Part shown: positions 1 to 64,000 of the stretch, in pieces
Layout of the letters: each line of letters starts with the position of its first letter
Numbering within the stretch: position 1 is the stretch's first letter
IMG/VR virus record: IMGVR_UViG_3300028388_003908
Span: 64,001 to 128,000 of that record
Direction: 5' to 3' (one strand)
Length of the DNA stretch: 64,000 bases
From: a virus
Made by a program: the position numbers and the translations under genes
Notes under the pieces: generated by a model
What the model was told of the DNA's origin: nothing
The model's input: the letters and a program-made list of their open reading frames with translations, nothing else
Database searches by the model: none

Positions 1-76
1 CGTCAATGCGCTCGGGTGTAGCGTTGTCCATGCGAAGCATATTGAGGATAATCATCAAGATAATCTCGGCGGTCAT
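1..76 (-). CDS. Hypothetical protein, N-terminal part (runs off window start)
   Basis: ATG at 76 preceded by AAGGAGG; reads MTAEIILMIILNMLRMDNATPERID. Confidence 0.6.
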   Translation of the reverse strand, partial: MTAEIILMIILNMLRMDNATPERID

Positions 77-207
77 ACGACCCTCCTTTGTGTTGTTGTG
101 TATTCCATAAGCGATTGGTAGACTATCCCTCCTAGGTCCAACACGAAAAAAATCTCAAAAAAATCTTTTATAGGGCTCAGATCACATCATCTCAGGGAGG
201 GTTACTC

Positions 208-789
208 ATGAGACAAGAGCGCGATAATATAAGCTCTCAGAGCAACAATGGAGGTTCTGTGAGCAAGAGATCAGATAGAATAAAGAGTCATGTACCTATA
301 GAGCGTCTGCTGTCTCAATACGGATATGACGTGAGCGAGCTAGACGCAGAACAGCAGTTTAGATGTGATCTGCATGGAGATGGTTCAGACAACGCCCCTA
401 GCGCTCGCGTCTATCCTTCAACGAATTCATGGTACTGCTTTGCCTGCGGGCGCGCTCGGGATGTGATCTCTACGGTCATGGAAAAAGAAGGTGTCGAGTA
501 TAAGAAGGCGTGTCGTCTACTAGAGGAAAAATACGGACTAGAGCCTTGGGTGGAGTATGAGCGCTCATCGCCCCTAGACGAGGAGATCTCGATACAGACA
601 GAGGCTGACATAAAAGAGATCTGCATAAGGCGATTAGAGCGCGTGACCAAGAGTAGGTCGATCTCATATCAAGACGCTCTCAGATTATGGGAGGCGGTTA
701 ATCTTGTGAGCAATCAGGAAAATCCTAAGCAGTCGATGTGGGATAAGGTCTATCAGCGCGTCTTAAAAGCGGAAGGCTTAGACAGCTAG
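208..789 (+). CDS. CHC2 zinc-finger protein, primase zinc-binding-domain type (stand-alone; start may be GTG 259)
   Basis: CDLH...PSARVY...WYCFACG...DVISTVMEKEGVEYKKA matches the DnaG CHC2 zinc-binding domain; no Toprim domain. Confidence 0.8.
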   Translation: MRQERDNISSQSNNGGSVSKRSDRIKSHVPIERLLSQYGYDVSELDAEQQFRCDLHGDGSDNAPSARVYPSTNSWYCFACGRARDVISTVMEKEGVEYKKACRLLEEKYGLEPWVEYERSSPLDEEISIQTEADIKEICIRRLERVTKSRSISYQDALRLWEAVNLVSNQENPKQSMWDKVYQRVLKAEGLDS

Positions 790-845
790 TATTTCTATCC
801 TTTGCGTCTCTGTAAAATGCAGATAAATAAGAGCAGAGGTGCATC

Positions 846-1151
846 ATGGATGAAACGATTCTACTGGATCTATTTGAGAATCTACTGAGACAGATTGCGG
901 GTAGCGCTGTGGGGGACGAGGAACACATCGCGCTTTGGATGAACATAGGTAAGAAGCTAGGGGTGCATTTATATCTGCCCGAGATGAAAGCTGTTGCGAT
1001 AACAGACGAGGACACGGGAGAACGTCATGTTGTGGCTTTTATCGCCACAATAAACGAGGAGATTACCGAGTATGTCACCTCAGAAAACGTGTTTGATTCG
1101 GAGATAGTGTCGCGCTGTCTTGAGCTTAAAAAGCAGGAGCAATCTCATTGA
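846..1151 (+). CDS. Hypothetical protein
   Basis: ORF with GAGG RBS; overlaps next ORF. Confidence 0.6.
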   Translation: MDETILLDLFENLLRQIAGSAVGDEEHIALWMNIGKKLGVHLYLPEMKAVAITDEDTGERHVVAFIATINEEITEYVTSENVFDSEIVSRCLELKKQEQSH

Positions 1152-1582
1152 TCTACACAAGACATGACATGGTTTTTATGTCTTTTAGCGTAGAGGGTTG
1201 GGGTGATTTTAAGATCGCTAAAATCTTACCTAAAGATGGTAATCCTTGGGGCGCATACGCTGTACTACCTATCGAACATCCTTGGAGGTCTTTGATCTCT
1301 GAGGTCTCTGAGGAGAGCGTAGATCTCGCTCTGTCGGGTCACCCCAAGCCTCTACTAGAAGCAGGTATAAGATCAGCGAGCGCGTGTCTGCGTCTAGCGG
1401 GACTAGAGGATGATTGCTCAGATAAAGAGCATTGTCTAACCTATAAAAAGAACGTCTGCTCGATACGGTCTAAAAAGATACCTGATTGCTTTTCGTGTGA
1501 AGGATTAAAGGAACAGGAATCTTATCTTGCGAAGGCATGGCTGGAAGGATATTCGATATTGATTTTATCGGGCGCTACCTAA
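1148..1582 (+). CDS. Hypothetical Cys-rich protein
   Basis: ORF coupled to previous gene; several Cys in C-terminal half. Confidence 0.6.
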   Translation: MIYTRHDMVFMSFSVEGWGDFKIAKILPKDGNPWGAYAVLPIEHPWRSLISEVSEESVDLALSGHPKPLLEAGIRSASACLRLAGLEDDCSDKEHCLTYKKNVCSIRSKKIPDCFSCEGLKEQESYLAKAWLEGYSILILSGAT

Positions 1583-1606
1583 CAGACACATTAGAAAGGA
1601 TTTACG

Positions 1607-1763
1607 ATGAATCGTACCGCTAATCTACTAAAGGCCGCCAACATCTAATTATAGCAAAGACAAGGTCGAACTTGTGTCGTATTTGGAGGGGCAAATCAGG
1701 GATATCTCAGCTAAGATCTCCTCTGAGGAGACACGTCTCCGTAGCGCTGTGTACGCTATCTAA
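1607..1763 (+). pseudogene. Possible broken small gene
   Basis: GAAAGGA + ATG 1607 stops after 13 codons; another frame continues NYSKDKVELVSYLEGQIRDISAKISSEETRLRS into the PhoH 3' end. Confidence 0.3.
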
Positions 1764-2519
1764 AAAAGCATCGCTCCAAGCTAAGGTATATAAGCCTGTC
1801 TCATGTCTAGGTGTGTCCGTGTCAACCTGATTCGGATCCCCTAGCACGATACACTGGCTGTCTTCTGCCACTCTTGAGATGAGAGATAAAAGCTCATGCG
1901 GTGTGGTGTTCTGAGCCTCATCTATGATGACGATAGAATCGTTGAACTCGATACCTCGCACTAGCTCTAAAGGCATGAACGAGAGCTTGCCTTCCTCCTC
2001 TAGCTGAAAAAGCTGGTGCTCAAAGCTCGTACCGAATATCCTCTTGAGCACTACGAGATAAGAGGCGATGTAGCCTTCTAGCTTCTCCCTATGATCACCA
2101 GGGACGGCTGCGATAGCGTTTGATTTACGACCAACAAAGACGGTAGGCTTTACAAGCACAACCTTCTTCTCTTGTCGGAAAAGCTGTGTGAGCGCGTAAG
2201 CGAGCGCGATGGTGGTCTTGCCTGTACCTGCTTCTCCTAGACCGACAACAAGAGGAAAATTCTTGAGCGCGTAGAAAAAGCAAGATTGCTCCGCGTCTCT
2301 AGGCTTTAGCCCTTGATACTCAAGACCTTTTACGTCTACTCGGGAGATCTTGTCATCTAAGGAAAAGCCTAAAGCGCTCGCGCCCGTCTCAGATTTTAAG
2401 ATGTAAAATCCTTGACCGTCCATCATAGGATCAACAAGACCTTCCTTTTCGATCTGCCCCTTCTTATGTAAGACGTTTACGCGCTCGGTTGTGGTATCTA
2501 ACACCTGTATCTCAAGCAT
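1707..2519 (-). CDS. phoH: PhoH-family ATPase (C-terminus possibly truncated)
   Basis: GEAGTGKT Walker A, VRGIEF, IIDEAQN, LGDPNQVD. Confidence 0.9.
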   Translation of the reverse strand: MLEIQVLDTTTERVNVLHKKGQIEKEGLVDPMMDGQGFYILKSETGASALGFSLDDKISRVDVKGLEYQGLKPRDAEQSCFFYALKNFPLVVGLGEAGTGKTTIALAYALTQLFRQEKKVVLVKPTVFVGRKSNAIAAVPGDHREKLEGYIASYLVVLKRIFGTSFEHQLFQLEEEGKLSFMPLELVRGIEFNDSIVIIDEAQNTTPHELLSLISRVAEDSQCIVLGDPNQVDTDTPRHETGLYTLAWSDAFLDSVHSATETCLLRGDLS

Positions 2520-2524
2520 AAAGC

Positions 2525-2555
2525 CCCCTCTGAATGATAGTGCTATTCAGAGGGG
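2525..2555 (-). promoter_or_regulatory. Hairpin covering the phoH Shine-Dalgarno
   Basis: 11-bp perfect inverted repeat CCCCTCTGAAT/ATTCAGAGGGG; TATAAT just upstream on the minus strand. Confidence 0.5.
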
Positions 2556-2574
2556 ATTATAGAGAGACTAGCGC

Positions 2575-3570
2575 TCAGTAAAGATCGTCCTCAAAATCAT
2601 AATCAGGATCGAAACCGAAAGTCTCCTCCTCTAGCTCCTCCAATGGGCTTGAATCAAAGATCCGATCCTCAAAATCATCCTCATCCTCATCCTCTTCCTC
2701 AAAAATATCTTCAAGAGGATCAATGCCCATGTCTGCGTCATACTCCATCTCATAAGGATAGTCTGGCTCGTACTCCTCATAAAATGTCTCGTCATGCAGT
2801 TTGCGCTCGCTGTCGGTCATAAACAGAGGCTCATCATCCTCTAGATCGAATTCTGCAACATCTGCATCGCCTAGATCATCCACGATAAGATCTGAGAGGT
2901 CGCCTTGAAATCTCTCGTCCTCAGGAAGATCAGCCTCAAGCTCCTCGAGGTCGAAGATAGGACCGTAATAAGCGCGTCTGCTTGAGCGCGCCTTCTTGCT
3001 CGCCTTGTCTAAGATCTCCTCTTGCTCCTCCTCAAGAGCTTTCACCTTAGCCTCAAGCTCTTCTAGCTCGTCCTCGTTCTCCTCGTAATCCTCTGACTGC
3101 ATCGCCTTAGCGCGATTCTTCACCACGTCCTTGTTGATCTCGGTTTGACGGTCGAACTCCTCGGCAGCTTCAGGATGTTCTTCCTTCCACTTCTTGAACT
3201 CTTCCTGACCTTTAGGTCCTGAATGAAAGCGAGCATAGCGAGGAATCATCATAGAGAAGATGCCGAGATCGTCAACGTAACCTTGACCGCCTTCGTATGA
3301 ACCCTCGCCCTCGTAATCGTCATCAAGATCAAGATAATCAACATAATCTTGAGCGTTGCCGGGACCGACAAGATCGAGACCTTGATCATATCCCGAGTTA
3401 ACCTGCACGGTGCTGTCTGCCAAGAAATCAACAGCCTCTCTTGAGCCGTAGTCTCTTCTCATTTGTAGAGGTTGGGTCAGAGCGATCTTCTTGCTGGCGA
3501 CCTTAGACGCGAGATCACCCCTTTGATCCTTCTTAAATTCGTTTGCGATCTTACTAAAAATATCAGACAT
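2575..3570 (-). CDS. Highly acidic protein with major-capsid-like N-terminus; candidate internal head protein
   Basis: D/E-rich; residues 32-43 TQPLQMRRDYGS match MCP TQPLRLRRDYTS; KVAS, KIAL, RYAR, KKAR, RRAY motifs. Confidence 0.7.
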   Translation of the reverse strand: MSDIFSKIANEFKKDQRGDLASKVASKKIALTQPLQMRRDYGSREAVDFLADSTVQVNSGYDQGLDLVGPGNAQDYVDYLDLDDDYEGEGSYEGGQGYVDDLGIFSMMIPRYARFHSGPKGQEEFKKWKEEHPEAAEEFDRQTEINKDVVKNRAKAMQSEDYEENEDELEELEAKVKALEEEQEEILDKASKKARSSRRAYYGPIFDLEELEADLPEDERFQGDLSDLIVDDLGDADVAEFDLEDDEPLFMTDSERKLHDETFYEEYEPDYPYEMEYDADMGIDPLEDIFEEEDEDEDDFEDRIFDSSPLEELEEETFGFDPDYDFEDDLY

Positions 3571-3615
3571 AAAACACCTCTGCGGATTGCGGGTTAGGTT
3601 TTATATCTCTCATAT

Positions 3616-3628
3616 ATAAAGCGTTTAT
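3616..3628. promoter_or_regulatory. Putative bidirectional late promoter (TAA-N4-TTTAT on both strands)
   Basis: ATAAAGCGTTTAT near-palindrome between divergent genes. Confidence 0.55.
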
Positions 3629-3637
3629 CACGTCTCT

Positions 3638-4618
3638 ATGAAAATGATTAAGAGAGGAGATCTTATGCGTAGAATCGCTAAAGCGGATGTTAATCCGATA
3701 CGTCAAGGTTCTCAGTTTTCATGTGTGAGCGCGTCTACCTGTATGGCGTTAAATGCTGTAGGTGTTCAGTGCTCTGAGGAAGACGTAAACAAGGTGATTG
3801 GCGCAAAGCCCATGCAGGGTGCGCGTTGGGAAGAGGTGCTAGCCTGCGCTCAATACTTTGGTTGTAGAGCAACCTTGACCACCCCTGCGACCTTGACTCA
3901 AGTTAAAGCGTGGACAGATCAAGGGAAGCCTGTACTGATCGCTTGGAATCCGGAAGGACGCGATTGGTCACACGCGAGCTTGATCTTTGACGTGACCGGA
4001 GAGAAAGGGGATTATGTGGTTCACGTTGCCGACCCTAATATCCCCAACCCCGATAAGACGACCCGAGAGGTCTCGGAAGACGAATTCTACTCTAAATGGT
4101 TTGAGAAGTGGCCTAACTATCTAGTGCGTAGACCTGCGCTTATGATCGAGCGCGAGATTGACCCTCAAGGCAGACAGATCATGGCGAGCCTTGATAGGGA
4201 ATCTAGGGTCAAGAGTCATAAGCACAACACCAAAAAGGAAGTTAAGGATTCTTACGAGGAGCAAAAGAAGAACTTTGGAAAAGAATGGGCAAAGTATGAA
4301 GGGGCTATGACACCTGAAGGACTTAATCAAGATCGCATTAATAAGAACTTAGGTAAAAAGCCTTCAGGTGGAGGTTTATCTCCTCTCGATAGTCTCGGTA
4401 AAGGTAAAAGCAAGCCTTCAGGAGGAGGTTTGTCCCCTCTTGATAGTCTCGGTAAAGGTAAAAGCAAGCCTTCGGGTGGGGGTTTGTCCCCTCTTGATAG
4501 ACTCGCTTCAGATGACGAGATATTTGATGATCTAGAAATCTACGCAGACGAGCACATGGCGGACCACAGAATCGCGTCATTAAAGCGCTACGCAATCCGG
4601 AAGATGATGGGTCGCTAA
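3638..4618 (+). CDS. Papain-like (C39-family) cysteine peptidase with repeat tail (likely start 3665)
   Basis: Q-x4-C (RQGSQFSC), WSHAS, VADPN catalytic pattern; AGGAG RBS before 3665. Confidence 0.8.
   Translation: MKMIKRGDLMRRIAKADVNPIRQGSQFSCVSASTCMALNAVGVQCSEEDVNKVIGAKPMQGARWEEVLACAQYFGCRATLTTPATLTQVKAWTDQGKPVLIAWNPEGRDWSHASLIFDVTGEKGDYVVHVADPNIPNPDKTTREVSEDEFYSKWFEKWPNYLVRRPALMIEREIDPQGRQIMASLDRESRVKSHKHNTKKEVKDSYEEQKKNFGKEWAKYEGAMTPEGLNQDRINKNLGKKPSGGGLSPLDSLGKGKSKPSGGGLSPLDSLGKGKSKPSGGGLSPLDRLASDDEIFDDLEIYADEHMADHRIASLKRYAIRKMMGR
4351..4500 (+). repeat. 54-bp coding tandem repeat, about 3 copies
   Basis: KPSGGGLSPLD(SLGKGKS) x3. Confidence 0.9.
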
Positions 4619-4914
4619 GATTTCCACCAATCGTCAAAGGCGCCCCATTCTATCTGCTCGTAAAAGCTCTCAGGTATCGAGCCTACGCAATCAACAGAGA
4701 ACCACTCTCCTTTGAGTCTCCAATCTCTAAGCAACTCATGTAAGTAGGCTTCCTGATCGCCTTTACCTTTAAAGTATGCGATCAGCTTCAATCTCTTAGC
4801 GTTGCCTGTCTGTAGAGATCGAACCCTACGTTTAGGATCTACTGATCTACCGATCTTAATGTGACCTGTACCTTGCTCTTGTATGAAATAGAGATGATCT
4901 CCGTGTCGCGCCAT
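4615..4914 (-). CDS. T5orf172/MUG113-like GIY-YIG domain protein
   Basis: LYFIQ..IKIGRS.DPKRRVRSLQTGN...E..LH....R..GEWF. Confidence 0.85.
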   Translation of the reverse strand: MARHGDHLYFIQEQGTGHIKIGRSVDPKRRVRSLQTGNAKRLKLIAYFKGKGDQEAYLHELLRDWRLKGEWFSVDCVGSIPESFYEQIEWGAFDDWWKS

Positions 4915-4922
4915 ATCTGCTT

Positions 4923-4934
4923 TAACCTCTTTAT
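4923..4934 (+). promoter_or_regulatory. Putative late promoter motif
   Basis: TAACCTCTTTAT upstream of ORF 4971. Confidence 0.5.
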
Positions 4935-4970
4935 CGTTAACGCTTATTATTATCTTAAAGAGAGGTCGCT

Positions 4971-5477
4971 ATGTCGAGATACGCAAAAGAAAAATATCCT
5001 TGGGACGAGTGCATTAAGGATCAGCTAGAGCAATATGGAGATCAAGAGGTTGCGGAGAAGGTCTGCGGTAAGATCAAAGCACAATCCCAATCTAAGCCCG
5101 CTTCAAGGATTGCCTCTCGCTATCTTCAATCGTCCCGTATGAAGAGTCTTATGATGGAGATAGACGATTCTGACGAGGCTTGGGACTATCTGCATGATAG
5201 TCCAATAGATCGTAGAACTAAAGCGCTTACTTTTATCCGTGCTCTCAGAAGTAGCGTAAATCTGAACAGAGAGCAGGAGACAGCGGTTGCAATTGCCCTA
5301 GATGCGCTCACATACGTCTCTGGCGGTGCAGAGCCTTCAGACATCATCCCCGACAAAGCCCGTAAGATGATACGTCATCTCGCGTATAGAAATGAGCGCA
5401 AGTTGATGACGAGACTGCCTGCCTTACCTGCTGGCATTGTCTATAAAGACGAGATCCGCAGATTGTTCGGTTCATAA
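4971..5477 (+). CDS. Hypothetical protein, candidate head cargo
   Basis: MSRYA start, small N-terminal Cys module, RIASRYL tag. Confidence 0.65.
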   Translation: MSRYAKEKYPWDECIKDQLEQYGDQEVAEKVCGKIKAQSQSKPASRIASRYLQSSRMKSLMMEIDDSDEAWDYLHDSPIDRRTKALTFIRALRSSVNLNREQETAVAIALDALTYVSGGAEPSDIIPDKARKMIRHLAYRNERKLMTRLPALPAGIVYKDEIRRLFGS

Positions 5478-5522
5478 AAAAAGAGCCTCTGTCTAACGTC
5501 CTAGGCAGAGGCTCTTTTTAAA
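5478..5522. terminator. Bidirectional intrinsic terminator
   Basis: A-tract, GAGCCTCTGTCTA..TAGGCAGAGGGCTC stem, T-tract, between convergent genes. Confidence 0.75.
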
Positions 5523-5542
5523 AGATCAGATTCAGAGCAGGA

Positions 5543-5749
5543 TTATCCAGCGTTCTTACCGCCCTCAAGAATCGCAACGCGAGCTTCCTTAGCGGAAGCG
5601 ATCACGCCTTGAAGCGTCTTGCGAAGACGAGTGCGCGCAGACTTGTTGTTCTTGTTGTCAATCTTCTGAGCATCCAACATCGCCTCGTCAAGAGTAGCGC
5701 GTAGATTGTTGATAAGGTCTTGTGTTGTAGCTGTAGTGTTCTCAGACAT
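5543..5749 (-). CDS. Histone H1-like (Hc1-type) small DNA-binding protein
   Basis: DAQK...NKSARTRLRKTLQ...AKEARVAI resembles the Hc1 family. Confidence 0.65.
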   Translation of the reverse strand: MSENTTATTQDLINNLRATLDEAMLDAQKIDNKNNKSARTRLRKTLQGVIASAKEARVAILEGGKNAG

Positions 5750-5833
5750 AACGTGTCTCCTTGATGTGGTTAAAGGGCGAGATCAGATGCCCTCATACGC
5801 TTTATTATACTCTCTGAGAAAGGATTTTCTCCT

Positions 5834-6301
5834 ATGTCATTACTGATCTGGATGATTTTCAGTTTTTTTATGTGGGTCTACCTACATGAGTACGCTCATC
5901 TCCTAATGCTCTCGCGCTTTAAAGAGATAAAAGGCTACATCATAAGACCTTACCCGCATAAGCATAAGGAGCTAGGATTTGTCTACGGTTCCGTGTCTTA
6001 CGATTATGAAGGCAAATTGACCGATAAAGAACTAGCTTGGGTCTCCATCGCCCCTAGATTCGCTAACATGATGGTGCTCCCCTGCGCTCTGTTTATTGAT
6101 CTAAACACCTTGCCTTGGTTAGCGCTCTTGATAGGGGGCGTTGTCGATCTCTTGAGGGGGTCTATGACGCACAGAGAGAGCGCAGACATTAGACGCTATA
6201 GTAAGGGCTTTGATGTGCCCTTAAAAGCCTTTGTAGGTTGTCAACTCGTCTACGCGCTCACCTGTCTCTTAGCGATATACGGGCGCATCTATGTCTGGTG
6301 A
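5834..6301 (+). CDS. Membrane zinc metalloprotease-like protein (M50-like)
   Basis: HEYAH inside a hydrophobic segment, IAP motif, late SAD; several TM segments. Confidence 0.65.
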   Translation: MSLLIWMIFSFFMWVYLHEYAHLLMLSRFKEIKGYIIRPYPHKHKELGFVYGSVSYDYEGKLTDKELAWVSIAPRFANMMVLPCALFIDLNTLPWLALLIGGVVDLLRGSMTHRESADIRRYSKGFDVPLKAFVGCQLVYALTCLLAIYGRIYVW

Positions 6302-6821
6302 ACACAGAGACGGAAAGAAGCGTTTTGTTTTTAAATCCCGCGTAGGGACCAAAGGCCCTATCAAGATCGGTAAAGACGCTAAGCTCAAGCAAGAGGTAGG
6401 TAAGATATATGGTCGCTACATACTGAACGCGATCAAGGAAGAGATCTCTAAATCTTACGCGCTCGGGAGAGGTATACCACGTACCAAGGCTTTCAGGGAT
6501 TCATTCTCCTTTGAGGTAAACGAGAGCGGGGACGTGATCATCAGATCTGACTGGCCTTGGGTTAATCGCTATCTGAAGATGAGAGGTCCCGTCAAAATGA
6601 CCTGGCTTACTCAGGTAAATCCACGTCTAAGAGGTCGCAAGGTTATACCTCTTAAACAGCGAGACGGTACGATAAAATTCCGTACCTTACCTCTCACGAC
6701 AAAGCAGGCTTGGGTTCATCCTGCTATCGGGAAATATACGTTCATCCAAAGAGGCGTAGAGAAGGGTAAGCGCAAAGCTAAAGCAGAGGTCTTACGTTAT
6801 CTCATGTCCGTTAAGCGCTAG
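6291..6821 (+). CDS. Basic hypothetical protein, possible neck/tail-completion protein
   Basis: Basic protein ending WVHPAIGKYTFIQRGVEK, reminiscent of HK97 gp10-like proteins. Confidence 0.4.
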   Translation: MSGEHRDGKKRFVFKSRVGTKGPIKIGKDAKLKQEVGKIYGRYILNAIKEEISKSYALGRGIPRTKAFRDSFSFEVNESGDVIIRSDWPWVNRYLKMRGPVKMTWLTQVNPRLRGRKVIPLKQRDGTIKFRTLPLTTKQAWVHPAIGKYTFIQRGVEKGKRKAKAEVLRYLMSVKR

Positions 6822-7328
6822 ATGTTCACGAAGCACTAGATATAGATCCTTCAGCGTGTGACGAGAAGAACCCTCATGCGCTATCGTACAATCGCTCGTC
6901 TCGTCAGGCGTAGGCATGAGATTTATTTGACGAGCCTTAACATGGGTTCTACCGAGCAAGAGCGCTTTAAGTACGCGGTGATATCCGTCTACAATCTCTC
7001 CCTGCCACAAGAGAATAGGATAAGATAGATCTGCTTCAAGGGTGCGCGCCATGTGATCGCTTATATGATCATCACCCCAAACCCAAGAATCTAGGATACG
7101 ATCCGACGGTATCTCCCAATCGAACGCTTCCAATTCACTAGTCATCTTCAGCAAGGGATTGATTTCCCACGTCATCTCTAGGCCCTCTTTACAGGTGCTA
7201 AACGTGTGCCCCTCAAGCTGACGATAGGATTCTGCGCTCAACGTCATCTCTACTTGCTTATCGTGAGTGCGCAAAAGAGATCTTAAAAGGAGATACTCCA
7301 AGATACCGATCAGAACATATTTCAGCAT
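6792..7328 (-). CDS. ParB/Sulfiredoxin-like domain protein (start may be about 7245)
   Basis: ADLSYPILL...IVDGYHRVLKA. Confidence 0.75.
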   Translation of the reverse strand: MLKYVLIGILEYLLLRSLLRTHDKQVEMTLSAESYRQLEGHTFSTCKEGLEMTWEINPLLKMTSELEAFDWEIPSDRILDSWVWGDDHISDHMARTLEADLSYPILLWQGEIVDGYHRVLKALLLGRTHVKARQINLMPTPDETSDCTIAHEGSSRHTLKDLYLVLREHLALNGHEIT

Positions 7329-7329
7329 A

Positions 7330-8274
7330 TCAACCTAAATACTTAGAGGCTACTCTGACCGGATTTGATCGGATCTCTTGCATCTCAAAATTACCGTTCT
7401 CGTCTCCGTGACCGTAGCGATAAATCTCAAAAGAGCATACCGCAGGTCCGGAAAATCTCTTCTCAAAACCCGCATAACCACAGCAATCTGGAAACAGATA
7501 AAGATACATCTTACGCTCTATCGGATCAAACACCGTGTGAGAGCTTGTGTAAAGATTAGACCTGCGCGAGACGTTGAAAGGATCATCAGGATTTCTGAGA
7601 CGGTCGCCATAGATACTAGGGGCTAAGTCTTGCACCTTTTGAATCTGTCTTATGCGCTTCTGCGCTCTGCGCTTTCTCTCATGGGAAGAATCTCGATTGA
7701 CACCATACTGATAGCCTGTATCAGGATTCCAAACACCATGGTTTGTGCGAACGTGGGTCTTGTCCGATCTCAGCTTTCTAACGTGAAGATCGCCTTCTTC
7801 CCCCTCTAGTACGCCTTTCAAGGTGCGCTCGATCCCATACGTCTCATAACCATCTGAGAGCAGATTATGCCCCAACACACCCTTGTTAGTGGAAGCCTTC
7901 CTGACCGCTTCATCTAAGGTAGTGCTCGATAGTATCTCAAGCATCAAGTTACCGTCCTTATAGCTATCTCTAGCTAGGATTCGGGACAAATTCTCCATGC
8001 CCTCATCATCGGGGTCGTATTCATCCTTCTTCTTTGAGGGGCGGTCCTTCTCGTCATCTAAGACCATCAGAGCGCTGTTGACGAGAGAGATACCGTACTC
8101 GTTAATACCCTCAATCCAACCCGTATCAACATCCTGAAAATATAGGATCTCAACCCCGTTGACGCGGTCGTGATACACCTTAATGTCGGGGTCATAATTG
8201 CGATCTCTGTTCTTAAACAGGACCACCTTGCCCTCACATGGTGTCGCAGAGATTGTGCAAGCCTTTTTGTCCAT
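7330..8274 (-). CDS. Ntn-hydrolase (C45/choloylglycine-hydrolase-like)
   Basis: C6-T...KNRD, EGINEYGI, RTNH, SSHER; C-terminal RVASKYL tag. Confidence 0.8.
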   Translation of the reverse strand: MDKKACTISATPCEGKVVLFKNRDRNYDPDIKVYHDRVNGVEILYFQDVDTGWIEGINEYGISLVNSALMVLDDEKDRPSKKKDEYDPDDEGMENLSRILARDSYKDGNLMLEILSSTTLDEAVRKASTNKGVLGHNLLSDGYETYGIERTLKGVLEGEEGDLHVRKLRSDKTHVRTNHGVWNPDTGYQYGVNRDSSHERKRRAQKRIRQIQKVQDLAPSIYGDRLRNPDDPFNVSRRSNLYTSSHTVFDPIERKMYLYLFPDCCGYAGFEKRFSGPAVCSFEIYRYGHGDENGNFEMQEIRSNPVRVASKYLG

Positions 8275-8275
8275 A

Positions 8276-9745
8276 TCAACCTGCCATATACGCGGTTCGG
8301 AATCTAGGATTCTGTCTCAAGAGACGATGAATCTGCTGTATAGAGGCTCTTCTAAATATCTTCTTGAAGAGGCTCTTACCGCCTTCCCAAATCTTAGAAC
8401 CTACGTTCTTTAAGAACTTGAATCCTTTGGCAAGGTCCTTAATGACTGCCACACTCACCGGCGCTAGAGACACACCTAATTTTCGGATAATCTGAGCAGT
8501 AGCTTTAGTGTCGGAGATTAAAACGATCAGTAGAATCACACCTAAGATCTTCACGATACCTAGACCTACCGTGGCGAGCGCTGTCTTCATCAAGAGCGCG
8601 ATTGCAGAAGCCTTTAGGATTGAGAGACCGAGCTTAACCACAATCAACTGATGATCAGGAATGCCGGTTGACACATATTGATTGAGATCCTCCCACTTAG
8701 TCATACCCCAATTCGCAAGGGTAATCTCTTTAGGATCAATCCCCAACATATCTCTAATCTCTGACGTACCTGTCCCCGCTACTTTAGCGACCTGAGCAGG
8801 TGTACGGGCAGAGAGCAATTGACCTATTACTTTGAGCGTAGAACTAAAATCACCTGCGCTCTTTAGACGACTCGCAATCAAGCGCTCATACTCGGTCTTA
8901 GGTTTCGTGCCTGCGTCTACAAGCACATGAACCTTTTTTGTAAGACCTTTCGCCTTCAGTACGTTCACGAAAAGATCAATCTCACCTTTGTTGATACCCT
9001 TGATCTTCTCTTTAAAATTGTTGATGATCTCAGAGAGATAACCCATACCTACAGCGTCTTTAACCTCGGGATTATCGAGCTGTTCCATCGCATCGTCCAT
9101 AGCGCCTGCGTATGCGGTCTTTGTATCTCCTATCACTAGAGATAGTACCTTACGCATACGATCAAACTCTCTCATAGAACCTGAGGCGATAATGGCTCTG
9201 CGGATCATCTGATTCTGCTCATGGGCAATCAGTACATTGTGAATAGAGGCTTGTCTGCTTCTCATATAAGAACCTTTCTTTTGTGTGTGTTTCTTTTTCC
9301 ATGCCCTCCACTTAGCGTGTTGAGGGCTAGATTTAAGCGAGGGATCGTGTCCCCAATTTCTAAGACTGATTTCCCATTTAGACATACCGCTGTCTTCTAT
9401 AGGCTCACCCGGCTCATTCCCGAGCATCCTGGAATTAAAGCCGTTCTCTTGCGAGGCGTTGTCGAAATCGTCTGCGCTCCAATCCTCAAAAGGCTTGGAT
9501 TTCCTGCGCTTAATCCGATGGAAAGAGTCGTAACCTGATTGTATACCGCCAGAATCCTTAGCCTCTGATCTGTTGATAGAGGCGAGCAATCTCCGTTCAT
9601 CCTCAGCCCATTTATCAAGCGCATCTTGACTCATGTTAATGAGCTTATGCCACTTGTCATATATCTCACGCTTTTCTTTGTCGGAGCGCGCCTTCGCTGA
9701 TCGGTACATACATCTGCCCCTATCTCTTTTCTTAGAGACAGACAA
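8276..9745 (-). CDS. Multidomain protein: DUF3140-like N-domain plus C-terminal membrane segments (likely start 9712)
   Basis: WHKLINMS...KWEISLRNWGHDP; hydrophobic LGIVKILGVILLIVLI; RSAK, RQAS, KTAY, KSAG, RRAS motifs. Confidence 0.65.
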   Translation of the reverse strand: MSVSKKRDRGRCMYRSAKARSDKEKREIYDKWHKLINMSQDALDKWAEDERRLLASINRSEAKDSGGIQSGYDSFHRIKRRKSKPFEDWSADDFDNASQENGFNSRMLGNEPGEPIEDSGMSKWEISLRNWGHDPSLKSSPQHAKWRAWKKKHTQKKGSYMRSRQASIHNVLIAHEQNQMIRRAIIASGSMREFDRMRKVLSLVIGDTKTAYAGAMDDAMEQLDNPEVKDAVGMGYLSEIINNFKEKIKGINKGEIDLFVNVLKAKGLTKKVHVLVDAGTKPKTEYERLIASRLKSAGDFSSTLKVIGQLLSARTPAQVAKVAGTGTSEIRDMLGIDPKEITLANWGMTKWEDLNQYVSTGIPDHQLIVVKLGLSILKASAIALLMKTALATVGLGIVKILGVILLIVLISDTKATAQIIRKLGVSLAPVSVAVIKDLAKGFKFLKNVGSKIWEGGKSLFKKIFRRASIQQIHRLLRQNPRFRTAYMAG

Positions 9746-9760
9746 TATATAAAAAGGTAA

Positions 9761-10837
9761 TCACCACACCTTGAAATAGAGACCTAGCGAAGGAGCGTGA
9801 TATCCGTCCTTGAACAGATAGTCATATCCGACAAAAGGCGCGATGTTCACCTCTCTACCTAAGACCTCAGGATGCCAGCTTGCAAACCCGCCTACGCCTA
9901 AGCCTCGATTCTCTGAGAACACGCCTCTAACACCTAGACGATAGCGACCCTTAGATAGATTGATCATCGAAGTCCCCGCGCTCGCCATCAAGCCTTCCTC
10001 ATAGATGTACCCAAATCCGGCGAGTACGGATAAATCGAACAAACCAAGCTCTTTAGCTTGATAAACCTGCGTAGGTGAGTAGATCGACAACCCTTGATAA
10101 CGCGGGTCGTCTGACAGGATTTTATCCTCTGCCAAGGCTACGAATTCTCCCTTGTCGTCAAGATAACCCGCCATCAAATGGATGCCTTGATTACGCACTA
10201 GACCATCTTCCGGATTGTTGGGGTCTGCTCTGTAAGTGAGCGCTGTCACTTTAAAGGCGAGATTTAGATCCAAGCGCGTTTCGTCTCCCCAAAGGTTGTC
10301 TGAAGCAAAGCGAGCCACAGGTTGTCCATTAACCCTATGCTCACTTTCCCAAGCGAACACGAAAGGGGCGCATCTGCTCGGATCTGATTTGCACCATGAA
10401 AGCTCCTCAGCGGTAATACCTTCCCACACCGTAGGGGCGGGTTCAGAGGGCTTTTCCGAGGGCTTACCTACTCTACTTGACCCCTTATCTAAGGAAACCT
10501 TTACCTGCTTAAAAGCCCTCGTTACCATGTCGATACGAGCGTTGGTGCTTTTCATATAGCGATCAATAGACGAGCGCGTCTCTGCGCTCAGATCTCTTGT
10601 TATGCTCTCGGTTCTGCGCTGAAGCTCCTCATGCGTCACCATACGAGATTCAACCTGTCTTATATCCTCTCGGGCAGAGGCGATAAGACGTGCGTTTTCT
10701 GAGAGCTTTCCTTCTAGCTGTTCGCTTACGACCTTGGCTAGTGTGCTCGCGTCCTCCGATTTAGACGCTTGTTTATAGAGCAACACAGATGACACCATCA
10801 CATAAGCGCCTATTGCGTATTGTAGATAAGGGTTCAT
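9761..10837 (-). CDS. Envelope protein: N-terminal TM, coiled coil, C-terminal beta-strand domain
   Basis: Hydrophobic N-terminus; alternating Gly/aromatic strands ending SLGLYFKVW. Confidence 0.6.
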   Translation of the reverse strand: MNPYLQYAIGAYVMVSSVLLYKQASKSEDASTLAKVVSEQLEGKLSENARLIASAREDIRQVESRMVTHEELQRRTESITRDLSAETRSSIDRYMKSTNARIDMVTRAFKQVKVSLDKGSSRVGKPSEKPSEPAPTVWEGITAEELSWCKSDPSRCAPFVFAWESEHRVNGQPVARFASDNLWGDETRLDLNLAFKVTALTYRADPNNPEDGLVRNQGIHLMAGYLDDKGEFVALAEDKILSDDPRYQGLSIYSPTQVYQAKELGLFDLSVLAGFGYIYEEGLMASAGTSMINLSKGRYRLGVRGVFSENRGLGVGGFASWHPEVLGREVNIAPFVGYDYLFKDGYHAPSLGLYFKVW

Positions 10838-10880
10838 ATTTTAGTCCTTGTACTGGTTTCAGAGGATTAAGGACTAAAAT
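10838..10880 (-). promoter_or_regulatory. Hairpin covering the RBS of ORF 10837
   Basis: 12-bp perfect IR ATTTTAGTCCTT/AAGGACTAAAAT abutting the ATG. Confidence 0.55.
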
Positions 10881-10888
10881 GTGAGCCC

Positions 10889-11299
10889 TTACCTCCACAT
10901 ATCATTACGAGTAAAAAAACTATCTAAGTAAGTAGGTTGCGATTTCTTCTCGTAGTATTCATCATACGTCTCTCCGAGAAAATTGTACTTTTCCTTGCAT
11001 ACGGGACAAGTGCTTATGCGTCTTGCGTCAACATCAAACCACGTTGAACAGCAACGAATCTGCGCTGGAAAGTAGATTGTGAAGACCTTGCTCTTTTCAA
11101 ATCTGAGCACCCCGCCCTTCTTAAAGCTCTCGGGCAAGGGCCCGTAATCTTGCTCATGTATCTGCTTGAATTCTTGAACAGAATCCACACGACCCAAGAC
11201 GAATCGCTCCTCCCCTTCAAAAGATTTCAAGACGGTAGCGTCTGCGATTAAAGAGGAGTGGGAACCTTGCTTTTTCTCAACCGGCATGATGACCTCCAA
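10889..11299 (-). CDS. Hypothetical zinc-ribbon protein
   Basis: IRCC...TCPVC; QPTYLDSFF near C-terminus. Confidence 0.6.
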   Translation of the reverse strand: MEVIMPVEKKQGSHSSLIADATVLKSFEGEERFVLGRVDSVQEFKQIHEQDYGPLPESFKKGGVLRFEKSKVFTIYFPAQIRCCSTWFDVDARRISTCPVCKEKYNFLGETYDEYYEKKSQPTYLDSFFTRNDMWR

Positions 11300-11328
11300 G
11301 AATGACGTTTACGTCTGCTCTTAGAGTA

Positions 11329-12609
11329 TCAGCCCTTGGTTATGTAATAATCATCCGAGAGAAGGTCGATACACTTTTGCGTCTCTTTATCCTCTCTCAC
11401 CTCAGACAGCCCCTTGCCGTGTGAAGATTCGATCTTCACCTTGTAGTAGAGATAAGGCTTATTAGACATGACGTGAGGTATCAAGAGCGTTTGACCATAA
11501 TCCTCGATTGTGCCTAGATCCCTGGCTGCGTCTGACTCAAACACAAACTTGATGCCCTCACGCTCTACCGTAAAGCCCTCATAGATAGATCTCAGATTAT
11601 CGTTGTACGCGCTGAAGTTCTTAGCGTCCCATTTGTCGTAAATGCGCTCCTTGAACATCTTAGCGAGCTCGGGACGCAAGAACTTAGCTACCTCTTTAGC
11701 CTTGTCACCGTCTCCCAAACTAAGAGCATTAGTAGCCTCGCTCTCGTCCATCTTCATCTCAATGTTCAAGCCGTAGTTGAATGGGCCTACCCAACCTTCC
11801 CCGTTGGAGCGTAGCATAGATCCATCGGCTTGGGTCAGGATAACAGAGGGTCTAAAGCGCTTGGGCAGATAAGCTAGACGAGAGGAGCCCTTCTTGGTCA
11901 GCGTATATCCTTTGCTCTCTAGCACCTCTTTACAATGCGCCTTCTCTAGATCCTCTTTGGTAATACGAGATCTGTTACCGCCCATGACGCTCACAATGTT
12001 AATAACAACGGTCGAAGCGCTAGGCGTCTTAACCGCTATGTCTCCTCGTCTTGTCTTGAGCAAATCACTATGATTAGGGAAGTTAACAGGCGCCATAACA
12101 TAGAGCAGATTGTCCCCGTTTGAGGGGGCCTTGATTTTCTCACTACCGCCGGTGCCTTGGGAAAACCATTTAAATATCTTGTTGTAATCAGAGACGTTTT
12201 TACTATTCCAAGCCTGCTCCATCTTAAGAAAGGTGTGCTTCACCATATTATGCACATCTCCGGATGTGATACAGCGCAAGTCCATTCGATGTTGAGCATG
12301 GGACGTAAGTCTCACCCCGATCTTGAACGTGTCTTTTCCGGACCAAGGACTGCCGTCAGACAGCTTCATGCTGTGCTTTACGCTCACCACGAAATCCGGA
12401 TCAGATGATGCAGGATAGATTTTCTTCTCTAGCGTGTTTGTGAGGAAAGTCTGATTTCTAAGCTGATCAGACACCTCAAATCTCATGTTCTCGGGCGCTC
12501 TCTTGAGTACAAGATCAGGTCCACATTCCTTGCGATCCCCTAAATCGTCAAAACGTGAGCGCGCTGTTCTCATCATAGCTCTAATGATCTGTCTTCTGGA
12601 TGTCCTCAT
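11329..12609 (-). CDS. Hypothetical multidomain protein with possible nuclease/toxin-like domain
   Basis: LTSHAQHRMDLRCIT resembles the DUF4258-like T.HA..RM.ER.I motif; RTAR and RLAY linkers. Confidence 0.5.
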   Translation of the reverse strand: MRTSRRQIIRAMMRTARSRFDDLGDRKECGPDLVLKRAPENMRFEVSDQLRNQTFLTNTLEKKIYPASSDPDFVVSVKHSMKLSDGSPWSGKDTFKIGVRLTSHAQHRMDLRCITSGDVHNMVKHTFLKMEQAWNSKNVSDYNKIFKWFSQGTGGSEKIKAPSNGDNLLYVMAPVNFPNHSDLLKTRRGDIAVKTPSASTVVINIVSVMGGNRSRITKEDLEKAHCKEVLESKGYTLTKKGSSRLAYLPKRFRPSVILTQADGSMLRSNGEGWVGPFNYGLNIEMKMDESEATNALSLGDGDKAKEVAKFLRPELAKMFKERIYDKWDAKNFSAYNDNLRSIYEGFTVEREGIKFVFESDAARDLGTIEDYGQTLLIPHVMSNKPYLYYKVKIESSHGKGLSEVREDKETQKCIDLLSDDYYITKG

Positions 12610-12878
12610 TTCTTCTCCCCTTTATCAGGACCGTCTACCGTGTCTAGTACGTTGTTGGCTACATGGGTGTACTTATCTAAGGCAGCCTGACCTAAGATAT
12701 AACCTACTTGGATGAAACCGCTCACGATAATGAGCGTTATCAAGACCATGAAAGAGTAATGCTCGATCTTGTTCTGATAGGTGTAAAGCAGATAAAACAT
12801 GGCGAGTTTCCAGCCAGCCTCTGCGATCAAATAAGCTAAGAATTTCTTGCTCTTTAAAGGTAGTTTTCCCATCTTCAT
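12606..12878 (-). CDS. Two-TM membrane protein, holin candidate
   Basis: SKKFLAYLIA start, 2 TM segments, YILGQAALD, charged tail. Confidence 0.5.
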   Translation of the reverse strand: MKMGKLPLKSKKFLAYLIAEAGWKLAMFYLLYTYQNKIEHYSFMVLITLIIVSGFIQVGYILGQAALDKYTHVANNVLDTVDGPDKGEKK

Positions 12879-13225
12879 CGCCTCACAACGAGTTTATTGG
12901 AGCCCTCTACAACCCTGCGCGCTTGCACAGGTAGATTGACTCTTGTGTCATTAAGTTTTGTCTGTACGCGGTCCTCTATGATCTGAGGCTCCTCGTCACC
13001 GATAAGAGATCTTGGGCTGTCTCTCAACATCTCGTCCAAGCGCGCCTTCTCATCAGCCTCCAACAAGCTGTATGCAGAAGGAAAGTCCTCTCTCGCCTTG
13101 GGATTCTCTCTCAAGAACTCTGCGATAATGTAGAGAGGCAACACAGGCGGATTGTCCGTGTCCTCTATGCCTTTGAGCGTGTTGAGACCGTTGTTTTGAC
13201 GTATCCAAAAGTTTGACATGATCAT
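12875..13225 (-). CDS. Hypothetical protein
   Basis: ORF with GAGG RBS; TAATCCTTTTAT upstream (13256-13267). Confidence 0.6.
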   Translation of the reverse strand: MIMSNFWIRQNNGLNTLKGIEDTDNPPVLPLYIIAEFLRENPKAREDFPSAYSLLEADEKARLDEMLRDSPRSLIGDEEPQIIEDRVQTKLNDTRVNLPVQARRVVEGSNKLVVRR

Positions 13226-13325
13226 CCTCTATCTACTCTTTAACCGTGCTAGAGGATAAAAGGATTAAGACAGATAATCTAAGACATAGCGCTTCAGTCA
13301 CACAAGCAAACACAGGAGGTAGACG

Positions 13326-14390
13326 ATGAAGCGCTGTTTTATGATCGGCGGTATGCCCGACCAGCAAAAGAAATTCCTCGATAAGGTCAACGCGATTGGC
13401 TATCCTCTTGAGTACATCGGAGGATACGATTCAGACGTTAACCCTTCTAATATGAGGATCCCATCCGATTGCGTCTGCATGATACTAAAAGACAAGATCT
13501 CACATAAGCAGAGAGATCTCGCTAAGTCTATGTGCGCGAGTCGTGAAGACGTTATCTTTATCGAGACCGCAAGTAAGATTTCAAAAGCGGTTGATACACT
13601 GGCAGTCGTGTTAGGTCATAACGAGATTTACCAGAGCTACGCTCATGTTGAGCATGACAGACCTTTGTCGGAAGAGGAACAAGGGGAAGATCCTTCCTTC
13701 TTAAACGCTGTTCTTAACGTGCCTTGGGCTATGTTCCCCTATGACCCTCGTCATTCTGGATCTCGTAAAAATCTGAGCAACTATTGGCTCAACACCTATC
13801 GTAAAAATGACACAGCGCAGAGCGCGTTTTTACCTTCAATGTCAGAGGTTAAGAAAGGTCTCAAAATCCACCCCATGCTACACGCCTCCGATCTGCTACG
13901 ACAGCACGATAAGCCTGGACGCAAAGAGACCGCGATTCTATCTGCTAAGGCATGGCTCTTGGGGGCAGAGGAGAGTGGATATACGTTCCTCTCAAAACAC
14001 GCGCTGAATCGCGCTCTTAGCATGACTTTTGGACTCACACCGGAAGATCTGCCCGAGGCGCTTTGGTGTGAACTCTTAAAGAAGCCAGAGAAGAAATCCA
14101 AAACGAAAACGACCAAACCCACCGAGAACCCCATCACCGAGAACCCCATCACCGAGGAGACAGAGAACGTGACCGATACGAATCAAGAAGTCCGAGACGA
14201 GGTGCTTATCCATGCAGAGCAAGATGAAGGCGTTTACATCTGTGGCGCGCTCTTACAGATCACAGGTGATCTCTCCGTCAAGGCCATCTCCGTAGATGAT
14301 CTGCTTGTCTGCGGTCCATATAACGTCTCCATCGGCAAGGTTGAAGATGGCATCTTACATGACGTGCTTGTCTCTCTCGTTAAAGGTTAA
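13326..14390 (+). CDS. Hypothetical protein with DUF2325-like N-domain
   Basis: MIGG...ILKDKISHK...AK pattern; AGGAGG RBS; PITEN repeats. Confidence 0.55.
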   Translation: MKRCFMIGGMPDQQKKFLDKVNAIGYPLEYIGGYDSDVNPSNMRIPSDCVCMILKDKISHKQRDLAKSMCASREDVIFIETASKISKAVDTLAVVLGHNEIYQSYAHVEHDRPLSEEEQGEDPSFLNAVLNVPWAMFPYDPRHSGSRKNLSNYWLNTYRKNDTAQSAFLPSMSEVKKGLKIHPMLHASDLLRQHDKPGRKETAILSAKAWLLGAEESGYTFLSKHALNRALSMTFGLTPEDLPEALWCELLKKPEKKSKTKTTKPTENPITENPITEETENVTDTNQEVRDEVLIHAEQDEGVYICGALLQITGDLSVKAISVDDLLVCGPYNVSIGKVEDGILHDVLVSLVKG

Positions 14391-14395
14391 TCATC

Positions 14396-15016
14396 ATGTA
14401 TAGCATGAGCACAATATCTAAAGATTTTGTCGATTATCCTTATCTTCATTTTCCGGAGATACCTCCTGTCTCACATAAGCTCGCTGGTCTGAGACGTATA
14501 TGGGAGCTTAACCGTAAAGAACTCACCGATGTGAATCTCGGGCGCAACGATTTCATGGATTTGATGTGTTATCTAAGGCGTTTAGATGACAACCCATCAG
14601 ATGAAACCTGTCCCAAGCGCAATCTGACCAAGCGCTGGTTACAAGGATGGATAGAATCAAATCCTCCTTTTGAAGGATCAGCCCTCTTAAAGGAAGCAAG
14701 CTATCTAGCCCGATGCGTCTTTAATTGGGAAGCGCCGGTACACGATCTGCTCTTAGAGGTTCTTGATGACTTTGATGTAGAGGAGGAGACCACTGAGCCT
14801 GTTGAGGAGGAGACCACTGAGCCTGTTGAGATGGAGAGCGCGTCCCCTATCAAATCTTGGAGCGTTCTAAACCTCACGATAAAGGGCGCAGGGGAGGTCT
14901 TTATCGGGGAGGTGAGCAACACCCCTCTCTCGATTGAGGGTGACGTTAAAGTACACATAAAAGGCGCAGAAGGAGACAAGATCTACGGTCTTCGTGTCAC
15001 CTCTAAAGATCAGTGA
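14396..15016 (+). CDS. Hypothetical protein, similar architecture to C-terminal half of preceding gene
   Basis: Acidic EEETTEPV x2 linker, then beta-rich C-terminus like ORF 13326. Confidence 0.55.
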   Translation: MYSMSTISKDFVDYPYLHFPEIPPVSHKLAGLRRIWELNRKELTDVNLGRNDFMDLMCYLRRLDDNPSDETCPKRNLTKRWLQGWIESNPPFEGSALLKEASYLARCVFNWEAPVHDLLLEVLDDFDVEEETTEPVEEETTEPVEMESASPIKSWSVLNLTIKGAGEVFIGEVSNTPLSIEGDVKVHIKGAEGDKIYGLRVTSKDQ

Positions 15017-16258
15017 TTCTGATTCTCCCATGTGACCGTGCGACCCGCTACCTCAGCCTGCGCTGATATGCTCTTTTTGTCGGTTACCATCGGTGTCGCG
15101 CTGTCTGCACTAACAGGATAAGGGGCGTCTGATCTCGCGTCATACGTCTCTCTTATCGTGTTGTAAGAGAAGCTATAACGAGGCCATATTGAAGGCACAC
15201 CATCTACAGGAACCTTATAGCGTATGTCGTTTGAATCGAGATACGCTATGTTGAAATGCTGTTGTAGGATATTTCCTCTGTTAGATGTGCTCTTTACGTC
15301 TACCTTGTGATAGCTGAGAGATCCTACGCTCAGCCTCATCGGGAGCGATGATTAATTCATAAGGACCATCATAGCCTCCTAAGATGCCCGTACCAAAGCA
15401 ACCGAGACAGAGCGAATCCGGATGCTTTCCGTAGGTGATGGTCTGAGGATCAAAAGCGGAGCAAGCGCAAGGCTGACCGGTCAATCTGCGGGTGAAGAAC
15501 TTAACGCGCTCGCCTCCTTGCTCAAGCATCCAATTGTTTCTTCGGATGCCCTCTCGCCAGATGTAATCAATCTTCTCTATATCAGCATCGGAAACGGGCT
15601 GACAGCGATCTAAAGGTGTCTCATATAGCTCACCAGTGGCGGTGTCTTCAGCGACCGTAGAAACCCTATAAAACGAGCGCTTGTCGATACGCTTAACAGA
15701 GGGATCATAAGAGAGATAAGAGATAGTCACCTCGTCTTGATCCGTAATGGTTAAGCTGGCGCCTTTGCGTAAGAGCACAGGATCAGGATGATAGGCTGCC
15801 TCTAGACTGACCTCCCCGGTGTTACCCATGACGGTGCGCGCCGGTATCTCTGACCCATTTAAGAGCACCATCACATCTCTACCCGAGAAGGAAGGCTCTG
15901 AGTAGAGATAAGGTGACGCTATCGGATATTGAGTACGAAAGCGCCATGGGTCTTCAGCTTGATCTCCGAAGCTAATCCAACTCGTCACAACCTCGTCATG
16001 TACGGGCGTCACCGCGTAGGCGTCCCGATAGAACGTACCGCCTACGGGGAGCAGATTAATGCGCTTGTAAGGTCCTCTGTCAGAGCCTTGAGAACGATAA
16101 ATGTTAACCCCTCTTATGAGCCATCCTTCGTTCTCATGTATCTCCGCAGGGGAAGACCATCTAAGGTCAATAACACCCCTCTTATAAGGGGAGAGCGCGT
16201 TGACCGTCTTAGGGGGTAAGGGCCAAGGGCCTCTCGATAAATTCCATCCTGCGGTCAT
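15010..16258 (-). CDS. Probable virion (neck/head-completion-like) protein with FN3-like start and Zn finger, split by a +1 frame change near 15286
   Basis: IDLRW...GVNIYRS (FN3-like), CACS..CLGCFGTG; ORF 15281-16258 overlaps ORF 15010-15339, which has no convincing start. Confidence 0.5.
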
Positions 16259-16277
16259 ACGCGCTCCTTACATGATG

Positions 16278-16562
16278 TTAACCCTCTGCGGAGGTGTCTT
16301 CATCATCAGTAAGAACAATAAAAGAACCATCTTGGTCCACCTTCCAAGAGGTCTCCTCTGTGACCTCAAAGCGATCACGAACGTCTACGAGCAACTGACG
16401 AGCAGCCTGCTCATTAGCCTCAAGTTGAGCGGTCAAGCGCGACTTCTGCCACTCAAGGTTTCCGATCTGATTCAAGATCTGAGTGGTGAGATTACGCCTC
16501 GTAGTGAGCGTGTTCTTCTCTTCGTCAGTGAGCGTGCCAAGTGTCTTCTCTGTCTGTGCCAT
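16278..16562 (-). CDS. Small coiled-coil hypothetical protein
   Basis: AAAGGA RBS; AGTATAAT upstream. Confidence 0.6.
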   Translation of the reverse strand: MAQTEKTLGTLTDEEKNTLTTRRNLTTQILNQIGNLEWQKSRLTAQLEANEQAARQLLVDVRDRFEVTEETSWKVDQDGSFIVLTDDEDTSAEG

Positions 16563-16611
16563 GATTCAGTCCTTTCAAGATGCAAGATAACATGGTCACA
16601 GCATTATACTC

Positions 16612-16908
16612 TCACTTAGCGACAGCGCCTTCCTTATCTCGACATAATCTAGGAAGCTCTCTCACATATAAATGAATCTGCTCGGCTTCTGCCTTCATGT
16701 CTTGAGCGTCTCTCTGCATGATCTCAACCCCTCCAAGAGCGTGATTACTTGGAGGACCGACAAAAGATTTCTGCTCAAGATTGGGGCTTTTGATTTTTAG
16801 TCTAGTAACCTTCTTCTCCTTCTTTGATTCTTTTTCCGAGGAAGAACCACACGATGGAAGCAGAGCCCATACGCAGAAGGATATGACGACAAAAAGTAGC
16901 GTTTTCAT
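16612..16908 (-). CDS. Lipoprotein, o-spanin candidate
   Basis: Signal peptide with lipobox-like LLPSC followed by GSSS. Confidence 0.5.
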   Translation of the reverse strand: MKTLLFVVISFCVWALLPSCGSSSEKESKKEKKVTRLKIKSPNLEQKSFVGPPSNHALGGVEIMQRDAQDMKAEAEQIHLYVRELPRLCRDKEGAVAK

Positions 16909-17186
16909 TGACGGATCTCCTGCAACATACGTCTAATGTCCTCTAACATGAGACGGGTGCGCTCAAGATCTTTTCTTATCTGCTCAAGCGCTTGAGCGTT
17001 AAGCTCGACCTTGGTCATGGAAGCCTTACATTCTTTCAGACCTTGTGTATTTTCGGTCTGCTCTCTCTCGATAAGAGCAAGCTGAACGCTAATGCTATTT
17101 ACCCACAATAAGATTGGGATAATCAGCACTGATAAGATCTTAAATCCAAGGTCGATGATGTTCTTGTTATTTTCGCTGTTAGACAT
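16905..17186 (-). CDS. Single-TM coiled-coil protein, i-spanin candidate
   Basis: TM ILSVLIIPILLWV then heptad helix; 4-bp overlap with lipoprotein gene. Confidence 0.5.
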   Translation of the reverse strand: MSNSENNKNIIDLGFKILSVLIIPILLWVNSISVQLALIEREQTENTQGLKECKASMTKVELNAQALEQIRKDLERTRLMLEDIRRMLQEIRQ

Positions 17187-17210
17187 GATCTTACGTCCCC
17201 CTAAAACCGA

Positions 17211-17954
17211 TCAAACTCGGAAGTATGATCTCAAGCTCTTGAAGGTCTCCACATCCTCTTTAGAAGGAGATTGACCTGCCACAGCATTAAGACCGAGCGT
17301 CTTAATCGCATCCATCGCTCTCTGATCGCCTTGTGAGCGCGCCCTACGGAAAAGCTCTCTCAAGATCTCAGCGTCAAGAGGTGCAACAGGAGTAGAGACG
17401 TTTTGTCCATTACCTGCGCCTTGCATGGACAAGATTCTCTGCTCTTGAGAAGGCCAAAGAACATAACCCTTAGTCAGAGATTGATGATTCTTTACGAGAC
17501 CTTGATTGCTCGCCCAATTGGGCACCGATTCGATATGTGCAATCCACTCTTGAGTGTACTTAGCGCGATCTGGTACACGCGCTATGTTGTCGTAAAAATC
17601 CGCCTTATCAGAGTAGACCCCAACCCAATGCAAGATACCCTCAAGCCAAGTCTTTTTCCAATTGGTCGTGCGGTGGAAGCGCGCTCTATCTCTCGCCTTT
17701 CTATTTAAGACAAGAGAAGGATAAAGACGAGACACAAGAGTCAGATTCATAGACGCTTTGCCTTTGCCCTTAGCGTCATCTGTTGTCCCAATCGTTGAAC
17801 TCAGTTTCACGCTCACCATCTCCGAAAGATGAATTAGATAAACGCCTTTAAATCCTGAGACGCGAGACCAGCCCTTGATCTTGGGATTACTCTTAATCGA
17901 ATCTAACCATGATTCGAGTTCTGCGCGTGATATTTGAACATATGTTGCAGCCAT
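17211..17954 (-). CDS. Hypothetical protein
   Basis: 247-aa ORF in operon. Confidence 0.65.
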   Translation of the reverse strand: MAATYVQISRAELESWLDSIKSNPKIKGWSRVSGFKGVYLIHLSEMVSVKLSSTIGTTDDAKGKGKASMNLTLVSRLYPSLVLNRKARDRARFHRTTNWKKTWLEGILHWVGVYSDKADFYDNIARVPDRAKYTQEWIAHIESVPNWASNQGLVKNHQSLTKGYVLWPSQEQRILSMQGAGNGQNVSTPVAPLDAEILRELFRRARSQGDQRAMDAIKTLGLNAVAGQSPSKEDVETFKSLRSYFRV

Positions 17955-17956
17955 TT

Positions 17957-19276
17957 TTATGACCTCTTTCTTTGACGTAGAAGATAAAGATTCGTCTCAT
18001 GTGCGTTAGCAATAGACATAATAAAATCATCAAGTCCTAGAGACATACCGCCATTATCTTTTATCATATCGTAGACGCGCTTTAAGATGGGCTGTATGCG
18101 CTCCTCTGCGATAAGAGCGCGTGTAATAGGATCGGTAGCGTCATTGTGGATCAAGACCTGAATCGACTGCTGAGCTTGAGGCACCGGCGCAACCGCTACA
18201 GGACCGTATTCCCCTACAATCTTCTCCGCTAAGGTGTCGATCTCGTCCTCTAAGGACTCATAGAGACGCTCCATCAGCTGATGATCCCCATAAGAGGATA
18301 GTCCTTTAACCTGCCAATGTGAGGTCCAATGGGACCAATGCACAGCGCGCAGTACAGCCAAGAGCGTCTGCATGATCTCTAGCTTCACGTCAGCGGAGGC
18401 ATATCGGATTTTATTAGAGGAAGCCTTCTTAGAACGAACCTTAAAGAACTCCTTAGACCCGTTGTGTGAGAGATTTCCTTGTCGATCAATATCGTAGTAA
18501 CCCATGTCATTTACCCCTATATCAAGCGCCTTGCGCGAGCGTCTGTTCTTCTGTCTTACGGTAGAGACACCACCGCCCTCGTATCTTTTAAATCTGTTCA
18601 AGTGCTTACGCCTCTTTTGATTGTAGCGCTTGATCCTTGAGCGATTTTTCAGATAGTAGCGTCTTCTCTTTGTCTTGAGTTTGGTCTTGTTCTTAAGACG
18701 GTTTTTAATGCGCCATTTTTTGTACTCTCTGCGAGCCTGACCCTTCTGCTTACGCTGTCTTTTTGAAGGGATTTTTACCGAGATAAACGCGCTCTTAAAG
18801 AGATCTCCGTTCTCGTCTACGTCATAGATAAAATCCTCGTCTTCAAGATAAGGATCTAATACCTCACCCATGAGCGCGTCTAAAGCTACTCTGCGCTTCA
18901 ATCCTGTAGAGGTAGACTGATCTATATAAGGATGACCATACTGATCTCCGGGTAAACCACTAGAGCGAGGTCGCTGATGTAGAGGCTTACCGTCAGGCTG
19001 ATTTGGTATCGCGTTAGGATTGGGAGCTTTGGAGTAAGACGTAGAAGCACCCGATGAATCCGAAGGTGTATTCGATACAGGAGGTCCCGCCCTCTGCTCT
19101 GTCCTGCCTTCTGGATGACCTGAAGGTAGGGGCAATACCCGATCTCTTTTAGGCTGACCGTCTGCGTAATCCTCTCTACTTGGAGAAGGCGCCGGCGTGT
19201 TCTCTCTAGAATCATTTACCCATGTACGAACGCCACTAAGCTCTTGAACAGGTTGACTATGACCCATAGTGTTCAC
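17957..19276 (-). CDS. Polyprotein-like: Pro-rich, acidic and very basic segments plus C-terminal Dps/ferritin-like domain
   Basis: SHWQVKG...DHQLMERLYE...IDTLAEKI ferroxidase-type pattern; K/R-rich stretch. Confidence 0.75.
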   Translation of the reverse strand: MNTMGHSQPVQELSGVRTWVNDSRENTPAPSPSREDYADGQPKRDRVLPLPSGHPEGRTEQRAGPPVSNTPSDSSGASTSYSKAPNPNAIPNQPDGKPLHQRPRSSGLPGDQYGHPYIDQSTSTGLKRRVALDALMGEVLDPYLEDEDFIYDVDENGDLFKSAFISVKIPSKRQRKQKGQARREYKKWRIKNRLKNKTKLKTKRRRYYLKNRSRIKRYNQKRRKHLNRFKRYEGGGVSTVRQKNRRSRKALDIGVNDMGYYDIDRQGNLSHNGSKEFFKVRSKKASSNKIRYASADVKLEIMQTLLAVLRAVHWSHWTSHWQVKGLSSYGDHQLMERLYESLEDEIDTLAEKIVGEYGPVAVAPVPQAQQSIQVLIHNDATDPITRALIAEERIQPILKRVYDMIKDNGGMSLGLDDFIMSIANAHETNLYLLRQRKRS

Positions 19277-19638
19277 CTGCCTTTGAGATAGGCGAGCGCT
19301 ACCTTCTTGACGGGATCTTGATTGTACTTAGAGGCGATATCCACCTTCTCTCGATCCGTGTGAGGCAAGCGTTGACGATAAAAACCTTCACCCATCTTGA
19401 TGAGCGCATAATTGGTCATATCTAGAGAGCGCTCTAGTCTATCTAAAGACTGAGGAATACCGCTAAGCGCGTCCCCAAACTTCTGATAGATTTCCTCTTT
19501 CAGATCCTCATCGCAATCTTCCAAGGTCTCTCGGATTTGATTGCAAAAGGATCTGATAATATGCGCCTGTACTCTAGAGGAGGAAGCCCCCTCTGCGAGC
19601 ACAGACCAACTAGCTTGACTTGAGGATCTTTTTCTCAT
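19273..19638 (-). CDS. Hypothetical protein, candidate head cargo
   Basis: C-terminal KKVALAYL tag; TAACTCATTTAT upstream (19671-19682). Confidence 0.65.
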   Translation of the reverse strand: MRKRSSSQASWSVLAEGASSSRVQAHIIRSFCNQIRETLEDCDEDLKEEIYQKFGDALSGIPQSLDRLERSLDMTNYALIKMGEGFYRQRLPHTDREKVDIASKYNQDPVKKVALAYLKGR

Positions 19639-19686
19639 AACCGCTCTCCTTCTTTATGTAGAGAGCGTTCATAAATGAGTTAAAGA

Positions 19687-20610
19687 TTAACCCTCCTCAA
19701 GACCCTTCTCAATACCATTCACAACGCCAGCGCTCTCTACTGCCTTGATCTCCTCAAGAACCTCAGGGCTGTCCGAGTAAAGCTCAAGAGCCTTCTTGAC
19801 GCGCTTAGTCCAGTGAGGGTTCATATCCCACTCAATACCATTTGAAAGGATCTTGATCTTGCTATCTTCTCCTACCTCGACAGCCCCTTGCTCGGGTGCT
19901 TGCTCAAGTCCGTCAAGAATCTGAGCTTCCTCTGAGGGACCTTCATCCTCAACGGGCTCCTCAACGGGCTCCTCAACAGGCTCAAAATCCTCCTCCTGCT
20001 CGATGATCTCAGTAGAGAAATTACCTTCAAGATTCTCTAGCGTGTCAATCTCTTGACCGACCGCGTTCACGTCTGAGATCACGGTCTTTTGTTGGGCTGC
20101 GGTCTTGAGAGTAAGATTAACAGAGGTAGCGCCTTGCATCTCAGCTAGACCATCCTCTGCGCTTGACGCGCTCTTTACGTCTGCACCTGAAGTGTCTGAC
20201 ACAGAACCGACAAGATAATTATCCTCGTCCTCTGTGGAGACCACTACAGGAAACTTAACACCCTCTTGCTCTACAACTGGCTCGGCAACAGGCTCGTTTA
20301 CGGAAGACACCTTTGTCTCCTCGTCATAAACGGTCTCTACCTCCATCGAGGTGCGCTCTTTAACCTGCTCTACCGCCTGCTTTACGGGAGCCGGAGCAGG
20401 ATCTGCCTTTGCCTCAGGTACTCGTAGCCAGCCTCTCTTAAGACCTGCTTTAAGCTCAGGCATCGCAACCTCTTCCCCACCGATGCGTAGAGAAGATCCG
20501 TCAAATTCGATAATGTCACCCGCAGTAAGATTACGCTCTAGTCTGCCAAGGTGGATTGTGGTTGTAGCCTCAAGCTCAATAAAGCTACCCTTTTTAAATG
20601 TAATGGACAC
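19687..20610 (-). CDS. Acidic hypothetical protein
   Basis: AGGAGG RBS; EPVE repeats. Confidence 0.65.
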   Translation of the reverse strand: MSITFKKGSFIELEATTTIHLGRLERNLTAGDIIEFDGSSLRIGGEEVAMPELKAGLKRGWLRVPEAKADPAPAPVKQAVEQVKERTSMEVETVYDEETKVSSVNEPVAEPVVEQEGVKFPVVVSTEDEDNYLVGSVSDTSGADVKSASSAEDGLAEMQGATSVNLTLKTAAQQKTVISDVNAVGQEIDTLENLEGNFSTEIIEQEEDFEPVEEPVEEPVEDEGPSEEAQILDGLEQAPEQGAVEVGEDSKIKILSNGIEWDMNPHWTKRVKKALELYSDSPEVLEEIKAVESAGVVNGIEKGLEEG

Positions 20611-20736
20611 GTTGTGTTCCTCCTAGGTTATCTGCATCACGCGCTCTATAATACAGAGTTCGATATGCAGGTTCTTGGATTTTTGTTAATGCTTATATCC
20701 GACGTATAAGTAAATCAATGAGGCTAAGGGGTAAAC

Positions 20737-21192
20737 ATGAAACCGTCTAGAAGAGCAAAGATCATACGCGCTTTAAATCAATCGCTCAAAATCGCCATAC
20801 AACATAGTCTCCGAAAGCTAAGAGAGACCAATGATGATGCGGTTTTCGAGGAGGCGCTCCGACGCTTTTACCTCAACAAAGGGTTACCTAAGGATTATGA
20901 AAACACCTTAGAAATGAGATACTTATCTGCATACTATAGAGATTCTCAGAAAATGCAAGTCGTTAAGCAGGATCTTAGCTATGAGCAGGAAAATGAGGTC
21001 TGCGACCGACTGCTTGAGGTCGGTATGTGGCTTCATACGAGATGGGCGCCTAAGGTTCGTACTCTAGTGGTAAAGGTCTGTGGGGGACAGGAAAATACTC
21101 TCACCTTCACGCGAACGCTCTTTGATATAAAGGATCGCACCCCTAACGGACTACATATCGGTCGTATGCTTAACGTGATTTTAGACGCATAG
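20737..21192 (+). CDS. Hypothetical protein
   Basis: RRAKIIRAL start; TAATGCTTATAT upstream (20687-20698). Confidence 0.6.
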   Translation: MKPSRRAKIIRALNQSLKIAIQHSLRKLRETNDDAVFEEALRRFYLNKGLPKDYENTLEMRYLSAYYRDSQKMQVVKQDLSYEQENEVCDRLLEVGMWLHTRWAPKVRTLVVKVCGGQENTLTFTRTLFDIKDRTPNGLHIGRMLNVILDA

Positions 21193-21238
21193 TATAAGAT
21201 AGTTTGTCTTTTAACACCCTCACACGAAAGGTAAAAAC

Positions 21239-22840
21239 GTGGAGAGCGACAAGCTATTAAAGACTATCGAGAAGCTGAGAAAAATCCGAACTAGAGAAGA
21301 TCTTGTGCCTCCTGCTTCTAACATCTTGAGATCGCATCTGCCGGACGGAAACAAACTCACCCTTCGTCAATATCAGATCCAAGGTATCCTACATCTGCTC
21401 GCCATGCCTCGCTTTGTGCTAGGGGATGACACCGGTCTTGGTAAGACTCTACAGACGATCAGCGCGCTCTCGTATGTTTGGGATAAGCGACCAGAGATAC
21501 CCGCGATTATCTGTACGACCAAGAGCGCTGTTGGTCAGTGGGAATCAGAATTTGAGCGCTTTACACATGGCGTCAAGGTCTTTAAATGTCTCGGGACAAA
21601 AAAACAGCGCAGGAAGATTTATGACGCCTTCTTTGAAGCGGAAGGCCCTAAAGCGATCATCCTAGGATATCGCACCGCTTGCGTTGATTTCGACATCCTT
21701 CAACCTATGGCCGGTCACGTTATGATCTTTGACGAGGCGACCGCGTTTAAGAATGATACCTCACAAGTGCACCAAGTATGCAAGCACCTAGCAGGCTCAG
21801 CAGAGCGCGTGTGGTCTCTAAGCGCTACCATCATCAAAAATCGTCTGATGGAAGCATGGGCGATTTACAAAGTTACCGTGCCTCACCTCTTTACAACCAA
21901 GACCGCGTTTATGCGTGATTACTGCATCACCCGAGATCAACCCCTACCTGGAGGGCGCAGACGCATTAAGGTTGTGGTCGGTCACCGTAAGCATGACATA
22001 CAAGCGTTCAGAGAGCTTATCGACCCGTACTTTATCGGAAGACCCAAGCATGAGGTGGCTAAGGAGCTACCCCCTCTCACCTCTAAGACCATCGCTTGCG
22101 AACTCACAAAAGAGCAGAAGGTAAAGTATCGTGAAGCGCTTAATGGTCTACTAGAGGTTAATGATGACGAGACCGGCGAGACAAAAGAGCGCGAGGTTAC
22201 TAAGCTCACCGCCGTGACCGTCTGTCAGCAAATCGTAAACCACCCCTCTCTCGTTAATGTCGATGGTGAATCCGGTAAGCTAGACTCTCTTGTCGATTTG
22301 CTCACCAATGAGCTTGACGGTGAGAAGGTAATCGTCTTCTCTCGCTTCCGACAGATGGTCGATATACTAGAGGAAACGCTGAAAAAAGCTAAGATTAAGA
22401 CGAGCAGGATCACCGGCGCAGAGGGCGGGGATCAGCGTCTCGCGTCTCAGAAGGCCTTTCAAGACGAGAAATCAGACGTGAGGGTGTGCCTTATCACCAT
22501 GGCGGCTGCCGAAGGCGTCAATCTACAGCTAGCCAAAGCGGTCGTCTTCTATGACACGCCATGGAGCGCTGGTGATTATCTACAGATCATAGGGCGCATG
22601 ATCCGTATTGGCTCAATACATGAGCGCGTATTCTCATATCACCTATGCGCCCCTAAGACCATTGATGACCGCGTTATGAAATCTCTCAAAGCTAAGATGA
22701 ATCTGATCGAGAGCGTCTTAGGTAAGCGTCTCAAAGCAGAAGGCGAGGAAGAGGACGTGATCGAGGTCGGGCGCTCGGAGATCGCAGATCTATTCGATGG
22801 TCTGCTAGAGGATGCAAACGATATAATCAAAACCAAGTAA
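21239..22840 (+). CDS. SNF2-family (SF2) helicase/ATPase
   Basis: LRQYQ, DDTGLGKT, FDEAT, LSAT, SGKL, EGVNLQ, QIIGRMIRIG. Confidence 0.92.
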   Translation: MESDKLLKTIEKLRKIRTREDLVPPASNILRSHLPDGNKLTLRQYQIQGILHLLAMPRFVLGDDTGLGKTLQTISALSYVWDKRPEIPAIICTTKSAVGQWESEFERFTHGVKVFKCLGTKKQRRKIYDAFFEAEGPKAIILGYRTACVDFDILQPMAGHVMIFDEATAFKNDTSQVHQVCKHLAGSAERVWSLSATIIKNRLMEAWAIYKVTVPHLFTTKTAFMRDYCITRDQPLPGGRRRIKVVVGHRKHDIQAFRELIDPYFIGRPKHEVAKELPPLTSKTIACELTKEQKVKYREALNGLLEVNDDETGETKEREVTKLTAVTVCQQIVNHPSLVNVDGESGKLDSLVDLLTNELDGEKVIVFSRFRQMVDILEETLKKAKIKTSRITGAEGGDQRLASQKAFQDEKSDVRVCLITMAAAEGVNLQLAKAVVFYDTPWSAGDYLQIIGRMIRIGSIHERVFSYHLCAPKTIDDRVMKSLKAKMNLIESVLGKRLKAEGEEEDVIEVGRSEIADLFDGLLEDANDIIKTK

Positions 22841-22854
22841 AAAGGACTTACTGC

Positions 22855-22971
22855 GTGAAGCCCATTGAAGTGATTAAATATCTCAATCATCAAACCAAGA
22901 AATGTGCTTCATGCGGTAAGCGTATTGACAAGCGCATCGTCTGCCCCTGCATCAAAAGGAAGACAGCATGA
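22855..22971 (+). CDS. Small Cys-rich protein (38 aa, not in ORF track)
   Basis: AAAGGA + GTG; KCASCGKRIDKRIVCPC; ATGA overlap with next gene. Confidence 0.45.
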   Translation: MKPIEVIKYLNHQTKKCASCGKRIDKRIVCPCIKRKTA

Positions 22972-23543
22972 AAGATCTCTATCTTGAATGTAATGACCGG
23001 GGTATGACGGAGCTTGAGTTTCAATCTTCCTTTTGCAACTACTGCCGACAGACGCGCTGTAGTAGAGCAGGATGGTCTAAAACCTCTTGGGAACAGCGCA
23101 TAAATACGCAGGTAGATCGCCTGCTCATCAACCCTAATATCCATCTACAGAGCGAATCGGAGAGATGGGCTGAGATACCGAACTTTGAGCTACCTCAAGA
23201 GGTCTTAGAGATATGGGGCTCAAAGAAGGTGAGCGCTGACCTTGCTGAGATACTAGAGAACGTTCCTGAGACAGAATCTCCATTAGAGATTGAGGGAGCG
23301 AGCGCAGAAGAACCTGCGAGCCCAAGGAATGACACATCGGAGAGCGTCACAGAAGGCTCTTTAGACGCTACAAGCCCTCAGATACTTGTCCCCGACAATA
23401 AGCCCTCAAAAAGAGCAAATACGAAAGCTCAAGAGATTATGATAGGAGAGGCGCCCGATACACCAAGCGCTCCTGCGGTAGATCCTTGGGCTCCTCAACC
23501 CGCTTCGATCAAGGTGGGCGGTACTTTTAAGATGGGCGGTTGA
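22968..23543 (+). CDS. Hypothetical protein with N-terminal Cys cluster
   Basis: C..FCNYC....C then low-complexity tail. Confidence 0.6.
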   Translation: MKDLYLECNDRGMTELEFQSSFCNYCRQTRCSRAGWSKTSWEQRINTQVDRLLINPNIHLQSESERWAEIPNFELPQEVLEIWGSKKVSADLAEILENVPETESPLEIEGASAEEPASPRNDTSESVTEGSLDATSPQILVPDNKPSKRANTKAQEIMIGEAPDTPSAPAVDPWAPQPASIKVGGTFKMGG

Positions 23544-23577
23544 TAAGTAGAACGTCTCTTGATAATAGGATTATCGT

Positions 23578-23823
23578 ATGGTCATCTTACCCCATGAGCG
23601 CTTGTTTCAAATACATCTGACCTACACAAAACCTACAGACCGTGTACCGATTGCAGTAGGTCTTGGTCGTAGAGCTTATGTGCAGGGCTCGGAGAACTCA
23701 CCTAACACCGACATAAAGTTTCAGCGTTGGGTTGAGAAGATCGAGAACTCAAGCATACGAGAGAACCTAGAGAGCGCTTGGCTCAGAGGTTGGGCACTAG
23801 AAGCTCAAAGAAGGTCTGTATAA
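23578..23823 (+). CDS. Hypothetical protein
   Basis: AGGA RBS, ORF. Confidence 0.55.
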   Translation: MVILPHERLFQIHLTYTKPTDRVPIAVGLGRRAYVQGSENSPNTDIKFQRWVEKIENSSIRENLESAWLRGWALEAQRRSV

Positions 23824-23854
23824 TCCAACAAACCTTCAACGATAAGGCTGACAC

Positions 23855-24427
23855 ATGAGCAACGTATTTGGCGGGAAAAATGAGCGGGCGGTATATATAC
23901 CCATGTCCGAGACCGAGCTTGAGGTTATAGCGCGTCTGGTTGATTCAGACGACCTCAAGGTCGTGTTGCACGGTTGGGGAGTGATCGAATCTCCAAAGAT
24001 CACATACGGAGACAAGAACTTGCACATCCCTATCAAGATGACCTTCAACAAGCCTGTAGAGGCTCCTCAAGACGTTTACTATTTCGACATGGAGCTAAAG
24101 ACAGGATCAGGCATCTCTCTCTTTAAGAAGCGCATGAGCACCTCGTATGGAGGACAACCTTTAAAGGTGATGGCAGGTCTAGAGCTAGAGATGGTTTGGG
24201 ATATCTCTATACGTCACCTAGACCCAAACCTAGTGCGCGCAGTAAAGCCCGGTGCTAGAGGTCTGACCTCTAAGCTACAAGACAAGCTGACGCTCGATTT
24301 TACCGATACCGGAAACATGAGGTTAGACCGGAATCAAGCAGATCAAGCTCGACAAATCCGTGCGATGGAGAAACTGATCAACAAGATGGATCAGGGCAAG
24401 CTCGCAAAGAACAATCAGAAGACGTAA
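23855..24427 (+). CDS. Hypothetical protein
   Basis: 190-aa ORF; TATAAT upstream. Confidence 0.65.
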   Translation: MSNVFGGKNERAVYIPMSETELEVIARLVDSDDLKVVLHGWGVIESPKITYGDKNLHIPIKMTFNKPVEAPQDVYYFDMELKTGSGISLFKKRMSTSYGGQPLKVMAGLELEMVWDISIRHLDPNLVRAVKPGARGLTSKLQDKLTLDFTDTGNMRLDRNQADQARQIRAMEKLINKMDQGKLAKNNQKT

Positions 24428-24906
24428 ACGCGGTAACCGGGGATGCCCGACATACGCGAGATCTCTCTTGAGATGGTCAAGCCTTTCTTGATCTTCGCAA
24501 CATCTACGATAAGCTCATCATGCTCTTGACGAGTCTCATCGAGATTACTTGAAGTCACCTCAAGCTGATAAGTATCGCCCCTGCGCTCAGCCTGCTTTAG
24601 ATCGCGCTCTAATCTAGAGATTATAGAGGCGTAATCTTTCTGCCTCTGCTCAAGATTCTTGATAATCTCCTTGTTCAGATTGGTCCGAGACCTCGTGATC
24701 AGATCACCCTCATCTTTGATCCAAATGGTCTCTCCAGTGTGGTATGTCCCGAGCAAACGGAAAGCGATAGCCTCTACAATCGAGGCAGGGTCACGATACT
24801 TTGCGGTATCGAAAATGGTAGGCTTACCTGCGCTACGCTCAAGGCGCGCTACGCGCATCTCTAGGTCTTTTAGATTGAACATCATCAAATCCTTCACTTG
24901 TGTCAT
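24415..24906 (-). CDS. Hypothetical protein with LEMRVARLE leader
   Basis: Leader shared with ORFs at 47375, 48353 and 516xx; C-terminus similar to ORF 58310. Confidence 0.65.
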   Translation of the reverse strand: MTQVKDLMMFNLKDLEMRVARLERSAGKPTIFDTAKYRDPASIVEAIAFRLLGTYHTGETIWIKDEGDLITRSRTNLNKEIIKNLEQRQKDYASIISRLERDLKQAERRGDTYQLEVTSSNLDETRQEHDELIVDVAKIKKGLTISREISRMSGIPGYRVYVF

Positions 24907-24936
24907 GTACTATAATCGAACCCTATTAAAGCAGAA

Positions 24937-25416
24937 TCAATGAGATTCTGCCTCGCCATAAGCAGGCATAAAATATGGATTCTCAATCTTCTCTAAAGCG
25001 CTCAGATCCATCGGACACATATAATGCTCTACTAACGAGCCTAGATTCATAGTGAGACATAAATGATCTTGATCTGTGTCGAGATCATTCTCCCCTACAA
25101 CACATAGTATGACGTAACCTACTCCGCTGAGATTAAGGCGGGCGTCCTCTGCCACTGCTCTCCAATCATCTAGGGGAATGTCATCAAGCAAGAGGAAATC
25201 CTCTTGAAAAGAGAACCCATGCCCCGACATATCCGTGATAAACAGATGAGGCGGCATACCGTGTATGTTAAGATTATTCTCTTGAGCCTTGAGGATGTAA
25301 TCCTTCAAAGAATCAGCGATCCAGACCTTATATAAATCAGGGAGTTTCTCCATGGATGACCTCGACATGAGAAGACGCTTGAGCGCGTTGAAGACGTTGA
25401 CCGATTGTCTTAGCAA
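24937..25416 (-). CDS. Hypothetical protein (start uncertain, perhaps 25353)
   Basis: ORF track; protein-like composition. Confidence 0.55.
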   Translation of the reverse strand: MLRQSVNVFNALKRLLMSRSSMEKLPDLYKVWIADSLKDYILKAQENNLNIHGMPPHLFITDMSGHGFSFQEDFLLLDDIPLDDWRAVAEDARLNLSGVGYVILCVVGENDLDTDQDHLCLTMNLGSLVEHYMCPMDLSALEKIENPYFMPAYGEAESH

Positions 25417-25555
25417 TACGCAGAGACAGATCGCTAAGTATTATAGTAGCCGAGACCCAATGATGAACCATCTCAACAAGCTAAAGACAGAATCTATCAA
25501 GGAGATTCAGCAACTTGAGCGCGTGTCTCGACAGAAGAAAAAAGGAGAAAAGTAA
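25352..25555 (+). CDS. Small coiled-coil hypothetical protein
   Basis: Ends in TAATG overlap with next gene. Confidence 0.45.
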   Translation: MDDLDMRRRLSALKTLTDCLSNTQRQIAKYYSSRDPMMNHLNKLKTESIKEIQQLERVSRQKKKGEK

Positions 25556-25728
25556 TGCCGATCTACACCTTTAAATGTAAGAAGTGCGGTGAGGAAACCA
25601 AGAAGCTACAGAAGTACGAGGACGCGCCACCCGCTTGTCCTAAATGCGAGGGTGAGACAGAGCGCGCACCGTCAAAAAGCTCTTTCGTGCTCAAAGGTCC
25701 CGGATGGTTTAACACAGGCGGTTATTGA
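25555..25728 (+). CDS. FmdB-family zinc-ribbon protein (57 aa, not in ORF track)
   Basis: MPIYTFKCKKCG...CPKC...FVLKGPGWF; AAGGAG RBS. Confidence 0.85.
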   Translation: MPIYTFKCKKCGEETKKLQKYEDAPPACPKCEGETERAPSKSSFVLKGPGWFNTGGY

Positions 25729-26057
25729 TGACAGGCTATCTTCTGCCATCGTTAGCGCTCTGCTTTGCTAACGTCATCTTCTGGTATAAGGGCAACGCAA
25801 AAGAGATCTACGGTCTCGATTGGAGCCCCTTCAAATGGTGGCTCTTTACGAGCTTGTTCACCAATTACATCACGCTCTACTCATGGTGGAGATTGATCGA
25901 GATCGGAGATGTTTGGAGAGCAGGGGTGACGTGGGGTCTGTGCAGTCTCACCACTGATCTCATCTTAAACACCGTTTATTTCGGCTTTAATGTTCGAGGT
26001 ATACTAGCTCTCTTACTCTGCGCTTTATCTGCGTTTATCGCGCACGGAAAGAGCTAA
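25725..26057 (+). CDS. Small 4-TM membrane protein (SMR/DMT-like)
   Basis: Four hydrophobic segments in 110 aa. Confidence 0.55.
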   Translation: MMTGYLLPSLALCFANVIFWYKGNAKEIYGLDWSPFKWWLFTSLFTNYITLYSWWRLIEIGDVWRAGVTWGLCSLTTDLILNTVYFGFNVRGILALLLCALSAFIAHGKS

Positions 26058-26635
26058 CGAGACAAATCCTCAGCGCTGTCTGCGCCCTCTAAGAATTCTT
26101 TTAGAGAGACAGGCACATAATGAAAACCTACGTCTTTAGAAGCGCCTGTTCTTACGCGCTCTCCTTGCTCATCTATCTTGATGTTGAACGTAGCCTTAGC
26201 TGGATAAGACGTGTCACGTCTTGAGAAGGTTGAAATCTCCTCAATCTGATCTGCCCATGCCAACAGATAGTGAGAGCCCTCAAAAAGCTCTCCTTGGAAA
26301 TCCGTTCTCAGCCCGTAAGCGTAGACCTTGATCCCTTCTGTTGAGAGCGCGCAGAGATCAAAAACCTGCTGTTTGCTCAAGAACTGAGCCTCGTCCACAA
26401 AGATAATCTTAGCGCTACCTGCCGACAAGAGATAGAGATTAGATTCTTCCGTAAAGGTCTGCGCTTGCGCCTTAAAACCTGTCCTTGAGGAAATGAACCC
26501 TTCCCCATCTCTGCCCGAGACTATCTCCGGAATAAGCATGGTGTAAGGTATATTAGAGGTCTCACAGGAGTGCGCTCTCATAAGCAGATTCGCGCTTTTG
26601 CCTGCGTTTACGGTTGAGTAAATGAAGGTGATCAT
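26054..26635 (-). CDS. tdk: Thymidine kinase
   Basis: YSTVNAGKS, ISSRTG, VDEAQFL, YGLRTDFQGELFEGS. Confidence 0.92.
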   Translation of the reverse strand: MITFIYSTVNAGKSANLLMRAHSCETSNIPYTMLIPEIVSGRDGEGFISSRTGFKAQAQTFTEESNLYLLSAGSAKIIFVDEAQFLSKQQVFDLCALSTEGIKVYAYGLRTDFQGELFEGSHYLLAWADQIEEISTFSRRDTSYPAKATFNIKIDEQGERVRTGASKDVGFHYVPVSLKEFLEGADSAEDLSR

Positions 26636-27315
26636 CTCGATCCTAACTGCGTCTTGTGTGTGACAATCTCTCTTATATCATTAACGTGCTTACGGACAAC
26701 CTTACTTTCAACACCCATGATCTCAGAGATCTCCTTGGTCTTGTAGCCATCTGTGAGCAGATCAAAAACCTTGCGATAATCACCTTTAAAAAGAGAGCCA
26801 ATATCTCTGCGTAGCTCTTGATAATCGCGCTCGATCTCTACGTCTTCCAGATCATGTATGCGGCCCTCAATAGGCTCAATCGCAATCTCAACACCTTTGG
26901 TTTTAGAGTGCTTCTTCAGAAAGTTGGTCATCACACAATGACAGACCATGGTCACATAGGTCGAGAAGGCGGATTTCTTAGGGTCATAAGGACACTTACC
27001 CTTATTCCTTATGAGTATGCCTTGCAGGATCTCCTGTAGCATATCCTGAGGATCTTCTCCGATGGCGATGATCTGCTTGAGATAGCGCTTGAAATAAATC
27101 CTCTTAATGTCCTCGTACTTAGCCTCCACATCTATGCCTAGTTTCCGCGTAGGTGGATTTTGAAAGTTAAGATCAAATTCGTAAAGCGGGATACAATGTC
27201 TCTGCCAACGTCTGCTCTTAGTAGAATCTGAAACGCAAAGAAAATCACCCATAAAACGCTCTCCTAAGGGAAACAAGATTTCCGATACTCTAAGAGCAAC
27301 ATCCGTAAATCGCAA
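26632..27315 (-). CDS. Sigma-70/ECF-like RNA polymerase sigma factor (start may be 27252)
   Basis: DPQDMLQE, YDPKKSAFSTYV (region 2); GYKTKEISEIMGV (region 4 HTH). Confidence 0.8.
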   Translation of the reverse strand: MRFTDVALRVSEILFPLGERFMGDFLCVSDSTKSRRWQRHCIPLYEFDLNFQNPPTRKLGIDVEAKYEDIKRIYFKRYLKQIIAIGEDPQDMLQEILQGILIRNKGKCPYDPKKSAFSTYVTMVCHCVMTNFLKKHSKTKGVEIAIEPIEGRIHDLEDVEIERDYQELRRDIGSLFKGDYRKVFDLLTDGYKTKEISEIMGVESKVVRKHVNDIREIVTHKTQLGSR

Positions 27316-27323
27316 GGGACAAG

Positions 27324-28055
27324 ATGAATTACTTACTTGTATTATCCGTGTTCACTCAATGTATGATCACGAACGTCCAGAAACTCTCGGGTTTGGAGAT
27401 CACGAAAAAAGGTCACGTTAAATGCAGACCAGCAAGCAAAAAACAGGTGACCAGACTCGTCAAGATGTGGGAGAAACACTCGTCTGAAAAAGACGTGCGT
27501 CTACTCTCTCTCGCTTGGATGGAGAGCCGTCTAAGACCTTACACTAAGCGCGGAGATCGCGGTAAAGCGTGTGGTGTCTTTCAGATACACGCCCGTCACT
27601 CTTATCCGCTTTTCAGACGTAAAGGAGGCTATAAGGATTGGGACGAGAAATCCTCTCGTAGAGAGATCGCGCTTGAGTGCGCCAAGCTAGAGCGTCTTGA
27701 ATACTCTATCGAGACCATGAATCGTCTGATCAAACTTCTTGATCAAAAAGACAAACACATCTGCCATCATAACAGCGGTATATATGCTAAATGTAATCCT
27801 TGGTATAAATATCGTCTTGATTATATCAACCAACAGCTAGAGCAGAGCAAAGCGCTCTGCGAAAAGGAACATGACATGGCTATGATAAGAACAGGCAACC
27901 CCGTATCTGTAGCACCTACCGAGAAGGTACAAGGCTATCTCGATTTCATGGCGGGCAAAGACCCCGCAAAGGATGACGAGGTTTATATGTCCGGGTATAA
28001 GCTGGCTGAGCAAGTCAAGAAAGGCGAGGCTGAGGCTCCCGTATGGGCAAAATAA
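27324..28055 (+). CDS. Lytic transglycosylase (SLT-like), endolysin candidate
   Basis: LAWMESRL, GKACGVFQI, HHNSG; hydrophobic N-terminus. Confidence 0.7.
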   Translation: MNYLLVLSVFTQCMITNVQKLSGLEITKKGHVKCRPASKKQVTRLVKMWEKHSSEKDVRLLSLAWMESRLRPYTKRGDRGKACGVFQIHARHSYPLFRRKGGYKDWDEKSSRREIALECAKLERLEYSIETMNRLIKLLDQKDKHICHHNSGIYAKCNPWYKYRLDYINQQLEQSKALCEKEHDMAMIRTGNPVSVAPTEKVQGYLDFMAGKDPAKDDEVYMSGYKLAEQVKKGEAEAPVWAK

Positions 28056-28729
28056 GCGATTGGCTTAAAGATCATCTAGAGACCTGTCATCTCTCTGAGG
28101 ATCATCAGCGCTTGCTTATGCGTAGAGGGGTTGACGAAGATTCGTCCGTTAGATTTCACACATGGAATCGAGCAACAACCCCCGCACCTTGTCCTGTGTT
28201 CGCTAAGAACTTTGGCGTGTACGGAGAGAAAGCTCAAGGTTTTCTGAGCTTCCCCATCACGTCACCTAAAGGCGAGGTCATAGGCTTAGAAGCTCGGAGA
28301 TCGCTCCCTGACGGGTCCAAGAAGGTCTACCAATACAGAACCCCTAGCGCGTCTTGGAACCCCTATATGATAGGCTCAGAGAAGGCTTTTCAATCGCTGT
28401 GGACCGGCTGCGATTTGTGGGTTGTAGAAGGGGTGTTTGATATGACCACTCTTGAGCGCGTTACCGCCCCTTGTGATGCGGTTGTCTCTACCCTCAGAGC
28501 AGGCATGGATCAAGTGACCATGAACATGATCTCGCGCTTTGCAGGTAAAGGTAGCACCATCTTTATCGCCTATGATAATGACGAGACCGGACGTAAAAAA
28601 GCTCAGTGGCTACACCGACAATTCAGCAACCTAGACGTGCGCTGTGTCGTGTGGAACTACAAAGGCAAGGACCCAAACGAAGTCTGGAAAGCAGGGGGTG
28701 ATCGCTTACTCAGACGTATGTTTCTTTAA
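28043..28729 (+). CDS. DNA primase catalytic/Toprim portion lacking Zn finger
   Basis: FPI...GEVIG..AR, WVVEGVFD, IAYDNDETG, KDPNE. Confidence 0.85.
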   Translation: MGKISDWLKDHLETCHLSEDHQRLLMRRGVDEDSSVRFHTWNRATTPAPCPVFAKNFGVYGEKAQGFLSFPITSPKGEVIGLEARRSLPDGSKKVYQYRTPSASWNPYMIGSEKAFQSLWTGCDLWVVEGVFDMTTLERVTAPCDAVVSTLRAGMDQVTMNMISRFAGKGSTIFIAYDNDETGRKKAQWLHRQFSNLDVRCVVWNYKGKDPNEVWKAGGDRLLRRMFL

Positions 28730-29856
28730 AGCTCTGATCTCATCATCTTATCTAGGCTAGGGGTCGTCTCTAGATCAATAACGAGATGCAGACGATCCGC
28801 GCCTCGATTGATCACGCTGTGAGGCTTGCGGGTGTCGAGATACCACAGCGTACCAGGCAACATCCTGTGAGATTCCTTGCCGTCCATGCCCCACACAAGA
28901 AACTCACAATCCTCGCTTACAAGGGGGATGTGAAATCTCGGTAGCTTCCCGAGCGCTACACCTGCGTCATCGTCAACAAGATCCGTATGCTGACCAATAA
29001 CCTTGTCGCGCTCTAATCGCATAATACGAACACGGTGTACGGGCGCATCTCCTGCAAATGAGGCGATCATCTCTCTCACCTCAGGGAACTGATCATATAG
29101 CTCCGTATCTCTTAGCTGAGCTTCAGCCATCTCTGGATGCTTCTCATGCCATTTATCGTTCATCTCAGAGGGCTTGGTAATGAACATCGGGTCGTCTGAA
29201 TATCCTCTAAGCGCGACAGCGCCCCAACCACCATCGTTGTAGTTTGAGTAGTGATTGGAAAAACCCATGTTACCGAGCTTGCTCACAAGAGAAGAAACAT
29301 CAAACGTGTAGCTCTTGAGTTGATACGCGGTAGCGCGCTCTAGAGGATCTGTGTAAAGACAGGTTTCAACGCTCTCTAGTACACCAAACATATCATCTGA
29401 AGGCGCTTCTGCCGTGTACTTAAAGACAAAAATGCAGTCGCCAAACGAGCTATATTTAGCCCCTACTCGGGACAGACCATCAATCTTACTCAGAAGAGTG
29501 CCCGCACCCTCAGAGCAGAAGATCCACACAGAGGAGCCCAAGCCTTTCACATACGATTCAAAGGCCTTCACGTCCTCAATAACCGGATAAAGGATCTCTA
29601 CGTCACCCTTACTCTTGATCGCTAACAGATGCTCCGGTCTTGATGAGTAGATCTTAATCGGAGTGTCTCTGCTAGACGTTCTCTGGATAAATCGGTAGTG
29701 GTCCTCGTGCACCAAATGACCGCTCTTGAGCGCGTCAGCTATCTTGTTCTTCTTGACCTCTAGAAAGGGAGAGATCATCTGCTCATTATGCGGTTTAAAA
29801 GTGCTCTCCAGCTCTTTTAGATAATCGAGTTCATAACCGTTTTGCCAAGGCTTCAT
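28726..29856 (-). CDS. 2OG-Fe(II) oxygenase (Asp/Asn beta-hydroxylase-like) with extra N-domain
   Basis: RVRIMRL, HTD, RFHIPL, WYLDTRKPHSVIN, RLHLVID. Confidence 0.8.
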   Translation of the reverse strand: MKPWQNGYELDYLKELESTFKPHNEQMISPFLEVKKNKIADALKSGHLVHEDHYRFIQRTSSRDTPIKIYSSRPEHLLAIKSKGDVEILYPVIEDVKAFESYVKGLGSSVWIFCSEGAGTLLSKIDGLSRVGAKYSSFGDCIFVFKYTAEAPSDDMFGVLESVETCLYTDPLERATAYQLKSYTFDVSSLVSKLGNMGFSNHYSNYNDGGWGAVALRGYSDDPMFITKPSEMNDKWHEKHPEMAEAQLRDTELYDQFPEVREMIASFAGDAPVHRVRIMRLERDKVIGQHTDLVDDDAGVALGKLPRFHIPLVSEDCEFLVWGMDGKESHRMLPGTLWYLDTRKPHSVINRGADRLHLVIDLETTPSLDKMMRSEL

Positions 29857-29888
29857 TCTGTACCCATTCTGAACAAATTGTGAAAGTC

Positions 29889-31712
29889 TTACTTCTTCAA
29901 GAATCCATAGGTATACACCCCATGCTCCAAGTTCTTAGCAAGCTGACGGTGCTTCACCTTCAGAGCTTCCCACTTCGACTTCAGCGTAGGGTCAGTAGCC
30001 CATAGCTTCTTATGCTGATAGACACCTGCGTCCCATGCTTGTAAGTGGAGATCAATAGACTTGCCCTTCTCCAACACAGAGGTTGTCTGTGAACGTAGAG
30101 AGAAGCTCTCCACATGGAGGGCTTTGAGGTCATCTAGGATTTCATTAGCTAATGGAGAGAGGTTAAGTGTGGGCAAGATGTGGGCGAAGTAGGGGTCACC
30201 GTCTTTACGCCATTGAGGGGTCAGGTCTTCACCGAGTACGCCTTCTTCCTTCTCATATGGGATAGGGTTTTTCTTAGCGTCTTGGTAGAGCTTCCTTGTA
30301 TCGGGATGGTTGCCGTAGAGGTCGAGAGCTTCTTGACGAGTGAGCCAGAAGAAGTGGTTATGGATATTATGGGACTTACCCTTGTACACGACATCACGCA
30401 TAGAGGTCATGTTGTTAGAGGTATGAAGCAAGGCGTAAATATGGCAATCGTCAAGCCATTGCTCATAGCCTTCTGCTTCAGTATTAGGGGCTAGGTATTC
30501 GTCTTTGTCATTAGCCCAATCCCCTGTGACGAGCTTACGCGCTGAGAATAACGCGATGGAGCGTCTCCACCCCTCTCCTGCTAGGACTGAGAGCCCGTTT
30601 GAGGCAGAGCCACAAGAAGAAGTAAAAAACACAACCTGATTTTGAGCGATGCAGTTCGCGTTAGAGGTGAAATAAAGCAGGGCTTGAGGTGTGAGGTTTC
30701 CTCTGCCTGTTTGACCCACATTAAGACCCGATTTCATCTGAGGGGCATCTGTAGTCTTAATCCCCTTAACAGGCTCTCTCACCCAATCAGAAGCCTTGCG
30801 CCCATCTGCGTTATATAAGTCCTTATGTCCGATAGAAGCCACCTCTCCCATATCGAGGTCTTTCAGAGTGATTGGGAGGTCTTGTGTAATCTCTGTCTTA
30901 CCTTCGTTCCATAGCGTAAAGGAGACGCCCCATGCTCCGCTCACATCTGCAAAGTGTGAGGCTTGAAACAGAAATCCTGACTCGTAAGAATAACGCTCAT
31001 ACCAAAAGGGGCGGAACTTGGCGAAAGACCCCGAAGTCATGAACAAGGTGGGTGAGAACACGCCCACAGACTTCTGCTTAAAGCCGTACTCCTGCGCTAC
31101 TTGCTCACATTGAAATAAGAACTGAGCATAAAGCTGTTGCGAGCAAGCCCCCATCTTCGCGTCCTTCATCGCGCTGTTCACAATCGTGGAAGAAACATTC
31201 GCTTTTGAGGAGGTGGTTTTGACTCCGTTTCGTGCTGTCGCATAAGGGGGGTTAATCAGAAATACTAAACGCTTCCCCTCCTTCGCCCCCTTCTTCAAGA
31301 GCTTCTTCACCGCCAAAGGCAATACGTTGTCCCCATCTTCCTCCTCAAAGAAAGGACTCTCAGCGTCAGGGTTTAAGAAATCATACTGAAAGACATGAGC
31401 ACCCTTGTTAGAACCCCCACGAATGATCGCCTTCACATCAGGTGACTCTGCCGTAGAAAGAATCAAGTTCTTAAAGTCATGCTCGTCACGAGTAAGGTTG
31501 CCCGTCCCCGCACAACAATCCCATACGATACACTCCTCGCGCCATTTCGCACCTAAGGATTTCTCAATCTCTCTGTGCGCCTCATCGACCCATAAACGTG
31601 GCGTATAAAAAGCACCTTGTCTACGTCTAGCACCATCTTCCATAAGGCGATCTCTCATAGAGAGAAGCACCTCAGCATCCTTTGCACTTAACCCTCTCAT
31701 AATTTCGTGCAT
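29889..31712 (-). CDS. DNA amino-methyltransferase (NPPY, gamma-type order)
   Basis: GAFYTP, VWDCCAGTGNL, INPPY. Confidence 0.85.
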   Translation of the reverse strand: MHEIMRGLSAKDAEVLLSMRDRLMEDGARRRQGAFYTPRLWVDEAHREIEKSLGAKWREECIVWDCCAGTGNLTRDEHDFKNLILSTAESPDVKAIIRGGSNKGAHVFQYDFLNPDAESPFFEEEDGDNVLPLAVKKLLKKGAKEGKRLVFLINPPYATARNGVKTTSSKANVSSTIVNSAMKDAKMGACSQQLYAQFLFQCEQVAQEYGFKQKSVGVFSPTLFMTSGSFAKFRPFWYERYSYESGFLFQASHFADVSGAWGVSFTLWNEGKTEITQDLPITLKDLDMGEVASIGHKDLYNADGRKASDWVREPVKGIKTTDAPQMKSGLNVGQTGRGNLTPQALLYFTSNANCIAQNQVVFFTSSCGSASNGLSVLAGEGWRRSIALFSARKLVTGDWANDKDEYLAPNTEAEGYEQWLDDCHIYALLHTSNNMTSMRDVVYKGKSHNIHNHFFWLTRQEALDLYGNHPDTRKLYQDAKKNPIPYEKEEGVLGEDLTPQWRKDGDPYFAHILPTLNLSPLANEILDDLKALHVESFSLRSQTTSVLEKGKSIDLHLQAWDAGVYQHKKLWATDPTLKSKWEALKVKHRQLAKNLEHGVYTYGFLKK

Positions 31713-31768
31713 AAATCATAACCTGTCTAAGTTATTTCCGACAGATTATTATACTCAACAGGCTATGT

Positions 31769-32962
31769 CTAAAAACCGAAAAATCCAGTGTCAGACCAAA
31801 CAGGAGGACGAGCATCGCCTTTAGACCATATAAAGATCGGCTCGCCTAGCTCAGTACCTTCCTTAATGAAAGGATCGTTAGGTCGCTTCTTGAGTTTATA
31901 ACCTATCACGCCTTCATAAATAGCGCCCAAGCTCTCCATATATTCGATCATAGGCTGACAGACTATCTTATATTCATCTTTGCCCGCTTTAACATCCGAG
32001 ATGTTGATCGCTATGCGTCCACCTTCCTCTAAATGACACCAAGCGTTCTTGAGCGCTCTGAAAAGGAAATCTTTTAGCCAACTCTCGTCCGTTGCATAGC
32101 GCTTCCAACTCTGTGTGCTCTCGTCTGAATAACGCTCTCGATCAAAATAAGGCGGTGACGTGAAAACAAAATCAAAGCGCCTATCCCCTAGATCTACATC
32201 CTCAGCGCACCCGCAGATAAACTCTGTCTGCTTAGGTCTGTTGCAGTAGTCTCTAATCCCCTCGTAAAAGGGGTGTAGAGCGCTGTTAGGGTCGATACCT
32301 ACATAAGACGTTGCCTCTGACGCTAAGAACCCTACAAGACGATCTCCCCACCCCATAGAGAGATCAAGCACCGAGCGAGCTTGAAAAGCCCGATAGACGG
32401 CCTTGACCACGGAAGGTTTGAATTGACTCGCCATGTACGAGTGCAATCTTAATCCGTCATATAAAACCCGATTATTAACCTGACCTCTAATGATACCTTC
32501 TAACGTAAAGAGAGGTCTCAAGATCGGTCTCTTTTCGCCCTTGCGATTCCACTGAGCATACGGAGACATTCCGCCCGAGAAGGCACATTTCATCCTCTGC
32601 TCTTGCGTGAAATGATCAGACACCTTCAACCCATAGTTAGAGCCTCTGATAAGACGATACTCTCCTAGATAGGTGAAATCTTTAATGCTCGGGACGCGCT
32701 TCGCTTCCCATCTCTCCTCTTTAAAGTTCTCCTCCTCGGTTAAGAGACGTTGCCAATCCCTGCGTAGCTGTACCTCGCTATAGTCTCGATATGGGAACTC
32801 TAGATTGTCGATCAGATTTGAGACGTGTCGATGAAGCGCGTCTCTACCGAATCGCTCCAGCATCTCTAACCACACAGATTCTGGAAAATCCAGCTTTCCG
32901 TTTTTGACAAGCTCGTACTCCTCTAAGGATTTCTTGCCGTCTTGTTTTGTCTCAAAAATCAA
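31769..32962 (-). CDS. DNA methyltransferase (TSPPY), paralog 3 (start TTG 32962 inferred)
   Basis: ASQFKP, VLDLSMGWGDRL, YVGIDPN, FTSPPYF. Confidence 0.85.
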   Translation of the reverse strand: MIFETKQDGKKSLEEYELVKNGKLDFPESVWLEMLERFGRDALHRHVSNLIDNLEFPYRDYSEVQLRRDWQRLLTEEENFKEERWEAKRVPSIKDFTYLGEYRLIRGSNYGLKVSDHFTQEQRMKCAFSGGMSPYAQWNRKGEKRPILRPLFTLEGIIRGQVNNRVLYDGLRLHSYMASQFKPSVVKAVYRAFQARSVLDLSMGWGDRLVGFLASEATSYVGIDPNSALHPFYEGIRDYCNRPKQTEFICGCAEDVDLGDRRFDFVFTSPPYFDRERYSDESTQSWKRYATDESWLKDFLFRALKNAWCHLEEGGRIAINISDVKAGKDEYKIVCQPMIEYMESLGAIYEGVIGYKLKKRPNDPFIKEGTELGEPIFIWSKGDARPPVWSDTGFFGF

Positions 32963-34163
32963 AGAAGGTCTCCCTATCCCAAAGGGGCTCGGGCGCGTTG
33001 CCTTTTGCCCATATAAAGACAGGCTCCGCCTGAGTACCATCCTTGAGAAGATTCTTTAATCTACTACCTGCTCTAGGTCTGACCTTTAACGGATAACCTA
33101 TTACGCCTTCGTAGTTCGCCCCTAATCCTTTCATAAACGCTAAGAGATCTTCGCATACAAATACCTTTTTATAAGGTGCGTCACAGATATTAACCGCTAT
33201 ACGACCTCCCTCTTGTAAGCCCCTGTAAATCTTGCCCAAAACATCAAACAAGAAATCTTCCTTCCAAGAAGATAGCGTGGGAAACAGATTGACCGATTGT
33301 AAAGGATCATCCGCATATATCTCTAGGTCAAAGTAGGGCGGTGATGTAAAAACAAAATCGTAGGAGAGCGAGCTAAAATCCACATTACTAGCTGAATCGC
33401 ATATATGCTTTACGGTCTTGCCTGTATTACAAAAATCAGAAATATCTCTGTAAGGCTCAAGTAGACGATGATTAGGGTCAATACCCGTATAAGAGCGCGC
33501 ATTAGATGCGTGAAAGCCTACAAGACGGTCTCCCCAACCCGAGCTAAAATCCAATACGTCCTTTGCGCGGAAAAACTCATAAACTGAACGAGCCAAAGAA
33601 GGACTAAACTGACTGGCGATTATGCCGTGCATTCTCATAGATGATCGCAGGGTGTTTGCACTTAAATTCTTCTCATACATCAAGCCTATAAAAAAATTGA
33701 GAGTCTCTGGTTCAAATCGACCTTTCAATAGACCTTCCCATCTATCAACCACCGAGATCCCTCTTGTCCTTGCTTTAAGTCTCTCACCCATGGTATATTG
33801 ATCGCTAACGATTTTACCTAAAGCATCTCCTACAAGTAGCACACCTTCATCTTGATATGTTAGGGGCATAGTCACAGGTAAGGACCGGTGCGACCAAGCA
33901 CCCTTGTAAGCAAAACTGCTGTACGATTTTAGCAGGTTGAACTCCTTATGAGTCCTTATTGCAGAGTGATTTTTATAAGGGAAAGGTATCTGATGCTCTT
34001 TTACGATACCTCCTATGTGTCGGATAATATCTTTTCTGTCAAAGCGCTCGATAACCTCTGACCATTCGGTCTCATTCATAAAAAATTCTTTACCGTCTGG
34101 ACTCAGCCAATTGTAGTCCGATAACGCTGTTCGCTCGGTCTTATCTTCTAGATCAAAAAACAT
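32952..34163 (-). CDS. DNA methyltransferase (TSPPY), paralog 2 (start 34163 inferred)
   Basis: ASQFSP, VLDFSSGWGDRL, YTGIDPN, FTSPPYF. Confidence 0.85.
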   Translation of the reverse strand: MFFDLEDKTERTALSDYNWLSPDGKEFFMNETEWSEVIERFDRKDIIRHIGGIVKEHQIPFPYKNHSAIRTHKEFNLLKSYSSFAYKGAWSHRSLPVTMPLTYQDEGVLLVGDALGKIVSDQYTMGERLKARTRGISVVDRWEGLLKGRFEPETLNFFIGLMYEKNLSANTLRSSMRMHGIIASQFSPSLARSVYEFFRAKDVLDFSSGWGDRLVGFHASNARSYTGIDPNHRLLEPYRDISDFCNTGKTVKHICDSASNVDFSSLSYDFVFTSPPYFDLEIYADDPLQSVNLFPTLSSWKEDFLFDVLGKIYRGLQEGGRIAVNICDAPYKKVFVCEDLLAFMKGLGANYEGVIGYPLKVRPRAGSRLKNLLKDGTQAEPVFIWAKGNAPEPLWDRETFFDF

Positions 34164-35355
34164 CGAAAAAAGTCTCCTTATTCCAAAGAGGCTCGGGCGC
34201 GTTACCTTTTGACCATATAAAGACAGGCTCACAGAAGATGTAATCCGAATCGTGCTTCCCCTCTGCGTCAGGTCGCTTGTTCATCTTATACCCTAAGACA
34301 CCCTCATAGGTAGCACCTAAACTCTCCATGTGAGAGAACATCGGGGAGCATATATCCACGCCCTTCTTGTCTGCGATATTAACCGCAATACGACCGCCTT
34401 CTTTGAGTGCGCCCCATACGTTGGTTAATGTCGGCTTCAAAAAACCTTCTGTCCAAGCGTCTGAGGACTTGTATCTCTGCCAGCTCTGAGTGCTCTCTGT
34501 CGAGTATTTTTCGATATTAAAGTAAGGCGGTGACGTGAAGATAAAATCTACCTCAACACCGGACAGATCTGTATCTTCGGCAGGGGAACAAAACAGCTTT
34601 ACAGGCTTGCCCGTATCGCAATATCGCGTGATCGCTTGATAGTGAGGGTGCATCTTTGAGTTAGGGTCAATACCCGTATAAGAACGAGCGCTTGATGCGT
34701 GAAAACCTACAAGACGATCACCCCAACCCGAGCTAAAATCCAATACGTCCTTTGCGCGGAAAAACTCGTAGAACGCTTTAGCGACAGCAGGCTTAAATTG
34801 GCTCGCCAAGTAGGTGTGCATCTTGAGAGAATCAAAAAGTGATTTCTGATAAAGCCCCTTCTTACGGACAATCTCGTCCATAAGACCAAAGCTACAGCGC
34901 AGGAAGGTGCTCCCCTTGTCGGGCGCGTTATGCCATTCATCCCAAGGAGAATCTCCGTGTGCGGATCCGCATTTGACGCGCTCGGATTGAGCAAATTGAT
35001 CTGACACCTTCATGCCATGTAGAGAGCCAGGGAAATAGATCTGTCTACCGAGATACTTGTACTCAAAATCCACGACCTGCTTTGGGGCGTGCCAAGGCGC
35101 TTCGATATACTCGGAGTAAAAGCCGTTCCGAACAACATTCCAATCTTTGCGGACAGCTTCTGCGTCAAGGTGACGTAAAGGAAAACGAGGTTGATGTAAT
35201 CTCATCTGCTCCTTGAGATAATCAATAATCTCCTTCTTCTCAAAGCGATCTCTCATCTCATTCCATTGAGCGGGCTTAATCAAAAGCTCACCGTTGTGAA
35301 TGACCTGATATCCTTCAATCGTCTTAGGCTTTGGCTTCTCGTATTCAAAAAACAT
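34153..35355 (-). CDS. DNA methyltransferase (TSPPY), paralog 1
   Basis: ASQFKP, VLDFSSGWGDRL, YTGIDPN, FTSPPYF. Confidence 0.85.
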   Translation of the reverse strand: MFFEYEKPKPKTIEGYQVIHNGELLIKPAQWNEMRDRFEKKEIIDYLKEQMRLHQPRFPLRHLDAEAVRKDWNVVRNGFYSEYIEAPWHAPKQVVDFEYKYLGRQIYFPGSLHGMKVSDQFAQSERVKCGSAHGDSPWDEWHNAPDKGSTFLRCSFGLMDEIVRKKGLYQKSLFDSLKMHTYLASQFKPAVAKAFYEFFRAKDVLDFSSGWGDRLVGFHASSARSYTGIDPNSKMHPHYQAITRYCDTGKPVKLFCSPAEDTDLSGVEVDFIFTSPPYFNIEKYSTESTQSWQRYKSSDAWTEGFLKPTLTNVWGALKEGGRIAVNIADKKGVDICSPMFSHMESLGATYEGVLGYKMNKRPDAEGKHDSDYIFCEPVFIWSKGNAPEPLWNKETFFDVF

Positions 35356-35397
35356 ACACGTCCTTACGCGGGTTTGGGTTGTCTCTCTTAGATTATC

Positions 35398-36906
35398 TCA
35401 AGCGTCATTTAGCGCGTCATCTAGAGGATCTTTAGGTCCGGCTGCACCACCGAGATTAAAGCTCTGAACCATGTTCAAGATTCTACCGGACGGCCAGACC
35501 GTCTGCGCTTCAAAAGGATCAAAAGGAGCTTGATCGCGTGACTTCAAGCACTGATATTTAATCGTGCCTTTCTCTCTCATGTCGTCACCATACCAAGAAG
35601 CGATCACAACGTCTGCGGAGCGCTCTGCCTCGTTAGCGTAAGAAAGGTGAGTAAGATTGTAGTTACCGTTGTTCTTCTCGGCAGCCTTAAAGCCTTCACG
35701 GTTAATCTGAAAGAGACATAAGATAGGAATCCCCGCCCCTCGATTAAACCCGAGCGCTGTCTTTTTCAGATCTCGGATAACCTCGTTGAGCTTGTCTGTG
35801 GTAGATGTGGTTTTCATGCGCGATGACATGAGGAGCGCGTGATCGACCACAAGCGTCTTAAACGGATCCTTCTGCATGACCAACTCTGCCTTAGTGCGTA
35901 AATCCTCTACGGTGAAATCAAGAGAATCAGGATCGGCAACCTCAAAATGAATCTTACCATAGACCCCCTCACGAACGCCTTCCTTGAGATCTTTGACCAC
36001 CTCTTTCAGGAACATCTCCTCGTCATCATTTAGAGAGCCAGAGCGTATGCGCTGAGGATCAAGACCAATGTCGGGAGACTTAGCACCATGTATCCCGAGC
36101 GCGATTCTTAGCTCACGGAATTTAGGGTGCATAGTATGAAAGGATATGATCGCTCTACGACATTGGGAATAGTGCATCTCAAGGCTGAAATATAAGCACG
36201 AATGACCGCCAAAGACCGCCTGATTATAAACCCAATTAAGAGCGGTGCGTGACTTCATGTGTCCCGTAAAGCCGGCGATGATGTAGAGCTCTTTACGTCT
36301 AAAACCTTCAAGCGCGTTGTCAATGATCTCAAGACCGGTATTGGGCAAAATCTCTATGGTACGATCCTTTGCCTTCTGATACTCCTCAAAGAAATCCTCG
36401 TCATCGGTCATCGCCTCACCGCCGATGCGCGTACCGAACGTAGGGGTCATAATGTTAGCAATCTTATTGCTCAGATGACGCCCTGCATCTCTCACCCCTC
36501 TTAGTTTGATCTTTTGACGACCGTCCTTGATCTCTAACCCCTGCTTAATGATGGTCTTAGCATCATTCATGGCGTTAGAGATTTGAAGTATGCGAGCTTC
36601 CTCTACCTCGCGCTCGATCTCAGAGATGAAATCCCCACGATAAAGCACTGATTTAAGGGCTCCGACCTGCTTTACGCGGTCTGCTTCATCATAATAGTTA
36701 TTGCCCTCAAAATAGCTGGATAACGTGCTCTGTGTAGGGAGGTGACCGTGAGACAAGGTGAAATCGCAGATGTACTCATAAATCTGCTGATCCTCCTTCA
36801 TGTCAAAACGGTAAATGCTCTCGCGTAGCGCGTTGAAATTACGGAACATCTGATCCGCGTCATCGCCCACTCTAGGCTCGGGTAAAATGGATCTCAAAAT
36901 CTTCAT
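35398..36906 (-). CDS. dnaB: DnaB-like replicative helicase
   Basis: AGFTGHMKS, YFSLEM, LVVDH, FQINR, ERSADVVI, KSRD. Confidence 0.85.
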   Translation of the reverse strand: MKILRSILPEPRVGDDADQMFRNFNALRESIYRFDMKEDQQIYEYICDFTLSHGHLPTQSTLSSYFEGNNYYDEADRVKQVGALKSVLYRGDFISEIEREVEEARILQISNAMNDAKTIIKQGLEIKDGRQKIKLRGVRDAGRHLSNKIANIMTPTFGTRIGGEAMTDDEDFFEEYQKAKDRTIEILPNTGLEIIDNALEGFRRKELYIIAGFTGHMKSRTALNWVYNQAVFGGHSCLYFSLEMHYSQCRRAIISFHTMHPKFRELRIALGIHGAKSPDIGLDPQRIRSGSLNDDEEMFLKEVVKDLKEGVREGVYGKIHFEVADPDSLDFTVEDLRTKAELVMQKDPFKTLVVDHALLMSSRMKTTSTTDKLNEVIRDLKKTALGFNRGAGIPILCLFQINREGFKAAEKNNGNYNLTHLSYANEAERSADVVIASWYGDDMREKGTIKYQCLKSRDQAPFDPFEAQTVWPSGRILNMVQSFNLGGAAGPKDPLDDALNDA

Positions 36907-37583
36907 AGGTTAAACCTCTTCTTGCCGGTAGCGCCTTCATCGGACTTGCTCTGCTTATTATATCCCTTAACGAGAGGCACCGTCTCCCATCTACTTATGC
37001 TGTCCTCTAAAGAGCGCGACCAACACAGATGCCCTTCCTCTAAAGGTCGATCTGGCTCGGTTACAATCCACATAGGCTTAGAGCAGTGGTCTCTTAGTGA
37101 GATCGCCTCGGTTAACACCTCAGGCATAGCTGAGTTACGAGCGCCCTTAACCCCTAAGCGCACAATCAAGAGTGAGGGGGACTCTACCAAATCCTCTAAT
37201 GAGGAGGCTCTTACATCACGGATAAAATCCGGATCGTAAATCTCCCGATTAGAGCTTGAGAGATTATTGAGCCATGCGCTCATAAGCGTAGCGTCTGATA
37301 CGACCTTTACAAAGCGCATAGGCTTACGCTCATGCCACATCACCGTGCGTACATGAGACGCTAGGTTTTCCTTCTCCCCCACCAAGACGATGTTCTTATA
37401 GAGATACTTGGTGAGTGGCGTTCTTTTCCTGACCTTAATATCACTCAAACCTGTCCAAGCTCGCTCGGCCTGAGCGTTAAGATCCTTCTCTACTCGACAC
37501 TCACAAGGCACCGCTTGTGGTATCCCTAACGGGCCTCCATCTCGTTGGACAAACCCGTAATCCCCGCAGATTTCACACACCAT
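36903..37583 (-). CDS. DnaC/IstB-like helicase loader, Walker motifs degenerate
   Basis: CEIC...PCEC zinc motif; LLIVRLG at the LLIIDDLG position; adjacent to helicase. Confidence 0.5.
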   Translation of the reverse strand: MVCEICGDYGFVQRDGGPLGIPQAVPCECRVEKDLNAQAERAWTGLSDIKVRKRTPLTKYLYKNIVLVGEKENLASHVRTVMWHERKPMRFVKVVSDATLMSAWLNNLSSSNREIYDPDFIRDVRASSLEDLVESPSLLIVRLGVKGARNSAMPEVLTEAISLRDHCSKPMWIVTEPDRPLEEGHLCWSRSLEDSISRWETVPLVKGYNKQSKSDEGATGKKRFNL

Positions 37584-37662
37584 GCGATCTTCCTTATCTG
37601 TCGATGTTTACTGCTCTCTTATACTACACACAAGAGCACCTAACACCGACAGACGAGAAAGG

Positions 37663-40338
37663 TTAAAACAGAATCGTAATGTCCTTGCCTTCATGGTAAA
37701 TCTTGTAAGACAGCCCTTGATTGACTTGATCTCTCACCCAATAAGCAAGCTCTACCGCCTGCACCTCGCTAAGCTCTTTAACATGAAAAACCGAGACAGA
37801 TGACGCGCTGTCTTCCACGTTAGCAGAATCCTCATTTTGAGCACTGAGGGCGGGAGGATTATCCTCGGATTCGATCTCCTCTTGCTTAAAGATCTCGACA
37901 AGAGATTCTGGCAGATCATAGACGCGCTCTCCCTTCTTATTGGTCGAGTAGCCTTTTCTCAGATCTTTGAGATCATAAGGCACCGTCCAATCTTTACCGA
38001 TCTCTACGTCTACGAGCAGAGGTATGGGCCAACCCTGCGCTTTGATAGCGCTATTTCTCACCATCGTCTTACAGACAAAATCAATCGCCTCACCCATAAT
38101 GCTCTCATGGATCTCAAAAACAATCTCATCATGTACGGTCAAGATCATGCGGAATTTATCCGACCAACCGCGCTTCTTAACCCCCTTATAGATGAGACCC
38201 ATGGCGAGCTTGGTAATGTCAGCGCTCGTCCCCTGCACAGGAGAATTTACGCTCTTGCGCTCGTCTTTAGAACGTAGCTTACGCTCTTTACTATTGATCT
38301 CTGGCATAGGCAAGACACGTCCGAAAGCGGTCTTAACGAACTCGTTTTTAGACGAAAACTTATGCTGATTCTGCCACCAACCATAGAGCGTTCGATACGT
38401 CTTGATGAACGTATTATATTTCTCCTCACCCTCTTGCTCTGAACACTCGATAGTGCGAACCACAGCGCGACCGGTACCGCCATAACAGAGCGCAAAATTG
38501 CAACCCTTAGCGTTCTGACGTAGCGCCTTCCATTCCTTCTTCTGCTTAGAATCTTCCCCATAAAAAGCCACCGCGGTGAGCGTGTGAATATCCCCAATCT
38601 TATCTGACCCGCAAGGACAGATGGGTGGGGTCGGTCTTGGGAAGCCCTCCTCGTCAAGCTCTTGAGGAAACGTATTATTGCAATCTGAACAACGGAAGAA
38701 CTCTCGAATCCATTTAGGCTCTCGGGACAGATTTGTGATCAAGCGTAACTCTACACCGGCGTAGTCAATAGCAGCCAGCCACCACCCTTCCTCTCGCGCT
38801 CGGATGCAAGATCTCATCTCACGCACACACTCAGGCTTAGACATATCATAGGTCGCAGGGATGCCCTGAAAAGGTACGCGACAACCGCCGTCTCTTGTCT
38901 TCTTAGGGTCTTTAGTCACCTTACAAGAGAAGCGCCCTGTATCGGTCGCAAACTGATCAAATTTAGGCTTTAGCGTACCATCGACCGCCACGTCTTCGAT
39001 CATCGGCACAAGATACTGAGACAGCGCCTTGGCTAACTCACGATAACGCTTGATCTTAGCAAGGAAAGGATACTCGGACTCTAGGTCCTCGATGAAGCGG
39101 TCAAGCACCTCTGCACCTGTTGCTACTTGACCGGACGCACCGGTTGTCTTAAGACCGGGAATCTGAAGTTCACGAAAAAGCAAACCCAACTGCTGAGGAC
39201 TCGCTACGTCATAGATATACGGAAAATCCACGTCCTCTCGATCTCCCTCTCTTAAAAGAGAAGGCACGTTAACGGTGATCTTCCTCTTTAAAAGAATCGA
39301 CCTCTCCATGTCACTGCGATCATAACGCTCGCCCTCTTTACGCGCTTCATTTATACGCGATTTATAATTGAGTTGACCATCTCCAATCTCGTTATAATCA
39401 AAACGATTTTCCGTGTTTGAGATCTCGCCCTTCATTATCTTGATATATGTAGGCTCAATATCTCTGCCAAGCAGATCAGAAGCCCCCTTGTAGACCTCTA
39501 ACAGAGAATCGAACCATTCCTTCTGACCGTCTCGGGCTAGCTTTAATGTACGCTCTCGGTCGACATATACGCGGTTACGGTGCATCCAGCGCACTGATGT
39601 GGCGCACATCTTTTCCAAGCCGTAAAGGAAGGTCGTGTGCTCGGGCGCTTCTGTATAGCGCTTATCCATCACCTCCCAAATCCTCAACGTACAGAGAGGG
39701 TCAGCGGCCGCATACCATACGCAAGGCTCCCAAGAAGGATCTAATGTCGAGTAATCCTTCACGTCCTCAAAAATCAGCTCGTTAAGCTCGATCATCTCCA
39801 TGTTGACAAGGGTTTTAGAGAGATATTTCAAACCCTTCTTGCCTTTAGTCCTAGAATCAAGAAGATAAGCTAGGATATGCGTATCTTCCCAACCGAGATG
39901 ATTATCCCAACGCTCCTCTCCTAGAGGCTTGTGACCGTTAAACTCAAGAAACTCTAAATCGAAACCCGAGTTGTGAACCACAGGACGCGCCTTAACCTCA
40001 GGGTCAAACAATCGAGTAAACTCTTGAGCAAATAAACGCCATGAGACGTTATGTTCCGAACCCGCTGAGTGCGCTAACGGGAAATAATATGCCTTGTTCT
40101 TTGTCGGGGCGATGCCCACACCCACAATCGAATCGACCGTGCGCCCATCAAATACTCGATTATCAAGACCGGTCGTCTCAAGGTCTAATCCGTAAACCCC
40201 TAAAGGGGCGTTGATACACTCATCTACAGCCTGCGATAGATTGTCTGCCGTACCCAAGATCAACTGAATCTCAGGGTCTAACATCCAATCCTTGCGCTTC
40301 ACGTCAGGTCGTGATAGCGCCTCAAACAATTCAAACAC
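37663..40338 (-). CDS. polA: Family A DNA polymerase with 3'-5' exonuclease
   Basis: DLETTGL, HNSGFD, YAAAD, TDTGRFS, IDYAGVELR, RQNAKGCNFALCYG, VQGTSADI, TVHDEI. Confidence 0.95.
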   Translation of the reverse strand: MFELFEALSRPDVKRKDWMLDPEIQLILGTADNLSQAVDECINAPLGVYGLDLETTGLDNRVFDGRTVDSIVGVGIAPTKNKAYYFPLAHSAGSEHNVSWRLFAQEFTRLFDPEVKARPVVHNSGFDLEFLEFNGHKPLGEERWDNHLGWEDTHILAYLLDSRTKGKKGLKYLSKTLVNMEMIELNELIFEDVKDYSTLDPSWEPCVWYAAADPLCTLRIWEVMDKRYTEAPEHTTFLYGLEKMCATSVRWMHRNRVYVDRERTLKLARDGQKEWFDSLLEVYKGASDLLGRDIEPTYIKIMKGEISNTENRFDYNEIGDGQLNYKSRINEARKEGERYDRSDMERSILLKRKITVNVPSLLREGDREDVDFPYIYDVASPQQLGLLFRELQIPGLKTTGASGQVATGAEVLDRFIEDLESEYPFLAKIKRYRELAKALSQYLVPMIEDVAVDGTLKPKFDQFATDTGRFSCKVTKDPKKTRDGGCRVPFQGIPATYDMSKPECVREMRSCIRAREEGWWLAAIDYAGVELRLITNLSREPKWIREFFRCSDCNNTFPQELDEEGFPRPTPPICPCGSDKIGDIHTLTAVAFYGEDSKQKKEWKALRQNAKGCNFALCYGGTGRAVVRTIECSEQEGEEKYNTFIKTYRTLYGWWQNQHKFSSKNEFVKTAFGRVLPMPEINSKERKLRSKDERKSVNSPVQGTSADITKLAMGLIYKGVKKRGWSDKFRMILTVHDEIVFEIHESIMGEAIDFVCKTMVRNSAIKAQGWPIPLLVDVEIGKDWTVPYDLKDLRKGYSTNKKGERVYDLPESLVEIFKQEEIESEDNPPALSAQNEDSANVEDSASSVSVFHVKELSEVQAVELAYWVRDQVNQGLSYKIYHEGKDITILF

Positions 40339-40416
40339 GTCTGCTCCTTAGCGATAAGAGAGAGAGGCAAGCGCTTATTGGCTCACCCCTCTCTCTTATA
40401 CTAAATCAGCAGATGA

Positions 40417-43400
40417 TTACACGGCGCTACGCACGTTGAACGTAAACTGGATATAGAGGAGAGGGAACATCGGACGATAGTACGCCTCGATAAGAATCCC
40501 CGTTGGGTCCTCAGGATCCTGCGCTACGCTCACGCCGGTGAAGCTGTTGATGATCTGCTCTGCAACCAATCTACGGAACATCTCATTAACGCGCCCCTCA
40601 ATCTGATTGATCACAGCAGGCACAAACTTCTGACCGATATAATCGTTGGTCAGATTGCGCGCTCTCAGATGCACCTCGTCTGCGATCTGAATCACGGTAG
40701 GTGTCTTGGTCAGCGCGCTCGTCATGTCAGTGGTTAGACCATGACGGACAACAATCTGTCCGCCTCTCTGTTGTAGCACGGTCACGCCAGAATTAGCTGT
40801 CTGATTCGCGTCCACAGCGTCAAGGTTGCGAGAGAGCGTATTGAAGCCAAGTACCTGCAAGCTCGTCCAAGGAGTCGCCACGTCAATCGTACCCGCGGTG
40901 GTCGCGGATGCGAGCGCTACTGCGAGATAACGACCATCTAGAAGATAGGTCTGAGAGACGCCCTGCACGTTCGTGATGGTTGACGAGACAATATCAGGAT
41001 AAACAAGACGCACTCTTGAGTTCTTAGTAATAGACGCGAGACGCTGTGCTTCCTTAGGCTGTGTGCCAGCAGGGAAACCAACAATCGCTGTGCGCTCTGA
41101 TCTATAACGCAAGCTAGACTGAATGTCACAATGACGTGACAGCTCAGTAAGAATAGCGTCATTAGCAGGGACGAGAGGCACGATAATAGAGGGAGAGAGA
41201 CCGGTAAGGATCTCACCCTCAGACTCAGTAATCGAAGCGAGAATCTGAGCCGTTGTAAGCTCTGTCTCACCCTCCAACAAAGGCACCTGCTTAAGTGCAA
41301 TCGCGCTCGCGCCATTCACAAAAGCGTAATAGGCTGCCATCGTCAGAGAGTTCTGAGGAGATATATCACCAAACTCTGCGATCACGTCCGAGATACGAGT
41401 AAACACCGCTGTGCCGAACACACTCTTATTACGGACAATATCGAGGTAATAAGTGCTACCGATAGAGGGCTCACGATTAACATCAATATCCCCCGCGTTG
41501 GCAAACGTCTCGACATAGACGGTCTCCCCAACGGTCACGCCTGACGTGTTCTCTACAATCAGAGACACACCAGGGATCACCTTCACAGGCAACGTGCTAT
41601 TGGTCAAAATCGTCTTGCTAGACACAAAGGTCAAGGTCGCGTTCGCGCCTGTAGGATAACGCTGTCCGCCATCTCTCGCCAACACGGTGAGACGTAGCCC
41701 GGTCACGCTGTCCACATAGGTCTGACCAACAACACCATCTGCACCGGTCGCGCTCAAAACTGAGGTGCCCGCTGAACCTGAACCGGCAGGGTTATCCGAG
41801 GTCACGACAAAGCCTTGATAAGGCGCCTCGCCCACAACGCTGTCGCCAGCGTTAATGCCAAGACCGCTACCGATCTCATCTACGCCGGTTGAGCTACTAA
41901 AGGTGATGTTAGAATCAATCCCTACGTTCAAGCTCTCAAACGTCACATAAGAACGACCCGCCACGTCCTCAGTGAGATAGGTAATCCCATAAGTAGTGAC
42001 GAAATCTCCTTGTAGCGCGCTCACGCTCTGAATGTCCGTTGAGAACATGAAGGCGCGTAGAGCAAGCTGACCGCCTTGAGCGAGATGAGAATTCAACGCG
42101 CTTGAGAAGGCTGACGCGCTCACAGCGCTGGTCGTAAACGTATCACCTGCGGTTAGAGAGAATCTGTCGTTAGCAGACCCCTCACCTACCTCGATGTAAG
42201 CGTTCACAGACACAGGCAAATGAGCGTGAATCAGATTACCGTTGACCACAGAGGTCGTACCGATAACAGAGTCGATCAAATCTGCGATCTGTTGGGCGCT
42301 TCTGGTCGTACCGTCTGCGTTACCGTCTAGTAGATCTATGTTGTGAGACTGACCGTTGACCACAAGAGAGAGCAGATTATTTGCGCTCTCAGTGCCGGTG
42401 CCGTCATACAAGGTCACCCCTGCGAGAGATCCGCTCGTCTCGTCCCAACCCATATCAAGGGTCAGAAGAATATCAAGCGAGCGTCCGAGAGGTGCAGAGG
42501 TCGCCACGGTACCTGCAACAAGACCACAAGCCTCTGCGAGATCCCCTCCGGAGACAACCTCAATGGTGTTTCTAGTGAGCGACACATAACGAGCACCTGC
42601 AACAAAGCGAGAGCGCAGAATCAAGCGATCTCTGAGGAACTGGTTATTACCATCGCTAGTGTCGGTTGAGACGAAATCCGCAACGGGCAGAATACCGAAC
42701 TTGCTCTGACTGCCATCTGCAATATCAACATCAACACCGATGACCTGAGCTAGATCATCCACGCTTGTGACGAACTCGATATATCCGTAAATGTCGGCAG
42801 CCGCCACATCCGTTAGTGTAAAGACCATGCGACCGATTGAATCGGCGGTCACCTCAAGAGAGGTCGTGCCCGCTCCGTCATCAGAAATCACGCCATCAAA
42901 GACTGCCTGCAATTGATCTTGTATCTCTTGAGCAAGCTCGGCTGCCGTGTATGAAGCATTCGGAATAGTCACGGTAACGTCTGTACGAGAGACAAGTCCT
43001 GCGCCCGTAATGCCTACATAAGACACGCTCAACTCATCATGGTCCCCCGCCACAATGGTGACGCTATCAGAACCGAGAGCAGACATAGCGGTATAAGACG
43101 CTTCTACGCTCTGAGAGGCGACATTAATGGCGTTCACAAGGGTTGACACGTCACCCGCAGGATTGCTCACATTAACGCTCAAAGCCTGACCGTCAACCTC
43201 TAGAAGCAAGGTGCCGTCTAGATCGAGAGTCGTCCCGTTAGACGCTACGGTGTAATCAAGAGGAGCGCCTACAATGGTCGCCTTATTAATGCTGAGATCG
43301 AGATCAATCCCGTTAAGGGTTGTCGAGTCGATATCCATCTCAAAGCTCAGAGAGCCGAGCAGATAAGGACCAAAGCCAGGTGTCGTGTAGAGCGCAGGAG

Positions 43401-45204
43401 TGCCGTTAAAGTCCTGAAACTGAACGGTGACGGTCTCTTCTACAGGAACCCCGCCCTCGATACGGGCGTCAGAGATAAGCTCGCTTCCTGATGGGAAGTT
43501 CACATCAACAACAGCGAGATCGGTGCCCTTGCCGGTGTAGCGTACACCATAAAGATTGCTCGTACCTCTAGTGACGCGATAAGAACCTACCCCGCTACGG
43601 TCCGCGACAACAGCGGTAAGCTCATAGCCGCCACCATTAACCACAGCCTCTGTCTGTAACAGGTTGTAGTAGAACGTAGCGAAAACCTTATGACCGGCAG
43701 GAACAGGTCTAGCCAAGACGATAGATGAATCTTGAGGATTAACCCTAGCGACCGCAACGTCGGAGCGCTCAAGAGCGTCTGCCAACGTGTAGCCTGTCTT
43801 AACCTGCACAAGATCGGTGCGTGAGGTGGGAGTGCCAGTCCCCGTACCATCAACAGGCTGTGCAGGTAGCTTAAACGTGTTTGCTACGATTCTGCCGTTG
43901 ATCACATGAGCAGAACACTCAGCAAGGAACATACGGTTATCCATATTTGAAGGGATAACCTTTGTTGTTGGGAAGCTAGAGCCCTCAACAGCGGTAGGCA
44001 GAGTAGCGCTACCCCAAAGGATCTTGTCGTCCTTGAGAACCCAATTTACGCCCTCGATGTATGTTGTGGCAGGTGAATTACCTGTCGCTACATCAGAGAC
44101 TCTAGTGACCTCTCTTACACCCCTAGCAGGAATATAATCGAACTGATCCTTGAAAGGATTAAAGGCATAATCAACGGTGAGCGTAGAGCCAACCTTAGGC
44201 GCCTCACTAAGAGTGATCGCACCGGTAGCACCATCTACAGAGAGAGGTGTGACGCTCACGCCATCTACCAACACAGACACATCGGAGACGTTCGTGGTCA
44301 CGATACCAGAGCCGGTACCATCGGTAATAGGATTGTAGTTGGTGTGGAAGATGGTCTTACGCGCAGAACCCGTCTGACCTTGGAAGATCCCGAGCGCGTC
44401 ATTTGCAGTACCGCCTCCAACCACAATCGAACCATCGGCGGTCAACTCGAGGTTGTCTACTCCGAAGTTATCCGTAAAGACGGCTGCCTCTAGACTGCCC
44501 TTATTGGCTGTCGTGTTAACAGCGATCACAGCGCGAGCAAGATTATCCGCTCTGTTGGTGTTAACAAGAGGAAGACTGACGGTCACAGACACGCCATCTA
44601 CAACAAGAGAAAGCGTGTTTGCTCCTGCGGTGAAGCCGTAATCGTCTGTGCTCTTCTTGACAACGCGGAGAGCGGTGCGCTCAGCGGTAATCTGATTGCT
44701 CAGATCCTCACCTACAACCGAGGTATCGTTTCGGTCAAAGAAGTAGGTGAGATAAACGACATCCCCATCCTTAGGCGCTTGCGCGAGAGACACAATACCA
44801 TTGACCCCATCAACAGCGAGCACTACAGCAGGATCGCCATTAATGGTCGCGCTCACAGAGGCGGGACTTGTTGTAGGGGTGCCCGTACCGTCTCCTGTGA
44901 CGATAGGCCACAGCTTGGTTCTAACACGCGCTGAAGCGCCATCAAAATCCCCTAGGCTATAAGAGCCGTCAGGATTAACAGCGAGCACAGCGCGAGCGCT
45001 CATATCCTCTTCAACGATTTGCTGATCTACGGTCGCAGAGCTTCCGCGGACCAAGGTCAATCCGTTAGATTCGATTGTCTCTCTGCCCGTACCGATGAAC
45101 AGAGGAACACGGCCTGAAACGGTCGTGTCAGGTGTCGGTGTTTCAAAAACCGATTGCGTATATACGCCAGGTGGCGCGTAGCCTCCACTAATAGCCATGG
45201 TCAA
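40417..45204 (-). CDS. Giant contractile tail sheath protein (1595 aa)
   Basis: N-terminal YAPPGVY, FVNGA, C-terminal YRPMFPLLYIQFTF typical of sheaths; large beta-rich insertions. Confidence 0.88.
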   Translation of the reverse strand: MTMAISGGYAPPGVYTQSVFETPTPDTTVSGRVPLFIGTGRETIESNGLTLVRGSSATVDQQIVEEDMSARAVLAVNPDGSYSLGDFDGASARVRTKLWPIVTGDGTGTPTTSPASVSATINGDPAVVLAVDGVNGIVSLAQAPKDGDVVYLTYFFDRNDTSVVGEDLSNQITAERTALRVVKKSTDDYGFTAGANTLSLVVDGVSVTVSLPLVNTNRADNLARAVIAVNTTANKGSLEAAVFTDNFGVDNLELTADGSIVVGGGTANDALGIFQGQTGSARKTIFHTNYNPITDGTGSGIVTTNVSDVSVLVDGVSVTPLSVDGATGAITLSEAPKVGSTLTVDYAFNPFKDQFDYIPARGVREVTRVSDVATGNSPATTYIEGVNWVLKDDKILWGSATLPTAVEGSSFPTTKVIPSNMDNRMFLAECSAHVINGRIVANTFKLPAQPVDGTGTGTPTSRTDLVQVKTGYTLADALERSDVAVARVNPQDSSIVLARPVPAGHKVFATFYYNLLQTEAVVNGGGYELTAVVADRSGVGSYRVTRGTSNLYGVRYTGKGTDLAVVDVNFPSGSELISDARIEGGVPVEETVTVQFQDFNGTPALYTTPGFGPYLLGSLSFEMDIDSTTLNGIDLDLSINKATIVGAPLDYTVASNGTTLDLDGTLLLEVDGQALSVNVSNPAGDVSTLVNAINVASQSVEASYTAMSALGSDSVTIVAGDHDELSVSYVGITGAGLVSRTDVTVTIPNASYTAAELAQEIQDQLQAVFDGVISDDGAGTTSLEVTADSIGRMVFTLTDVAAADIYGYIEFVTSVDDLAQVIGVDVDIADGSQSKFGILPVADFVSTDTSDGNNQFLRDRLILRSRFVAGARYVSLTRNTIEVVSGGDLAEACGLVAGTVATSAPLGRSLDILLTLDMGWDETSGSLAGVTLYDGTGTESANNLLSLVVNGQSHNIDLLDGNADGTTRSAQQIADLIDSVIGTTSVVNGNLIHAHLPVSVNAYIEVGEGSANDRFSLTAGDTFTTSAVSASAFSSALNSHLAQGGQLALRAFMFSTDIQSVSALQGDFVTTYGITYLTEDVAGRSYVTFESLNVGIDSNITFSSSTGVDEIGSGLGINAGDSVVGEAPYQGFVVTSDNPAGSGSAGTSVLSATGADGVVGQTYVDSVTGLRLTVLARDGGQRYPTGANATLTFVSSKTILTNSTLPVKVIPGVSLIVENTSGVTVGETVYVETFANAGDIDVNREPSIGSTYYLDIVRNKSVFGTAVFTRISDVIAEFGDISPQNSLTMAAYYAFVNGASAIALKQVPLLEGETELTTAQILASITESEGEILTGLSPSIIVPLVPANDAILTELSRHCDIQSSLRYRSERTAIVGFPAGTQPKEAQRLASITKNSRVRLVYPDIVSSTITNVQGVSQTYLLDGRYLAVALASATTAGTIDVATPWTSLQVLGFNTLSRNLDAVDANQTANSGVTVLQQRGGQIVVRHGLTTDMTSALTKTPTVIQIADEVHLRARNLTNDYIGQKFVPAVINQIEGRVNEMFRRLVAEQIINSFTGVSVAQDPEDPTGILIEAYYRPMFPLLYIQFTFNVRSAV

Positions 45205-45626
45205 CTCCCTTTAGCTTCTGTTTGAGTGTTCTTGATAATCTCCATAGCACCGTCTCGGTAATCTTTAAGTACCTCACCGGCTTCTCTATGCAAGGAATAT
45301 GTGCCATCATCCTCTCGTAAAAGATCATATCCGGTCGCACCCTCGTTATCGTTGAGAATGTCCCATTTGTCTTTACGTCTCTGATAGATCGCGTCCCATT
45401 TCTGTCGAGCGTCCTCACCGATCACACGGTCAAAGTCCAAGTCCAAGGATTCAATCCCCGTAGATTGGACCTCTAAAGAACCGCTCACGTCAGAGGAGAA
45501 GCCTACAGATAGATCTTTCTTCTCCGAGTAAGCGATCTGACCGCAGTCGCAAGACACGCTCTCTAAAGTAGACCTCTTACGAAAAGAAAGTCCACACGAG
45601 TCGCAGAGATAACGGATAATCGGCAT
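45201..45626 (-). CDS. FmdB-like zinc-ribbon protein
   Basis: MPIIRYLCDSCG...CDCG. Confidence 0.65.
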   Translation of the reverse strand: MPIIRYLCDSCGLSFRKRSTLESVSCDCGQIAYSEKKDLSVGFSSDVSGSLEVQSTGIESLDLDFDRVIGEDARQKWDAIYQRRKDKWDILNDNEGATGYDLLREDDGTYSLHREAGEVLKDYRDGAMEIIKNTQTEAKGS

Positions 45627-45677
45627 ATTGTCCTCTCATGTATCGCTAGGTAATAGCGTTTAAAGATTAACAATATA

Positions 45678-46796
45678 TCAAAGCACCGTAGGTATCACTA
45701 CCTCCGTACCGATACCGGATATCATATCCCCTGCTGGAGCGATCTCAAAAGGCACCACACCTTCTGTCGTTAAATAATAAATGGGGATGTAAACGGGCTC
45801 ATGCACAAACCAATTTGTCTGCGCTGTAAATGAGATCGAACCCGTATAAAAGTAATCATCTCCGTTCTCGTCATAAACCTCTTCTGCCTCGCCCCCTAGG
45901 TTTACCTCAGAGATATCCACTCCCATGTCTGTTAAGGACTTACGCAGAGACGACCAAATCCAAACCACCGTTCTGTCGCAAATATCTGCTTGAGAATGAG
46001 GATCTCTAGCGATTAGCTCTATGTCTACAGACACATCCCAACGCCCGCCATATTCTTGAGATACAATCTCGGGCGTCTCGTTAACCAACACCACCTGCTG
46101 ATCACCTTCTTTGAGCTTGCGTCCGAAAGCAAGTATCGCCCCCTGCACAATGTTGTTATATGCGCTGGCTGGCTTGACCGTGAAAGGACCTTCTTGTCCA
46201 GAATCAACCGTGTAGCGCGCCTCCAAAGAAAGCCCGTTAGGTAGTGCCTCGTTAAGTGTCACCGTGCCCGTCTCATAATCCAGCGTATATTCGCTCGTTC
46301 TCACCAAACGCATAGACGGATACTCGATCAGTCTTAAAGACCCCTCTAAGGGCACGTCCAATAGCTGTACCTCGCTACCTACAACAATAGGTGAGGTCTC
46401 TAAGCGTCTCTCATATCGGTGAGCGTAGACGTGAAAGCTATGTCCGGACACATTAGCGTTGGGATCGTCAAAAATCTTAATGACGTAGACGCCGGGGGAA
46501 TTAGCGCTCGCCATCGCGTCCTCTTTGACCCACTCGATAGATCCGTAAGGCTTGAATTCCTTTAGACGTGCTAAACTAACTGTGCTCTTAACCGTACCTA
46601 TGAAGTTATCAGGACTAAGCACGATATTTGAAGCTCCTCCTGTTCTTACGACCATACCGAACTGAGGACGCTCCTCAAAGCTATACTTACCTTGTATGTT
46701 ATTGGACAATCCAACATAACGTGGATCGTCATTCCAAAAGCCCCTAAGCTCATGGATGATTCTATCTCTGACCGCAAGCGTAAGATGGGCGAACAT
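45678..46796 (-). CDS. Probable tail completion/terminator-like structural protein
   Basis: Beta-rich, YTLDYETGTVTL module also typical of sheath inserts; upstream of sheath. Confidence 0.45.
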   Translation of the reverse strand: MFAHLTLAVRDRIIHELRGFWNDDPRYVGLSNNIQGKYSFEERPQFGMVVRTGGASNIVLSPDNFIGTVKSTVSLARLKEFKPYGSIEWVKEDAMASANSPGVYVIKIFDDPNANVSGHSFHVYAHRYERRLETSPIVVGSEVQLLDVPLEGSLRLIEYPSMRLVRTSEYTLDYETGTVTLNEALPNGLSLEARYTVDSGQEGPFTVKPASAYNNIVQGAILAFGRKLKEGDQQVVLVNETPEIVSQEYGGRWDVSVDIELIARDPHSQADICDRTVVWIWSSLRKSLTDMGVDISEVNLGGEAEEVYDENGDDYFYTGSISFTAQTNWFVHEPVYIPIYYLTTEGVVPFEIAPAGDMISGIGTEVVIPTVL

Positions 46797-47002
46797 TACT
46801 GATCCCCTTCCTTGTGCAGTACGACCCTCAACGTGTCATTAATGATCTGTAGCGTTACCTTATGTCCGTGATCATGATTTATCGCATACTCAAGACCTGA
46901 GCTGTCTATCTTGACAACCTCTAAACGAGATACGTCAGGTACGCGCTTAGGTTCTGTACCGATCAAAATGACAGGCTGAGTTCTTTCCATGTCATTACTC
47001 AT
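46796..47002 (-). CDS. Hypothetical protein
   Basis: GGAGG RBS; TTAAGCGTCTAT upstream (47033-47044). Confidence 0.6.
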   Translation of the reverse strand: MSNDMERTQPVILIGTEPKRVPDVSRLEVVKIDSSGLEYAINHDHGHKVTLQIINDTLRVVLHKEGDQ

Positions 47003-47079
47003 AGCGTCACCTCCTCTTTAAACACAGAGGCTATAGACGCTTAAAAAGGTAATCACCCCCAAGGATTTTAGACCGATTC

Positions 47080-47375
47080 TTATGGTTGAGAGAAGACGCT
47101 TACCCGACCCATAGAGATTGTCACATCAATAGCAAAGTTCTTCTCAAGTTCCCCCCATGAATATGGAACCTTATCATAATCAAAATGAGCTATACCTACT
47201 ACGCTGACACAGATCTAGGATTCACGCGCTCTCCGAGATTATTAATCTCTCCTGCGACCTGCTGGCTTAAACCTCTAAGATCCACCATACGACCTGCGGT
47301 GCGACCCATGCCTTGCTCAAGACGTGCTACGCGCTGTTGTAACTCACGGATCATTTCACTTGCTGTTCTTCTCAT
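47080..47375 (-). pseudogene. MRRTASE-leader gene interrupted by a frameshift near 47200
   Basis: Leader frame stops at 47199; the -1 frame continues VGIAHFDYDKVPYSWGELEKNF to 47080. Confidence 0.5.
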
Positions 47376-47435
47376 GGGGAGATCCTTTCTCATGTTGGCA
47401 TGATTGCTCTCTCAGAGCGCTCATAAATGAAAAAA
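47316..47435 (-). repeat. Promoter-RBS-leader cassette, copy 1
   Basis: Similar to 48294-48417 over about 120 bp (e.g. GCTGTTCTTCTCATG, GATCCTTTCTC, GCATGATTGCTCTCTCAGAGC, ATAAATGAAAAAA). Confidence 0.85.
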
Positions 47436-47438
47436 CGC

Positions 47439-47696
47439 TTAAAAGATTTCCTGCCCAACATTCTCCGATTTCAAGATAATCTCAGGACCATCTGAACTCA
47501 TCTGAAAAGGCCCATCTACGATAAACCTCTGACCATTACCGTCCTCAAAAACAACCCGGACGTATGTCCTCGGTAGCCATTCTGTGTCCATGTCGTATTC
47601 GTCATCCTTTAGATTTAGAATCTCGTCTACGACCTTTACCATGTCTTCTTCCATAAGAGCCTCACATAAAAAAGAGTAAGGATTATGAGTAGACAT
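47439..47696 (-). CDS. Hypothetical protein
   Basis: 85-aa ORF. Confidence 0.5.
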   Translation of the reverse strand: MSTHNPYSFLCEALMEEDMVKVVDEILNLKDDEYDMDTEWLPRTYVRVVFEDGNGQRFIVDGPFQMSSDGPEIILKSENVGQEIF

Positions 47697-47710
47697 GATA
47701 AGAACAAACC

Positions 47711-48085
47711 ATGCAAGAGGATTTAAAGGATTTGCACATGAGTGAATGGGTCGTCTACGTCATACAGAGTCAACAACCACGCAAAACAGCTTCCGGAAAG
47801 CCTGCGGAAGGATTCTTCTATGTCGGCTGTACCACCGATGTAGAGCGCAGACTAAGACAGCATAATGGCGAGATCAAAGGAGGCGCGAAATACACATCTA
47901 AGTATCGCCCTTGGAAGCTCATGTGTACTTATGGTACATACGCTAATCGTTCAGAAGCGATGAAGGCGGAGCGCGCTCTCAAAAAAAAGAGAGGGCGCCA
48001 CCGCCTTCATTGGACACCAGAAGAATCAAAATGGTGTCGAGGCAGAGAACCTAGAGATTTACTTAAAAGTGGTACACAGTCTTAG
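47711..48085 (+). CDS. SLX1-like GIY-YIG nuclease
   Basis: WVVYVI, YVGCTTDVERRLRQHNGEIKGGAKYT..YRPW. Confidence 0.88.
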   Translation: MQEDLKDLHMSEWVVYVIQSQQPRKTASGKPAEGFFYVGCTTDVERRLRQHNGEIKGGAKYTSKYRPWKLMCTYGTYANRSEAMKAERALKKKRGRHRLHWTPEESKWCRGREPRDLLKSGTQS

Positions 48086-48353
48086 TACCCAAAGATTCAG
48101 CCACCATCTTGATAAAAGCTCTCGCATCTCCACGATACTCTTTACCATTCCTGTTCAGAGCAACCTCAGCACCGCGACCAAAGGTAGCAAATGCGTTACC
48201 TTTTAGGACAGCTTTCAGTTCATTAAAATTATTGATCTTAATCATATCCCCGTCTTCAGCTATAAGGATGAAAGATTCCCCTGCGGTCTTACCCTCAAGT
48301 TGTGCGATACGGGTTTCAAGATCACGAATTACTTCACTAGCTGTTCTTCTCAT
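48063..48353 (-). CDS. MRRTASE-leader hypothetical protein
   Basis: MRRTASEVIRDLETRIAQLEGKTAG then unrelated payload. Confidence 0.7.
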   Translation of the reverse strand: MRRTASEVIRDLETRIAQLEGKTAGESFILIAEDGDMIKINNFNELKAVLKGNAFATFGRGAEVALNRNGKEYRGDARAFIKMVAESLGTKTVYHF

Positions 48354-48417
48354 GTGGAAGATCCTTTCTCGGTTAGCATGATTGCTCTCTCAGAGCATTT
48401 ATAAATGAAAAAAAAAA
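48294..48417 (-). repeat. Promoter-RBS-leader cassette, copy 2
   Basis: Direct-repeat partner of 47316-47435. Confidence 0.85.
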
Positions 48418-48645
48418 TCAAAGAGACCGATAGTACTCAGAGAGCAGTTGCTTGGCCATGTTCAAACCTACATCGAACTTGCGCGAAATCGCCTTCAAGA
48501 TCAGATCATCTGACATACCTATATCCTTCAAAGATCTGATCTCTCTGTTCACCTTAAAAGGTGGTAAAAAGAAACCTCGATCCCTTTCCAAATAAGCGTT
48601 CGCCACTCTTCGGGCGCTCTCTTTAAGCATAGCTAATCTTCTCAT
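48418..48645 (-). CDS. Small hypothetical protein with RRVANAYL tag
   Basis: MRRLA start, ARRVANAYLER. Confidence 0.6.
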   Translation of the reverse strand: MRRLAMLKESARRVANAYLERDRGFFLPPFKVNREIRSLKDIGMSDDLILKAISRKFDVGLNMAKQLLSEYYRSL

Positions 48646-48788
48646 ATTCGTAACCTATCTGTGAGTATTTTATGACCCTAAATCAGCCTGATTAAAAAAT
48701 CAGTGGTCGGTCAGGCTCTCTCATTGAGAAGCTCACAGGCGAGGTTCTTAGTCCTCGTCATCCTCGTAGTCCTTGAAGGTGAGGTAAG

Positions 48789-50168
48789 TTATTGACCCAA
48801 AAACCTCTCAACCTTCTCAATCACTGACCTCTCGTCTGACCTTATCTCTCCCTCCCAAATCACAAGGCAAGACACACCACAACAAGCATAGTAGTCAACC
48901 ACCTCTGCTTCATGCTCCTCATTACTCTTGCCCGTCTTTGATTCCCCATGCCAGTAGTCCCCAAATACCTCCACCACCTTATACACCCGTAAATCGTTCA
49001 AATTAGCGCCGGCTATATAACTCTCGTACTGACTCTCAGACAAATAAATGAAATCAGGGTTTCTCGCCCTCTCCGCCCCCTTATGCCTTAACCAGTATGA
49101 GTGATCCCCTGCATAAACCAATCTCTCTGGCGTGATCGAATCAAAGTATCTCTCCAACTTGTTAGGGAAATCAAAGGTACTTTGTAAGCTCTGAGGAGGA
49201 AATGGTACCCCGTACTTTTCTAGCCAAGTTGCTTTAATACGGTCCTTGACCTCTTGTGATTTAGATGGATTATCCACCCCATAACGCTCAAGACAAGTCG
49301 CCCTACTCTTATCAAGAAAATCTGCTCTTTTTAAAGGATGTTCAACACCATACCTCTCAAGGTAAGTAGCTTTTGCTTTCTGATCGAACCAAGATACTTG
49401 TGGGGAGTATTTCACCCCATAACGCTCAAGATTCGTCTCTTTTTGCCTTTGTTTAACCACATCACATTTCATAGGGTGTTCAACACCATAGCGCTCTAAA
49501 CAAGCCTCCTTAAATTTCGCTTGAAACTCGTCCGTCTCAACATAGTGTTCAACACCATAACGCTCAAGATTCGTAGCTTTACGCTTATCCATAATCTCAT
49601 CAGACTGATTAGGGTACTCTACCCCATAACGCTCAAGATTCGTCTCTTTAATGCGCTCCTGTACGACACCCGAAGCAAATACGTTCTCTACCCCATAACG
49701 CTCAAGATTCGTAGCCTTACGCCTCTCTTTAATCTCATCACTATGAGCTACGTTCTCTACCCCATAACGCTCAAGATTCGTATCTTTGATCTTCTCTCTT
49801 ATAGAGCTATCTTGAAACACGTTATCCACACCATAACGCTCCTTGACCGTAGCCTTACGCTTCTCGTTTGTCTTAGGTATCGAGGTAAGAGCGCTGTACT
49901 TAGCACGATACTCTTTTGCGTCATAACCATGCACCTTCCTTACATGATCCGCAATACGCTTCTTACGATAACCGCAAATCTTACAAGATAGATAGTCCAC
50001 ACCCTCTACCAAATCAGGCTCATACAAACCCCTTTGAAAATATTCATCGAAGTTGAAATCAGATGAAGGTACGCCAATCTTAGCCTCCCAATCACTACAG
50101 CGTGTAATGTGACCAGGGAGACCTTTAGCGCTCACTTCCTTTTTACAAGCAGGACAATGTGTTGTCAT
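48789..50168 (-). CDS. Free-standing homing-endonuclease-like protein: Zn fingers, 23-aa ERYGV repeats, Vsr-like nuclease
   Basis: CPAC..H..C and CKIC..H...H; about 10 TNLERYGV repeats; NPDF...VEVFGDYWH...LVIWE. Confidence 0.75.
   Translation of the reverse strand: MTTHCPACKKEVSAKGLPGHITRCSDWEAKIGVPSSDFNFDEYFQRGLYEPDLVEGVDYLSCKICGYRKKRIADHVRKVHGYDAKEYRAKYSALTSIPKTNEKRKATVKERYGVDNVFQDSSIREKIKDTNLERYGVENVAHSDEIKERRKATNLERYGVENVFASGVVQERIKETNLERYGVEYPNQSDEIMDKRKATNLERYGVEHYVETDEFQAKFKEACLERYGVEHPMKCDVVKQRQKETNLERYGVKYSPQVSWFDQKAKATYLERYGVEHPLKRADFLDKSRATCLERYGVDNPSKSQEVKDRIKATWLEKYGVPFPPQSLQSTFDFPNKLERYFDSITPERLVYAGDHSYWLRHKGAERARNPDFIYLSESQYESYIAGANLNDLRVYKVVEVFGDYWHGESKTGKSNEEHEAEVVDYYACCGVSCLVIWEGEIRSDERSVIEKVERFLGQ
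49200..49850 (-). repeat. 69-bp coding repeat array
   Basis: ACCCCATAACGCTCAAGATTCGT at 49414, 49621, 49690 and 49759 plus degenerate copies. Confidence 0.9.
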
Positions 50169-50271
50169 AAAACACCCCTAAATAGACAAGAGTGCTTAAT
50201 CCTACATCAAACTTTATGTGCTGTAAAGTATATTGAAAAATATATCGTAAGTGTCTATAACTAAAAGAGAT

Positions 50272-51168
50272 TTACAGGAAGTTCCTCGGACCTAAAACCC
50301 CTCGACCAACGTGGGGACCAAATGCCGACCTGATGCCCACCCCATATTTAGGCTGACGTAATCCTCTCAAAATCTTCACCGTGCGCGATTTAGCTTCAAC
50401 GCTTTGAGACCACATCTGCTCAGCGCTCGATTTCAAGGATTCATAGCGTGACGATTTATCGAGACTAAGTGAGATACCTCCTATCGAATAATCAAATTCA
50501 TCCACGATCCAATTCGCCTGTAGCGCCATGGCTGCGAACTGAATAGCCCCTTGAAGAATCGGAGTTCTCCAAGCGGGCTTACGAGAGACGATGGCGTCTA
50601 GATTGGTGTACTCATCGGTCTCAGGTGGTTGCATATTCCACCAGTCTAAGGCGCGCTCTAGATACTCAAGAAACTCCTCGTCTTCCCACACCTGACCGAA
50701 CACCTGATTATATGAGTTGATGTTAGCCTCATGCTCAGGCGGTCTGAAATGATAATATTTATCAGGGTTGGCGTCACGGAGGAGTATCCTCAGTTTATCG
50801 ACCATTATTCTCTGACCATCTGTCATGCTAATCCCGAGCATCGAACCTTCAGAGACAATCTGAAAGTCCTGTACCACGGTTTGCTCGGGAGAATTCACAA
50901 GCTCTCTAAGCGTCCATCTTATGCGGTATCTACCATAGGCTGCCGATGTAGGTATTGTTACCGAAGCGTAATACTCACCGATAGCGGGATTCTCAGGTAT
51001 GCGCTGTGCAGGACCGATAAGCACGTCTGCCTCAGGCGGTCCTGGATCTACATAATAAAGCGCATAAGTAATCTCGGCCGCGTTAGCGATGTTGCCCGCA
51101 GAGTTGGTCAAGAAGATGTCTAAATCCCCTCTTGAGAGCGTCTGATTGCGCTTAAAGATAACAGACAT
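50272..51168 (-). CDS. Probable head-tail connector/neck protein
   Basis: Ig-like N-half, helical C-half with DYSIGGISLSLDKS; located between head and tail genes. Confidence 0.5.
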   Translation of the reverse strand: MSVIFKRNQTLSRGDLDIFLTNSAGNIANAAEITYALYYVDPGPPEADVLIGPAQRIPENPAIGEYYASVTIPTSAAYGRYRIRWTLRELVNSPEQTVVQDFQIVSEGSMLGISMTDGQRIMVDKLRILLRDANPDKYYHFRPPEHEANINSYNQVFGQVWEDEEFLEYLERALDWWNMQPPETDEYTNLDAIVSRKPAWRTPILQGAIQFAAMALQANWIVDEFDYSIGGISLSLDKSSRYESLKSSAEQMWSQSVEAKSRTVKILRGLRQPKYGVGIRSAFGPHVGRGVLGPRNFL

Positions 51169-51169
51169 G

Positions 51170-51216
51170 ATAAACCCCCTTGTCTTGAGCTTTTAAATCA
51201 AGACAAGGGGGTTTAT
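51170..51216 (-). promoter_or_regulatory. 19-bp perfect hairpin covering the RBS of ORF 51168
   Basis: ATAAACCCCCTTGTCTTGA / TCAAGACAAGGGGGTTTAT with 9-nt loop. Confidence 0.7.
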
Positions 51217-51241
51217 TTAAGGTTTACAGCGCGTCTAGTTC

Positions 51242-51925
51242 TTAGACGACAAGACTAAAGGTAACGTGGTTGCTACCTTCCTCAAAGATCCAAACGTCCG
51301 CCCTCATTCTTACTAGAGAAGGATGTGGGATAAGGATCTCTACATATCCTGCATCTCTGTAGAGCTTAACTCCTTTGACCGCTTTCAAGAGCGTTCTGTA
51401 AACAAGTCTTGGACGCATATTGACCCTAACGGAACCTCGCACAATGTCGGCAGAGATGCCTGCATCTTCCAAGATCTGCAAAAGAGCAAGATTCTCTTTA
51501 CTAACTGTAGAAGGTGCTCGTCTATCAGTAATGAAATCCTGATCTAACCCATCGGGGTCCTCAAGACCAATTCATCTTGAAGTCTCCCAAGGGTCGATAG
51601 CCTCCTTCTCAAGGCGCGCTACGCGCATCTCAAGCTCACGGATAACCTCACCGGCTGTTCTTCCCATATTTGCTGTTCTTAGTAGATTCTTGGGGGTGTT
51701 GCGCTTCAAGAAATTCTGAACGGTTTGGGCAGCCTTTGATCCGAGATCATTAGTCACAATGCGACCACCCTCCCAATGAGCGATATTTGACCCGCCCATC
51801 CATACGCCATCTAGACGCATACCGTTAGTGAGTAGCTTCTTAGACTCTGCGGGTTTTTGATCAATAAATGCGTTGATCACCATCTTATCCTTCTCGGATA
51901 GACGTAGCTCTGCGATTCGTCTCAT
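51242..51925 (-). CDS. Cargo-type polyprotein interrupted by an in-frame TGA at 51572-51574
   Basis: MRRIA start, internal RTANMGRTAGEVIRELEMRVARLE; frame stays open after TGA into ORF 51242-51481. Confidence 0.5.
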
Positions 51926-51999
51926 AATAGATAACCTTTCAATCTGTCGTGTGCATGAGCGTACTATAAGCAAAAAAAAAGACCAAAGGAGAGACCGAC

Positions 52000-52425
52000 A
52001 TGAAGGCGTTATATTTCGCTTACGGAGCTAACATGGAGCTTGAAGGCATAAAGATGATCTGCCCCTCTGCTCGATTGTTAGGTCAAGGATTCTTGCAAGG
52101 ATTTCGTCTGCGATTTACGAACGCGGACCCTAACAAGAGAGGTCTCTGCTCTATAGAGCCGTCCTGCTTTAAGGATTTGGTGCAGGGGGTGGTATATGAG
52201 ATCAATCATTGGGAGCTTCCAGAGGTCTACACTAACTCTCGAACTTCTCTTTTAGACGTGCTGATGGAAGACGGATCTTTCCTAAAGGTCAACGTCTACT
52301 ACGCCAAGGATAATCATCTCGTAGCGCCTGATGAAGGCTACCTAATGAAGGTGCATCAAAACTACGTCAAGCAGGGCTTCAACATGAAAGCCCTAGAAGA
52401 CGCGCTCGACAAGACGACCTATTAA
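52000..52425 (+). CDS. Gamma-glutamylcyclotransferase (AIG2-like) fold protein
   Basis: YFAYGANM, GFRLRF, VQGVVYEI, P..GY. Confidence 0.75.
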   Translation: MKALYFAYGANMELEGIKMICPSARLLGQGFLQGFRLRFTNADPNKRGLCSIEPSCFKDLVQGVVYEINHWELPEVYTNSRTSLLDVLMEDGSFLKVNVYYAKDNHLVAPDEGYLMKVHQNYVKQGFNMKALEDALDKTTY

Positions 52426-52685
52426 GAATCTTCCCTCATGCACATATAGGTAAGACTCTTAAGATTTCGGATCTCGTCAACAAATGACAGCGCGCAGATC
52501 TTGGCCGATCTGTTAAAGTATTCCTTCTTCAGATCTCGAATCGAATCCGTGCGCTCAAAGATGAAAACGACTTTACGTCTGTCTCTCTCTGCCCCAATAA
52601 AGGGGACGCAGGCAGCCTTGAGAAACGAGGCAAAATAAAGATCTGAGGTGCTGTATCTGCCCTCTAGTATTTCTGCCCCGTTCAT
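52422..52685 (-). CDS. DUF5659-like small protein
   Basis: YSTSDLYFASFLKA...VVFIF...IRNLKSL. Confidence 0.65.
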   Translation of the reverse strand: MNGAEILEGRYSTSDLYFASFLKAACVPFIGAERDRRKVVFIFERTDSIRDLKKEYFNRSAKICALSFVDEIRNLKSLTYMCMREDS

Positions 52686-52699
52686 ATCTCAAAACCCCC

Positions 52700-53308
52700 T
52701 TAGAGTAAGGTGCCGTCCTCTGCGTAGACAACCACTAGACCTGCGTCTTTTGCTCTAGCTACCTGACCCTCTGCGAGAGAAATCCAGAAGCTAGAATCCT
52801 CCTCTACGATATCCTGATAAGCTCCCTCGTCAAAGAAGACAGCGTTATTAGGATCTAGAACGGTGGTGTCGTGACCTGCGGGCAAGGTGTACTTAGCGCC
52901 TGAGAGCAGACGAAGCACCTCTTGAACATCTACAGAACCGGGCAGGAAACCCGCCACGGCGGCCGCGATGTAAGCGCCAATGTTTGCGATATCCATGGCG
53001 CTACCATCTCTCATCTCAGACACAAGCGCCTCTGCGATGGTCGCAGCTTGAGCAGGCGTCGGACGAGCGTTAGCTCCGTTAACTACGTTAGTAAGAACGT
53101 AGGCTGCCAAACCATCTACAGCGCGAGTAATCGCACCTGCACCATTAATGGTAGGCAGAACGATCACAGGCTGTCGTAGATAGCGAGGACCTTGAGGTGC
53201 AGGATCCTTTACAGGATTGGCTAGAGAACGGCTAGGCCAAAGATCACGGATTGAGAATGAACCGTTTTGAACGGTCGCGCTTCTAATGCAAATAGCGGGG
53301 CTTGCCAT
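52700..53308 (-). CDS. Putative virion protein, paralog C
   Basis: QNGS..IRDL..DPAPQGP...FWISLAEGQ...VYAEDGTL. Confidence 0.6.
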   Translation of the reverse strand: MASPAICIRSATVQNGSFSIRDLWPSRSLANPVKDPAPQGPRYLRQPVIVLPTINGAGAITRAVDGLAAYVLTNVVNGANARPTPAQAATIAEALVSEMRDGSAMDIANIGAYIAAAVAGFLPGSVDVQEVLRLLSGAKYTLPAGHDTTVLDPNNAVFFDEGAYQDIVEEDSSFWISLAEGQVARAKDAGLVVVYAEDGTLL

Positions 53309-53319
53309 GAGCTATCTCC

Positions 53320-53955
53320 TTATTGGATGAGTGAACCGTCATCCGCATAGCAGACAACAAAAGGGGTGGTTGCGGTCTGAGCAGTCTTAAGCTGACCTCT
53401 ACGAGCGCTAATATAGAAGCTCGTACTGAAGTTGGTGATGGTCGTATCTAGGAAGCCATCAGTAGGATCTGCAAAGAAAGCTCCGAGAGCGAAAGGACCT
53501 TCAAAAGCACCGGCGTTGTTCTCGTCCCCGATAGACTGAGCAGGCAAGGTGAAAACCTTATAGCCCGAGACAATCTGGAGAAGCTCTACGAGATCGCCAT
53601 CAAAGGCGTTACCCGCTTGAGTGTTAGCAACCACGATAGCATCAAGAGCAGTCTGTGTAAGCTCGGTACCGGAATCGAGAGCGTCTACAATAGCACCACC
53701 GATAGCGTTAGCCTGATTTGCGGTGAGCGCGTCACCTGCATTATCAGTGGTTGCTAGGATATATGCAGACACGCCTGAAAAAGGGGTTGCCGTGTCGAAA
53801 TTACCGTCTAGTGCCACATCCTCATTAATCGCTCTAGCGTGAGCCTTGAGCGTGATAGGACCTTGGAAAAGAGGGCTGTAAACACCGCTGTCTTGGGTCT
53901 TGTGTGGTGACAGGTCGGTTACCGTGAAAGTGCTCTTAGGACATACAAAAGGCAT
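53320..53955 (-). CDS. Putative virion protein, paralog B
   Basis: VTDL..QGP...FYISARRGQL...CYADDGSL. Confidence 0.6.
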   Translation of the reverse strand: MPFVCPKSTFTVTDLSPHKTQDSGVYSPLFQGPITLKAHARAINEDVALDGNFDTATPFSGVSAYILATTDNAGDALTANQANAIGGAIVDALDSGTELTQTALDAIVVANTQAGNAFDGDLVELLQIVSGYKVFTLPAQSIGDENNAGAFEGPFALGAFFADPTDGFLDTTITNFSTSFYISARRGQLKTAQTATTPFVVCYADDGSLIQ

Positions 53956-53968
53956 AGTCTACTCCTTA

Positions 53969-54613
53969 TTAAACGGCGGTCAGAGAGCCGTCAGACTCGT
54001 AGAGCGTGATGGTCTGATTATTAACAAAAGCGCCTAGCGCGCCTTGACGAAGGGATGTTCTCCAATTCAGATCATTCTCCACAAGACGCTTCACGTCTCG
54101 ACCGAAGAAATCATCGGCAAGAACTGCAATCAATCCGCCAGCGTCCTGAATGGCAGTACCAGCGGCCACCGTGTAAGACTCGCCTGAAATAATGCGGATC
54201 AGCTCCTCAACGTCACCCGTTGAGTTAGATGCCTGACCGTCAAAATCTGCGGGCACGATCCCGTTAAGGAAACCAAGATTAACCACACCACCAGCCTCAA
54301 TCTGTGTACGAATAGCAGATACGATAGGTAATGCGTCCGTCACGGTCAGCGCGTCACCATTACCGTCCTCAACTCTTCTTAGAAGATACGCGAGAACACC
54401 TGTAGCAGTACCAATAAATCTCACGTTAGCGCCTGCAACACCGAGAGTAGGTACTTGACCTACAGCGTCACCCCAAACAGGAACACGAACGTGGACGGGG
54501 CTTTGAGGGGCAGGATCATTAGTGAGATTCGCTTGGCTCTTGTTGATAAAGAGGTCGTGAATCTGAACGGAGCCGTTTTGTGCGCCGGCAACGCGAGATA
54601 CGATATAAGGCAT
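53969..54613 (-). CDS. Putative virion protein, paralog A
   Basis: QNGSVQIHDL..DPAPQSP...WRTSLRQGAL...LYESDGSL; TAATCGTTTTAT upstream (54660-54671). Confidence 0.6.
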   Translation of the reverse strand: MPYIVSRVAGAQNGSVQIHDLFINKSQANLTNDPAPQSPVHVRVPVWGDAVGQVPTLGVAGANVRFIGTATGVLAYLLRRVEDGNGDALTVTDALPIVSAIRTQIEAGGVVNLGFLNGIVPADFDGQASNSTGDVEELIRIISGESYTVAAGTAIQDAGGLIAVLADDFFGRDVKRLVENDLNWRTSLRQGALGAFVNNQTITLYESDGSLTAV

Positions 54614-54671
54614 GAGAGCCTCCTTAAATTGAGAGGGTTAACACAATAAGGAAGCAAACATAAAACGATTA

Positions 54672-55385
54672 TCAACCTCTATTGACCGTAGACACCCTCA
54701 TGGTAACCAGAGGCGTACCTCCATCCGAACCGATGAAGAACTCTGGCGCGCCCGCACCCGTTAAACCAAGAGTTTCCCCTGGTCTTAGGATAGAAGGTGA
54801 GAGACCGGGATGGAACGTGATGAATACGATATTCGTCCCAAGATTGGTCACGTTCACGCTCTGAGAGTACATAGGCAAATGCAGATTGACACAGCCTTCC
54901 CCTAGCACATCCGGAATAACCCCGTTCGTCTGTAGATCCGGCGCATTACCCGAGCAGGTAAATGTAGGATTACCTGTGCTAAAGAAATCATAAGGGGGCA
55001 GAGCCGTAATAGGGCCGTAAGGACCCTTTGTCCCGTCTGAGAACACACCTCTTAAAACGATATAGCAAGTTTCGTGATCGCCCGGTATACGAGCAGTATT
55101 CAACACGAAAGGGGTTGAGTAATCGTTAATGTCAAACAGCGCTCGGGTCAGATTCAGATCCGATTGATCAATCTGTCTCTTTAAGATGTGAGCAGAAGAG
55201 GATCTAAAGACCCGACCCACATCTACCGTAAACGCTAAAAGAGGGGCAGTAAAAGCGTCATTTAGATTAGACGCCATGTGGAACTCAATGCTCTTGTAAA
55301 CGCCACAAGAACCATTGGCGATGGTCATATCCACTAAGCCCTTACTACGTCTAACGAGAGACGGGACCAATCGTGATCTAGACAT
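54672..55385 (-). CDS. Hypothetical beta-rich protein, probably structural
   Basis: 237-aa ORF in head region. Confidence 0.55.
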   Translation of the reverse strand: MSRSRLVPSLVRRSKGLVDMTIANGSCGVYKSIEFHMASNLNDAFTAPLLAFTVDVGRVFRSSSAHILKRQIDQSDLNLTRALFDINDYSTPFVLNTARIPGDHETCYIVLRGVFSDGTKGPYGPITALPPYDFFSTGNPTFTCSGNAPDLQTNGVIPDVLGEGCVNLHLPMYSQSVNVTNLGTNIVFITFHPGLSPSILRPGETLGLTGAGAPEFFIGSDGGTPLVTMRVSTVNRG

Positions 55386-55387
55386 GA

Positions 55388-55777
55388 TTAACTACCTTTC
55401 TTTTCCTTTGCCACCATAGTCTCATAAGACGTGGTGTCTTTGCCTTTAGATTTAGCAAGGCTCTGTGCCTCTGACCAAGAATCAACGCGCTCGCCATCTA
55501 CATTTGGAGCGAGGCGACCACCAACATTGGTGTCGTTTTTCATCTCGTATTGTCTGTGATCGAGCTTATTGTTCTTAGCCTTCATTTGACGCTTAATGCG
55601 CTCATTCTTGGTCGACCAACCATCGCCTTTAAAAACATGATTGACGCAAGGCTTGAAGATCCTAGGGTTATCTCGACCGCAATCGGGACAAGGTTGCTCC
55701 TTGTCATAGTCTTCCATCGAGACTTTCTTGAGATATTCCTTATCGCAATCAGCGCAATTATAAGAGTAAAAAGGCAT
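55388..55777 (-). CDS. FmdB-family zinc-ribbon protein
   Basis: MPFYSYNCADC...CPDCG...FKGDGW. Confidence 0.8.
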   Translation of the reverse strand: MPFYSYNCADCDKEYLKKVSMEDYDKEQPCPDCGRDNPRIFKPCVNHVFKGDGWSTKNERIKRQMKAKNNKLDHRQYEMKNDTNVGGRLAPNVDGERVDSWSEAQSLAKSKGKDTTSYETMVAKEKKGS

Positions 55778-55817
55778 CGGTAATCTCCTGCTTAGTATGT
55801 CGTCATACGCAATAATA

Positions 55818-58232
55818 CTAAGCGCGACCTTTGCCGTAACCGATAAATCTCGCTACGTCCGAGACAGCTCCGTGAGCATGAGAAATCTTGTCCTCAACCC
55901 AATCGTCAAGCTCACCTTCAAAATCGACATGATCTAGTAGGAACTCTGCCATCTCACGCATCTCCTCTAGATTCTGTCGTGACATATATGAGCCCTCATG
56001 CCCTCCGGATAAGATTTTTCTGCGCGCTACGCGCTGTACTGCTTTTTTCGTCATTTGGTGACTAACCGCATCATAGAAGATACCCATCGCTTTCCTCCAG
56101 TTTTTTGGCTTGTATCTCTTGAGACTTACAAAGAAAGGTCGATCTGAGGTCCACCGTAGGATAGACTGATTATCTACGACACGATTCTTCCGTTTAAATA
56201 GCTTTGTCTCGTCTAACAATCTTGAGTAGAACTCTATGTCGTCTAGAGCGTGGATGCTGATCAGATCCGTATCAGCCCCTCCCTCTCTAGCATATTCCCT
56301 CTTTAGCTCTATCTCTTTATCCTTCAGATGTTGTGTGTATTGCTCGTCTTTCTTAGAGAAAGGATTTCCAGCCCGTCCTATCTCTATTTCAGCATTGTTC
56401 GCCAGATGTACTTGGGTAGCGTGAACAAGCTCATGCGCCACTATATCTTCAAACTCGTTTAAATAGTTTAGAGGTAGCTCTCCCGAGAACTTAGGTAAGA
56501 CGTTAATGTAGATAGAATGATAATTGTCCCACTTGTAAGAACCCCTACTTCTCATCGCCTTTGGCGTAGTCTGTAGAAGCACAAATAAGAGACCATACTC
56601 CTCGTCCTTAATGACAACCTGACGTGAATTCCTGCTGTAATACGACTCTCTGTTGAGAGATTTAACCGCCTCCTCGTAGTCCTCTCTCACGAGTGCAGGC
56701 ACATATCGTGCGGGGCTTGTCGTCCATCTTTTTAGCTCTTTAAGAACCTCATATTGTAAATCACCAATCGAACCAATTAGCGCCCGAGACCCATTAGGAT
56801 TTGCAAAGATTTCCGCAGGGTCCAAGATGTCTATCTTACTCTTAATCTTATCAAAAAGAGGGTAGCCGAGATCTGCGTCTTTAAGTTGCTTTTCTATCTC
56901 TTGCGAGGATCGCTGAAGACTATTGATTTGGAAAATAACCTCTTCCTCATCGTACTCGCCTCTACGAATACCGATAGGCAGAGTTTCTATCTCGTCAAGA
57001 GAAAATTCTAAGCCGTCTACAGCGTCTTGAGTAAGACCGCCCTTTGCGCTGTCCTCCTCTTCTTTTTGTAAGACGTGTTGAGCTACCAAGCCTTGAGCGA
57101 TCTTGGTTACTCGATCTACAAGACGTTGAGGAGGCTTGATGAGACCTGCATTACGAAGCGCAGATGAATTATTAGCAAACCCGCTATCGTAAGGTATTAC
57201 GCGAGCAGACCCGGATCCGCTGTCATGCACATAACCTAAATCTGCGCGCTCGGCAGGTCTACGACCTACGGATTCCCCTCGATCTAGATTGCGATATTTC
57301 AGATTAGGGGAATCGGGAGATGGACGACCTATGTTTCTCGCGGTGTCTCCGGAAGGTAAAGAACTCGCGCCCGCAGAGGTCTCATCTGCGCGCCCTACAT
57401 CGCTCCCATTTGAAAAAGAGGAAAGCTGATCGGGAGGTGTGACCTGACGATAAAAATCCGCCTTCTTGTCTTTGATCATCTCTTTAGCCTCTTCGTCAAA
57501 GGTAGGTGTATTCACAGGCTTCTGCCCTCGGTGCTTAGCTTCTTCCCTACGCTTCTTGCGAGCGAGCGTAGCGCGCTGTTCTTTAGTCATGTCGTATGCC
57601 TTTTCTCTCGGCATACATTTAAGAGGCTTACTACCATTACCCGTAACCTCTGCCCATTCCTTCTCACTAGAGACAGCGCAGGGACCTACAATATCTCCCG
57701 CCTCGTAAACCTTATCCTCTTTGTCCTCTCTCTTGACCGTATGCTTTATAGGCGTAATCGCTACCCAATCACCCCATGTTGCGCGCTCGTCTGGCTTACC
57801 TCCCCCATGTCCCGCGAACCAAGTATCTAGACCACCCATACCGGTGTTCTTCATCTTCTTGTCATCTCGGGCTATCAAGTACCTGTCCGTCAGTCTCTCC
57901 CCTGCGCTCTTGTAGCAATTCTTGTAAGGTCTACATGACGCCTTCTCAGAAAAGCCCATCTCGTCACAGGTCTTGGATTCACAATGCTCCTTATCCCATT
58001 TACGAGGTGTCTTGTACTCAGAGCTTTCCTTCTTCCACTTACCGCCTAGACGCTTGTATTGAGCGAGCGCCCAACCGTTCGCGTATGCAGACGGGAAAGT
58101 TCTAAAGCCTTTACCATCATTAACCGGATTTACGGATTCCCCGTTAGCGGTGACGGGCTTATTTGATTCCCCTCTAGCTAGATCTAGGATCTTATCCCAT
58201 AGCTTTGGGTCTGTAGGCACGTTCTTAGACAT
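55818..58232 (-). CDS. 804-aa multi-module polyprotein with HExxH zincin motif
   Basis: FPSAYANGW..YKRLGGKW module, Cys modules, AHELVHATQ, C-terminal helical module; KSAG, KKAD, KKAV linkers. Confidence 0.65.
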   Translation of the reverse strand: MSKNVPTDPKLWDKILDLARGESNKPVTANGESVNPVNDGKGFRTFPSAYANGWALAQYKRLGGKWKKESSEYKTPRKWDKEHCESKTCDEMGFSEKASCRPYKNCYKSAGERLTDRYLIARDDKKMKNTGMGGLDTWFAGHGGGKPDERATWGDWVAITPIKHTVKREDKEDKVYEAGDIVGPCAVSSEKEWAEVTGNGSKPLKCMPREKAYDMTKEQRATLARKKRREEAKHRGQKPVNTPTFDEEAKEMIKDKKADFYRQVTPPDQLSSFSNGSDVGRADETSAGASSLPSGDTARNIGRPSPDSPNLKYRNLDRGESVGRRPAERADLGYVHDSGSGSARVIPYDSGFANNSSALRNAGLIKPPQRLVDRVTKIAQGLVAQHVLQKEEEDSAKGGLTQDAVDGLEFSLDEIETLPIGIRRGEYDEEEVIFQINSLQRSSQEIEKQLKDADLGYPLFDKIKSKIDILDPAEIFANPNGSRALIGSIGDLQYEVLKELKRWTTSPARYVPALVREDYEEAVKSLNRESYYSRNSRQVVIKDEEYGLLFVLLQTTPKAMRSRGSYKWDNYHSIYINVLPKFSGELPLNYLNEFEDIVAHELVHATQVHLANNAEIEIGRAGNPFSKKDEQYTQHLKDKEIELKREYAREGGADTDLISIHALDDIEFYSRLLDETKLFKRKNRVVDNQSILRWTSDRPFFVSLKRYKPKNWRKAMGIFYDAVSHQMTKKAVQRVARRKILSGGHEGSYMSRQNLEEMREMAEFLLDHVDFEGELDDWVEDKISHAHGAVSDVARFIGYGKGRA

Positions 58233-58267
58233 GACATATAACCTTTCATCTTATCCTAGAACGCTTG

Positions 58268-58280
58268 ATAGATGTTTTAT
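58268..58280. promoter_or_regulatory. Putative bidirectional late promoter
   Basis: TAAAACATCTAT (-) and TAGATGTTTTAT (+) between divergent genes. Confidence 0.45.
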
Positions 58281-58309
58281 CTTAAAGAGCAGAAAAAAGG
58301 AGAGTAAAT

Positions 58310-58756
58310 ATGCTGAGATACGCAGGCAGAAAATTTAACGGAGGTGTCGAGTTCTACGATCTAGACGAGGACAAGAACCCCGCTCTCATGGGGGATCGTA
58401 TGTACCCTCAATGGTCTTCCTTTCAGTGGAAGCCCATGCTCATTAAGTACCAAGGAAATCACCCTTACGTCCATCCTAAAATGCTCGTCTCGGATATTTC
58501 AGTGAGATGGAGATATGTCCTGCAATTTAACGAGAACCAGCTAAAGAGAGATCGTGCTACCATCTCTGAGCTAGAGGATCTCCTATACTCGGACCCTACA
58601 AACAGAGCATATAAAAAGCGCATGGAAGAAGCGCAGAGATCCAAGAATATCCTAGAGACGGAGATTTCAGATATCCATCAAAAGCTCTCGCGCTTGAGAG
58701 TAGAGCCTTTTATATCTCCTCGCACCGGCGTGACCGGCTTTAAGGTGATCTTCTAA
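58310..58756 (+). CDS. Hypothetical protein related to ORF 24415-24906
   Basis: MLRYAG start; coiled coil then ISPRTGVTGFKVIF versus ISRMSGIPGYRVYVF. Confidence 0.6.
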   Translation: MLRYAGRKFNGGVEFYDLDEDKNPALMGDRMYPQWSSFQWKPMLIKYQGNHPYVHPKMLVSDISVRWRYVLQFNENQLKRDRATISELEDLLYSDPTNRAYKKRMEEAQRSKNILETEISDIHQKLSRLRVEPFISPRTGVTGFKVIF

Positions 58757-59295
58757 GATTCTTTTTCCTCTTCTTGATCACTCTCACCCTTTGAGAGCTT
58801 ATCCTTGAGACCGTAGACGAACTTACCGCCATCAACGATTTGCTTTCTCAGAACCTTGCCCTCTAGAGACGCTATACGATTGATCGCTTCAACGTGTCGC
58901 ATCTCACAGGTGCCCGCTTTTAGCTGTTTATCGAGTCCTGCGATCTTCTTGAGTAGTAGAAGCATAGAAGCACCGATGAGCGCAAAAGGCGTATAGGGCA
59001 CCTCCGCCACCGGAGGGAGCGGTAGAGGAGCTTTTATCTCTTGTCTCGTTAGACGTACTACAGGCGCCTCTAAACCGCCCGTAAATCGCTCTAAATGATC
59101 TAAGGAGAGCAGAGACACACCCTCGATCTTAATTCTATTAGGTGAAGATTTGACAGGTACAGCAGAGATCGAGAGAGAGAGAGTACCGCCTGCTTTGAGC
59201 GTACAATCAGACAGATGATAGATTGAACCATCCTCTAACATGACAAGACCACCCTTCAACAAGGTTGCTCTAACGCCTTCTCCGATTACACACAT
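58753..59295 (-). CDS. Hypothetical protein with one TM segment
   Basis: PFALIGASMLLLL then coiled coil. Confidence 0.55.
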   Translation of the reverse strand: MCVIGEGVRATLLKGGLVMLEDGSIYHLSDCTLKAGGTLSLSISAVPVKSSPNRIKIEGVSLLSLDHLERFTGGLEAPVVRLTRQEIKAPLPLPPVAEVPYTPFALIGASMLLLLKKIAGLDKQLKAGTCEMRHVEAINRIASLEGKVLRKQIVDGGKFVYGLKDKLSKGESDQEEEKES

Positions 59296-59340
59296 AAGCG
59301 ATATCCGATCTCTCTAAAAAAATAAAAACCGGATAAAAAC

Positions 59341-59379
59341 AAAAAAAGACCCTCATCCCCCCGAAGAAGATGAGGATCT
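59341..59379 (-). terminator. Intrinsic terminator after major capsid gene
   Basis: AGATCCTCATCTTC-TTCG-GGGGGATGAGGGTCT followed by T-tract. Confidence 0.75.
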
Positions 59380-59419
59380 TTTGATCCTCTTACGCCTTAG
59401 AAGGCGTGATCACAAGCTA

Positions 59420-60298
59420 TTAGCGAGTGACGCTGAGACGAGCAAGACCGCGAGGGTTGTACGCGCCAATACCGAGGTTCTCAAACACAGAGAAGCCGAT
59501 AGTACGAGCCTTAGGGTCGTCCGCAGAGAGGACGGTAAGCTCGGTACGAACGGGGATACGACCAAACATCTCAGGCTCACAGCAGACATACACGGTGCCC
59601 GCAGGAACAAGACGGCTGGTGATAACCTGTGCGCCCCAAAGAGTAGCCTGAAGACCAGTCTTGAGAAGGGCTGCTTGGCTCTCAATGTCGAGAATGTCAC
59701 GACCAAACTTACGGATGTCAGCGTAGTCACGAGCGTTCATGAACACGCGAGCAACGCGAAGGTCATGGCTCTCAACGAGGCTGTATGCGTCAGCAAGCAC
59801 AGAGCCGTTAAGAGGCGCGATCACCTGAATGTCAGAGTTGGTCTGACCAGGTACGCTATCAAAGCCCTGCGTTGCCACAGCGTTAAGGATAGCGAACACG
59901 CGCTCGTCCTCGGCAGCCTGAATCTGGCTACGAGCGAGATCCTGAGCGCGCTCGATGAGATCGAAGCGTCTCTCCTTGATCTGTGTCAAGGGGATCTCAG
60001 GGTTTGATGCGATCTCAAAGAGAGGGAAGATCACACGGCGGGGCTTGGTGATGCTGAGGATGTTCTGTCCCTCTTCACCAACCACAAACGCGGTTACGTC
60101 AGGGTCCTTGTCGTAGATAGGAAGCGCGCCATCGGGCAACTGCTCTACGAGGAAGGTCTTACGACCCACAGAGGTATAGTCTCTGCGGAGGCGTAGGGGT
60201 TGTGTCATTGAGGCAGCCAACTTCGCACGACCCGCAGGGGTCTTGATGTAGTCGGCAATAATCTTGCTCTTTACGCTATTATCAACATTGTTGCTCAT
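59420..60298 (-). CDS. Major capsid protein (HK97 fold)
   Basis: Position after protease-scaffold-decoration genes; EQLPDGALPIYD, IQAAEDERVF, LWGAQVITSRLVPAGTVY, GFSVFENLGIGAYNPRG. Confidence 0.85.
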   Translation of the reverse strand: MSNNVDNSVKSKIIADYIKTPAGRAKLAASMTQPLRLRRDYTSVGRKTFLVEQLPDGALPIYDKDPDVTAFVVGEEGQNILSITKPRRVIFPLFEIASNPEIPLTQIKERRFDLIERAQDLARSQIQAAEDERVFAILNAVATQGFDSVPGQTNSDIQVIAPLNGSVLADAYSLVESHDLRVARVFMNARDYADIRKFGRDILDIESQAALLKTGLQATLWGAQVITSRLVPAGTVYVCCEPEMFGRIPVRTELTVLSADDPKARTIGFSVFENLGIGAYNPRGLARLSVTR

Positions 60299-60315
60299 CT
60301 TAATATCCTTTCCGA

Positions 60316-60948
60316 TCAGATGCGCTGGTCGTAAACAAGCTCATCAGAAGATGAGTCAGGAGTGATCTTAAGGATACCGATAACGGTCACCTCATTCGCG
60401 CCACCGATATTGTGAGCAACATCATGTAGATTGGCTGCGTCACCGAGGGCTGCCTGAGTAAGGAAACCGTTAACAGAGGCTGCGAGAGTCTGACCAACGG
60501 AAAACGCGAGAGCGTTGCCATTATTACCAAGATCCTTAGTCTCGTAAAGGCTGTTGCCGTAGGTACCCTGCGCTGAGACGTAGGGGCCACGGTTTGAAGC
60601 AACGCCAGGGGTGTTCTCGAAAGCGTTACCGCTCGCGTTGTTAATGAACACACCAAGAACGCGCTCGCCAGTTGCCTGAGCGGCCGTGTGATCGCTAGGA
60701 CCACCGTGATAGTTAGCGCCCTCGTCAGGACGTGCAAAAGCGACAGAACCGCTGAGCACACCGAGTACGTTTGTAAGAAGACCAGACGCCTCGGTAGTGA
60801 AACCGGTTGCGTCAAAATCAACAGGATTTCTCTGAGTGAAAGCGTCAGCGGTAAGCTGTCCGAGGGTGTTGCGAACACCAACGTGCAGAATACGAAGCGC
60901 TGAGCTTGACTCTGAGAAACCACCACTAGCTTGTCCAAGTAGAGCCAT
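60316..60948 (-). CDS. Capsid decoration/minor capsid protein
   Basis: G/A/N-rich, directly upstream of MCP; TGATTCGTTTAT upstream (61064-61075). Confidence 0.6.
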   Translation of the reverse strand: MALLGQASGGFSESSSALRILHVGVRNTLGQLTADAFTQRNPVDFDATGFTTEASGLLTNVLGVLSGSVAFARPDEGANYHGGPSDHTAAQATGERVLGVFINNASGNAFENTPGVASNRGPYVSAQGTYGNSLYETKDLGNNGNALAFSVGQTLAASVNGFLTQAALGDAANLHDVAHNIGGANEVTVIGILKITPDSSSDELVYDQRI

Positions 60949-61088
60949 AGTAATCTCCTATGTTGCTCATACTCCCTGTTTTCAAGGAAGTAGGGTTTTG
61001 TTAAAAGGGAAGTTGTGTAAAGCGCCCCTCTCCATCAAAGGGCTCTGTATATAGCGAGGCTATATAAACGAATCACAAGGATTCCTTA

Positions 61089-62444
61089 TTAGCCGAAGTA
61101 TCTGCTAACGTCAGGTGCGGTCTCCCACAGCTTGCTGAGATCGTCTGCACCGCTTGAAGCCTCACGGCTGATGTTGCCGAGGGTCTTCACAGCAGGCTGA
61201 CGACTAGCGAGACGAGGACGTGCGTGAGCCTTCTTAGAAGCGGTAGGCTCCTCCTCGCTCATCTGAATCTCCTCAGACTCTTCCTCCTCAGTCTCTTCCT
61301 CCTCAGTCTCTTCCTCCTCAGTCTCTTCCTCAGAAGCCTCAAAGATACGAGCGAGCTTAGGATCAACAGACGCCTCCTCGGTTGCGTCTAGACCCATGGT
61401 GTCCTCTGAAGTCTCCTCCTCTGAAGCCTCCTCCTCTGAAGCCTCCTCCTCTGAAGCGCTATGATAGAAGTTAGCCTTCTTGCTATCCATGTCAGCTAGG
61501 ATAGAAGCGAGTACGCCCTCCTCTGCGCTCTCCTCGTCTGCTTCCTCCTCCTCTGAAAGGATCTCAGCGAGTACGCTGGCGAGACGGTTTATACCACGGC
61601 TCTCGCTACGGGGACGCCAAGAAGCCTGCTTAGGCTGCTCAACGCTCTCCTCCATCAACTCCTCTTCATCGTCAGAGTATCCGGTAGCCTTTGCCACAGC
61701 GTCATCAGCGAGCTTGCGAACCTGTGAAGCAAGACGAGCGTTAGCGAGCTTTAAGGTATCAACCTGCTCTTGAAGCATCTCAGCTAGACGGTCGGTGTGT
61801 CTGCGAGACGCCATGTGATGAGTTCCCATGTAGCCAGACTCATGCTCATCTGCCATGTGATAATCAGACTCATGCTCGTCTGCCATGTGATAATCAGACT
61901 CATGCTCGTCTGCCATGAGATCAAGATCATCAATGATCTCGTCATCATCAGCGTACATATCAGCGTTCACGTTACCAGGGCCGCGATCTGTGACGTGATA
62001 GCCGGTAGCTACCTCCATCTCGTCATGCGCCATGTCCTCCTCAGAAAGACGTGCCAGCTTGTTTTCGATTTGACGATTAGGGAGATCCATGAAGCGAAGC
62101 GCGAGATCCTCAATATCGTTCTGTGAAGCTCTGCGACCAAGCTGAGCCTCTGCGATACGGATGCACTTGGCAGCCTTGCGCTCCATAGCCTGACGAAGAC
62201 CAAAGTCCTCTGCAAGCTCATCGGTCACGGCAGGGTGATCAGGCTCCCAACCGTAAGAAGCAGGAGGAGGACCTGAACGGTAAGGACCCTCATGTACTGC
62301 CTCACCGAAATCTGAATCAATTGCGTAATCGTCAATCTCAGGAAGAGGCTTAGTAGCAGGATGCCCGAAAGCATCGAAACCGAGATTATCATAACCAGGA
62401 AGGGCGCTGTTCGCCCTGCGACCTCTACGGGGGAAACGTGACAT
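61089..62444 (-). CDS. Prohead scaffold-like protein
   Basis: Acidic, coiled-coil, many (K/R)xA motifs; between protease and capsid genes. Confidence 0.65.
   Translation of the reverse strand: MSRFPRRGRRANSALPGYDNLGFDAFGHPATKPLPEIDDYAIDSDFGEAVHEGPYRSGPPPASYGWEPDHPAVTDELAEDFGLRQAMERKAAKCIRIAEAQLGRRASQNDIEDLALRFMDLPNRQIENKLARLSEEDMAHDEMEVATGYHVTDRGPGNVNADMYADDDEIIDDLDLMADEHESDYHMADEHESDYHMADEHESGYMGTHHMASRRHTDRLAEMLQEQVDTLKLANARLASQVRKLADDAVAKATGYSDDEEELMEESVEQPKQASWRPRSESRGINRLASVLAEILSEEEEADEESAEEGVLASILADMDSKKANFYHSASEEEASEEEASEEETSEDTMGLDATEEASVDPKLARIFEASEEETEEEETEEEETEEEESEEIQMSEEEPTASKKAHARPRLASRQPAVKTLGNISREASSGADDLSKLWETAPDVSRYFG
61270..61460 (-). repeat. 15-bp coding repeats (EEETE, SEEEA)
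   Basis: TCTTCCTCCTCAG(TC) x3 and CCTCCTCTGAAG x3. Confidence 0.85.
61833..61918 (-). repeat. 30-bp coding repeat x3
   Basis: MADEHESDYH x2 plus MADEHESGY. Confidence 0.9.
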
Positions 62445-62476
62445 AGCTTGTCAACCTTTCGTAGCGTGTGGGGCTT

Positions 62477-63838
62477 TCAAGCCCTTGTGGAGATTAACTT
62501 GGATAATCTTACCAAGCGTGATTTGTCTTGATCAGAGAGTTCCGCTCCATTATACATGGTCGCCCTCTGTAAAAATGCCTCGACAGAAGCATATCTATCA
62601 GCCCTGCCCAAGAGCTTGGCGATACGATAGATTTTCTCAGACATCCGGACGTTGTAATGGTCATTAACAAGACGGATGTTGTCGACCACCTCGGAATCGC
62701 TCTTGGCGATACGGATGGCTGATTCAAGATTGCGGGCATAGACCTTACGGAGCGCTTGACCCTCTTTAATAATGGTGTCGTTCTCGCTCACGGTAGATTC
62801 GCTTATGGCGGGCTTGAGTGCCTCGTCCATAAGACCGCTCTTGATCTCTTGCTCAATCTTCTTACGGATACGATTGATGACCGCGTCTGTAACCGCTGTC
62901 TCTACCTCGTCAATAATTGACTTGGGACCAGCAGGTTCGGCGGGCTTCTCATCTCCATCGTCATCATCAAATCCGAAAGCTAGACGATGAGACGCGCTCT
63001 TTTGAATCCATTTCTCGGGTACATCAGATGATTCTTCTGATGAAGGGATCTCAAGTATGTTACGAGCTACAGCACCCTTAAAGGCTGGCGTCTCTACCCA
63101 AGAAGCCTCGATAAAGGTAACCCCACCTGTCTCTCCTGCGGTGTGATGACCACAAAGCTCTGCGACACGGTGCTTATTGCCTTGCTCGTCATAGAAGGTA
63201 TTACCCTTCTCATACTTGATGTGCTGACACATCTCGGTCTCATCGGCTGCGACATGACCACATTTCGTGCAGATAGTAAAATCGACACTACAGCCCATGC
63301 TCATGGCGTTGGTCTTACCGCTCAGAATATCCTCGACAAGACCCTCATGCTTACGATCTGTCGCCACAAGGATATCCACATAAAGCGATTCCCCTACGTC
63401 ACGGAGAACAGCGTCAATAATGCGCCCCTTTGAAAGCTCCTCAACCTGAACGTGCTCTACAAAGTTATGCGCCCCGACAAAGGTCTTGTAGGACTTTTGA
63501 ATGACTTCTCTTGACCAGCTATCGAGATTATTGTTGATGTACTGATCGGTCTTAGGACTAATACGATAATCCGCATACTTGCGATGTATCTGCTGACCGT
63601 CTTGTGTAAGCGAGCCTGTCTTAGTCCCGGGAGGAGTCACAGCGTCTACAGAGCAGACAATCGTGGCGTGAGTAAGCAGGAAACGGTCGGGCGTGAAGGC
63701 CTCCCCTAGTATATCCTCTGCTTGCTTACGCAAGGATTTATTGACCGTAGCCTTAGAAGCTACGCGCACTTTATCCCAATGATTACCTCTCACGTCAGGC
63801 GTGACAACCCCTGCGCGAGCGTATCTTAGAAATGCCAT
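62477..63838 (-). CDS. Candidate prohead maturation protease with Zn-finger insert (start 63838)
   Basis: FVEH, GRIIDA, MSMGC, CTKCG..C.H, FIEASWVETPAF resemble HK97/herpes-type protease layout; GGAGG RBS. Confidence 0.65.
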   Translation of the reverse strand: MAFLRYARAGVVTPDVRGNHWDKVRVASKATVNKSLRKQAEDILGEAFTPDRFLLTHATIVCSVDAVTPPGTKTGSLTQDGQQIHRKYADYRISPKTDQYINNNLDSWSREVIQKSYKTFVGAHNFVEHVQVEELSKGRIIDAVLRDVGESLYVDILVATDRKHEGLVEDILSGKTNAMSMGCSVDFTICTKCGHVAADETEMCQHIKYEKGNTFYDEQGNKHRVAELCGHHTAGETGGVTFIEASWVETPAFKGAVARNILEIPSSEESSDVPEKWIQKSASHRLAFGFDDDDGDEKPAEPAGPKSIIDEVETAVTDAVINRIRKKIEQEIKSGLMDEALKPAISESTVSENDTIIKEGQALRKVYARNLESAIRIAKSDSEVVDNIRLVNDHYNVRMSEKIYRIAKLLGRADRYASVEAFLQRATMYNGAELSDQDKSRLVRLSKLISTRA

Positions 63839-64000
63839 TAGAAACCTCCTATAATGTCTTCTTGCTTGATTAGGAAAAGACACGAAGGACAGCCCAAAAG
63901 ACGCTCGCTCACGCCATCTCTTCTCTTATAGCAGGTTCTCTTAAGAGGCACTTCGCATTTAGGACAATGAGGGTGAATCTCATCTTTGCGCTGTCGATAC
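63838..64000 (-). CDS. C-terminal part of a zinc-ribbon protein (starts outside window)
   Basis: HCPKC...LGCPSCLFLIK..GGF*; TAATG overlap with protease. Confidence 0.65.
   Translation of the reverse strand, partial: YRQRKDEIHPHCPKCEVPLKRTCYKRRDGVSERLLGCPSCLFLIKQEDIIGGF

Follow-up and report, generated by a model that had tools for sequence, protein, structure and literature searches.

The four-residue motif Lys/Arg-any-Ala-Ser ([KR]-x-A-S) is most likely the cutting site of this phage's head-maturation protease, because in the scaffold and the protease it occurs about ten times more often than expected by chance and is fixed in position, and because it lies at the joints of shuffled multi-module proteins. 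Taken as a whole, we consider it fairly probable that the protease cuts this site between Ala and Ser in the scaffold, in a 789-aa head-module protein and in itself, with tagged polyproteins as probable substrates. In this lineage the enzyme would recognise [KR]-x-A followed by Ser, sometimes Thr, and would cut Ala|Ser as assemblin does. The statistics, the conservation and placement of the sites, and the fold of the modelled protease were established directly in this study. The window, the whole 64,000-nucleotide stretch that was analysed, is part of a 143-kb contig. It comes from a jumbo phage of the phage-G-like type, a relative of Bacillus phage G, and a literature search turned up no cut site reported for this lineage.

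The protease and its candidate sites are as follows.

62477..63838, minus strand: 453-aa head-maturation (prohead) protease, starting at Met 63838 (matched PHROG head maturation protease at E 2.6e-16)
63053..63742, minus strand: catalytic core of the protease, residues 33-262, nearly motif-free
63755..63766, minus strand: N-tail site Arg-Val-Ala-Ser, a candidate self-cleavage site that would remove about 27 residues
62990..63001, minus strand: linker site Lys-Ser-Ala-Ser directly after the core, a candidate for releasing the protease from its C-terminal domain

The protease begins with an N-tail, followed by the catalytic core, a disordered linker and, at the C-terminus, a helical domain, and the public gene call also begins at Met 63838. 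In the structure model (pLDDT above 85 across the core), the core has the fold of herpesvirus assemblin and T4 gp21. VIA-align gave Z 9.9 against VZV protease and Z 8.9 against T4 gp21, which was also the best Foldseek match. Among 120 homologues, [KR]-x-A-S occurred 359 times against 45 expected. The catalytic core contained only 3 of these against 14.8 expected (0.2x), whereas enrichment reached 16x (N-tail), 17x (linker) and 7x (C-terminal domain) in the other parts. The N-tail site, inside a segment with pLDDT<50 (residues 1-32), is present at its column in 105/120 homologues and is kept in LR745208 and L076. The linker site was found in 71/116 homologues, with a second site five residues further on in 48/94, and lies inside a linker that also has pLDDT<50 (residues 263-311). 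Motif-rich protease tails are present in phage G and Tunturi_5 as well. Once in the prohead, the protease would cut back its own N-tail and, via the linker site, free itself of its helical C-terminal domain.

The other proteins of the head module are listed below.

61089..62444, minus strand: acidic, scaffold-like 451-aa protein, encoded between the genes for protease and capsid; [KR]-x-A 18 against 5.4 expected, [KR]-x-A-[SG] 6 against 0.7
62124..62135, minus strand: scaffold site 1, Arg-Arg-Ala-Ser, P1 Ala106; motif in 92/92 aligned homologues
61155..61166, minus strand: scaffold site 2, Arg-Glu-Ala-Ser, P1 Ala429, adjoining the conserved C-terminal tail; 92/93 homologues
61092..61157, minus strand: conserved scaffold C-terminal tail, 22 residues, a nearly invariant block in alignments
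59420..60298, minus strand: major capsid protein, 292 aa, without the delta domain (PHROG major head protein, E 1e-50)
72639-75008, just outside the window: 789-aa head-module protein

Gene position and composition suggest a scaffold role for the 451-aa product, for which Pfam and PHROG searches gave no family. Its 120 homologues carry 790 [KR]-x-A-S against 79 expected, with 2-14 in each. Sites 1 and 2 are kept in the aligned homologues at about 40% identity; Ala106 and Ser107 of site 1 and Arg427, Ala429 and Ser430 of site 2 are invariant in the alignment, and site 2 is also found in Tunturi_5 gp332. Lineage-specific insertions gain sites of their own (two insert columns, 14/14 and 22/24 sequences). 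The protease would cut the scaffold at many sites, among them invariant site 2, which immediately precedes the C-terminal tail. As in herpesvirus scaffolds, whose tail binds the capsid protein (PMC4498786), this tail may be the capsid-binding end left behind by the site-2 cut, which would detach the scaffold from the shell like the herpesvirus M-site cut. The major capsid protein, 86% identical to that of LR745208, 46% to that of Tunturi_5 and 38% to phage G gp27, has no [KR]-x-A-S and has a conserved Lys-Leu-Ala-Ala-Ser in its N-arm.

The 789-aa protein, whose homologues contain 873 [KR]-x-A-S against 83 expected, would be fragmented by the protease. Most sites in this family lie in predicted helices and not in linkers, and 25% of the mapped sites fall in the disordered 36% of its length, a placement that counts against the cutting reading. 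A site with Ala at P1 and a basic residue at P3, usually followed by Ser, had been proposed from the sequence-only reading. No other reading fits the data on the scaffold and the protease nearly as well, given the 8-11-fold enrichment across about 100 homologues each of the scaffold, head protease and 789-aa protein, the two invariant scaffold positions, the disordered-linker sites and the avoidance of the core.

We compared motif counts with those expected from per-protein shuffles. Bare [KR]-x-A is only weakly above chance, with 448 against 384 genome-wide and 208 against 170 (z 3.2) in the ORFs of 2575-63883. Without the scaffold and protease, the window ORFs had 177 against 158 (z 1.7), and many unrelated residue pairs deviated comparably. 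The [KR]-x-A-S signal is real, with 65 against 31.3 (z 6.1) genome-wide, 34 against 12.5 within the window and 25 against 11.8 (z 4.0) in the window without the scaffold and protease. Eleven control patterns, among them the reversed motif, other spacing, acidic P3 and Ser, Gly, Thr or Val at P1, were flat. The observation made from the sequence alone is partly confirmed.

By class, the scaffold and protease had 31 [KR]-x-A against 11.3 and 9 [KR]-x-A-S against 0.9, and all tetrapeptides that had been listed for these two genes were found. Replication and methylase genes, in which the motif had been called inconspicuous, were indeed at chance ([KR]-x-A 31 against 27.9, [KR]-x-A-S 2 against 1.8), as were the large tail proteins (51 against 50 and 6 against 5.1). 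The major capsid protein and its neighbour had 2 [KR]-x-A against 4.7, and the 114 remaining ORFs in this by-class count had 195 against 196. Head-module genes and small ORFs without a known function account for the [KR]-x-A-S excess, to which replication and tail genes do not contribute. The whole genomes of three relatives had the same excess (117 against 94, 82 against 63 and 78 against 56). Their top-ranked proteins were the scaffold, the 789-aa orthologue and, as named in the records, a 'DNA ejection protein' and a 'DarB-like antirestriction protein'.

The 14 ORFs that had been named as motif-bearing, a set picked after the motif was seen, contained 66 [KR]-x-A against 43.8 and 12 [KR]-x-A-S against 3.4 when pooled. 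Individually, [KR]-x-A was not enriched in the ORFs at 11329 (3 against 3.5), 55818 (9 against 9.6), 58310 (1 against 0.8), 17957 (5 against 4.2) and 4971 (3 against 3.0), and the motif is at chance level in those at 8276, 11329 and 58310. Only 5/26 sites alignable to LR745208, Tunturi_5 or phage G were kept, so many single sites are due to chance. A-rich Arg/Lys codons behind the start codon may explain part of the excess at N-termini, and some Arg-hydrophobic-Ala matches appear to be coiled-coil heptads.

Proteins built from several modules showed the motif at their joints.

55818..58232, minus strand: 804-aa mosaic protein with five or more modules; a [KR]-x-A is found at each of its four homology breakpoints
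18395..18430, minus strand: two [KR]-x-A-S sites (P1 285 and 293) in ORF 17957-19276, at the joint of a very basic region and a Dps-like domain
3665..4207, plus strand: papain-fold, C39-like peptidase domain within ORF 3638-4618 (Pfam Peptidase_C39_2 at E 1.3e-4, narrowly missing the cut-off)
4499..4579, plus strand: extension at the C-terminal end of ORF 3638-4618, bearing two [KR]-x-A-S, P1 290 and 313

Among relatives of ORFs 3638, 17957 and 55818, [KR]-x-A lay within 6 residues of 48 of the 85 distinct module junctions against 14.7 expected, with flat controls; such tests draw on related proteins and on BLAST ends that are imprecise. The breakpoints of the 804-aa mosaic are at residues 110, 256, 364 and 740 and the site P1 residues at 110, 258, 362 and 736, and its modules are permuted or stand alone in relatives. 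Its last module (GSYMS type) is portable, occurring in 105 representative clusters, and in an independent set of 74 representatives [KR]-x-A was just upstream in 52 against 21.7 expected. The Dps-like domain of ORF 17957-19276 begins near residue 300 (PHROG 3636/858; a Pfam DUF5856 match was below the cut-off) and stands alone in the LR745208 orthologue. In relatives of this ORF, a site is found at the same joint or behind the Dps-like domain. ORF 3638-4618 likely starts at the Met at 3665. Its C39-like domain is 70-90% identical in about 30 IMG/VR contigs, where unrelated C-terminal modules then follow, and homologues carry an RVASRYL-type tag directly behind the peptidase domain, as an end or a joint. 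The second extension site (P1 313) is itself tag-like. No C39-like homologue was detectable in phage G or Tunturi_5. The motif thus lies between domains, as had been suggested, in these modular families, and the polyprotein idea stood for some of the listed ORFs while several others were at chance.

Tags and a capsid-like N-terminus were found in the following ORFs.

5094..5126, plus strand: full 11-residue tag (x-A-S, R-I-A-S, R-Y-L) inside ORF 4971-5477
7333..7356, minus strand: tag at the extreme C-terminus of ORF 7330-8274 (Ntn-hydrolase-like)
48418..48645, minus strand: 75-aa ORF with the degenerate N-terminal tag R-R-V-A-N-A-Y-L (sequence)
3415..3555, minus strand: capsid N-arm-like N-terminal 47 residues of the acidic ORF 2575-3570 (pairwise BLASTP, 38% over 47 residues, E 1e-4)

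The tag comprises 11 residues, x-A-S, R-V/I-A-S and R/K-Y-L/I (RVASRYL type), and is found at termini and junctions. It occurred 15 times against 0.34 expected, and its strict form 10 times against 0.055. Its copies use different synonymous codons, which suggests that the peptide and not the DNA is conserved. Six of the 15 tags form the very end of their protein. Cutting these would free no more than 4-6 residues, which suits a docking role better than processing. As docking partners we considered the scaffold, shell, portal or a chaperone. A peptide nearly identical to the tag in ORF 4971-5477 is present in an unrelated 497-aa protein of LR745208. ORF 7330-8274 had no match in Pfam or PHROG; its Ntn-hydrolase likeness is an Atlas lead only, with PF03417 or PF02275 in a minority of members. 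Since Ntn hydrolases process themselves, its N-terminal Cys needs no head protease. ORF 2575-3570 has Lys-Val-Ala-Ser where the capsid N-arm has Lys-Leu-Ala-Ala, and a relative located next to the peptidase gene has this mimic too (L080).

The network of tagged or jointed proteins includes C39-like peptidase fusions, the Dps-like fusion, the 804-aa mosaic and the Ntn-like enzyme. Because the site or tag lies at the ends and joints of such shuffled multi-module proteins, they are probably further substrates of the protease, that is, polyproteins. Of the cargo modules that had been envisaged, nuclease-like and membrane-active ones were not found. Most of the 14 ORFs had no family match in Pfam or PHROG searches.

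A further group of ORFs has a leader peptide in common.

48063..48353, minus strand: leader-family member; an N-terminal leader of about 21 residues (MRRTASE...) precedes an unrelated payload
47199-47393, minus strand: leader-family member
24415-24906, minus strand: leader-family member
51572-51973, minus strand: leader-family member, leader near the C-terminus

Six leader copies have 24 identical bases in common, and three have a common T-run promoter-like element. The leader is present in the close relative L076, and the family had no match in IMG/VR. The matches at 24415, 47375, 48063 and 51925 all come from this one peptide, and paralogous leader copies account for 5 of the 65 [KR]-x-A-S sites. 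The ORF given as 47375 is 47199-47393 on the minus strand, and the positions 3665 and 51925 mark Met starts within ORFs 3638-4618 and 51572-51973.

It is unlikely that the sites are cut by the C39-like peptidase or by self-processing of polyvalent proteins, possibly after injection, instead of by the head protease. This would fit the unusual conservation of the C39-like domain, the [KR]-x-A-S or tag right behind it with unrelated modules next in many homologues, and the polyvalent phage proteins with embedded peptidases reportedly proposed earlier (PMC5512222). However, it is the scaffold and the linkers of the head protease itself that carry the strongest and best conserved sites. In phage G and Tunturi_5 the protease tails and scaffolds are rich in the motif, yet no C39-like homologue is detectable, and C39 peptidases are known to cut after Gly-Gly, not Ala. 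We also regard as improbable a non-proteolytic role, in which the motif or tag would be a docking peptide, a flexible linker between modules or a site for basophilic modification of Ser, and Ala|Ser would stay uncut. Protease linkers full of sites around a depleted core, and an invariant scaffold site before the tail, are what self-processing and scaffold release predict, and the 2-14 copies at shifting positions in scaffold homologues resemble known protease-degraded scaffolds. On the other side are the C-terminal tags, from which a cut could remove few residues, the many 789-aa family sites in predicted helices, and R-x-x-S (Arg at -3 of Ser), a classic kinase-type pattern.

Quite improbable, too, is a reading without a cargo system, in which all matches in the listed ORFs beyond the scaffold, protease and 789-aa protein would reflect chance, composition, start-codon context, coiled-coil heptads or the duplicated leader. 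Against it are the tag count with its varied codons, the [KR]-x-A-S excess remaining in the window without the scaffold and protease, and the motif at 48/85 junctions with flat controls. That explanation draws on the z of 1.7 for bare [KR]-x-A, the 195 against 196 in the remaining ORFs, the 5/65 leader copies, the 5/26 conserved sites and the post hoc ORF set.

Cutting by the head protease at [KR]-x-A-S, which we favour, has parallels in known systems. Assemblin cuts Ala|Ser, with the consensus V/L/I-x-A|S. The phage protease has the same modelled core fold (Z 7-10) and the same protease-linker-C-terminal assembly domain order, with a linker candidate site comparable to the R-site and, just before the scaffold's conserved C-terminal end, one comparable to the M-site, at which the cut frees the herpesvirus scaffold from the capsid protein (PMC4498786). 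Unlike in herpesviruses, P3 is basic rather than hydrophobic, the scaffold is a separate rather than a nested gene with many more sites, sequence identity is about 10%, the host is bacterial and cleavage is a prediction. T4 gp21 is a prohead protease of the same fold, and T4 gp22 is likewise a scaffold degraded at many sites. T4 gp21 and phiKZ gp175 cut internal head proteins at short motifs ending in Glu (L/I-x-E in T4), and T4 IPI-III enter the head as passengers by means of short terminal peptides that end in the protease site. Those targeting peptides are N-terminal only, whereas the tag here is N-terminal, C-terminal or inter-module; packaging of tagged proteins into the head, like the injection that had been suggested, is the most conjectural of these proposals.

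The jumbo-phage head proteases phiKZ gp175 and SPN3US gp245, as proposed for our protease, process numerous head proteins, inner-body and ejection proteins among them, at a three-residue motif of which propeptides contain several copies, and SPN3US processing prefers Ser at P1' (PMC10052503). They differ in phage lineage and in having Glu at P1 (A/S/G-x-E), and their sites are backed by mass spectrometry, whereas from the sites here, known from sequence alone, we infer both cleavage and the enzyme responsible. The tag also recalls encapsulin cargo-loading peptides, which are short, mostly C-terminal, common to unrelated enzymes and associated with an HK97-fold shell; they have no sequence likeness to the tag, and their known shell binding is hypothetical for it. 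Polyvalent proteins of phages and conjugative elements (Iyer et al. 2017, PMC5512222) are reported to be similarly multi-domain, with freely shuffled modules, embedded peptidases and proposed travel in the capsid, whereas the joints here bear a defined motif, the presumed site of the head protease, and a portable 11-residue tag. The head-packaged anti-restriction Dar proteins of P1 offer a further parallel, as a 'DarB-like' protein is among the most motif-rich of Tunturi_5.

We counted the tripeptide Lys/Arg-x-Ala ([KR].A, x being any residue) and its extension by Ser ([KR].AS) against expectations from per-protein shuffles. Every scaffold and protease tetrapeptide listed by an earlier sequence-only reading was present. 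That reading had also proposed a motif system spanning the genome, of which the Ser-containing form in a subset of proteins held up, while the three-residue form was weak and not a feature of the whole genome. [KR].A occurred 448 times genome-wide against 384 expected, and 208 times against 170 in the ORFs of 2575-63883, falling to 177 against 158 (z 1.7) without scaffold and protease. Dozens of pairs deviated more when every residue pair was scanned without bias at four spacings. [KR].AS occurred 65 times genome-wide against 31.3 expected (z 6.1), and eleven controls (reversed, shifted spacing, acidic P3, or Ser, Gly, Thr or Val for Ala) lay at expectation. The motif signal resides in [KR].AS and in a subset of proteins, as the counts per class show.

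Observed motif counts by protein class, with expected counts in brackets
Scaffold and protease: [KR].A 31 (11.3); [KR].AS 9 (0.9)
Remaining head module: [KR].A 72 (49); [KR].AS 12 (4.0)
Replication and methylase genes: [KR].A 31 (27.9); [KR].AS 2 (1.8)
Large tail proteins: [KR].A 51 (50); [KR].AS 6 (5.1)
All other ORFs: [KR].A 195 (196); [KR].AS 24 (15.3)

The contrast drawn earlier with the replication genes, in which the motif is inconspicuous, is therefore correct. The genes behind these classes are arranged as follows.

Head module, replication genes and other genes named in the text
72639-75008: 789-aa ORF, upstream of the terminase, just outside the window
69478-71298, minus strand: large terminase, head module
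67580-69268, minus strand: portal, head module
65976-67564, minus strand: three small ORFs, head module
63838-65976, minus strand: 712-aa ORF, head module
62477-63838, minus strand: head-maturation protease, head module
61089-62444, minus strand: scaffold-like protein, acidic, 451 aa, head module
Between the scaffold-like and capsid genes, minus strand: 210-aa ORF, head module
59420-60298, minus strand: major capsid protein, head module
40417-45204, minus strand: tail sheath homologue, very large
37663: DNA polymerase, replication genes, mid-window
35398: DnaB, replication genes, mid-window
31769-35355, minus strand: three methyltransferase paralogues, replication genes, mid-window
21239: helicase, replication genes, mid-window

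The window comprises bases 64001-128000 of one 143,151-bp contig and has no tRNA genes. Relatives were identified by protein searches; megablast of the head region against the phage collection found no DNA relative. The capsid protein is 86% identical to that of the uncultured 485-kb phage LR745208, 46% to that of Tunturiibacter phage Tunturi_5 and 38% to that of Bacillus phage G, and protein similarity extends to cluster-C type mycobacteriophages as more distant relatives. The sheath is unusually long at 1595 aa (LR745208, 1665 aa; Tunturi_5, 1204 aa). The methyltransferase-like ORFs (423, 426 and 400 aa) are tandem, overlapping paralogues that all match one 1229-aa ORF of LR745208. At the edge of the head module, a 287-aa ORF outside the window (78135-78998; 17136-17999 of locus L009, from the same genome) encodes an adenylate/guanylate cyclase catalytic domain (PF00211, E 7e-7, above cut-off).

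The strongest candidates for processing by a head protease were the scaffold and the protease themselves, for which homologue sets were taken from the public protein collection. Among the 120 scaffold homologues listed of 128, [KR].AS occurred 790 times against 79 expected, with 2-14 sites per protein. Alignment of 94 sequences placed the motif at residue 106 in 92/92 and at residue 429 in 92/93, in a family only ~40% identical; further sites occupied lineage-specific insertions. Residue 429 directly precedes a nearly invariant 22-residue C-terminal tail, which we infer to be the capsid-binding end; the predicted complex of tail and capsid protein scored 0.00, which has no bearing either way. 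Gene position, an acidic, helical, low-complexity composition, many sites and the conserved C-terminal end together match a scaffold that is degraded. An EF-hand calcium-binding domain (PF13405, PF13202, PF00036) is inserted in many scaffold homologues but absent from the copy in this genome.

The protease matched phrog_18299 (E 2.6e-16), is homologous to annotated proteases of Tunturi_5 and Gordonia phage Pupper, and is encoded between the portal and the scaffold and capsid genes, a position typical of head maturation proteases. An AlphaFold model built from 52 sequences had the assemblin/T4 gp21 fold, with a confident core (residues 33-262, pLDDT 85-96) flanked by disordered segments (1-32 and 263-311), the second leading to a helical C-terminal domain. 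VIA-align matched the core to the proteases of VZV (Z 9.9, rmsd 2.6, 113 aligned), PRV (9.5), HSV-2 (8.1) and HCMV (7.6) and to T4 gp21 (Z 8.9, 126 aligned). Foldseek ranked T4 gp21 first, but only at E 0.012, and phmmer against PDB sequences gave no match. His129, Ser180 (453-aa numbering) and other His/Ser residues were invariant in the 52 sequences. [KR].AS occurred 359 times against 45 expected in the 120 closest homologues, and the two best-conserved sites (105/120 and 71/116) lie within the two disordered segments. The motif was enriched 16-fold in the N-terminal tail, 17-fold in the linker and 7-fold in the C-terminal domain; within the catalytic core its depletion was 5-fold. A protease that processes itself without destroying itself would be expected to show such a distribution.

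Herpesvirus assemblin cuts an Ala|Ser bond. The head-protease sites of T4 and of phiKZ and SPN3US differ from the motif described here in having Glu at P1 (for phiKZ/SPN3US, PMC10052503), and assemblin differs in that P3 is basic here. In herpesviruses, the protease is released from its C-terminal assembly domain at the R-site, and a cut at the M-site near the scaffold C-terminus detaches the scaffold from the capsid protein bound there (PMC4498786). The sites in this phage have the same arrangement, one in the linker that follows the protease core and an invariant one ahead of the conserved scaffold tail; hence we read [KR]-x-A|S as the likely cut site of this head protease. A fair rival is that the C39-like peptidase encoded by ORF 3638-4618 cuts the sites instead, because they stand directly after its domain. 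Against this, no C39-like homologue was detectable in phage G or Tunturi_5, although both possess scaffold-like proteins and protease tails rich in the motif, and the way the sites surround the core of the head protease likewise favours the latter. No published cut sites were found for phage G or its kin; the text of the 2025 phage G paper contains no cut-site data, nor does the mBio jumbo-capsid paper.

LR745208, Tunturi_5 and phage G, each taken as a whole genome, served as replicates, and their [KR].AS excess was modest (117 against 94, 82 against 63 and 78 against 56, respectively). It was carried in LR745208 by the scaffold and the orthologue of the 789-aa protein; in Tunturi_5 by gp332 (scaffold-like), gp328 ('DNA ejection protein'), gp348 and gp350 ('DarB-like antirestriction protein'), the last two adjoining the terminase; and in phage G by gp4 and gp7, between terminase and portal. 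The depositors' names fit head-packaged proteins, without being proof. Five of the 26 [KR].AS sites alignable to these three genomes were conserved: two in the scaffold and one each in the protease, the 712-aa ORF and a 1353-aa protein. Sites in sheath, terminator and helicase were not conserved in the relatives. With so few conserved, we dismissed as chance any single site in a tail, portal-side or replication protein. The 103 homologues of the 789-aa protein contained 873 [KR].AS against 83 expected, at shifting positions, with Thr also favoured after Ala, and its LR745208 orthologue is the most motif-rich of all 671 ORFs in that genome. Most of its sites fall within predicted helices, and its weak model (pTM 0.30) found no structural match in the viral library.

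A longer peptide, R-[IV]-A-S-[RK]-Y-L, mostly with x-A-S ahead, recurs as a tag in unrelated proteins and contains the presumed protease site. This genome has five copies, two of them in the 712-aa ORF and one in ORF 4971; the other two stand at the C-terminal ends of ORF 7330 and of a 101-aa ORF to the left of the window. LR745208 has six. Among 368 proteins from this genome and related loci, we found 15 copies against 0.34 expected. Seven of them were internal, between modules, six lay at the extreme C-terminus and only two near the N-terminus; in T4, by comparison, unrelated internal proteins are targeted to the capsid by a shared short terminal peptide with the head-protease site at its end. 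Codons vary among the copies, so conservation acts on the peptide and not on the DNA, and an origin as DNA-level recombination linkers was rejected on this ground.

Motifs also marked the joints of mosaic proteins. Relatives of ORF 3638 in IMG/VR share a 70-90% identical peptidase domain, but the modules after it differ completely, and the joint is commonly [KR]-x-A-S or the tag. ORF 3638-4618 itself scored 23.0 bits with PF13529 (cut-off 24, E 1.3e-4), and the Cys and His motifs are conserved among its homologues. In relatives of ORF 17957-19276, three elements occur in changing order (a Pro-rich module, a strongly basic stretch and a Dps-like domain); the C-terminus of this ORF (residues 300-371) matched Dps/ferritin-like DNA-binding profiles (phrog_3636, E 6e-10; phrog_858, E 3.6e-6), and its Pfam score with DUF5856 was 27.6 bits, below the cut-off of 34.6. 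ORF 55818 is a five-module mosaic in which all four breakpoints coincide with [KR]-x-A. As in polyvalent proteins, modules of these three ORFs were permuted, stand-alone or re-fused among IMG/VR relatives. Over all supported homology breakpoints, [KR].A lay within six residues of 58/104 (18 expected), and after similar contexts were collapsed, at 48/85 distinct junctions (14.7 expected). Controls with acidic P3, reversed order or Gly, Leu or Glu at P1 were flat, and Ser was not required. Just upstream of the last ORF 55818 module, 52 of 74 independent representatives (carriers less than 50% identical to each other) had [KR].A against 21.7 expected, though much of this excess stems from one conserved boundary element. 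That module (55821-56012, minus strand), the last ~64 residues of the ORF, is a portable GSYMS-type module found C-terminally or internally in 105 representative protein clusters of 68-2023 aa.

The earlier claim of motifs between domains is thus borne out at the junctions of the ORF 3638, 17957 and 55818 families. ORFs 8276, 11329 and 58310, named as carriers too, showed nothing beyond chance, and none of the proposed nuclease-like or membrane-active cargo modules was found. Pfam and PHROG gave no family for most of the listed ORFs. Ntn hydrolases expose their own nucleophile themselves. For ORF 7330-8274, membership of such a family is a weak lead, suggested by viral Atlas clusters with PF03417 or PF02275 in 10-43% of their members and by Cys6 directly after Lys-Lys-Ala; the ORF had no Pfam or PHROG match and no close relative in IMG/VR. 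The acidic ORF 2575-3570 resembles at its N-terminus (3415-3555, minus strand) the capsid N-arm (60143-60268, minus strand; 38% identity over 47 residues, E 1e-4), with [KR]-x-A-S in place of the capsid's Lys-Leu-Ala-Ala. Locus L080, a related one, has this mimic too, adjacent to its gene for the C39-like peptidase. Such mimicry hints at docking inside the shell.

Our proposals on mechanism draw throughout on sequence statistics, conservation and predicted fold. A polyprotein architecture is likely, and packaging of the cargo into the head is possible. The full scheme is tentative and, in our estimate, rather doubtful: phage-G-like jumbo phages would have plug-and-play head cargo, with unrelated enzymes and DNA-binding modules strung together through [KR]-x-A joints or capped by the tag. 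The tag would recruit proteins into the prohead, where the assemblin-like protease would cut Ala|Ser and free the modules as separate proteins, to be delivered with the DNA. Compared with the protease-processed head proteins of T4, phiKZ and herpesviruses, the putative novelty would be a basic P3 and a portable tag together with an assemblin-like Ala|Ser bond.

If this scheme is true, the tag would serve as a transferable signal for packaging into a shell with room for ~500 kb and, once packaging was confirmed, would offer a practical way to load proteins into large capsids. The likely cut site in itself supplies a concrete, testable rule (basic P3, Ala P1, Ser P1') for the head protease of the phage G lineage, whose members include the largest phage in cultivation (G) and numerous huge phages that are uncultivated. 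The Ala|Ser bond and the release- and maturation-type site placement would add a functional parallel with herpesvirus assemblin to the known relationship between phage and herpesvirus protease folds. In metagenomic jumbo phages, motif and tag could serve to predict mature protein ends, re-annotate polyproteins and nominate head-packaged enzymes.

Four further ORFs of the earlier list (24415, 47375, 48063 and 51925) owe their motif hits to one shared leader, an N-terminal peptide of ~21 residues (MRRTASE...) on unrelated small payloads.

Leader cassettes, with four more copies elsewhere in the genome
24415-24906, minus strand: leader cassette
47199-47393, minus strand: leader cassette (ORF 47375)
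48063-48353, minus strand: leader cassette
51572-51973, minus strand: leader cassette (ORF 51925)

The leader is conserved as DNA too, with 24 identical bases in six copies, and is present in the close relative L076; in IMG/VR, ORF 48063 had no close relative and the 24-base core no match. A cut after leader residue 5 would make little sense for a targeting signal. Three copies share an upstream T-run and CATTTAT element. This was rejected as a promoter shared with the head genes, since it precedes leader cassettes only, and it gives no evidence of co-expression. Between two opposite-strand cassettes, ORF 47711-48085 (plus strand) encodes a GIY-YIG-type nuclease, called by sequence motif, that looks like a homing-type insert.

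The ORFs of the genome together contain three times fewer Ala-Ala dipeptides than expected (86 against 246, z -11). GCNGC, which lies within every GCN-GCN codon pair, occurs 111 times against 337-470 expected, CTGCAG once against 26 and GCATGC not at all against 13; GGCC and CCWGG are avoided too. This looks like restriction-site avoidance shaping the proteome. A depletion of [KR].AA as avoidance of the protease is ruled out, Ala-Ala being low everywhere through GCNGC avoidance. In Tunturi_5 (L035-L050), [KR].AA is strongly enriched (159 against 85.5 expected, z 9.6), which may mean that its protease tolerates Ala at P1' or may be a composition effect of a genome with 58% G+C.

What the first reader, a model, noticed from the sequence alone, without database searches (positions are those of the whole stretch)
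3442..3489. Acidic protein carries a copy of the major capsid N-arm at identical residue numbers
Residues 32-43 TQPLQMRRDYGS match MCP residues 32-43 TQPLRLRRDYTS (9 of 12 identical; MCP nt 60170-60205). Both are preceded by SKI... and a KxA motif. The rest is D/E-rich and unrelated to MCP. Inference: a capsid-mimic peptide docks this protein on the shell interior, or it acts as an assembly regulator or auxiliary scaffold.
Basis: partly seen in the sequence, partly recalled or inferred. Interest (0 to 1): 0.75.

Follow-up and report, generated by a model that had tools for sequence, protein, structure and literature searches.

The report
Capsid-protein N-terminus copied onto head-assembly protein
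In a clade of uncultured giant phages related to phage G, an acidic scaffold-like protein starts with a conserved copy of the first ~50 residues of the phage's own major capsid protein. The copy moves between proteins and changes together with the capsid protein, so it is most likely a signal that brings its carrier into the assembling head, although neither binding nor cutting has been measured.

Summary
Residues 32-43 of the 331-aa acidic protein (window 2575-3570, minus strand) match residues 32-43 of the 292-aa major capsid protein (MCP, 59420-60298, minus strand) at 9 of 12 positions. The ungapped match extends to 11 of 20 (residues 31-50), and BLASTP gives E=1e-4 over 47 residues. A profile of the carrier family's N-terminus, built without the window's own protein, finds only the MCPs among 6015 ORFs of three genomes (E about 2e-6; next hit 0.37).

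The motif is the best-conserved part of the acidic family. It matches the clade-specific version of an N-terminal helix conserved across the whole MCP family. Position 37 differs between two MCP lineages, and the carriers differ in step with it (11 genomes). The motif is portable: it is N-terminal here, lies inside 790-1480-aa C39-peptidase polyproteins in relatives, and is C-terminal on a C39-like peptidase in a 485-kb phage. It usually follows a [KR]-x-A site. On its own it is predicted disordered. The carrier shares modules with the scaffold-position protein.

Best reading (about 0.5): an MCP-derived recruitment-and-processing signal on a scaffold-related head protein. Rivals: a protease recognition element only, or a C39 cleavage site. 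The equal residue numbers are a coincidence. Earlier notes of this scan on the same genome describe a different leader tag and the [KR]-x-A idea.

The parts
2575..3570 (-). Acidic carrier protein, 331 aa, pI 4.05. Member of a modular family of huge-phage proteins that also occurs fused behind a C39 peptidase domain.
3481..3570 (-). Residues 1-30: N-terminal helix (AF2 helix 4-25) resembling MCP helix 1, then two [KR]-x-A sites (K23-V24-A25 and K28-I29-A30), the second directly before the motif.
3442..3477 (-). Residues 32-43, the core motif: a copy of MCP residues 32-43. Q33, P34, L35, D40, Y41 and G42 are invariant in the family. Predicted disordered in isolation.
3421..3480 (-). Residues 31-50: full ungapped stretch shared with the MCP (11/20 identical, including F49-L50).
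3346..3432 (-). Residues 47-75: module shared with the scaffold-position proteins of related phages.
   Evidence: E 1e-7; E 3e-8
2965..3240 (-). Residues about 111-202: the only confidently folded part (long helices, pLDDT 81-95). The conserved 'RFHxGPKG...' module repeats in relatives.
3638..4618 (+). Divergent neighbour: a C39-like cysteine peptidase domain plus a repeat-rich tail. It is fused to, or sits next to, the motif-bearing protein in relatives.
59420..60298 (-). Major capsid protein, HK97 fold, phage-G type.
60149..60298 (-). MCP residues 1-50: helix 7-19, K26-L27-A28, and helix 21-42 holding the motif (nt 60170-60205). Among the most conserved positions of the whole MCP family.
61089..62444 (-). 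Acidic 451-aa protein at the scaffold position, between protease and MCP.
62477..63883 (-). Head maturation protease (phrog_18299) with a long C-terminal extension.

Best explanation
The acidic protein is a scaffold-related head-assembly or head-internal protein of a phage-G-like huge phage. Its first ~50 residues are a functional copy of the MCP's N-terminal module: a short helix, a [KR]-x-A site, then the N-arm helix with the motif. On its own the module is a disordered short linear motif. I propose that the partner that reads the MCP N-terminus in the prohead also reads this copy. That partner could be the scaffold core or a neighbouring MCP surface. The carrier would then be drawn into the growing head. 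The head protease would cut at K28-I29-A30, just as it would cut the MCP at K26-L27-A28. Like a scaffold, the very acidic remainder would be degraded or expelled before the DNA fills the head.

Shown: the similarity, its conservation, its portability, its co-variation with the MCP, the module sharing with scaffold-position proteins, and the upstream [KR]-x-A. Inferred: the presence of the carrier in proheads, the identity of the partner, and any cleavage.
For: The similarity is significant in both directions. The motif is the most conserved element of the carrier family. In the MCP it lies in a helix predicted with pLDDT 96-97 and matched to the N-helix of encapsulins and prohead-state MCPs, and the MCP family conserves it widely. 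The carrier matches the cognate clade best: 11/20 identical against a median of 5-6/20 for 85 MCP representatives. Position 37 is T in the carrier in 5/5 genomes whose MCP has T37, and is never T in 6/6 genomes whose MCP has L37. The motif is portable: N-terminal, internal in polyproteins, and C-terminal. It is disordered in isolation. Carrier residues 47-75 match scaffold-position proteins, and EF-hand pairs occur in both. [KR]-x-A precedes the motif in 18/30 distinct carriers against an 11.7% background. The same kind of site ends the leader shared by six small ORFs of this genome.
Against: There is no proteomic, structural or binding evidence. The carrier gene lies 57 kb from the head module. 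A complete 312-kb relative has a carrier homologue without the motif and no other carrier, so the module is not essential. There is only one carrier per genome, unlike a general cargo tag. The co-variation amounts to roughly one evolutionary split, and repeated copying from the MCP gene could also produce it. Phage G and Tunturi_5 have no second copy of their own N-arm. It is unknown whether this MCP is cleaved at all.
Confidence: 0.5

Rival explanations
1. The module is only an extended recognition element (exosite plus cut site) for the head maturation protease. The MCP propeptide junction and the carrier junction look alike because one enzyme must cut both just upstream of the motif. The motif has no docking role.
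For: [KR]-x-A or small residues lie directly before the motif in most carriers and in the MCP. In polyproteins the motif sits at a domain junction. [KR]-x-A also separates repeated modules in L108/L110 and ends the shared leader. The MCP family conserves [KR]26-L27-A28 and has variable N-terminal extensions that look like propeptides.
Against: Twelve to twenty conserved residues on the primed side is far more than known head proteases read. The C-terminal copy on the LR745208 C39-like protein has no [KR]-x-A next to it and nothing downstream to release. By structural alignment, a cut at A28 would fall inside the helix that HK97 and encapsulins keep.
Confidence: 0.2
2. The motif is the recognition or self-release site of the C39-like cysteine peptidase that is fused to, or encoded next to, the carrier. 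The MCP N-terminus may be a further substrate of that peptidase.
For: C39 domain and motif lie in one polyprotein in at least five contigs. They are tandem genes in G002, divergent neighbours here, and in LR745208 the motif sits on the C39-like protein itself. The C39-like gene and the carriers both occur only in this clade and not in phage G, Tunturi_5 or Rctr197k. P2-P1 before the motif are mostly small residues.
Against: There is no Gly-Gly at P2-P1, and the hydrophobic spacing of C39 leaders is only partly met. In G013 the two genes are 35 kb apart and the motif is retained. This reading does not explain why the site should copy the MCP helix and co-vary with it, unless the MCP is a substrate, while a canonical head protease sits beside the MCP gene.
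Confidence: 0.13
3. The N-arm copy acts as a competitor that regulates assembly. It would occupy the N-arm-binding site of the scaffold or MCP to time or limit shell growth, without the carrier being incorporated.
For: The observations are the same as for docking. The motif is dispensable in one complete genome, which fits a modulator.
Against: The module sharing with scaffold-position proteins and the polyprotein architecture point to a head component rather than a soluble regulator.
Confidence: 0.1
4. The similarity is a relic of an old partial duplication or recombination with the MCP gene and has no present function, or it is a chance match.
For: The match is short, and there is one carrier per genome.
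Against: Profile E-values are near 2e-6 with a gap of five orders of magnitude to the next hit. The motif residues are invariant while the flanks diverge to 25-40% identity. Synonymous differences show selection at the protein level. The motif co-varies with the MCP.
Confidence: 0.04

Closest known systems
Capsid targeting sequence (CTS) of phage T4 internal proteins IPI-III and Alt, removed by prohead protease gp21, and the N-terminal propeptides of giant-phage head proteins (SPN3US, phiKZ; PMC10052503)
   Same: A short terminal peptide on non-shell proteins, followed by a candidate head-protease site, is thought to bring the protein into the prohead core.
   Different: Here the peptide is a copy of the MCP's own N-terminus and co-varies with it. 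There is one carrier per genome, and the motif can be internal or C-terminal. The candidate cut rule is [KR]-x-A, not L/I-x-E or A-x-E. Nothing has been measured. The same genome has a separate leader on several small ORFs.
Encapsulin cargo-loading peptides, which bind the luminal pocket formed by the shell protein's N-helix and P-domain
   Same: A portable, disordered, terminal or linker-borne peptide addresses unrelated domains to the inside of an HK97-fold shell. The MCP model aligns best with encapsulins and procapsids, N-helix included.
   Different: The motif copies the N-helix itself, not a ligand of it. There is no sequence likeness to the known loading peptides (from my own knowledge). 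The host is a tailed phage with a scaffold and a protease.
Scaffold binding to the MCP N-arm in P22, 80alpha and T7, and SaPI1 CpmB, whose C-terminus imitates the 80alpha scaffold to bind the capsid protein (established knowledge, not tested here)
   Same: The N-arm helix of an HK97-fold MCP is the handle that scaffolding proteins grasp. Molecular mimicry of one assembly partner by another protein is known.
   Different: In SaPI1 the scaffold end is imitated. Here the capsid-protein end is imitated, and by a phage-encoded scaffold-like protein.
HK97 gp5 delta domain and N-arm junction
   Same: An N-terminal propeptide is followed by an N-arm whose sequence pattern (P-x-L-R...R-D...G-R) resembles this MCP family's pattern.
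   Different: The propeptide would be only about 28 residues here. Cleavage is unproven. HK97 has no second protein carrying the junction.

Membership tests
T4-type capsid targeting sequence | The same short peptide sits at the extreme N-terminus of several unrelated head-internal proteins of one phage. | tested here: not met
   There is one non-MCP carrier per genome, and none in G001. The position is N-terminal, internal or C-terminal.
T4-type capsid targeting sequence | The peptide is removed by the prohead protease at its consensus site. | not testable with these tools
   Only indirect evidence: [KR]-x-A precedes the motif in 18/30 carriers against an 11.7% background.
T4-type capsid targeting sequence | The peptide is sufficient to load a foreign protein into the capsid. 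| not testable with these tools
   This needs an experiment.
Encapsulin cargo-loading peptide | A short terminal peptide binds the luminal pocket of the shell protein. | not testable with these tools
   No complex prediction was available. The motif equals the shell protein's N-helix rather than a ligand of it.
Phage scaffolding protein | An acidic, largely helical or disordered protein. | tested here: met
   pI 4.05. AF2 shows long helices at residues 119-201 and disorder elsewhere.
Phage scaffolding protein | Homology to the protein encoded between the protease and the MCP. | tested here: inconclusive
   Residues 47-75 match the scaffold-position proteins of G003 and G013 (E 1e-7 and 3e-8). 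There is no significant match to this window's own 451-aa protein (E 0.44).
Phage scaffolding protein | Present in proheads, absent from mature heads, and required for shell assembly. | not testable with these tools
   No cultured member. The motif is dispensable in G001.
HK97-fold major capsid protein (paralogue) | The HK97 fold is present beyond the N-arm. | tested here: not met
   There is no similarity after residue 52. The AF2 model shows no HK97 domains. The MCP profile finds only one gene per genome.
C39 double-glycine leader peptide | Gly-Gly (or Gly-Ala/Ser) at P2-P1, preceded by an amphipathic helix with hydrophobic residues at -4, -7, -12 and -15. | tested here: not met
   P2-P1 are IA, SS, AS, GS, AA or QS. 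The hydrophobic spacing is only partly met in one subfamily.

The most novel reading that the evidence does not exclude
The carrier docks on the inside of the shell or on the scaffold core by presenting a stand-in for the capsid protein's own N-arm helix. This would be a self-mimicry address that evolves in step with the MCP and can be placed at either end of a protein or inside a polyprotein. It would be a capsid-loading principle distinct from both the T4 CTS and the encapsulin loading peptides, in one of the most abundant clades of environmental huge phages.
Probability: 0.3. Interest if true: 0.8.

Novelty: new variant of a known kind. Interest (0 to 1): 0.62.

Why it matters
How giant phages sort proteins into their heads is largely unknown outside T4 and the phiKZ group. 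This clade is very common in metagenomes: more than 2000 MCP clusters at E<=1e-5 and 573 viral contigs. If the MCP-like module is an address, it identifies the surface that reads the N-arm of a phage-G-type capsid protein. It would also give a 12-20-residue tag that could be tested for loading proteins into HK97-fold shells. If it is instead a protease determinant, it defines the maturation junction of this MCP family. Either way it links three gene families (MCP, scaffold-like acidic proteins, C39 peptidase polyproteins) into one assembly network that can be tested directly.

Tried and rejected
1. tblastn of the acidic protein against 50,697 phage records found nothing. A single-sequence scan of viral contigs also found nothing. 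Only the profile and a DNA pattern worked.

2. A word-index search restricted to residues 1-60 gave just three family members.

3. Phage G and Tunturi_5 have no second copy of their own N-arm. The control for sensitivity was, which found the window's carrier at E 0.005.

4. A profile of distant MCP N-termini ranks the carrier as the first non-MCP hit, but not significantly (E 0.48). The likeness is therefore specific to the clade, not to the family.

5. Nine fragmentary contigs that carry a carrier lack the MCP, so co-variation could not be read there.

6. The Atlas look-up gave no usable hit. Pfam and PHROGs gave nothing credible for the carrier.

7. The phage G structure paper (PMC7316594) is not held. 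The Myrna paper says nothing about the N-arm or cleavage.

8. The idea of a trans-complemented MCP paralogue lacking an N-arm was rejected, because no paralogue is found in two complete genomes.

9. The 'same residue number' point was rejected as a coincidence.

10. Upstream regions were inspected for a shared promoter, but no clear common motif was established.

Full report
**Where this lies.** The window is bases 64001-128000 of a 143-kb IMG/VR viral contig, estimated 46% complete. The phage belongs to a very abundant uncultured clade. Its MCP is 86% identical to that of a 485-kb uncultured phage (LR745208), 46% to Tunturiibacter phage Tunturi_5 and 38% to Bacillus phage G gp27. There are 573 related viral contigs and more than 2000 MCP clusters. 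The head module in the window reads:
- protease, 62477-63883 (phrog_18299);
- an acidic 451-aa protein at the scaffold position, 61089-62444;
- a 210-aa ORF at the position of phage G's decoration gene;
- the MCP, 59420-60298.

The protein in question (2575-3570, minus strand, 331 aa, pI 4.05) lies 57 kb away. It sits between a PhoH-like gene and a divergently oriented C39-like peptidase gene.

- Residues 32-43 of both proteins match at 9/12 positions, at exactly the stated coordinates.
- The ungapped match runs over residues 31-50 (11/20). With gaps it covers the preceding helix as well (BLASTP E 1e-4).
- A profile built from the N-terminal 55 columns of the homologues, leaving out the window's own protein, was run against all 6015 six-frame ORFs of this contig and two complete related genomes. 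After the family members it found only the three MCPs, at E 1.6e-6 to 2.8e-6. The next hit had E 0.37.
- The whole-family profile also hit the MCP N-terminus in seven related genomes.
- Codon usage differs at five of the shared residues, so the likeness is kept at the protein level.
- The equal residue numbers are accidental. In homologues the motif begins anywhere between residue 8 and residue 530.

**What the motif is in the MCP.** Among 85 MCP representatives of 27-88% identity, positions G23, R24, L27, A28, S30, M31, P34, L35, R36, D40, Y41, S43 and R46 are among the most conserved of the whole protein. AlphaFold2 (mean pLDDT 94.7) places residues 21-42 in a helix, with pLDDT 96-97 there. 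The model aligns best with procapsid-state MCPs and encapsulins, N-terminal helix included: model residue 21 corresponds to EncA residue 8, and model residue 28 to HK97 residue 119. The motif is therefore the clade's version of the luminal N-arm helix of an HK97-fold protein. Many distant MCP homologues carry 30-100 extra N-terminal residues before this region. Nearly all have [KR]-L-A three residues before the motif. This would fit a maturation cut there, but no data show it.

**What the motif is in the carrier.** Sixteen homologues were found by protein search and more by DNA pattern. Q33, P34, L35, D40, Y41 and G42 are invariant or nearly so, while the flanks fall to 25-40% identity. In some relatives the motif equals the MCP's over ten residues. 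AlphaFold2 predicts the carrier's residues 26-110 as disordered (pLDDT about 40). It predicts a helix at 4-25 and a confident helical part only at 111-200. The same sequence that forms a packed helix in the MCP is thus a free linear motif here.

**Matching to the cognate MCP.**
- Of the 85 MCP representatives, the window's own MCP and its 88% relative are the closest to the carrier (11/20). The median is 5-6/20.
- A profile of distant MCPs does not detect the carrier significantly (E 0.48).
- In eleven genomes where both genes could be read, the five whose MCP has T at position 37 all have T37 in the carrier. The six whose MCP has L37 have M, N or L there, and never T.
- This is roughly one lineage split, so it is suggestive rather than statistical proof. 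Repeated copying from the MCP gene would give the same picture.

**Portability and linkage to a C39-like peptidase.**
- In LR745208 the orthologue of the neighbouring C39-like protein (53% identity, E 1e-57) ends with a short helix and the motif, followed by five residues and a stop.
- In at least five other contigs the motif lies inside polyproteins of 790-1480 aa. These run: C39 peptidase domain (Pfam PF13529/PF03412 above threshold), a linker, R-E-A, the motif, then modules also seen in the acidic family. One of them contains an intein.
- In G002 the C39-like gene and the carrier gene are tandem. Here they are divergent neighbours. In G013 they are 35 kb apart.
- In another relative, the carrier homologue carries the C-terminal module that in this window belongs to the C39-like protein (E 3e-37).
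- A complete 312-kb genome (G001) has a carrier homologue without the motif, and no other carrier.
- Phage G, Tunturi_5 and Rctr197k have neither a C39-like gene nor a second N-arm copy.

**Relation to the scaffold.** Carrier residues 47-75 match the scaffold-position proteins of related phages (E 1e-7 by BLASTP; E 3e-8 by profile). EF-hand pairs occur both in those proteins and in many carriers. A 'DDEI-x-DDL...ADEH' motif is shared by this window's scaffold-position protein and the C39-like protein. There is no significant match to this window's own 451-aa protein as a whole.

**The upstream site.** [KR]-x-A ends within a few residues before the motif in 18 of 30 distinct carriers, against 11.7% of random windows in the same proteins. 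The nominal binomial P is 4e-10, but the sequences are related. The rest have small residues there. The same kind of site separates repeated modules in two relatives. It also ends the 23-residue leader shared by six small ORFs of this genome. Earlier notes of this scan read that leader as a head-protease cut site (e1-5791462, e1-5791448, e1-5803035). Those notes are unverified. I checked only the sequence pattern.

**Interpretation.** Together these facts show a conserved, portable, MCP-matched linear module on proteins that belong to the scaffold and head-protein network. The most economical mechanism is that the module is read by whatever reads the MCP N-terminus during prohead assembly. This would recruit the carrier and couple it to proteolysis at the adjoining site. 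I give this 0.5. The remaining weight is split as follows:
- a pure head-protease determinant, 0.2;
- a C39-like peptidase site, 0.13;
- a competitive regulator, 0.1;
- a relic or chance match, 0.04.

No tool here could predict complexes, and no cultured member with proteomics exists. The partner and the cut therefore remain inferences.

**Comparison with known systems.** The module works like the T4 capsid targeting sequence and the propeptides of giant-phage head proteins (PMC10052503). It fails the defining feature of one tag on many unrelated proteins. It also differs in being a copy of the MCP itself. It resembles encapsulin loading peptides in portability, but it copies the shell's N-helix rather than its ligand. 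SaPI1 CpmB is a precedent for mimicry in capsid assembly, but there the scaffold end is imitated. I file this as a new variant of a known kind.

Noticed in passing
window 3638-4618 (+); L165, L167, L168, L171, L174: The C39-like peptidase heads polyproteins of 790-1480 aa in related huge phages. These contain repeated small modules, EF-hands and, in two contigs, an intein with a LAGLIDADG domain. In this window the family is split into separate genes.
   Followed up: partly
window 4530-4600 (+) and 61860-61940 (-): The scaffold-position protein and the C39-like protein share a near-identical acidic motif, 'DDEI(I/F)DDL(D/E)(L/I)xADEH'. A looser copy is in the carrier (residues about 227-240). 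Its function is unknown.
   Followed up: partly
G000 contig: 1729, 4273, 24532, 111375, 112353, 130986 (contig coordinates): Six small ORFs begin with the same ~23-residue leader (MRRTASEV...RLE) ending in [KR]-x-A, followed by unrelated sequence. This is a different candidate head-address tag in the same phage. Four of them share an upstream T-run plus CATTTATGAG.
   Followed up: partly
MCP homologues P0146-P0190: Many distant members of this MCP family start with a conserved 'M(D/N)RY-x-I-x-LGK' peptide, a proline run and a basic stretch before the region aligned with this MCP. This may be a propeptide or a second signal.
   Followed up: no
L084:1096-2049 (-) in G001: The carrier homologue of a complete 312-kb genome lacks the motif, has its modules in a different order and carries a long His/Asp-rich tract.
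   Followed up: partly
L102, L103, L109 (carriers of G015, G002 and relatives): One carrier subfamily replaces the N-terminal helix with a basic stretch and a conserved 'ACGC' cysteine pair directly before the motif.
   Followed up: no
L086:493-2061 (-) in G003; L171: EF-hand calcium-binding pairs lie inside a scaffold-position protein and inside carriers or polyproteins. This suggests calcium-dependent behaviour of head-internal proteins in this clade.
   Followed up: no
window 3571-3637: The 67-bp gap between the divergent carrier and C39-like genes holds a near-palindrome (ATAAAGCGTTTAT) that could serve both genes.
   Followed up: no
window 60316-60948 (-): A 210-aa Gly/Ala/Ser-rich ORF with no family match sits where phage G has its capsid decoration gene gp26.
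   Followed up: no

What the first reader, a model, noticed from the sequence alone, without database searches (positions are those of the whole stretch)
8257..8274. Ntn hydrolase whose catalytic Cys directly follows a KKA site
The sequence is MDKKA-CTIS. Ntn hydrolases need a free N-terminal nucleophile (established). Cutting after KKA exposes Cys6 exactly, so the enzyme could be a zymogen switched on only inside the maturing head. This is the most precise prediction of the scissile bond for the proposed system.
Basis: partly seen in the sequence, partly recalled or inferred. Interest (0 to 1): 0.75.

Follow-up and report, generated by a model that had tools for sequence, protein, structure and literature searches.

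The report
Protease-gated Ntn hydrolase in a giant phage
A giant phage encodes an amide-cleaving enzyme whose catalytic first residue is capped by five amino acids that end in what looks like the cutting site of the phage's own head-maturation protease, so the enzyme is probably switched on only inside the assembling virus head, although self-cleavage is not excluded.

Summary
ORF 7330-8274 (-) starts MDKKA-C. A confident model (pLDDT 85.7) has the Cys-Ntn hydrolase fold, and Cys6 superposes on the first residue of mature NAAA, IAT, BSH and PVA (Z 15-19.7).

Among 127 relatives at 50% identity or less, 78 have [KR]-x-[ASG] before the Cys, 45 have [LIVMF]-x-E, and 1 is Met-Cys. Everything further upstream varies, from 0 to 1,557 residues.

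- LxE-class phages carry a T4 gp21-type protease (6/8 long contigs). That enzyme is known to cut after Glu, as in T4 IPII/IPIII (MKTYQEFIAE|A).
- KxA-class phages carry this window's protease (9/12 contigs, 4/4 near-complete genomes) and never the T4 type.
- [KR]-x-A is enriched 3-9x in the scaffold-like neighbour of the protease and flanks the protease core.
- It joins a conserved leader to more than 10 unrelated payloads, and it is avoided inside the mature hydrolase.

Caveats: the two classes are a single phylogenetic split. No cleavage has been shown. Ntn hydrolases normally self-process.

Verdict: a new variant of capsid-cargo processing in which the cut would unmask an Ntn nucleophile. 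Probability of trans-cleavage about 0.55. First-stage notes on this same genome had already proposed the KxA motif and the tag.

The parts
7330..8274 (-). Ntn (Cys) amidohydrolase ORF, 314 aa (P0001)
   Evidence: Translation. AF2 model with pLDDT 85.7 and pTM 0.87. Fold matches to IAT, NAAA, BSH/PVA and a C69 dipeptidase. 600 homologs, many carrying PF03417. Weak match to NF040521.
8260..8274 (-). Five-residue N-terminal cap M-D-K-K-A. K3-K4-A5 is the candidate P3-P1 of the cleavage site.
   Evidence: A 5-residue cap is the minimal and commonest propeptide in the KxA class (18 of 79) and is never shorter.
8257..8259 (-). Codon of Cys6, the predicted N-terminal nucleophile after processing
   Evidence: Invariant in the alignment. 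It superposes on the first residue of the mature chains of NAAA (C126), IAT (C103), BSH (C2) and PVA (C1).
7333..7365 (-). C-terminal tag N-P-V-R-V-A-S-K-Y-L-G, a candidate head-targeting or protease-recognition peptide. It contains R-V-A|S.
   Evidence: The tag pattern occurs 8 times in the phage proteome against 1.05 expected, with 3 copies at extreme C-termini. In relatives the same tag lies N-terminal, a few residues before the KxA|C site.
8276..9745 (-). Upstream ORF, translationally coupled (TGA-T-ATG). It has a conserved ~140-150 aa leader domain (about 9260-9709), then K-K-G-S / R-Q-A-S, then a membrane-helix payload.
   Evidence: In relatives P0004-6, P0010, P0012 and P0019 the same leader is fused directly before KKA|C of the hydrolase. 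The leader is attached to more than 10 unrelated payloads through K-K-[ASG] junctions.
62477..63883 (-). Head maturation protease, the proposed activator
   Evidence: phrog_18299 at E 2.6e-16. Homologs are annotated as head or capsid maturation protease in the Tunturiibacter phage Tunturi_5 and Gordonia phage Pupper records. Present in 9 of 12 KxA-class contigs and in 0 of 8 LxE-class contigs. Conserved R-V-A|S, K-Q-A|E and K-S-A|S bracket the catalytic core.
61089..62444 (-). Acidic scaffold-like protein rich in [KR]-x-A-S motifs, a presumed protease substrate
   Evidence: [KR]xA[SCAT] is enriched 3-9x over shuffles in all 10 orthologs, with conserved islands G-[KR]-x-A-S (8 of 10) and an N-terminal [KR]-x-A (10 of 10).
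59420..60298 (-). Major head protein
   Evidence: phrog_2522 at E 1.2e-50. 81-94% identical in KxA-class phages.

Best explanation
ORF 7330-8274 encodes a zymogen of a virus-specific Cys-Ntn amidohydrolase. Any residue in front of Cys6 blocks the free alpha-amino group that this enzyme class needs, so the MDKKA-capped protein is inactive. That follows from established Ntn chemistry.

I infer that K3-K4-A5 is a minimal recognition site, [KR]-x-[ASG] followed by the cut, for the phage's own head-maturation protease (62477-63883). On this reading the protein is taken into the prohead through its C-terminal NPVRVASKYLG tag. The protease then cuts between Ala5 and Cys6 during maturation. The active enzyme is stored in the head and ejected with the DNA.

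Its target is probably a non-peptide acyl-amide bond of a host molecule, judging from its structural neighbours. The substrate is unknown.

Shown here: the fold, the nucleophile position, conservation of the site, the presence of the protease, and the motif statistics. Inferred: the specificity of the protease, packaging into the head, trans-cleavage, and the target.
For: 1. Ntn fold, with Cys6 at the nucleophile position.
2. Positions -3 and -1 are as conserved as catalytic residues, while the upstream sequence varies from 0 to 1,557 residues. There are two covarying classes, [KR]-x-[ASG] and [LIVMF]-x-E.
3. The LxE class occurs in phages with a T4 gp21-type protease: 6 of 8 long contigs, 2 of 5 fragments of a second subclade, and the cultured phage MA9V-1. 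T4-type proteases cut after Glu (PMC5694885, PMC9026906). T4 IPII and IPIII start MKTYQEFIAE|A. 6 of 34 LxE leaders are CTS-like, against 0.5 expected.
4. The KxA class occurs with this window's protease (9 of 12 contigs, 4 of 4 near-complete genomes) and never with the T4 type.
5. Evidence for [KR]-x-A that does not depend on the hydrolase: 3-9x enrichment and conserved islands in the scaffold-like protein; sites bracketing the protease core; junctions between one conserved leader and more than 10 unrelated, non-Ntn payloads; and 13 ORF starts of the form M-x-[KR]-x-[ASG] against 5.1 expected.
6. Reciprocal avoidance inside the mature domain. [KR]xA is at 0.51 of expectation in the KxA class and 1.19 in the LxE class. 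[LI]xE is at 0.76 in the LxE class and 0.90 in the KxA class.
7. Activation by Met removal alone was available, since methionine aminopeptidase accepts Cys at position 2 (PMC10052503). Yet it is used by only about 1-5% of members, and one of those lies in a replication module.
8. An x-x-A|S/T specificity has precedent in herpesvirus assemblin (PMC4498786).
Against: - No cleavage, packaging or activity has been observed, and no cultured phage of the KxA class exists in the collections searched.
- The structural relatives that carry propeptides (IAT, NAAA, PVA) self-process, as I know from the literature on those enzymes. The nearest curated family is named 'C45 autoproteolytic'.
- The KxA/LxE split is a single clade division, so the agreement between site class and protease class counts as one event.
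- The leader/payload junctions are Lys-rich, which inflates chance matches.
- The avoidance statistics use related sequences, so their p-values are overstated.
- The fold of the protease could not be confirmed, because the model reached only pLDDT 45.
- The hydrolase gene lies about 50 kb from the head module.
Confidence: 0.55

Rival explanations
1. Self-processing. As in other Cys-Ntn hydrolases, the precursor removes its own N-terminal segment by an N-to-S acyl shift at Cys6. The conserved -3 and -1 residues serve this intramolecular reaction, or keep the propeptide seated in the active site. Each of the two subfamilies simply has its own preferred pair.
For: The fold neighbours IAT, NAAA, acid ceramidase and PVA all self-process (own knowledge of those families; structures listed). 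NF040521 'C45 family autoproteolytic' is the only curated sequence match, and it begins at that family's cleavage point. The two site classes coincide with a single split in the hydrolase tree, as a subfamily trait would.
Against: - A self-cleavage requirement does not predict that one class equals the known T4-type protease motif and sits in phages with that protease.
- It does not predict CTS-like leaders.
- It does not predict the same [KR]-x-A motif at non-Ntn junctions, in the scaffold-like protein and around the protease core.
- It does not predict class-specific avoidance of the motif inside the mature domain.
Confidence: 0.3
2. The cap is removed in trans, but not as a head-maturation event. 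The cut is made by a host protease, by another phage protease, or by the same protease in the cytoplasm or after ejection. The hydrolase need not be a virion component.
For: The gene is far from the head module and lies among ORFs of unknown role. Packaging is inferred only from the shared tag.
Against: The site class tracks the type of prohead protease. The tag is shared with the likely portal ORF and the protease itself carries a looser R-V-A-S copy. Relatives are embedded in very large multidomain proteins typical of packaged cargo.
Confidence: 0.1
3. There is no processing signal. MDKKA is just a Lys-rich translation start and the Cys is not used as an N-terminal nucleophile.
For: Lys-rich starts are common; 13 of 151 ORFs here begin M-x-[KR]-x-[ASG].
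Against: The same motif precedes the Cys when it lies up to 1,557 residues inside polyproteins. The Cys is invariant and occupies the nucleophile position of the fold.
Confidence: 0.03

Closest known systems
T4 internal proteins IPI-III and Alt: capsid targeting sequence removed by prohead protease gp21
   Same: A phage-encoded cargo protein carries a short N-terminal propeptide ending in the head protease's motif. The cut happens inside the prohead and the product is ejected into the host (PMC7411985). The LxE-class relatives of this hydrolase carry such a motif and sometimes CTS-like leaders.
   Different: - Here the cut would create the catalytic N-terminus of an enzyme, so it would be zymogen activation and not only release from the scaffold.
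- The window's cap is only 5 residues and is unlikely to target anything by itself.
- The candidate targeting tag is C-terminal.
- The motif is [KR]-x-[ASG], and the protease belongs to a different sequence family (no PF03420 match).
Cys-Ntn hydrolases: isopenicillin-N acyltransferase (peptidase C45, PF03417), penicillin V acylase and bile salt hydrolase (C59), NAAA and acid ceramidase (C89)
   Same: The four-layer fold is shared, with the Cys at the start of the first strand of the mature chain (Z 15-19.7). The precursor needs removal of everything in front of the Cys. An NRD-type motif follows about 17 residues after the Cys.
   Different: Those enzymes self-process or use Met removal. P0001 misses the Pfam threshold and the NCBIfam threshold (25.7 against 85 bits). 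The family is almost purely viral. It shows a strictly conserved P3/P1 pair that matches phage protease motifs.
Herpesvirus assemblin cleavage sites (x-x-A|S/T)
   Same: A capsid maturation protease cuts after Ala and before Ser or Thr at sites in the scaffold and in itself (YLQA-T and VQA-S, PMC4498786). Here the candidate sites are R-V-A|S, K-Q-A|S, K-S-A|S and K-K-A|C.
   Different: Here P3 is basic. The fold of the window's protease could not be verified. No cleavage data exist.
phiKZ/SPN3US head-protein processing and phage polyvalent proteins
   Same: Many head or ejected proteins are cut at a short motif, with redundant sites and self-trimming of the protease (PMC5694885, PMC10052503). 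Relatives of the hydrolase sit in multidomain proteins of up to 2,792 aa, alongside ART-PolyVal, ChaC/GGCT, PAP2 and 2H domains.
   Different: In those phages the motif is (S/A/G)-x-E. The polyvalent-protein survey (PMC5512222) does not mention an Ntn domain. P0001 itself is a single-domain protein.

Membership tests
Ntn-hydrolase superfamily (Cys nucleophile) | Four-layer alpha-beta-beta-alpha fold | tested here: met
   AF2 model with pLDDT 85.7. All top Foldseek hits are Cys- or Ser-Ntn hydrolases. VIA Z 15-19.7 over 200-260 aligned residues.
Ntn-hydrolase superfamily (Cys nucleophile) | The nucleophile is the first residue of the mature chain | tested here: met
   Model residue 6 aligns with the first residue of mature NAAA beta chain (126), IAT (103), BSH (2), PVA (1) and penicillin G acylase beta chain (1). 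The Cys is invariant in 50 of 50 aligned sequences.
Ntn-hydrolase superfamily (Cys nucleophile) | Helper residues (Arg/Asp shortly after the Cys, oxyanion Asn, distal Arg) | tested here: inconclusive
   R23, D24, N178 and R200 are invariant and lie in the expected order. Residue-by-residue structural equivalence was not available from the tools.
Ntn-hydrolase superfamily (Cys nucleophile) | Autoproteolytic maturation | not testable with these tools
   Needs expression of wild-type and C6A precursors. The comparative data favour trans-cleavage but do not exclude self-cleavage.
Peptidase C45 / AAT (PF03417, NF040521) | Score over the curated sequence-model threshold | tested here: not met
   No Pfam hit even at E 10. 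NF040521 scores 25.7 bits against a cut-off of 85. Some homologs do carry PF03417. P0001 is therefore a distant relative, not a member by threshold.
Capsid-targeted cargo processed by the prohead protease (T4 IP/Alt type) | The phage encodes a prohead protease | tested here: met
   62477-63883 matches phrog_18299 at E 2.6e-16. Homologs are annotated as maturation protease.
Capsid-targeted cargo processed by the prohead protease (T4 IP/Alt type) | The propeptide ends in that protease's cleavage motif | tested here: inconclusive
   For LxE-class relatives the motif equals the known T4-type site. For P0001 the [KR]-x-[ASG] motif is supported only indirectly as this protease's site.
Capsid-targeted cargo processed by the prohead protease (T4 IP/Alt type) | A targeting sequence shared by several cargo proteins | tested here: inconclusive
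   The tag [RK][VI]Axx[YFW][LMIYR] occurs 8 times against 1.05 expected, at termini. Binding to the prohead is untested.
Capsid-targeted cargo processed by the prohead protease (T4 IP/Alt type) | Presence in virions and ejection into the host | not testable with these tools
   There is no cultured KxA-class phage. For MA9V-1 only SDS-PAGE has been published (PMC10537231).
Phage polyvalent proteins | Several effector domains in one polypeptide | tested here: not met
   P0001 is a single domain of 314 aa. Relatives of 800-2,792 aa do fit this feature.

The most novel reading that the evidence does not exclude
Phages of at least two lineages use their capsid-maturation protease as the activating enzyme of a packaged Ntn-hydrolase effector. 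The cleavage site has been re-written to match each lineage's protease, (L/I)-x-E for the T4 type and [KR]-x-[ASG] for a so far uncharacterised protease of uncultured giant phages. These would be the first Ntn hydrolases activated in trans.

The reading would also define the cleavage code, the tag and the leader domain of a new cargo-delivery system carrying dozens of unrelated payloads.
Probability: 0.5. Interest if true: 0.8.

Novelty: new variant of a known kind. Interest (0 to 1): 0.68.

Why it matters
Ntn hydrolases are the textbook case of self-activating enzymes. A large viral family, with more than 600 representatives at 50% identity or less, whose nucleophile is unmasked by another protease would be an exception to that rule. 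It would also be a neat timing device, keeping the enzyme silent in the producing cell and armed in the particle.

The comparison also yields a testable cleavage motif, [KR]-x-[ASG], for a head protease family that has no biochemical data. That motif would allow prediction of mature ends for many cargo proteins of uncultured giant phages. The LxE-class member in the cultured Chryseobacterium phage MA9V-1 gives an immediate experimental entry point.

Tried and rejected
- Pfam, PHROG and PDB sequence searches of P0001 gave nothing. The DNA search against cultured phages also gave nothing.
- I counted independent switches between site classes. FastTree suggested 2, but IQ-TREE makes all LxE members one clade with support 92. 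I therefore dropped any claim of repeated co-evolution.
- I looked for the hydrolase's leader on neighbouring genes in LxE-class loci, within 3 kb on each side. No convincing match was found.
- The capsid N-arm keeps K-L-A-A-S, but the protein is 81-94% identical throughout, so this is uninformative.
- The structure of the protease reached only pLDDT 45 with 6 sequences, so no fold search was run and the assemblin-like fold remains unverified.
- Published virion mass spectrometry for MA9V-1 does not exist.
- A lipoprotein lipobox reading of K-K-A-C was rejected, because the leader has 5 residues and no hydrophobic stretch.
- Read-through or fusion with the upstream ORF was rejected, because the frames differ (TGA-T-ATG).
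- Complex prediction was not used. An enzyme with its substrate is a poor case for it.

Full report
**The observation.** On the minus strand, 8274..8257 encodes M-D-K-K-A-C, the start of a 314-aa ORF (7330..8274). The ATG is the first possible start of the ORF. The two closest homologs (81% and 80% identity) start at the same point with MNKKAC and MSINKKAC. The stop codon of the upstream ORF lies one base before this ATG in another frame, which suggests translational coupling and rules out fusion.

**What the protein is.** P0001 has no Pfam, PHROG or PDB sequence match. It does have 600 homologs, many of which carry PF03417, the acyl-CoA:6-APA acyltransferase / peptidase C45 family.

An AlphaFold model built on 50 homologs is confident, with pLDDT 85.7 and pTM 0.87. 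Every leading structural match is an Ntn hydrolase: isopenicillin-N acyltransferase, NAAA, bile salt hydrolases, penicillin V acylase and a C69 dipeptidase. In the second aligner, model residue 6 aligns with the first residue of the mature chain in enzyme after enzyme, at Z 15-19.7. Examples are NAAA 126, IAT 103, BSH 2 and PVA 1.

Cys6, R23, D24, N178 and R200 are invariant. By curated thresholds, however, the protein is not a member of C45. It has no Pfam hit, and NF040521 scores 25.7 bits against a cut-off of 85. The family is almost purely viral.

| Sample | [KR]-x-[ASG] | [LIV(MF)]-x-E | Met-Cys | Other |
|---|---|---|---|---|
| 118 homologs | 86 | 25 | 6 | 1 (parsing slip; by eye K-Q-A) |
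| 127 representatives at 50% identity or less | 78 | 45 | 1 | 3 |

- The two positions covary perfectly: K/R goes with A/S/G, and L/I/V with E.
- Positions -3 and -1 carry 2.7-4.3 bits, like the catalytic core, while -4 to -9 are near background.
- The segment in front of the Cys ranges from 4-5 residues to 1,557 residues inside proteins of up to 2,792 aa.
- In the KxA class the commonest and shortest cap is exactly M-x-[KR]-x-[ASG], in 18 of 79 sequences. This is the window's form.

**Does the site class follow the phage's protease?** The window encodes a major head protein (59420-60298, phrog_2522) and a head maturation protease (62477-63883, phrog_18299).

| Hydrolase site class | Records tested | T4 gp21-type protease (PF03420) | Window-type protease |
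|---|---|---|---|
| KxA | 12 long viral contigs | 0 | 9, including all 4 near-complete genomes |
| LxE | 8 long viral contigs | 6 | 0 |

A second LxE subclade also lies beside PF03420 proteases in 2 of 5 small fragments. The cultured Chryseobacterium phage MA9V-1 has a hydrolase starting M-T-S-A-N-N-N-E-F-L-N-E|C together with a T4-type protease (PMC10537231).

T4-type proteases cut after Glu following a short motif, and they remove the roughly 10-residue capsid targeting sequence of ejected head proteins (PMC7411985, PMC5694885, PMC9026906). I read T4 IPII and IPIII from the T4 record, and both begin MKTYQEFIAE|A. Six of 34 LxE-class leaders share the aromatic-x-x-F-hydrophobic pattern of that sequence, against 0.5 expected. 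None of the 39 KxA leaders does.

**An important limit.** On the hydrolase tree the two classes are a single split. FastTree needs 2 changes, and IQ-TREE makes LxE one clade with support 92. The agreement between site class and protease type is therefore one evolutionary event and not a statistical correlation. Its weight comes from the fact that the LxE motif equals a specificity known independently.

**Independent evidence that [KR]-x-A is this protease's motif.**

1. The acidic, fast-evolving ORF between protease and capsid gene (61089-62444) is enriched 3-9 fold in [KR]-x-A-[SCAT] in all 10 orthologs (p at most 0.03). The sites form conserved islands in otherwise diverging sequence: G-[KR]-x-A-S in 8 of 10 and an N-terminal [KR]-x-A in 10 of 10.
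2. In the protease itself, conserved R-V-A|S and K-(Q/K)-A|E precede the catalytic core, and K-S-A|S follows it just before a variable acidic linker. This is where T4/phiKZ/SPN3US proteases trim themselves.
3. The upstream ORF (8276-9745) begins with a ~150-aa leader that is 55-91% identical across about 100 proteins. It is joined to more than 10 unrelated payloads, including Ntn hydrolase, ChaC/GGCT, JmjC/cupin, SWIM, GNAT and NIF phosphatase. The junction is K-K-[ASG], often followed by I-Q-R-V-A-S-x-Y-L. Ntn self-cleavage cannot explain the motif at these junctions, although the Lys-rich context raises the chance rate.
4. In six relatives that leader is fused directly before KKA|C of the hydrolase.
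5. Inside the mature hydrolase domain each class avoids its own motif. [KR]-x-A is at 0.51 of expectation in the KxA class and 1.19 in the LxE class. [LI]-x-E is at 0.76 in the LxE class and 0.90 in the KxA class. The p-values are overstated because the sequences are related.
6. Thirteen of 151 ORFs of this phage begin M-x-[KR]-x-[ASG], against 5.1 expected.
7. Cutting after Ala and before Ser/Thr is the known habit of herpesvirus assemblin, with sites YLQA-T and VQA-S (PMC4498786).

**Targeting.** A 5-residue cap can hardly target a protein to the head. P0001 ends in N-P-V-R-V-A-S-K-Y-L-G. The pattern [RK][VI]Axx[YFW][LMIYR] occurs 8 times in the phage proteome against 1.05 expected. Three copies lie at extreme C-termini and three near N-termini, including the 712-aa ORF just upstream of the protease, which I take to be the portal.

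In relatives the same tag sits 3-8 residues before the KxA|C site, or at the C-terminus, and only in the KxA class. The tag itself contains R-V-A|S, so it could be a docking peptide, a high-affinity protease site, or both.

**The Met-Cys members.** These are rare, at 6 of 118 and 1 of 127, and are mostly one small clade. The one I examined lies in a replication module with PolA, primase, DnaB, PhoH and a 2H phosphoesterase. Methionine aminopeptidase accepts Cys at position 2 (PMC10052503). The family could therefore activate without any cap, yet it almost never does. That argues for selection to delay activation.

**Weighing the explanations.** The default for this superfamily is self-processing, and nothing here shows a cut. 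Several observations are hard to derive from a self-cleavage requirement:

- one class matches a known protease motif;
- the other class's motif appears at non-Ntn junctions, in the scaffold-like protein and around the protease core;
- each class avoids its own motif inside the mature domain.

My probabilities are:

| Explanation | Probability |
|---|---|
| Trans-cleavage by the head protease | 0.55 |
| Self-processing | 0.30 |
| Trans-cleavage outside head maturation | 0.10 |
| No processing signal | about 0.03 |

The substrate is unknown. The closest folds act on acyl-amide bonds (NAAA, ceramidase, bile salt and penicillin acylases). Fusion partners in relatives include ChaC/GGCT, PAP2 and 2H domains. 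These are multi-effector arrays, so they say little about the target.

**Novelty.** Processing of capsid-targeted cargo by the prohead protease is known from T4, phiKZ and SPN3US. New here would be that the cut creates the catalytic N-terminus of an Ntn hydrolase, and that a second protease family uses a [KR]-x-[ASG] code. No paper in the searched library links Ntn hydrolases with prohead proteases. The polyvalent-protein survey does not mention an Ntn domain. First-stage notes on this same genome had already proposed the KxA motif and the tag. I tested those ideas here and did not count them as evidence.

Noticed in passing
window 8276-9745 (-), leader about 9260-9709: A ~150-aa, highly conserved leader domain (weak DUF3140 match) is fused in about 100 metagenomic proteins to more than 10 unrelated payloads. 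These include Ntn hydrolase, ChaC/GGCT, JmjC/cupin, SWIM, GNAT and NIF phosphatase. In a few proteins (P0282-P0284) the domain sits at the C-terminus instead. It looks like a modular cargo-delivery domain.
   Followed up: partly
G000 genome; window 4971-5477, 19273-19638, 48418-48645, 63838-65976 and 15 kb before the window: The tag [RK][VI]Axx[YFW][LMIYR] occurs 8 times in the proteome against about 1 expected, mostly at protein termini. One copy is at residue 10 of the 712-aa ORF next to the protease, which is probably the portal.
   Followed up: partly
window 62477-63883 (-): The head protease carries a conserved Cys/His-rich insert (C-T-K-C-G-H ... M-C-x-H ... C-G-H), like a zinc ribbon, inside the catalytic region. 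It also has a long C-terminal helical domain after an acidic linker. The AF2 model was poor (pLDDT 45).
   Followed up: partly
loci L001-L031 and L093-L101: In the KxA-class giant phages the capsid protein is 81-94% identical to the window's, but the hydrolase only 35-41%. Such fast evolution is typical of proteins that meet the host.
   Followed up: no
L104:129-1461; protein P0080: A 2H/LigT-type phosphoesterase is the neighbour of a Met-Cys hydrolase and is fused N-terminally to another family member (P0080). This recurrent association is unexplained.
   Followed up: no
window 31769-35355 (-): Three tandem, overlapping paralogous ORFs (423, 426 and 400 aa) all match phrog_12517 and DNA methyltransferase PHROGs in their C-terminal halves.
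   Followed up: no
window 48789-50168 (-): A 459-aa ORF with repeated homing-endonuclease PHROG matches (phrog_12131, phrog_3339).
   Followed up: no
whole genome G000: Thirteen of 151 ORFs start M-x-[KR]-x-[ASG], against 5.1 expected. They include three that begin M-R-R-T-A-S-E. Short caps ending in the candidate protease motif may therefore be common in this phage.
   Followed up: partly
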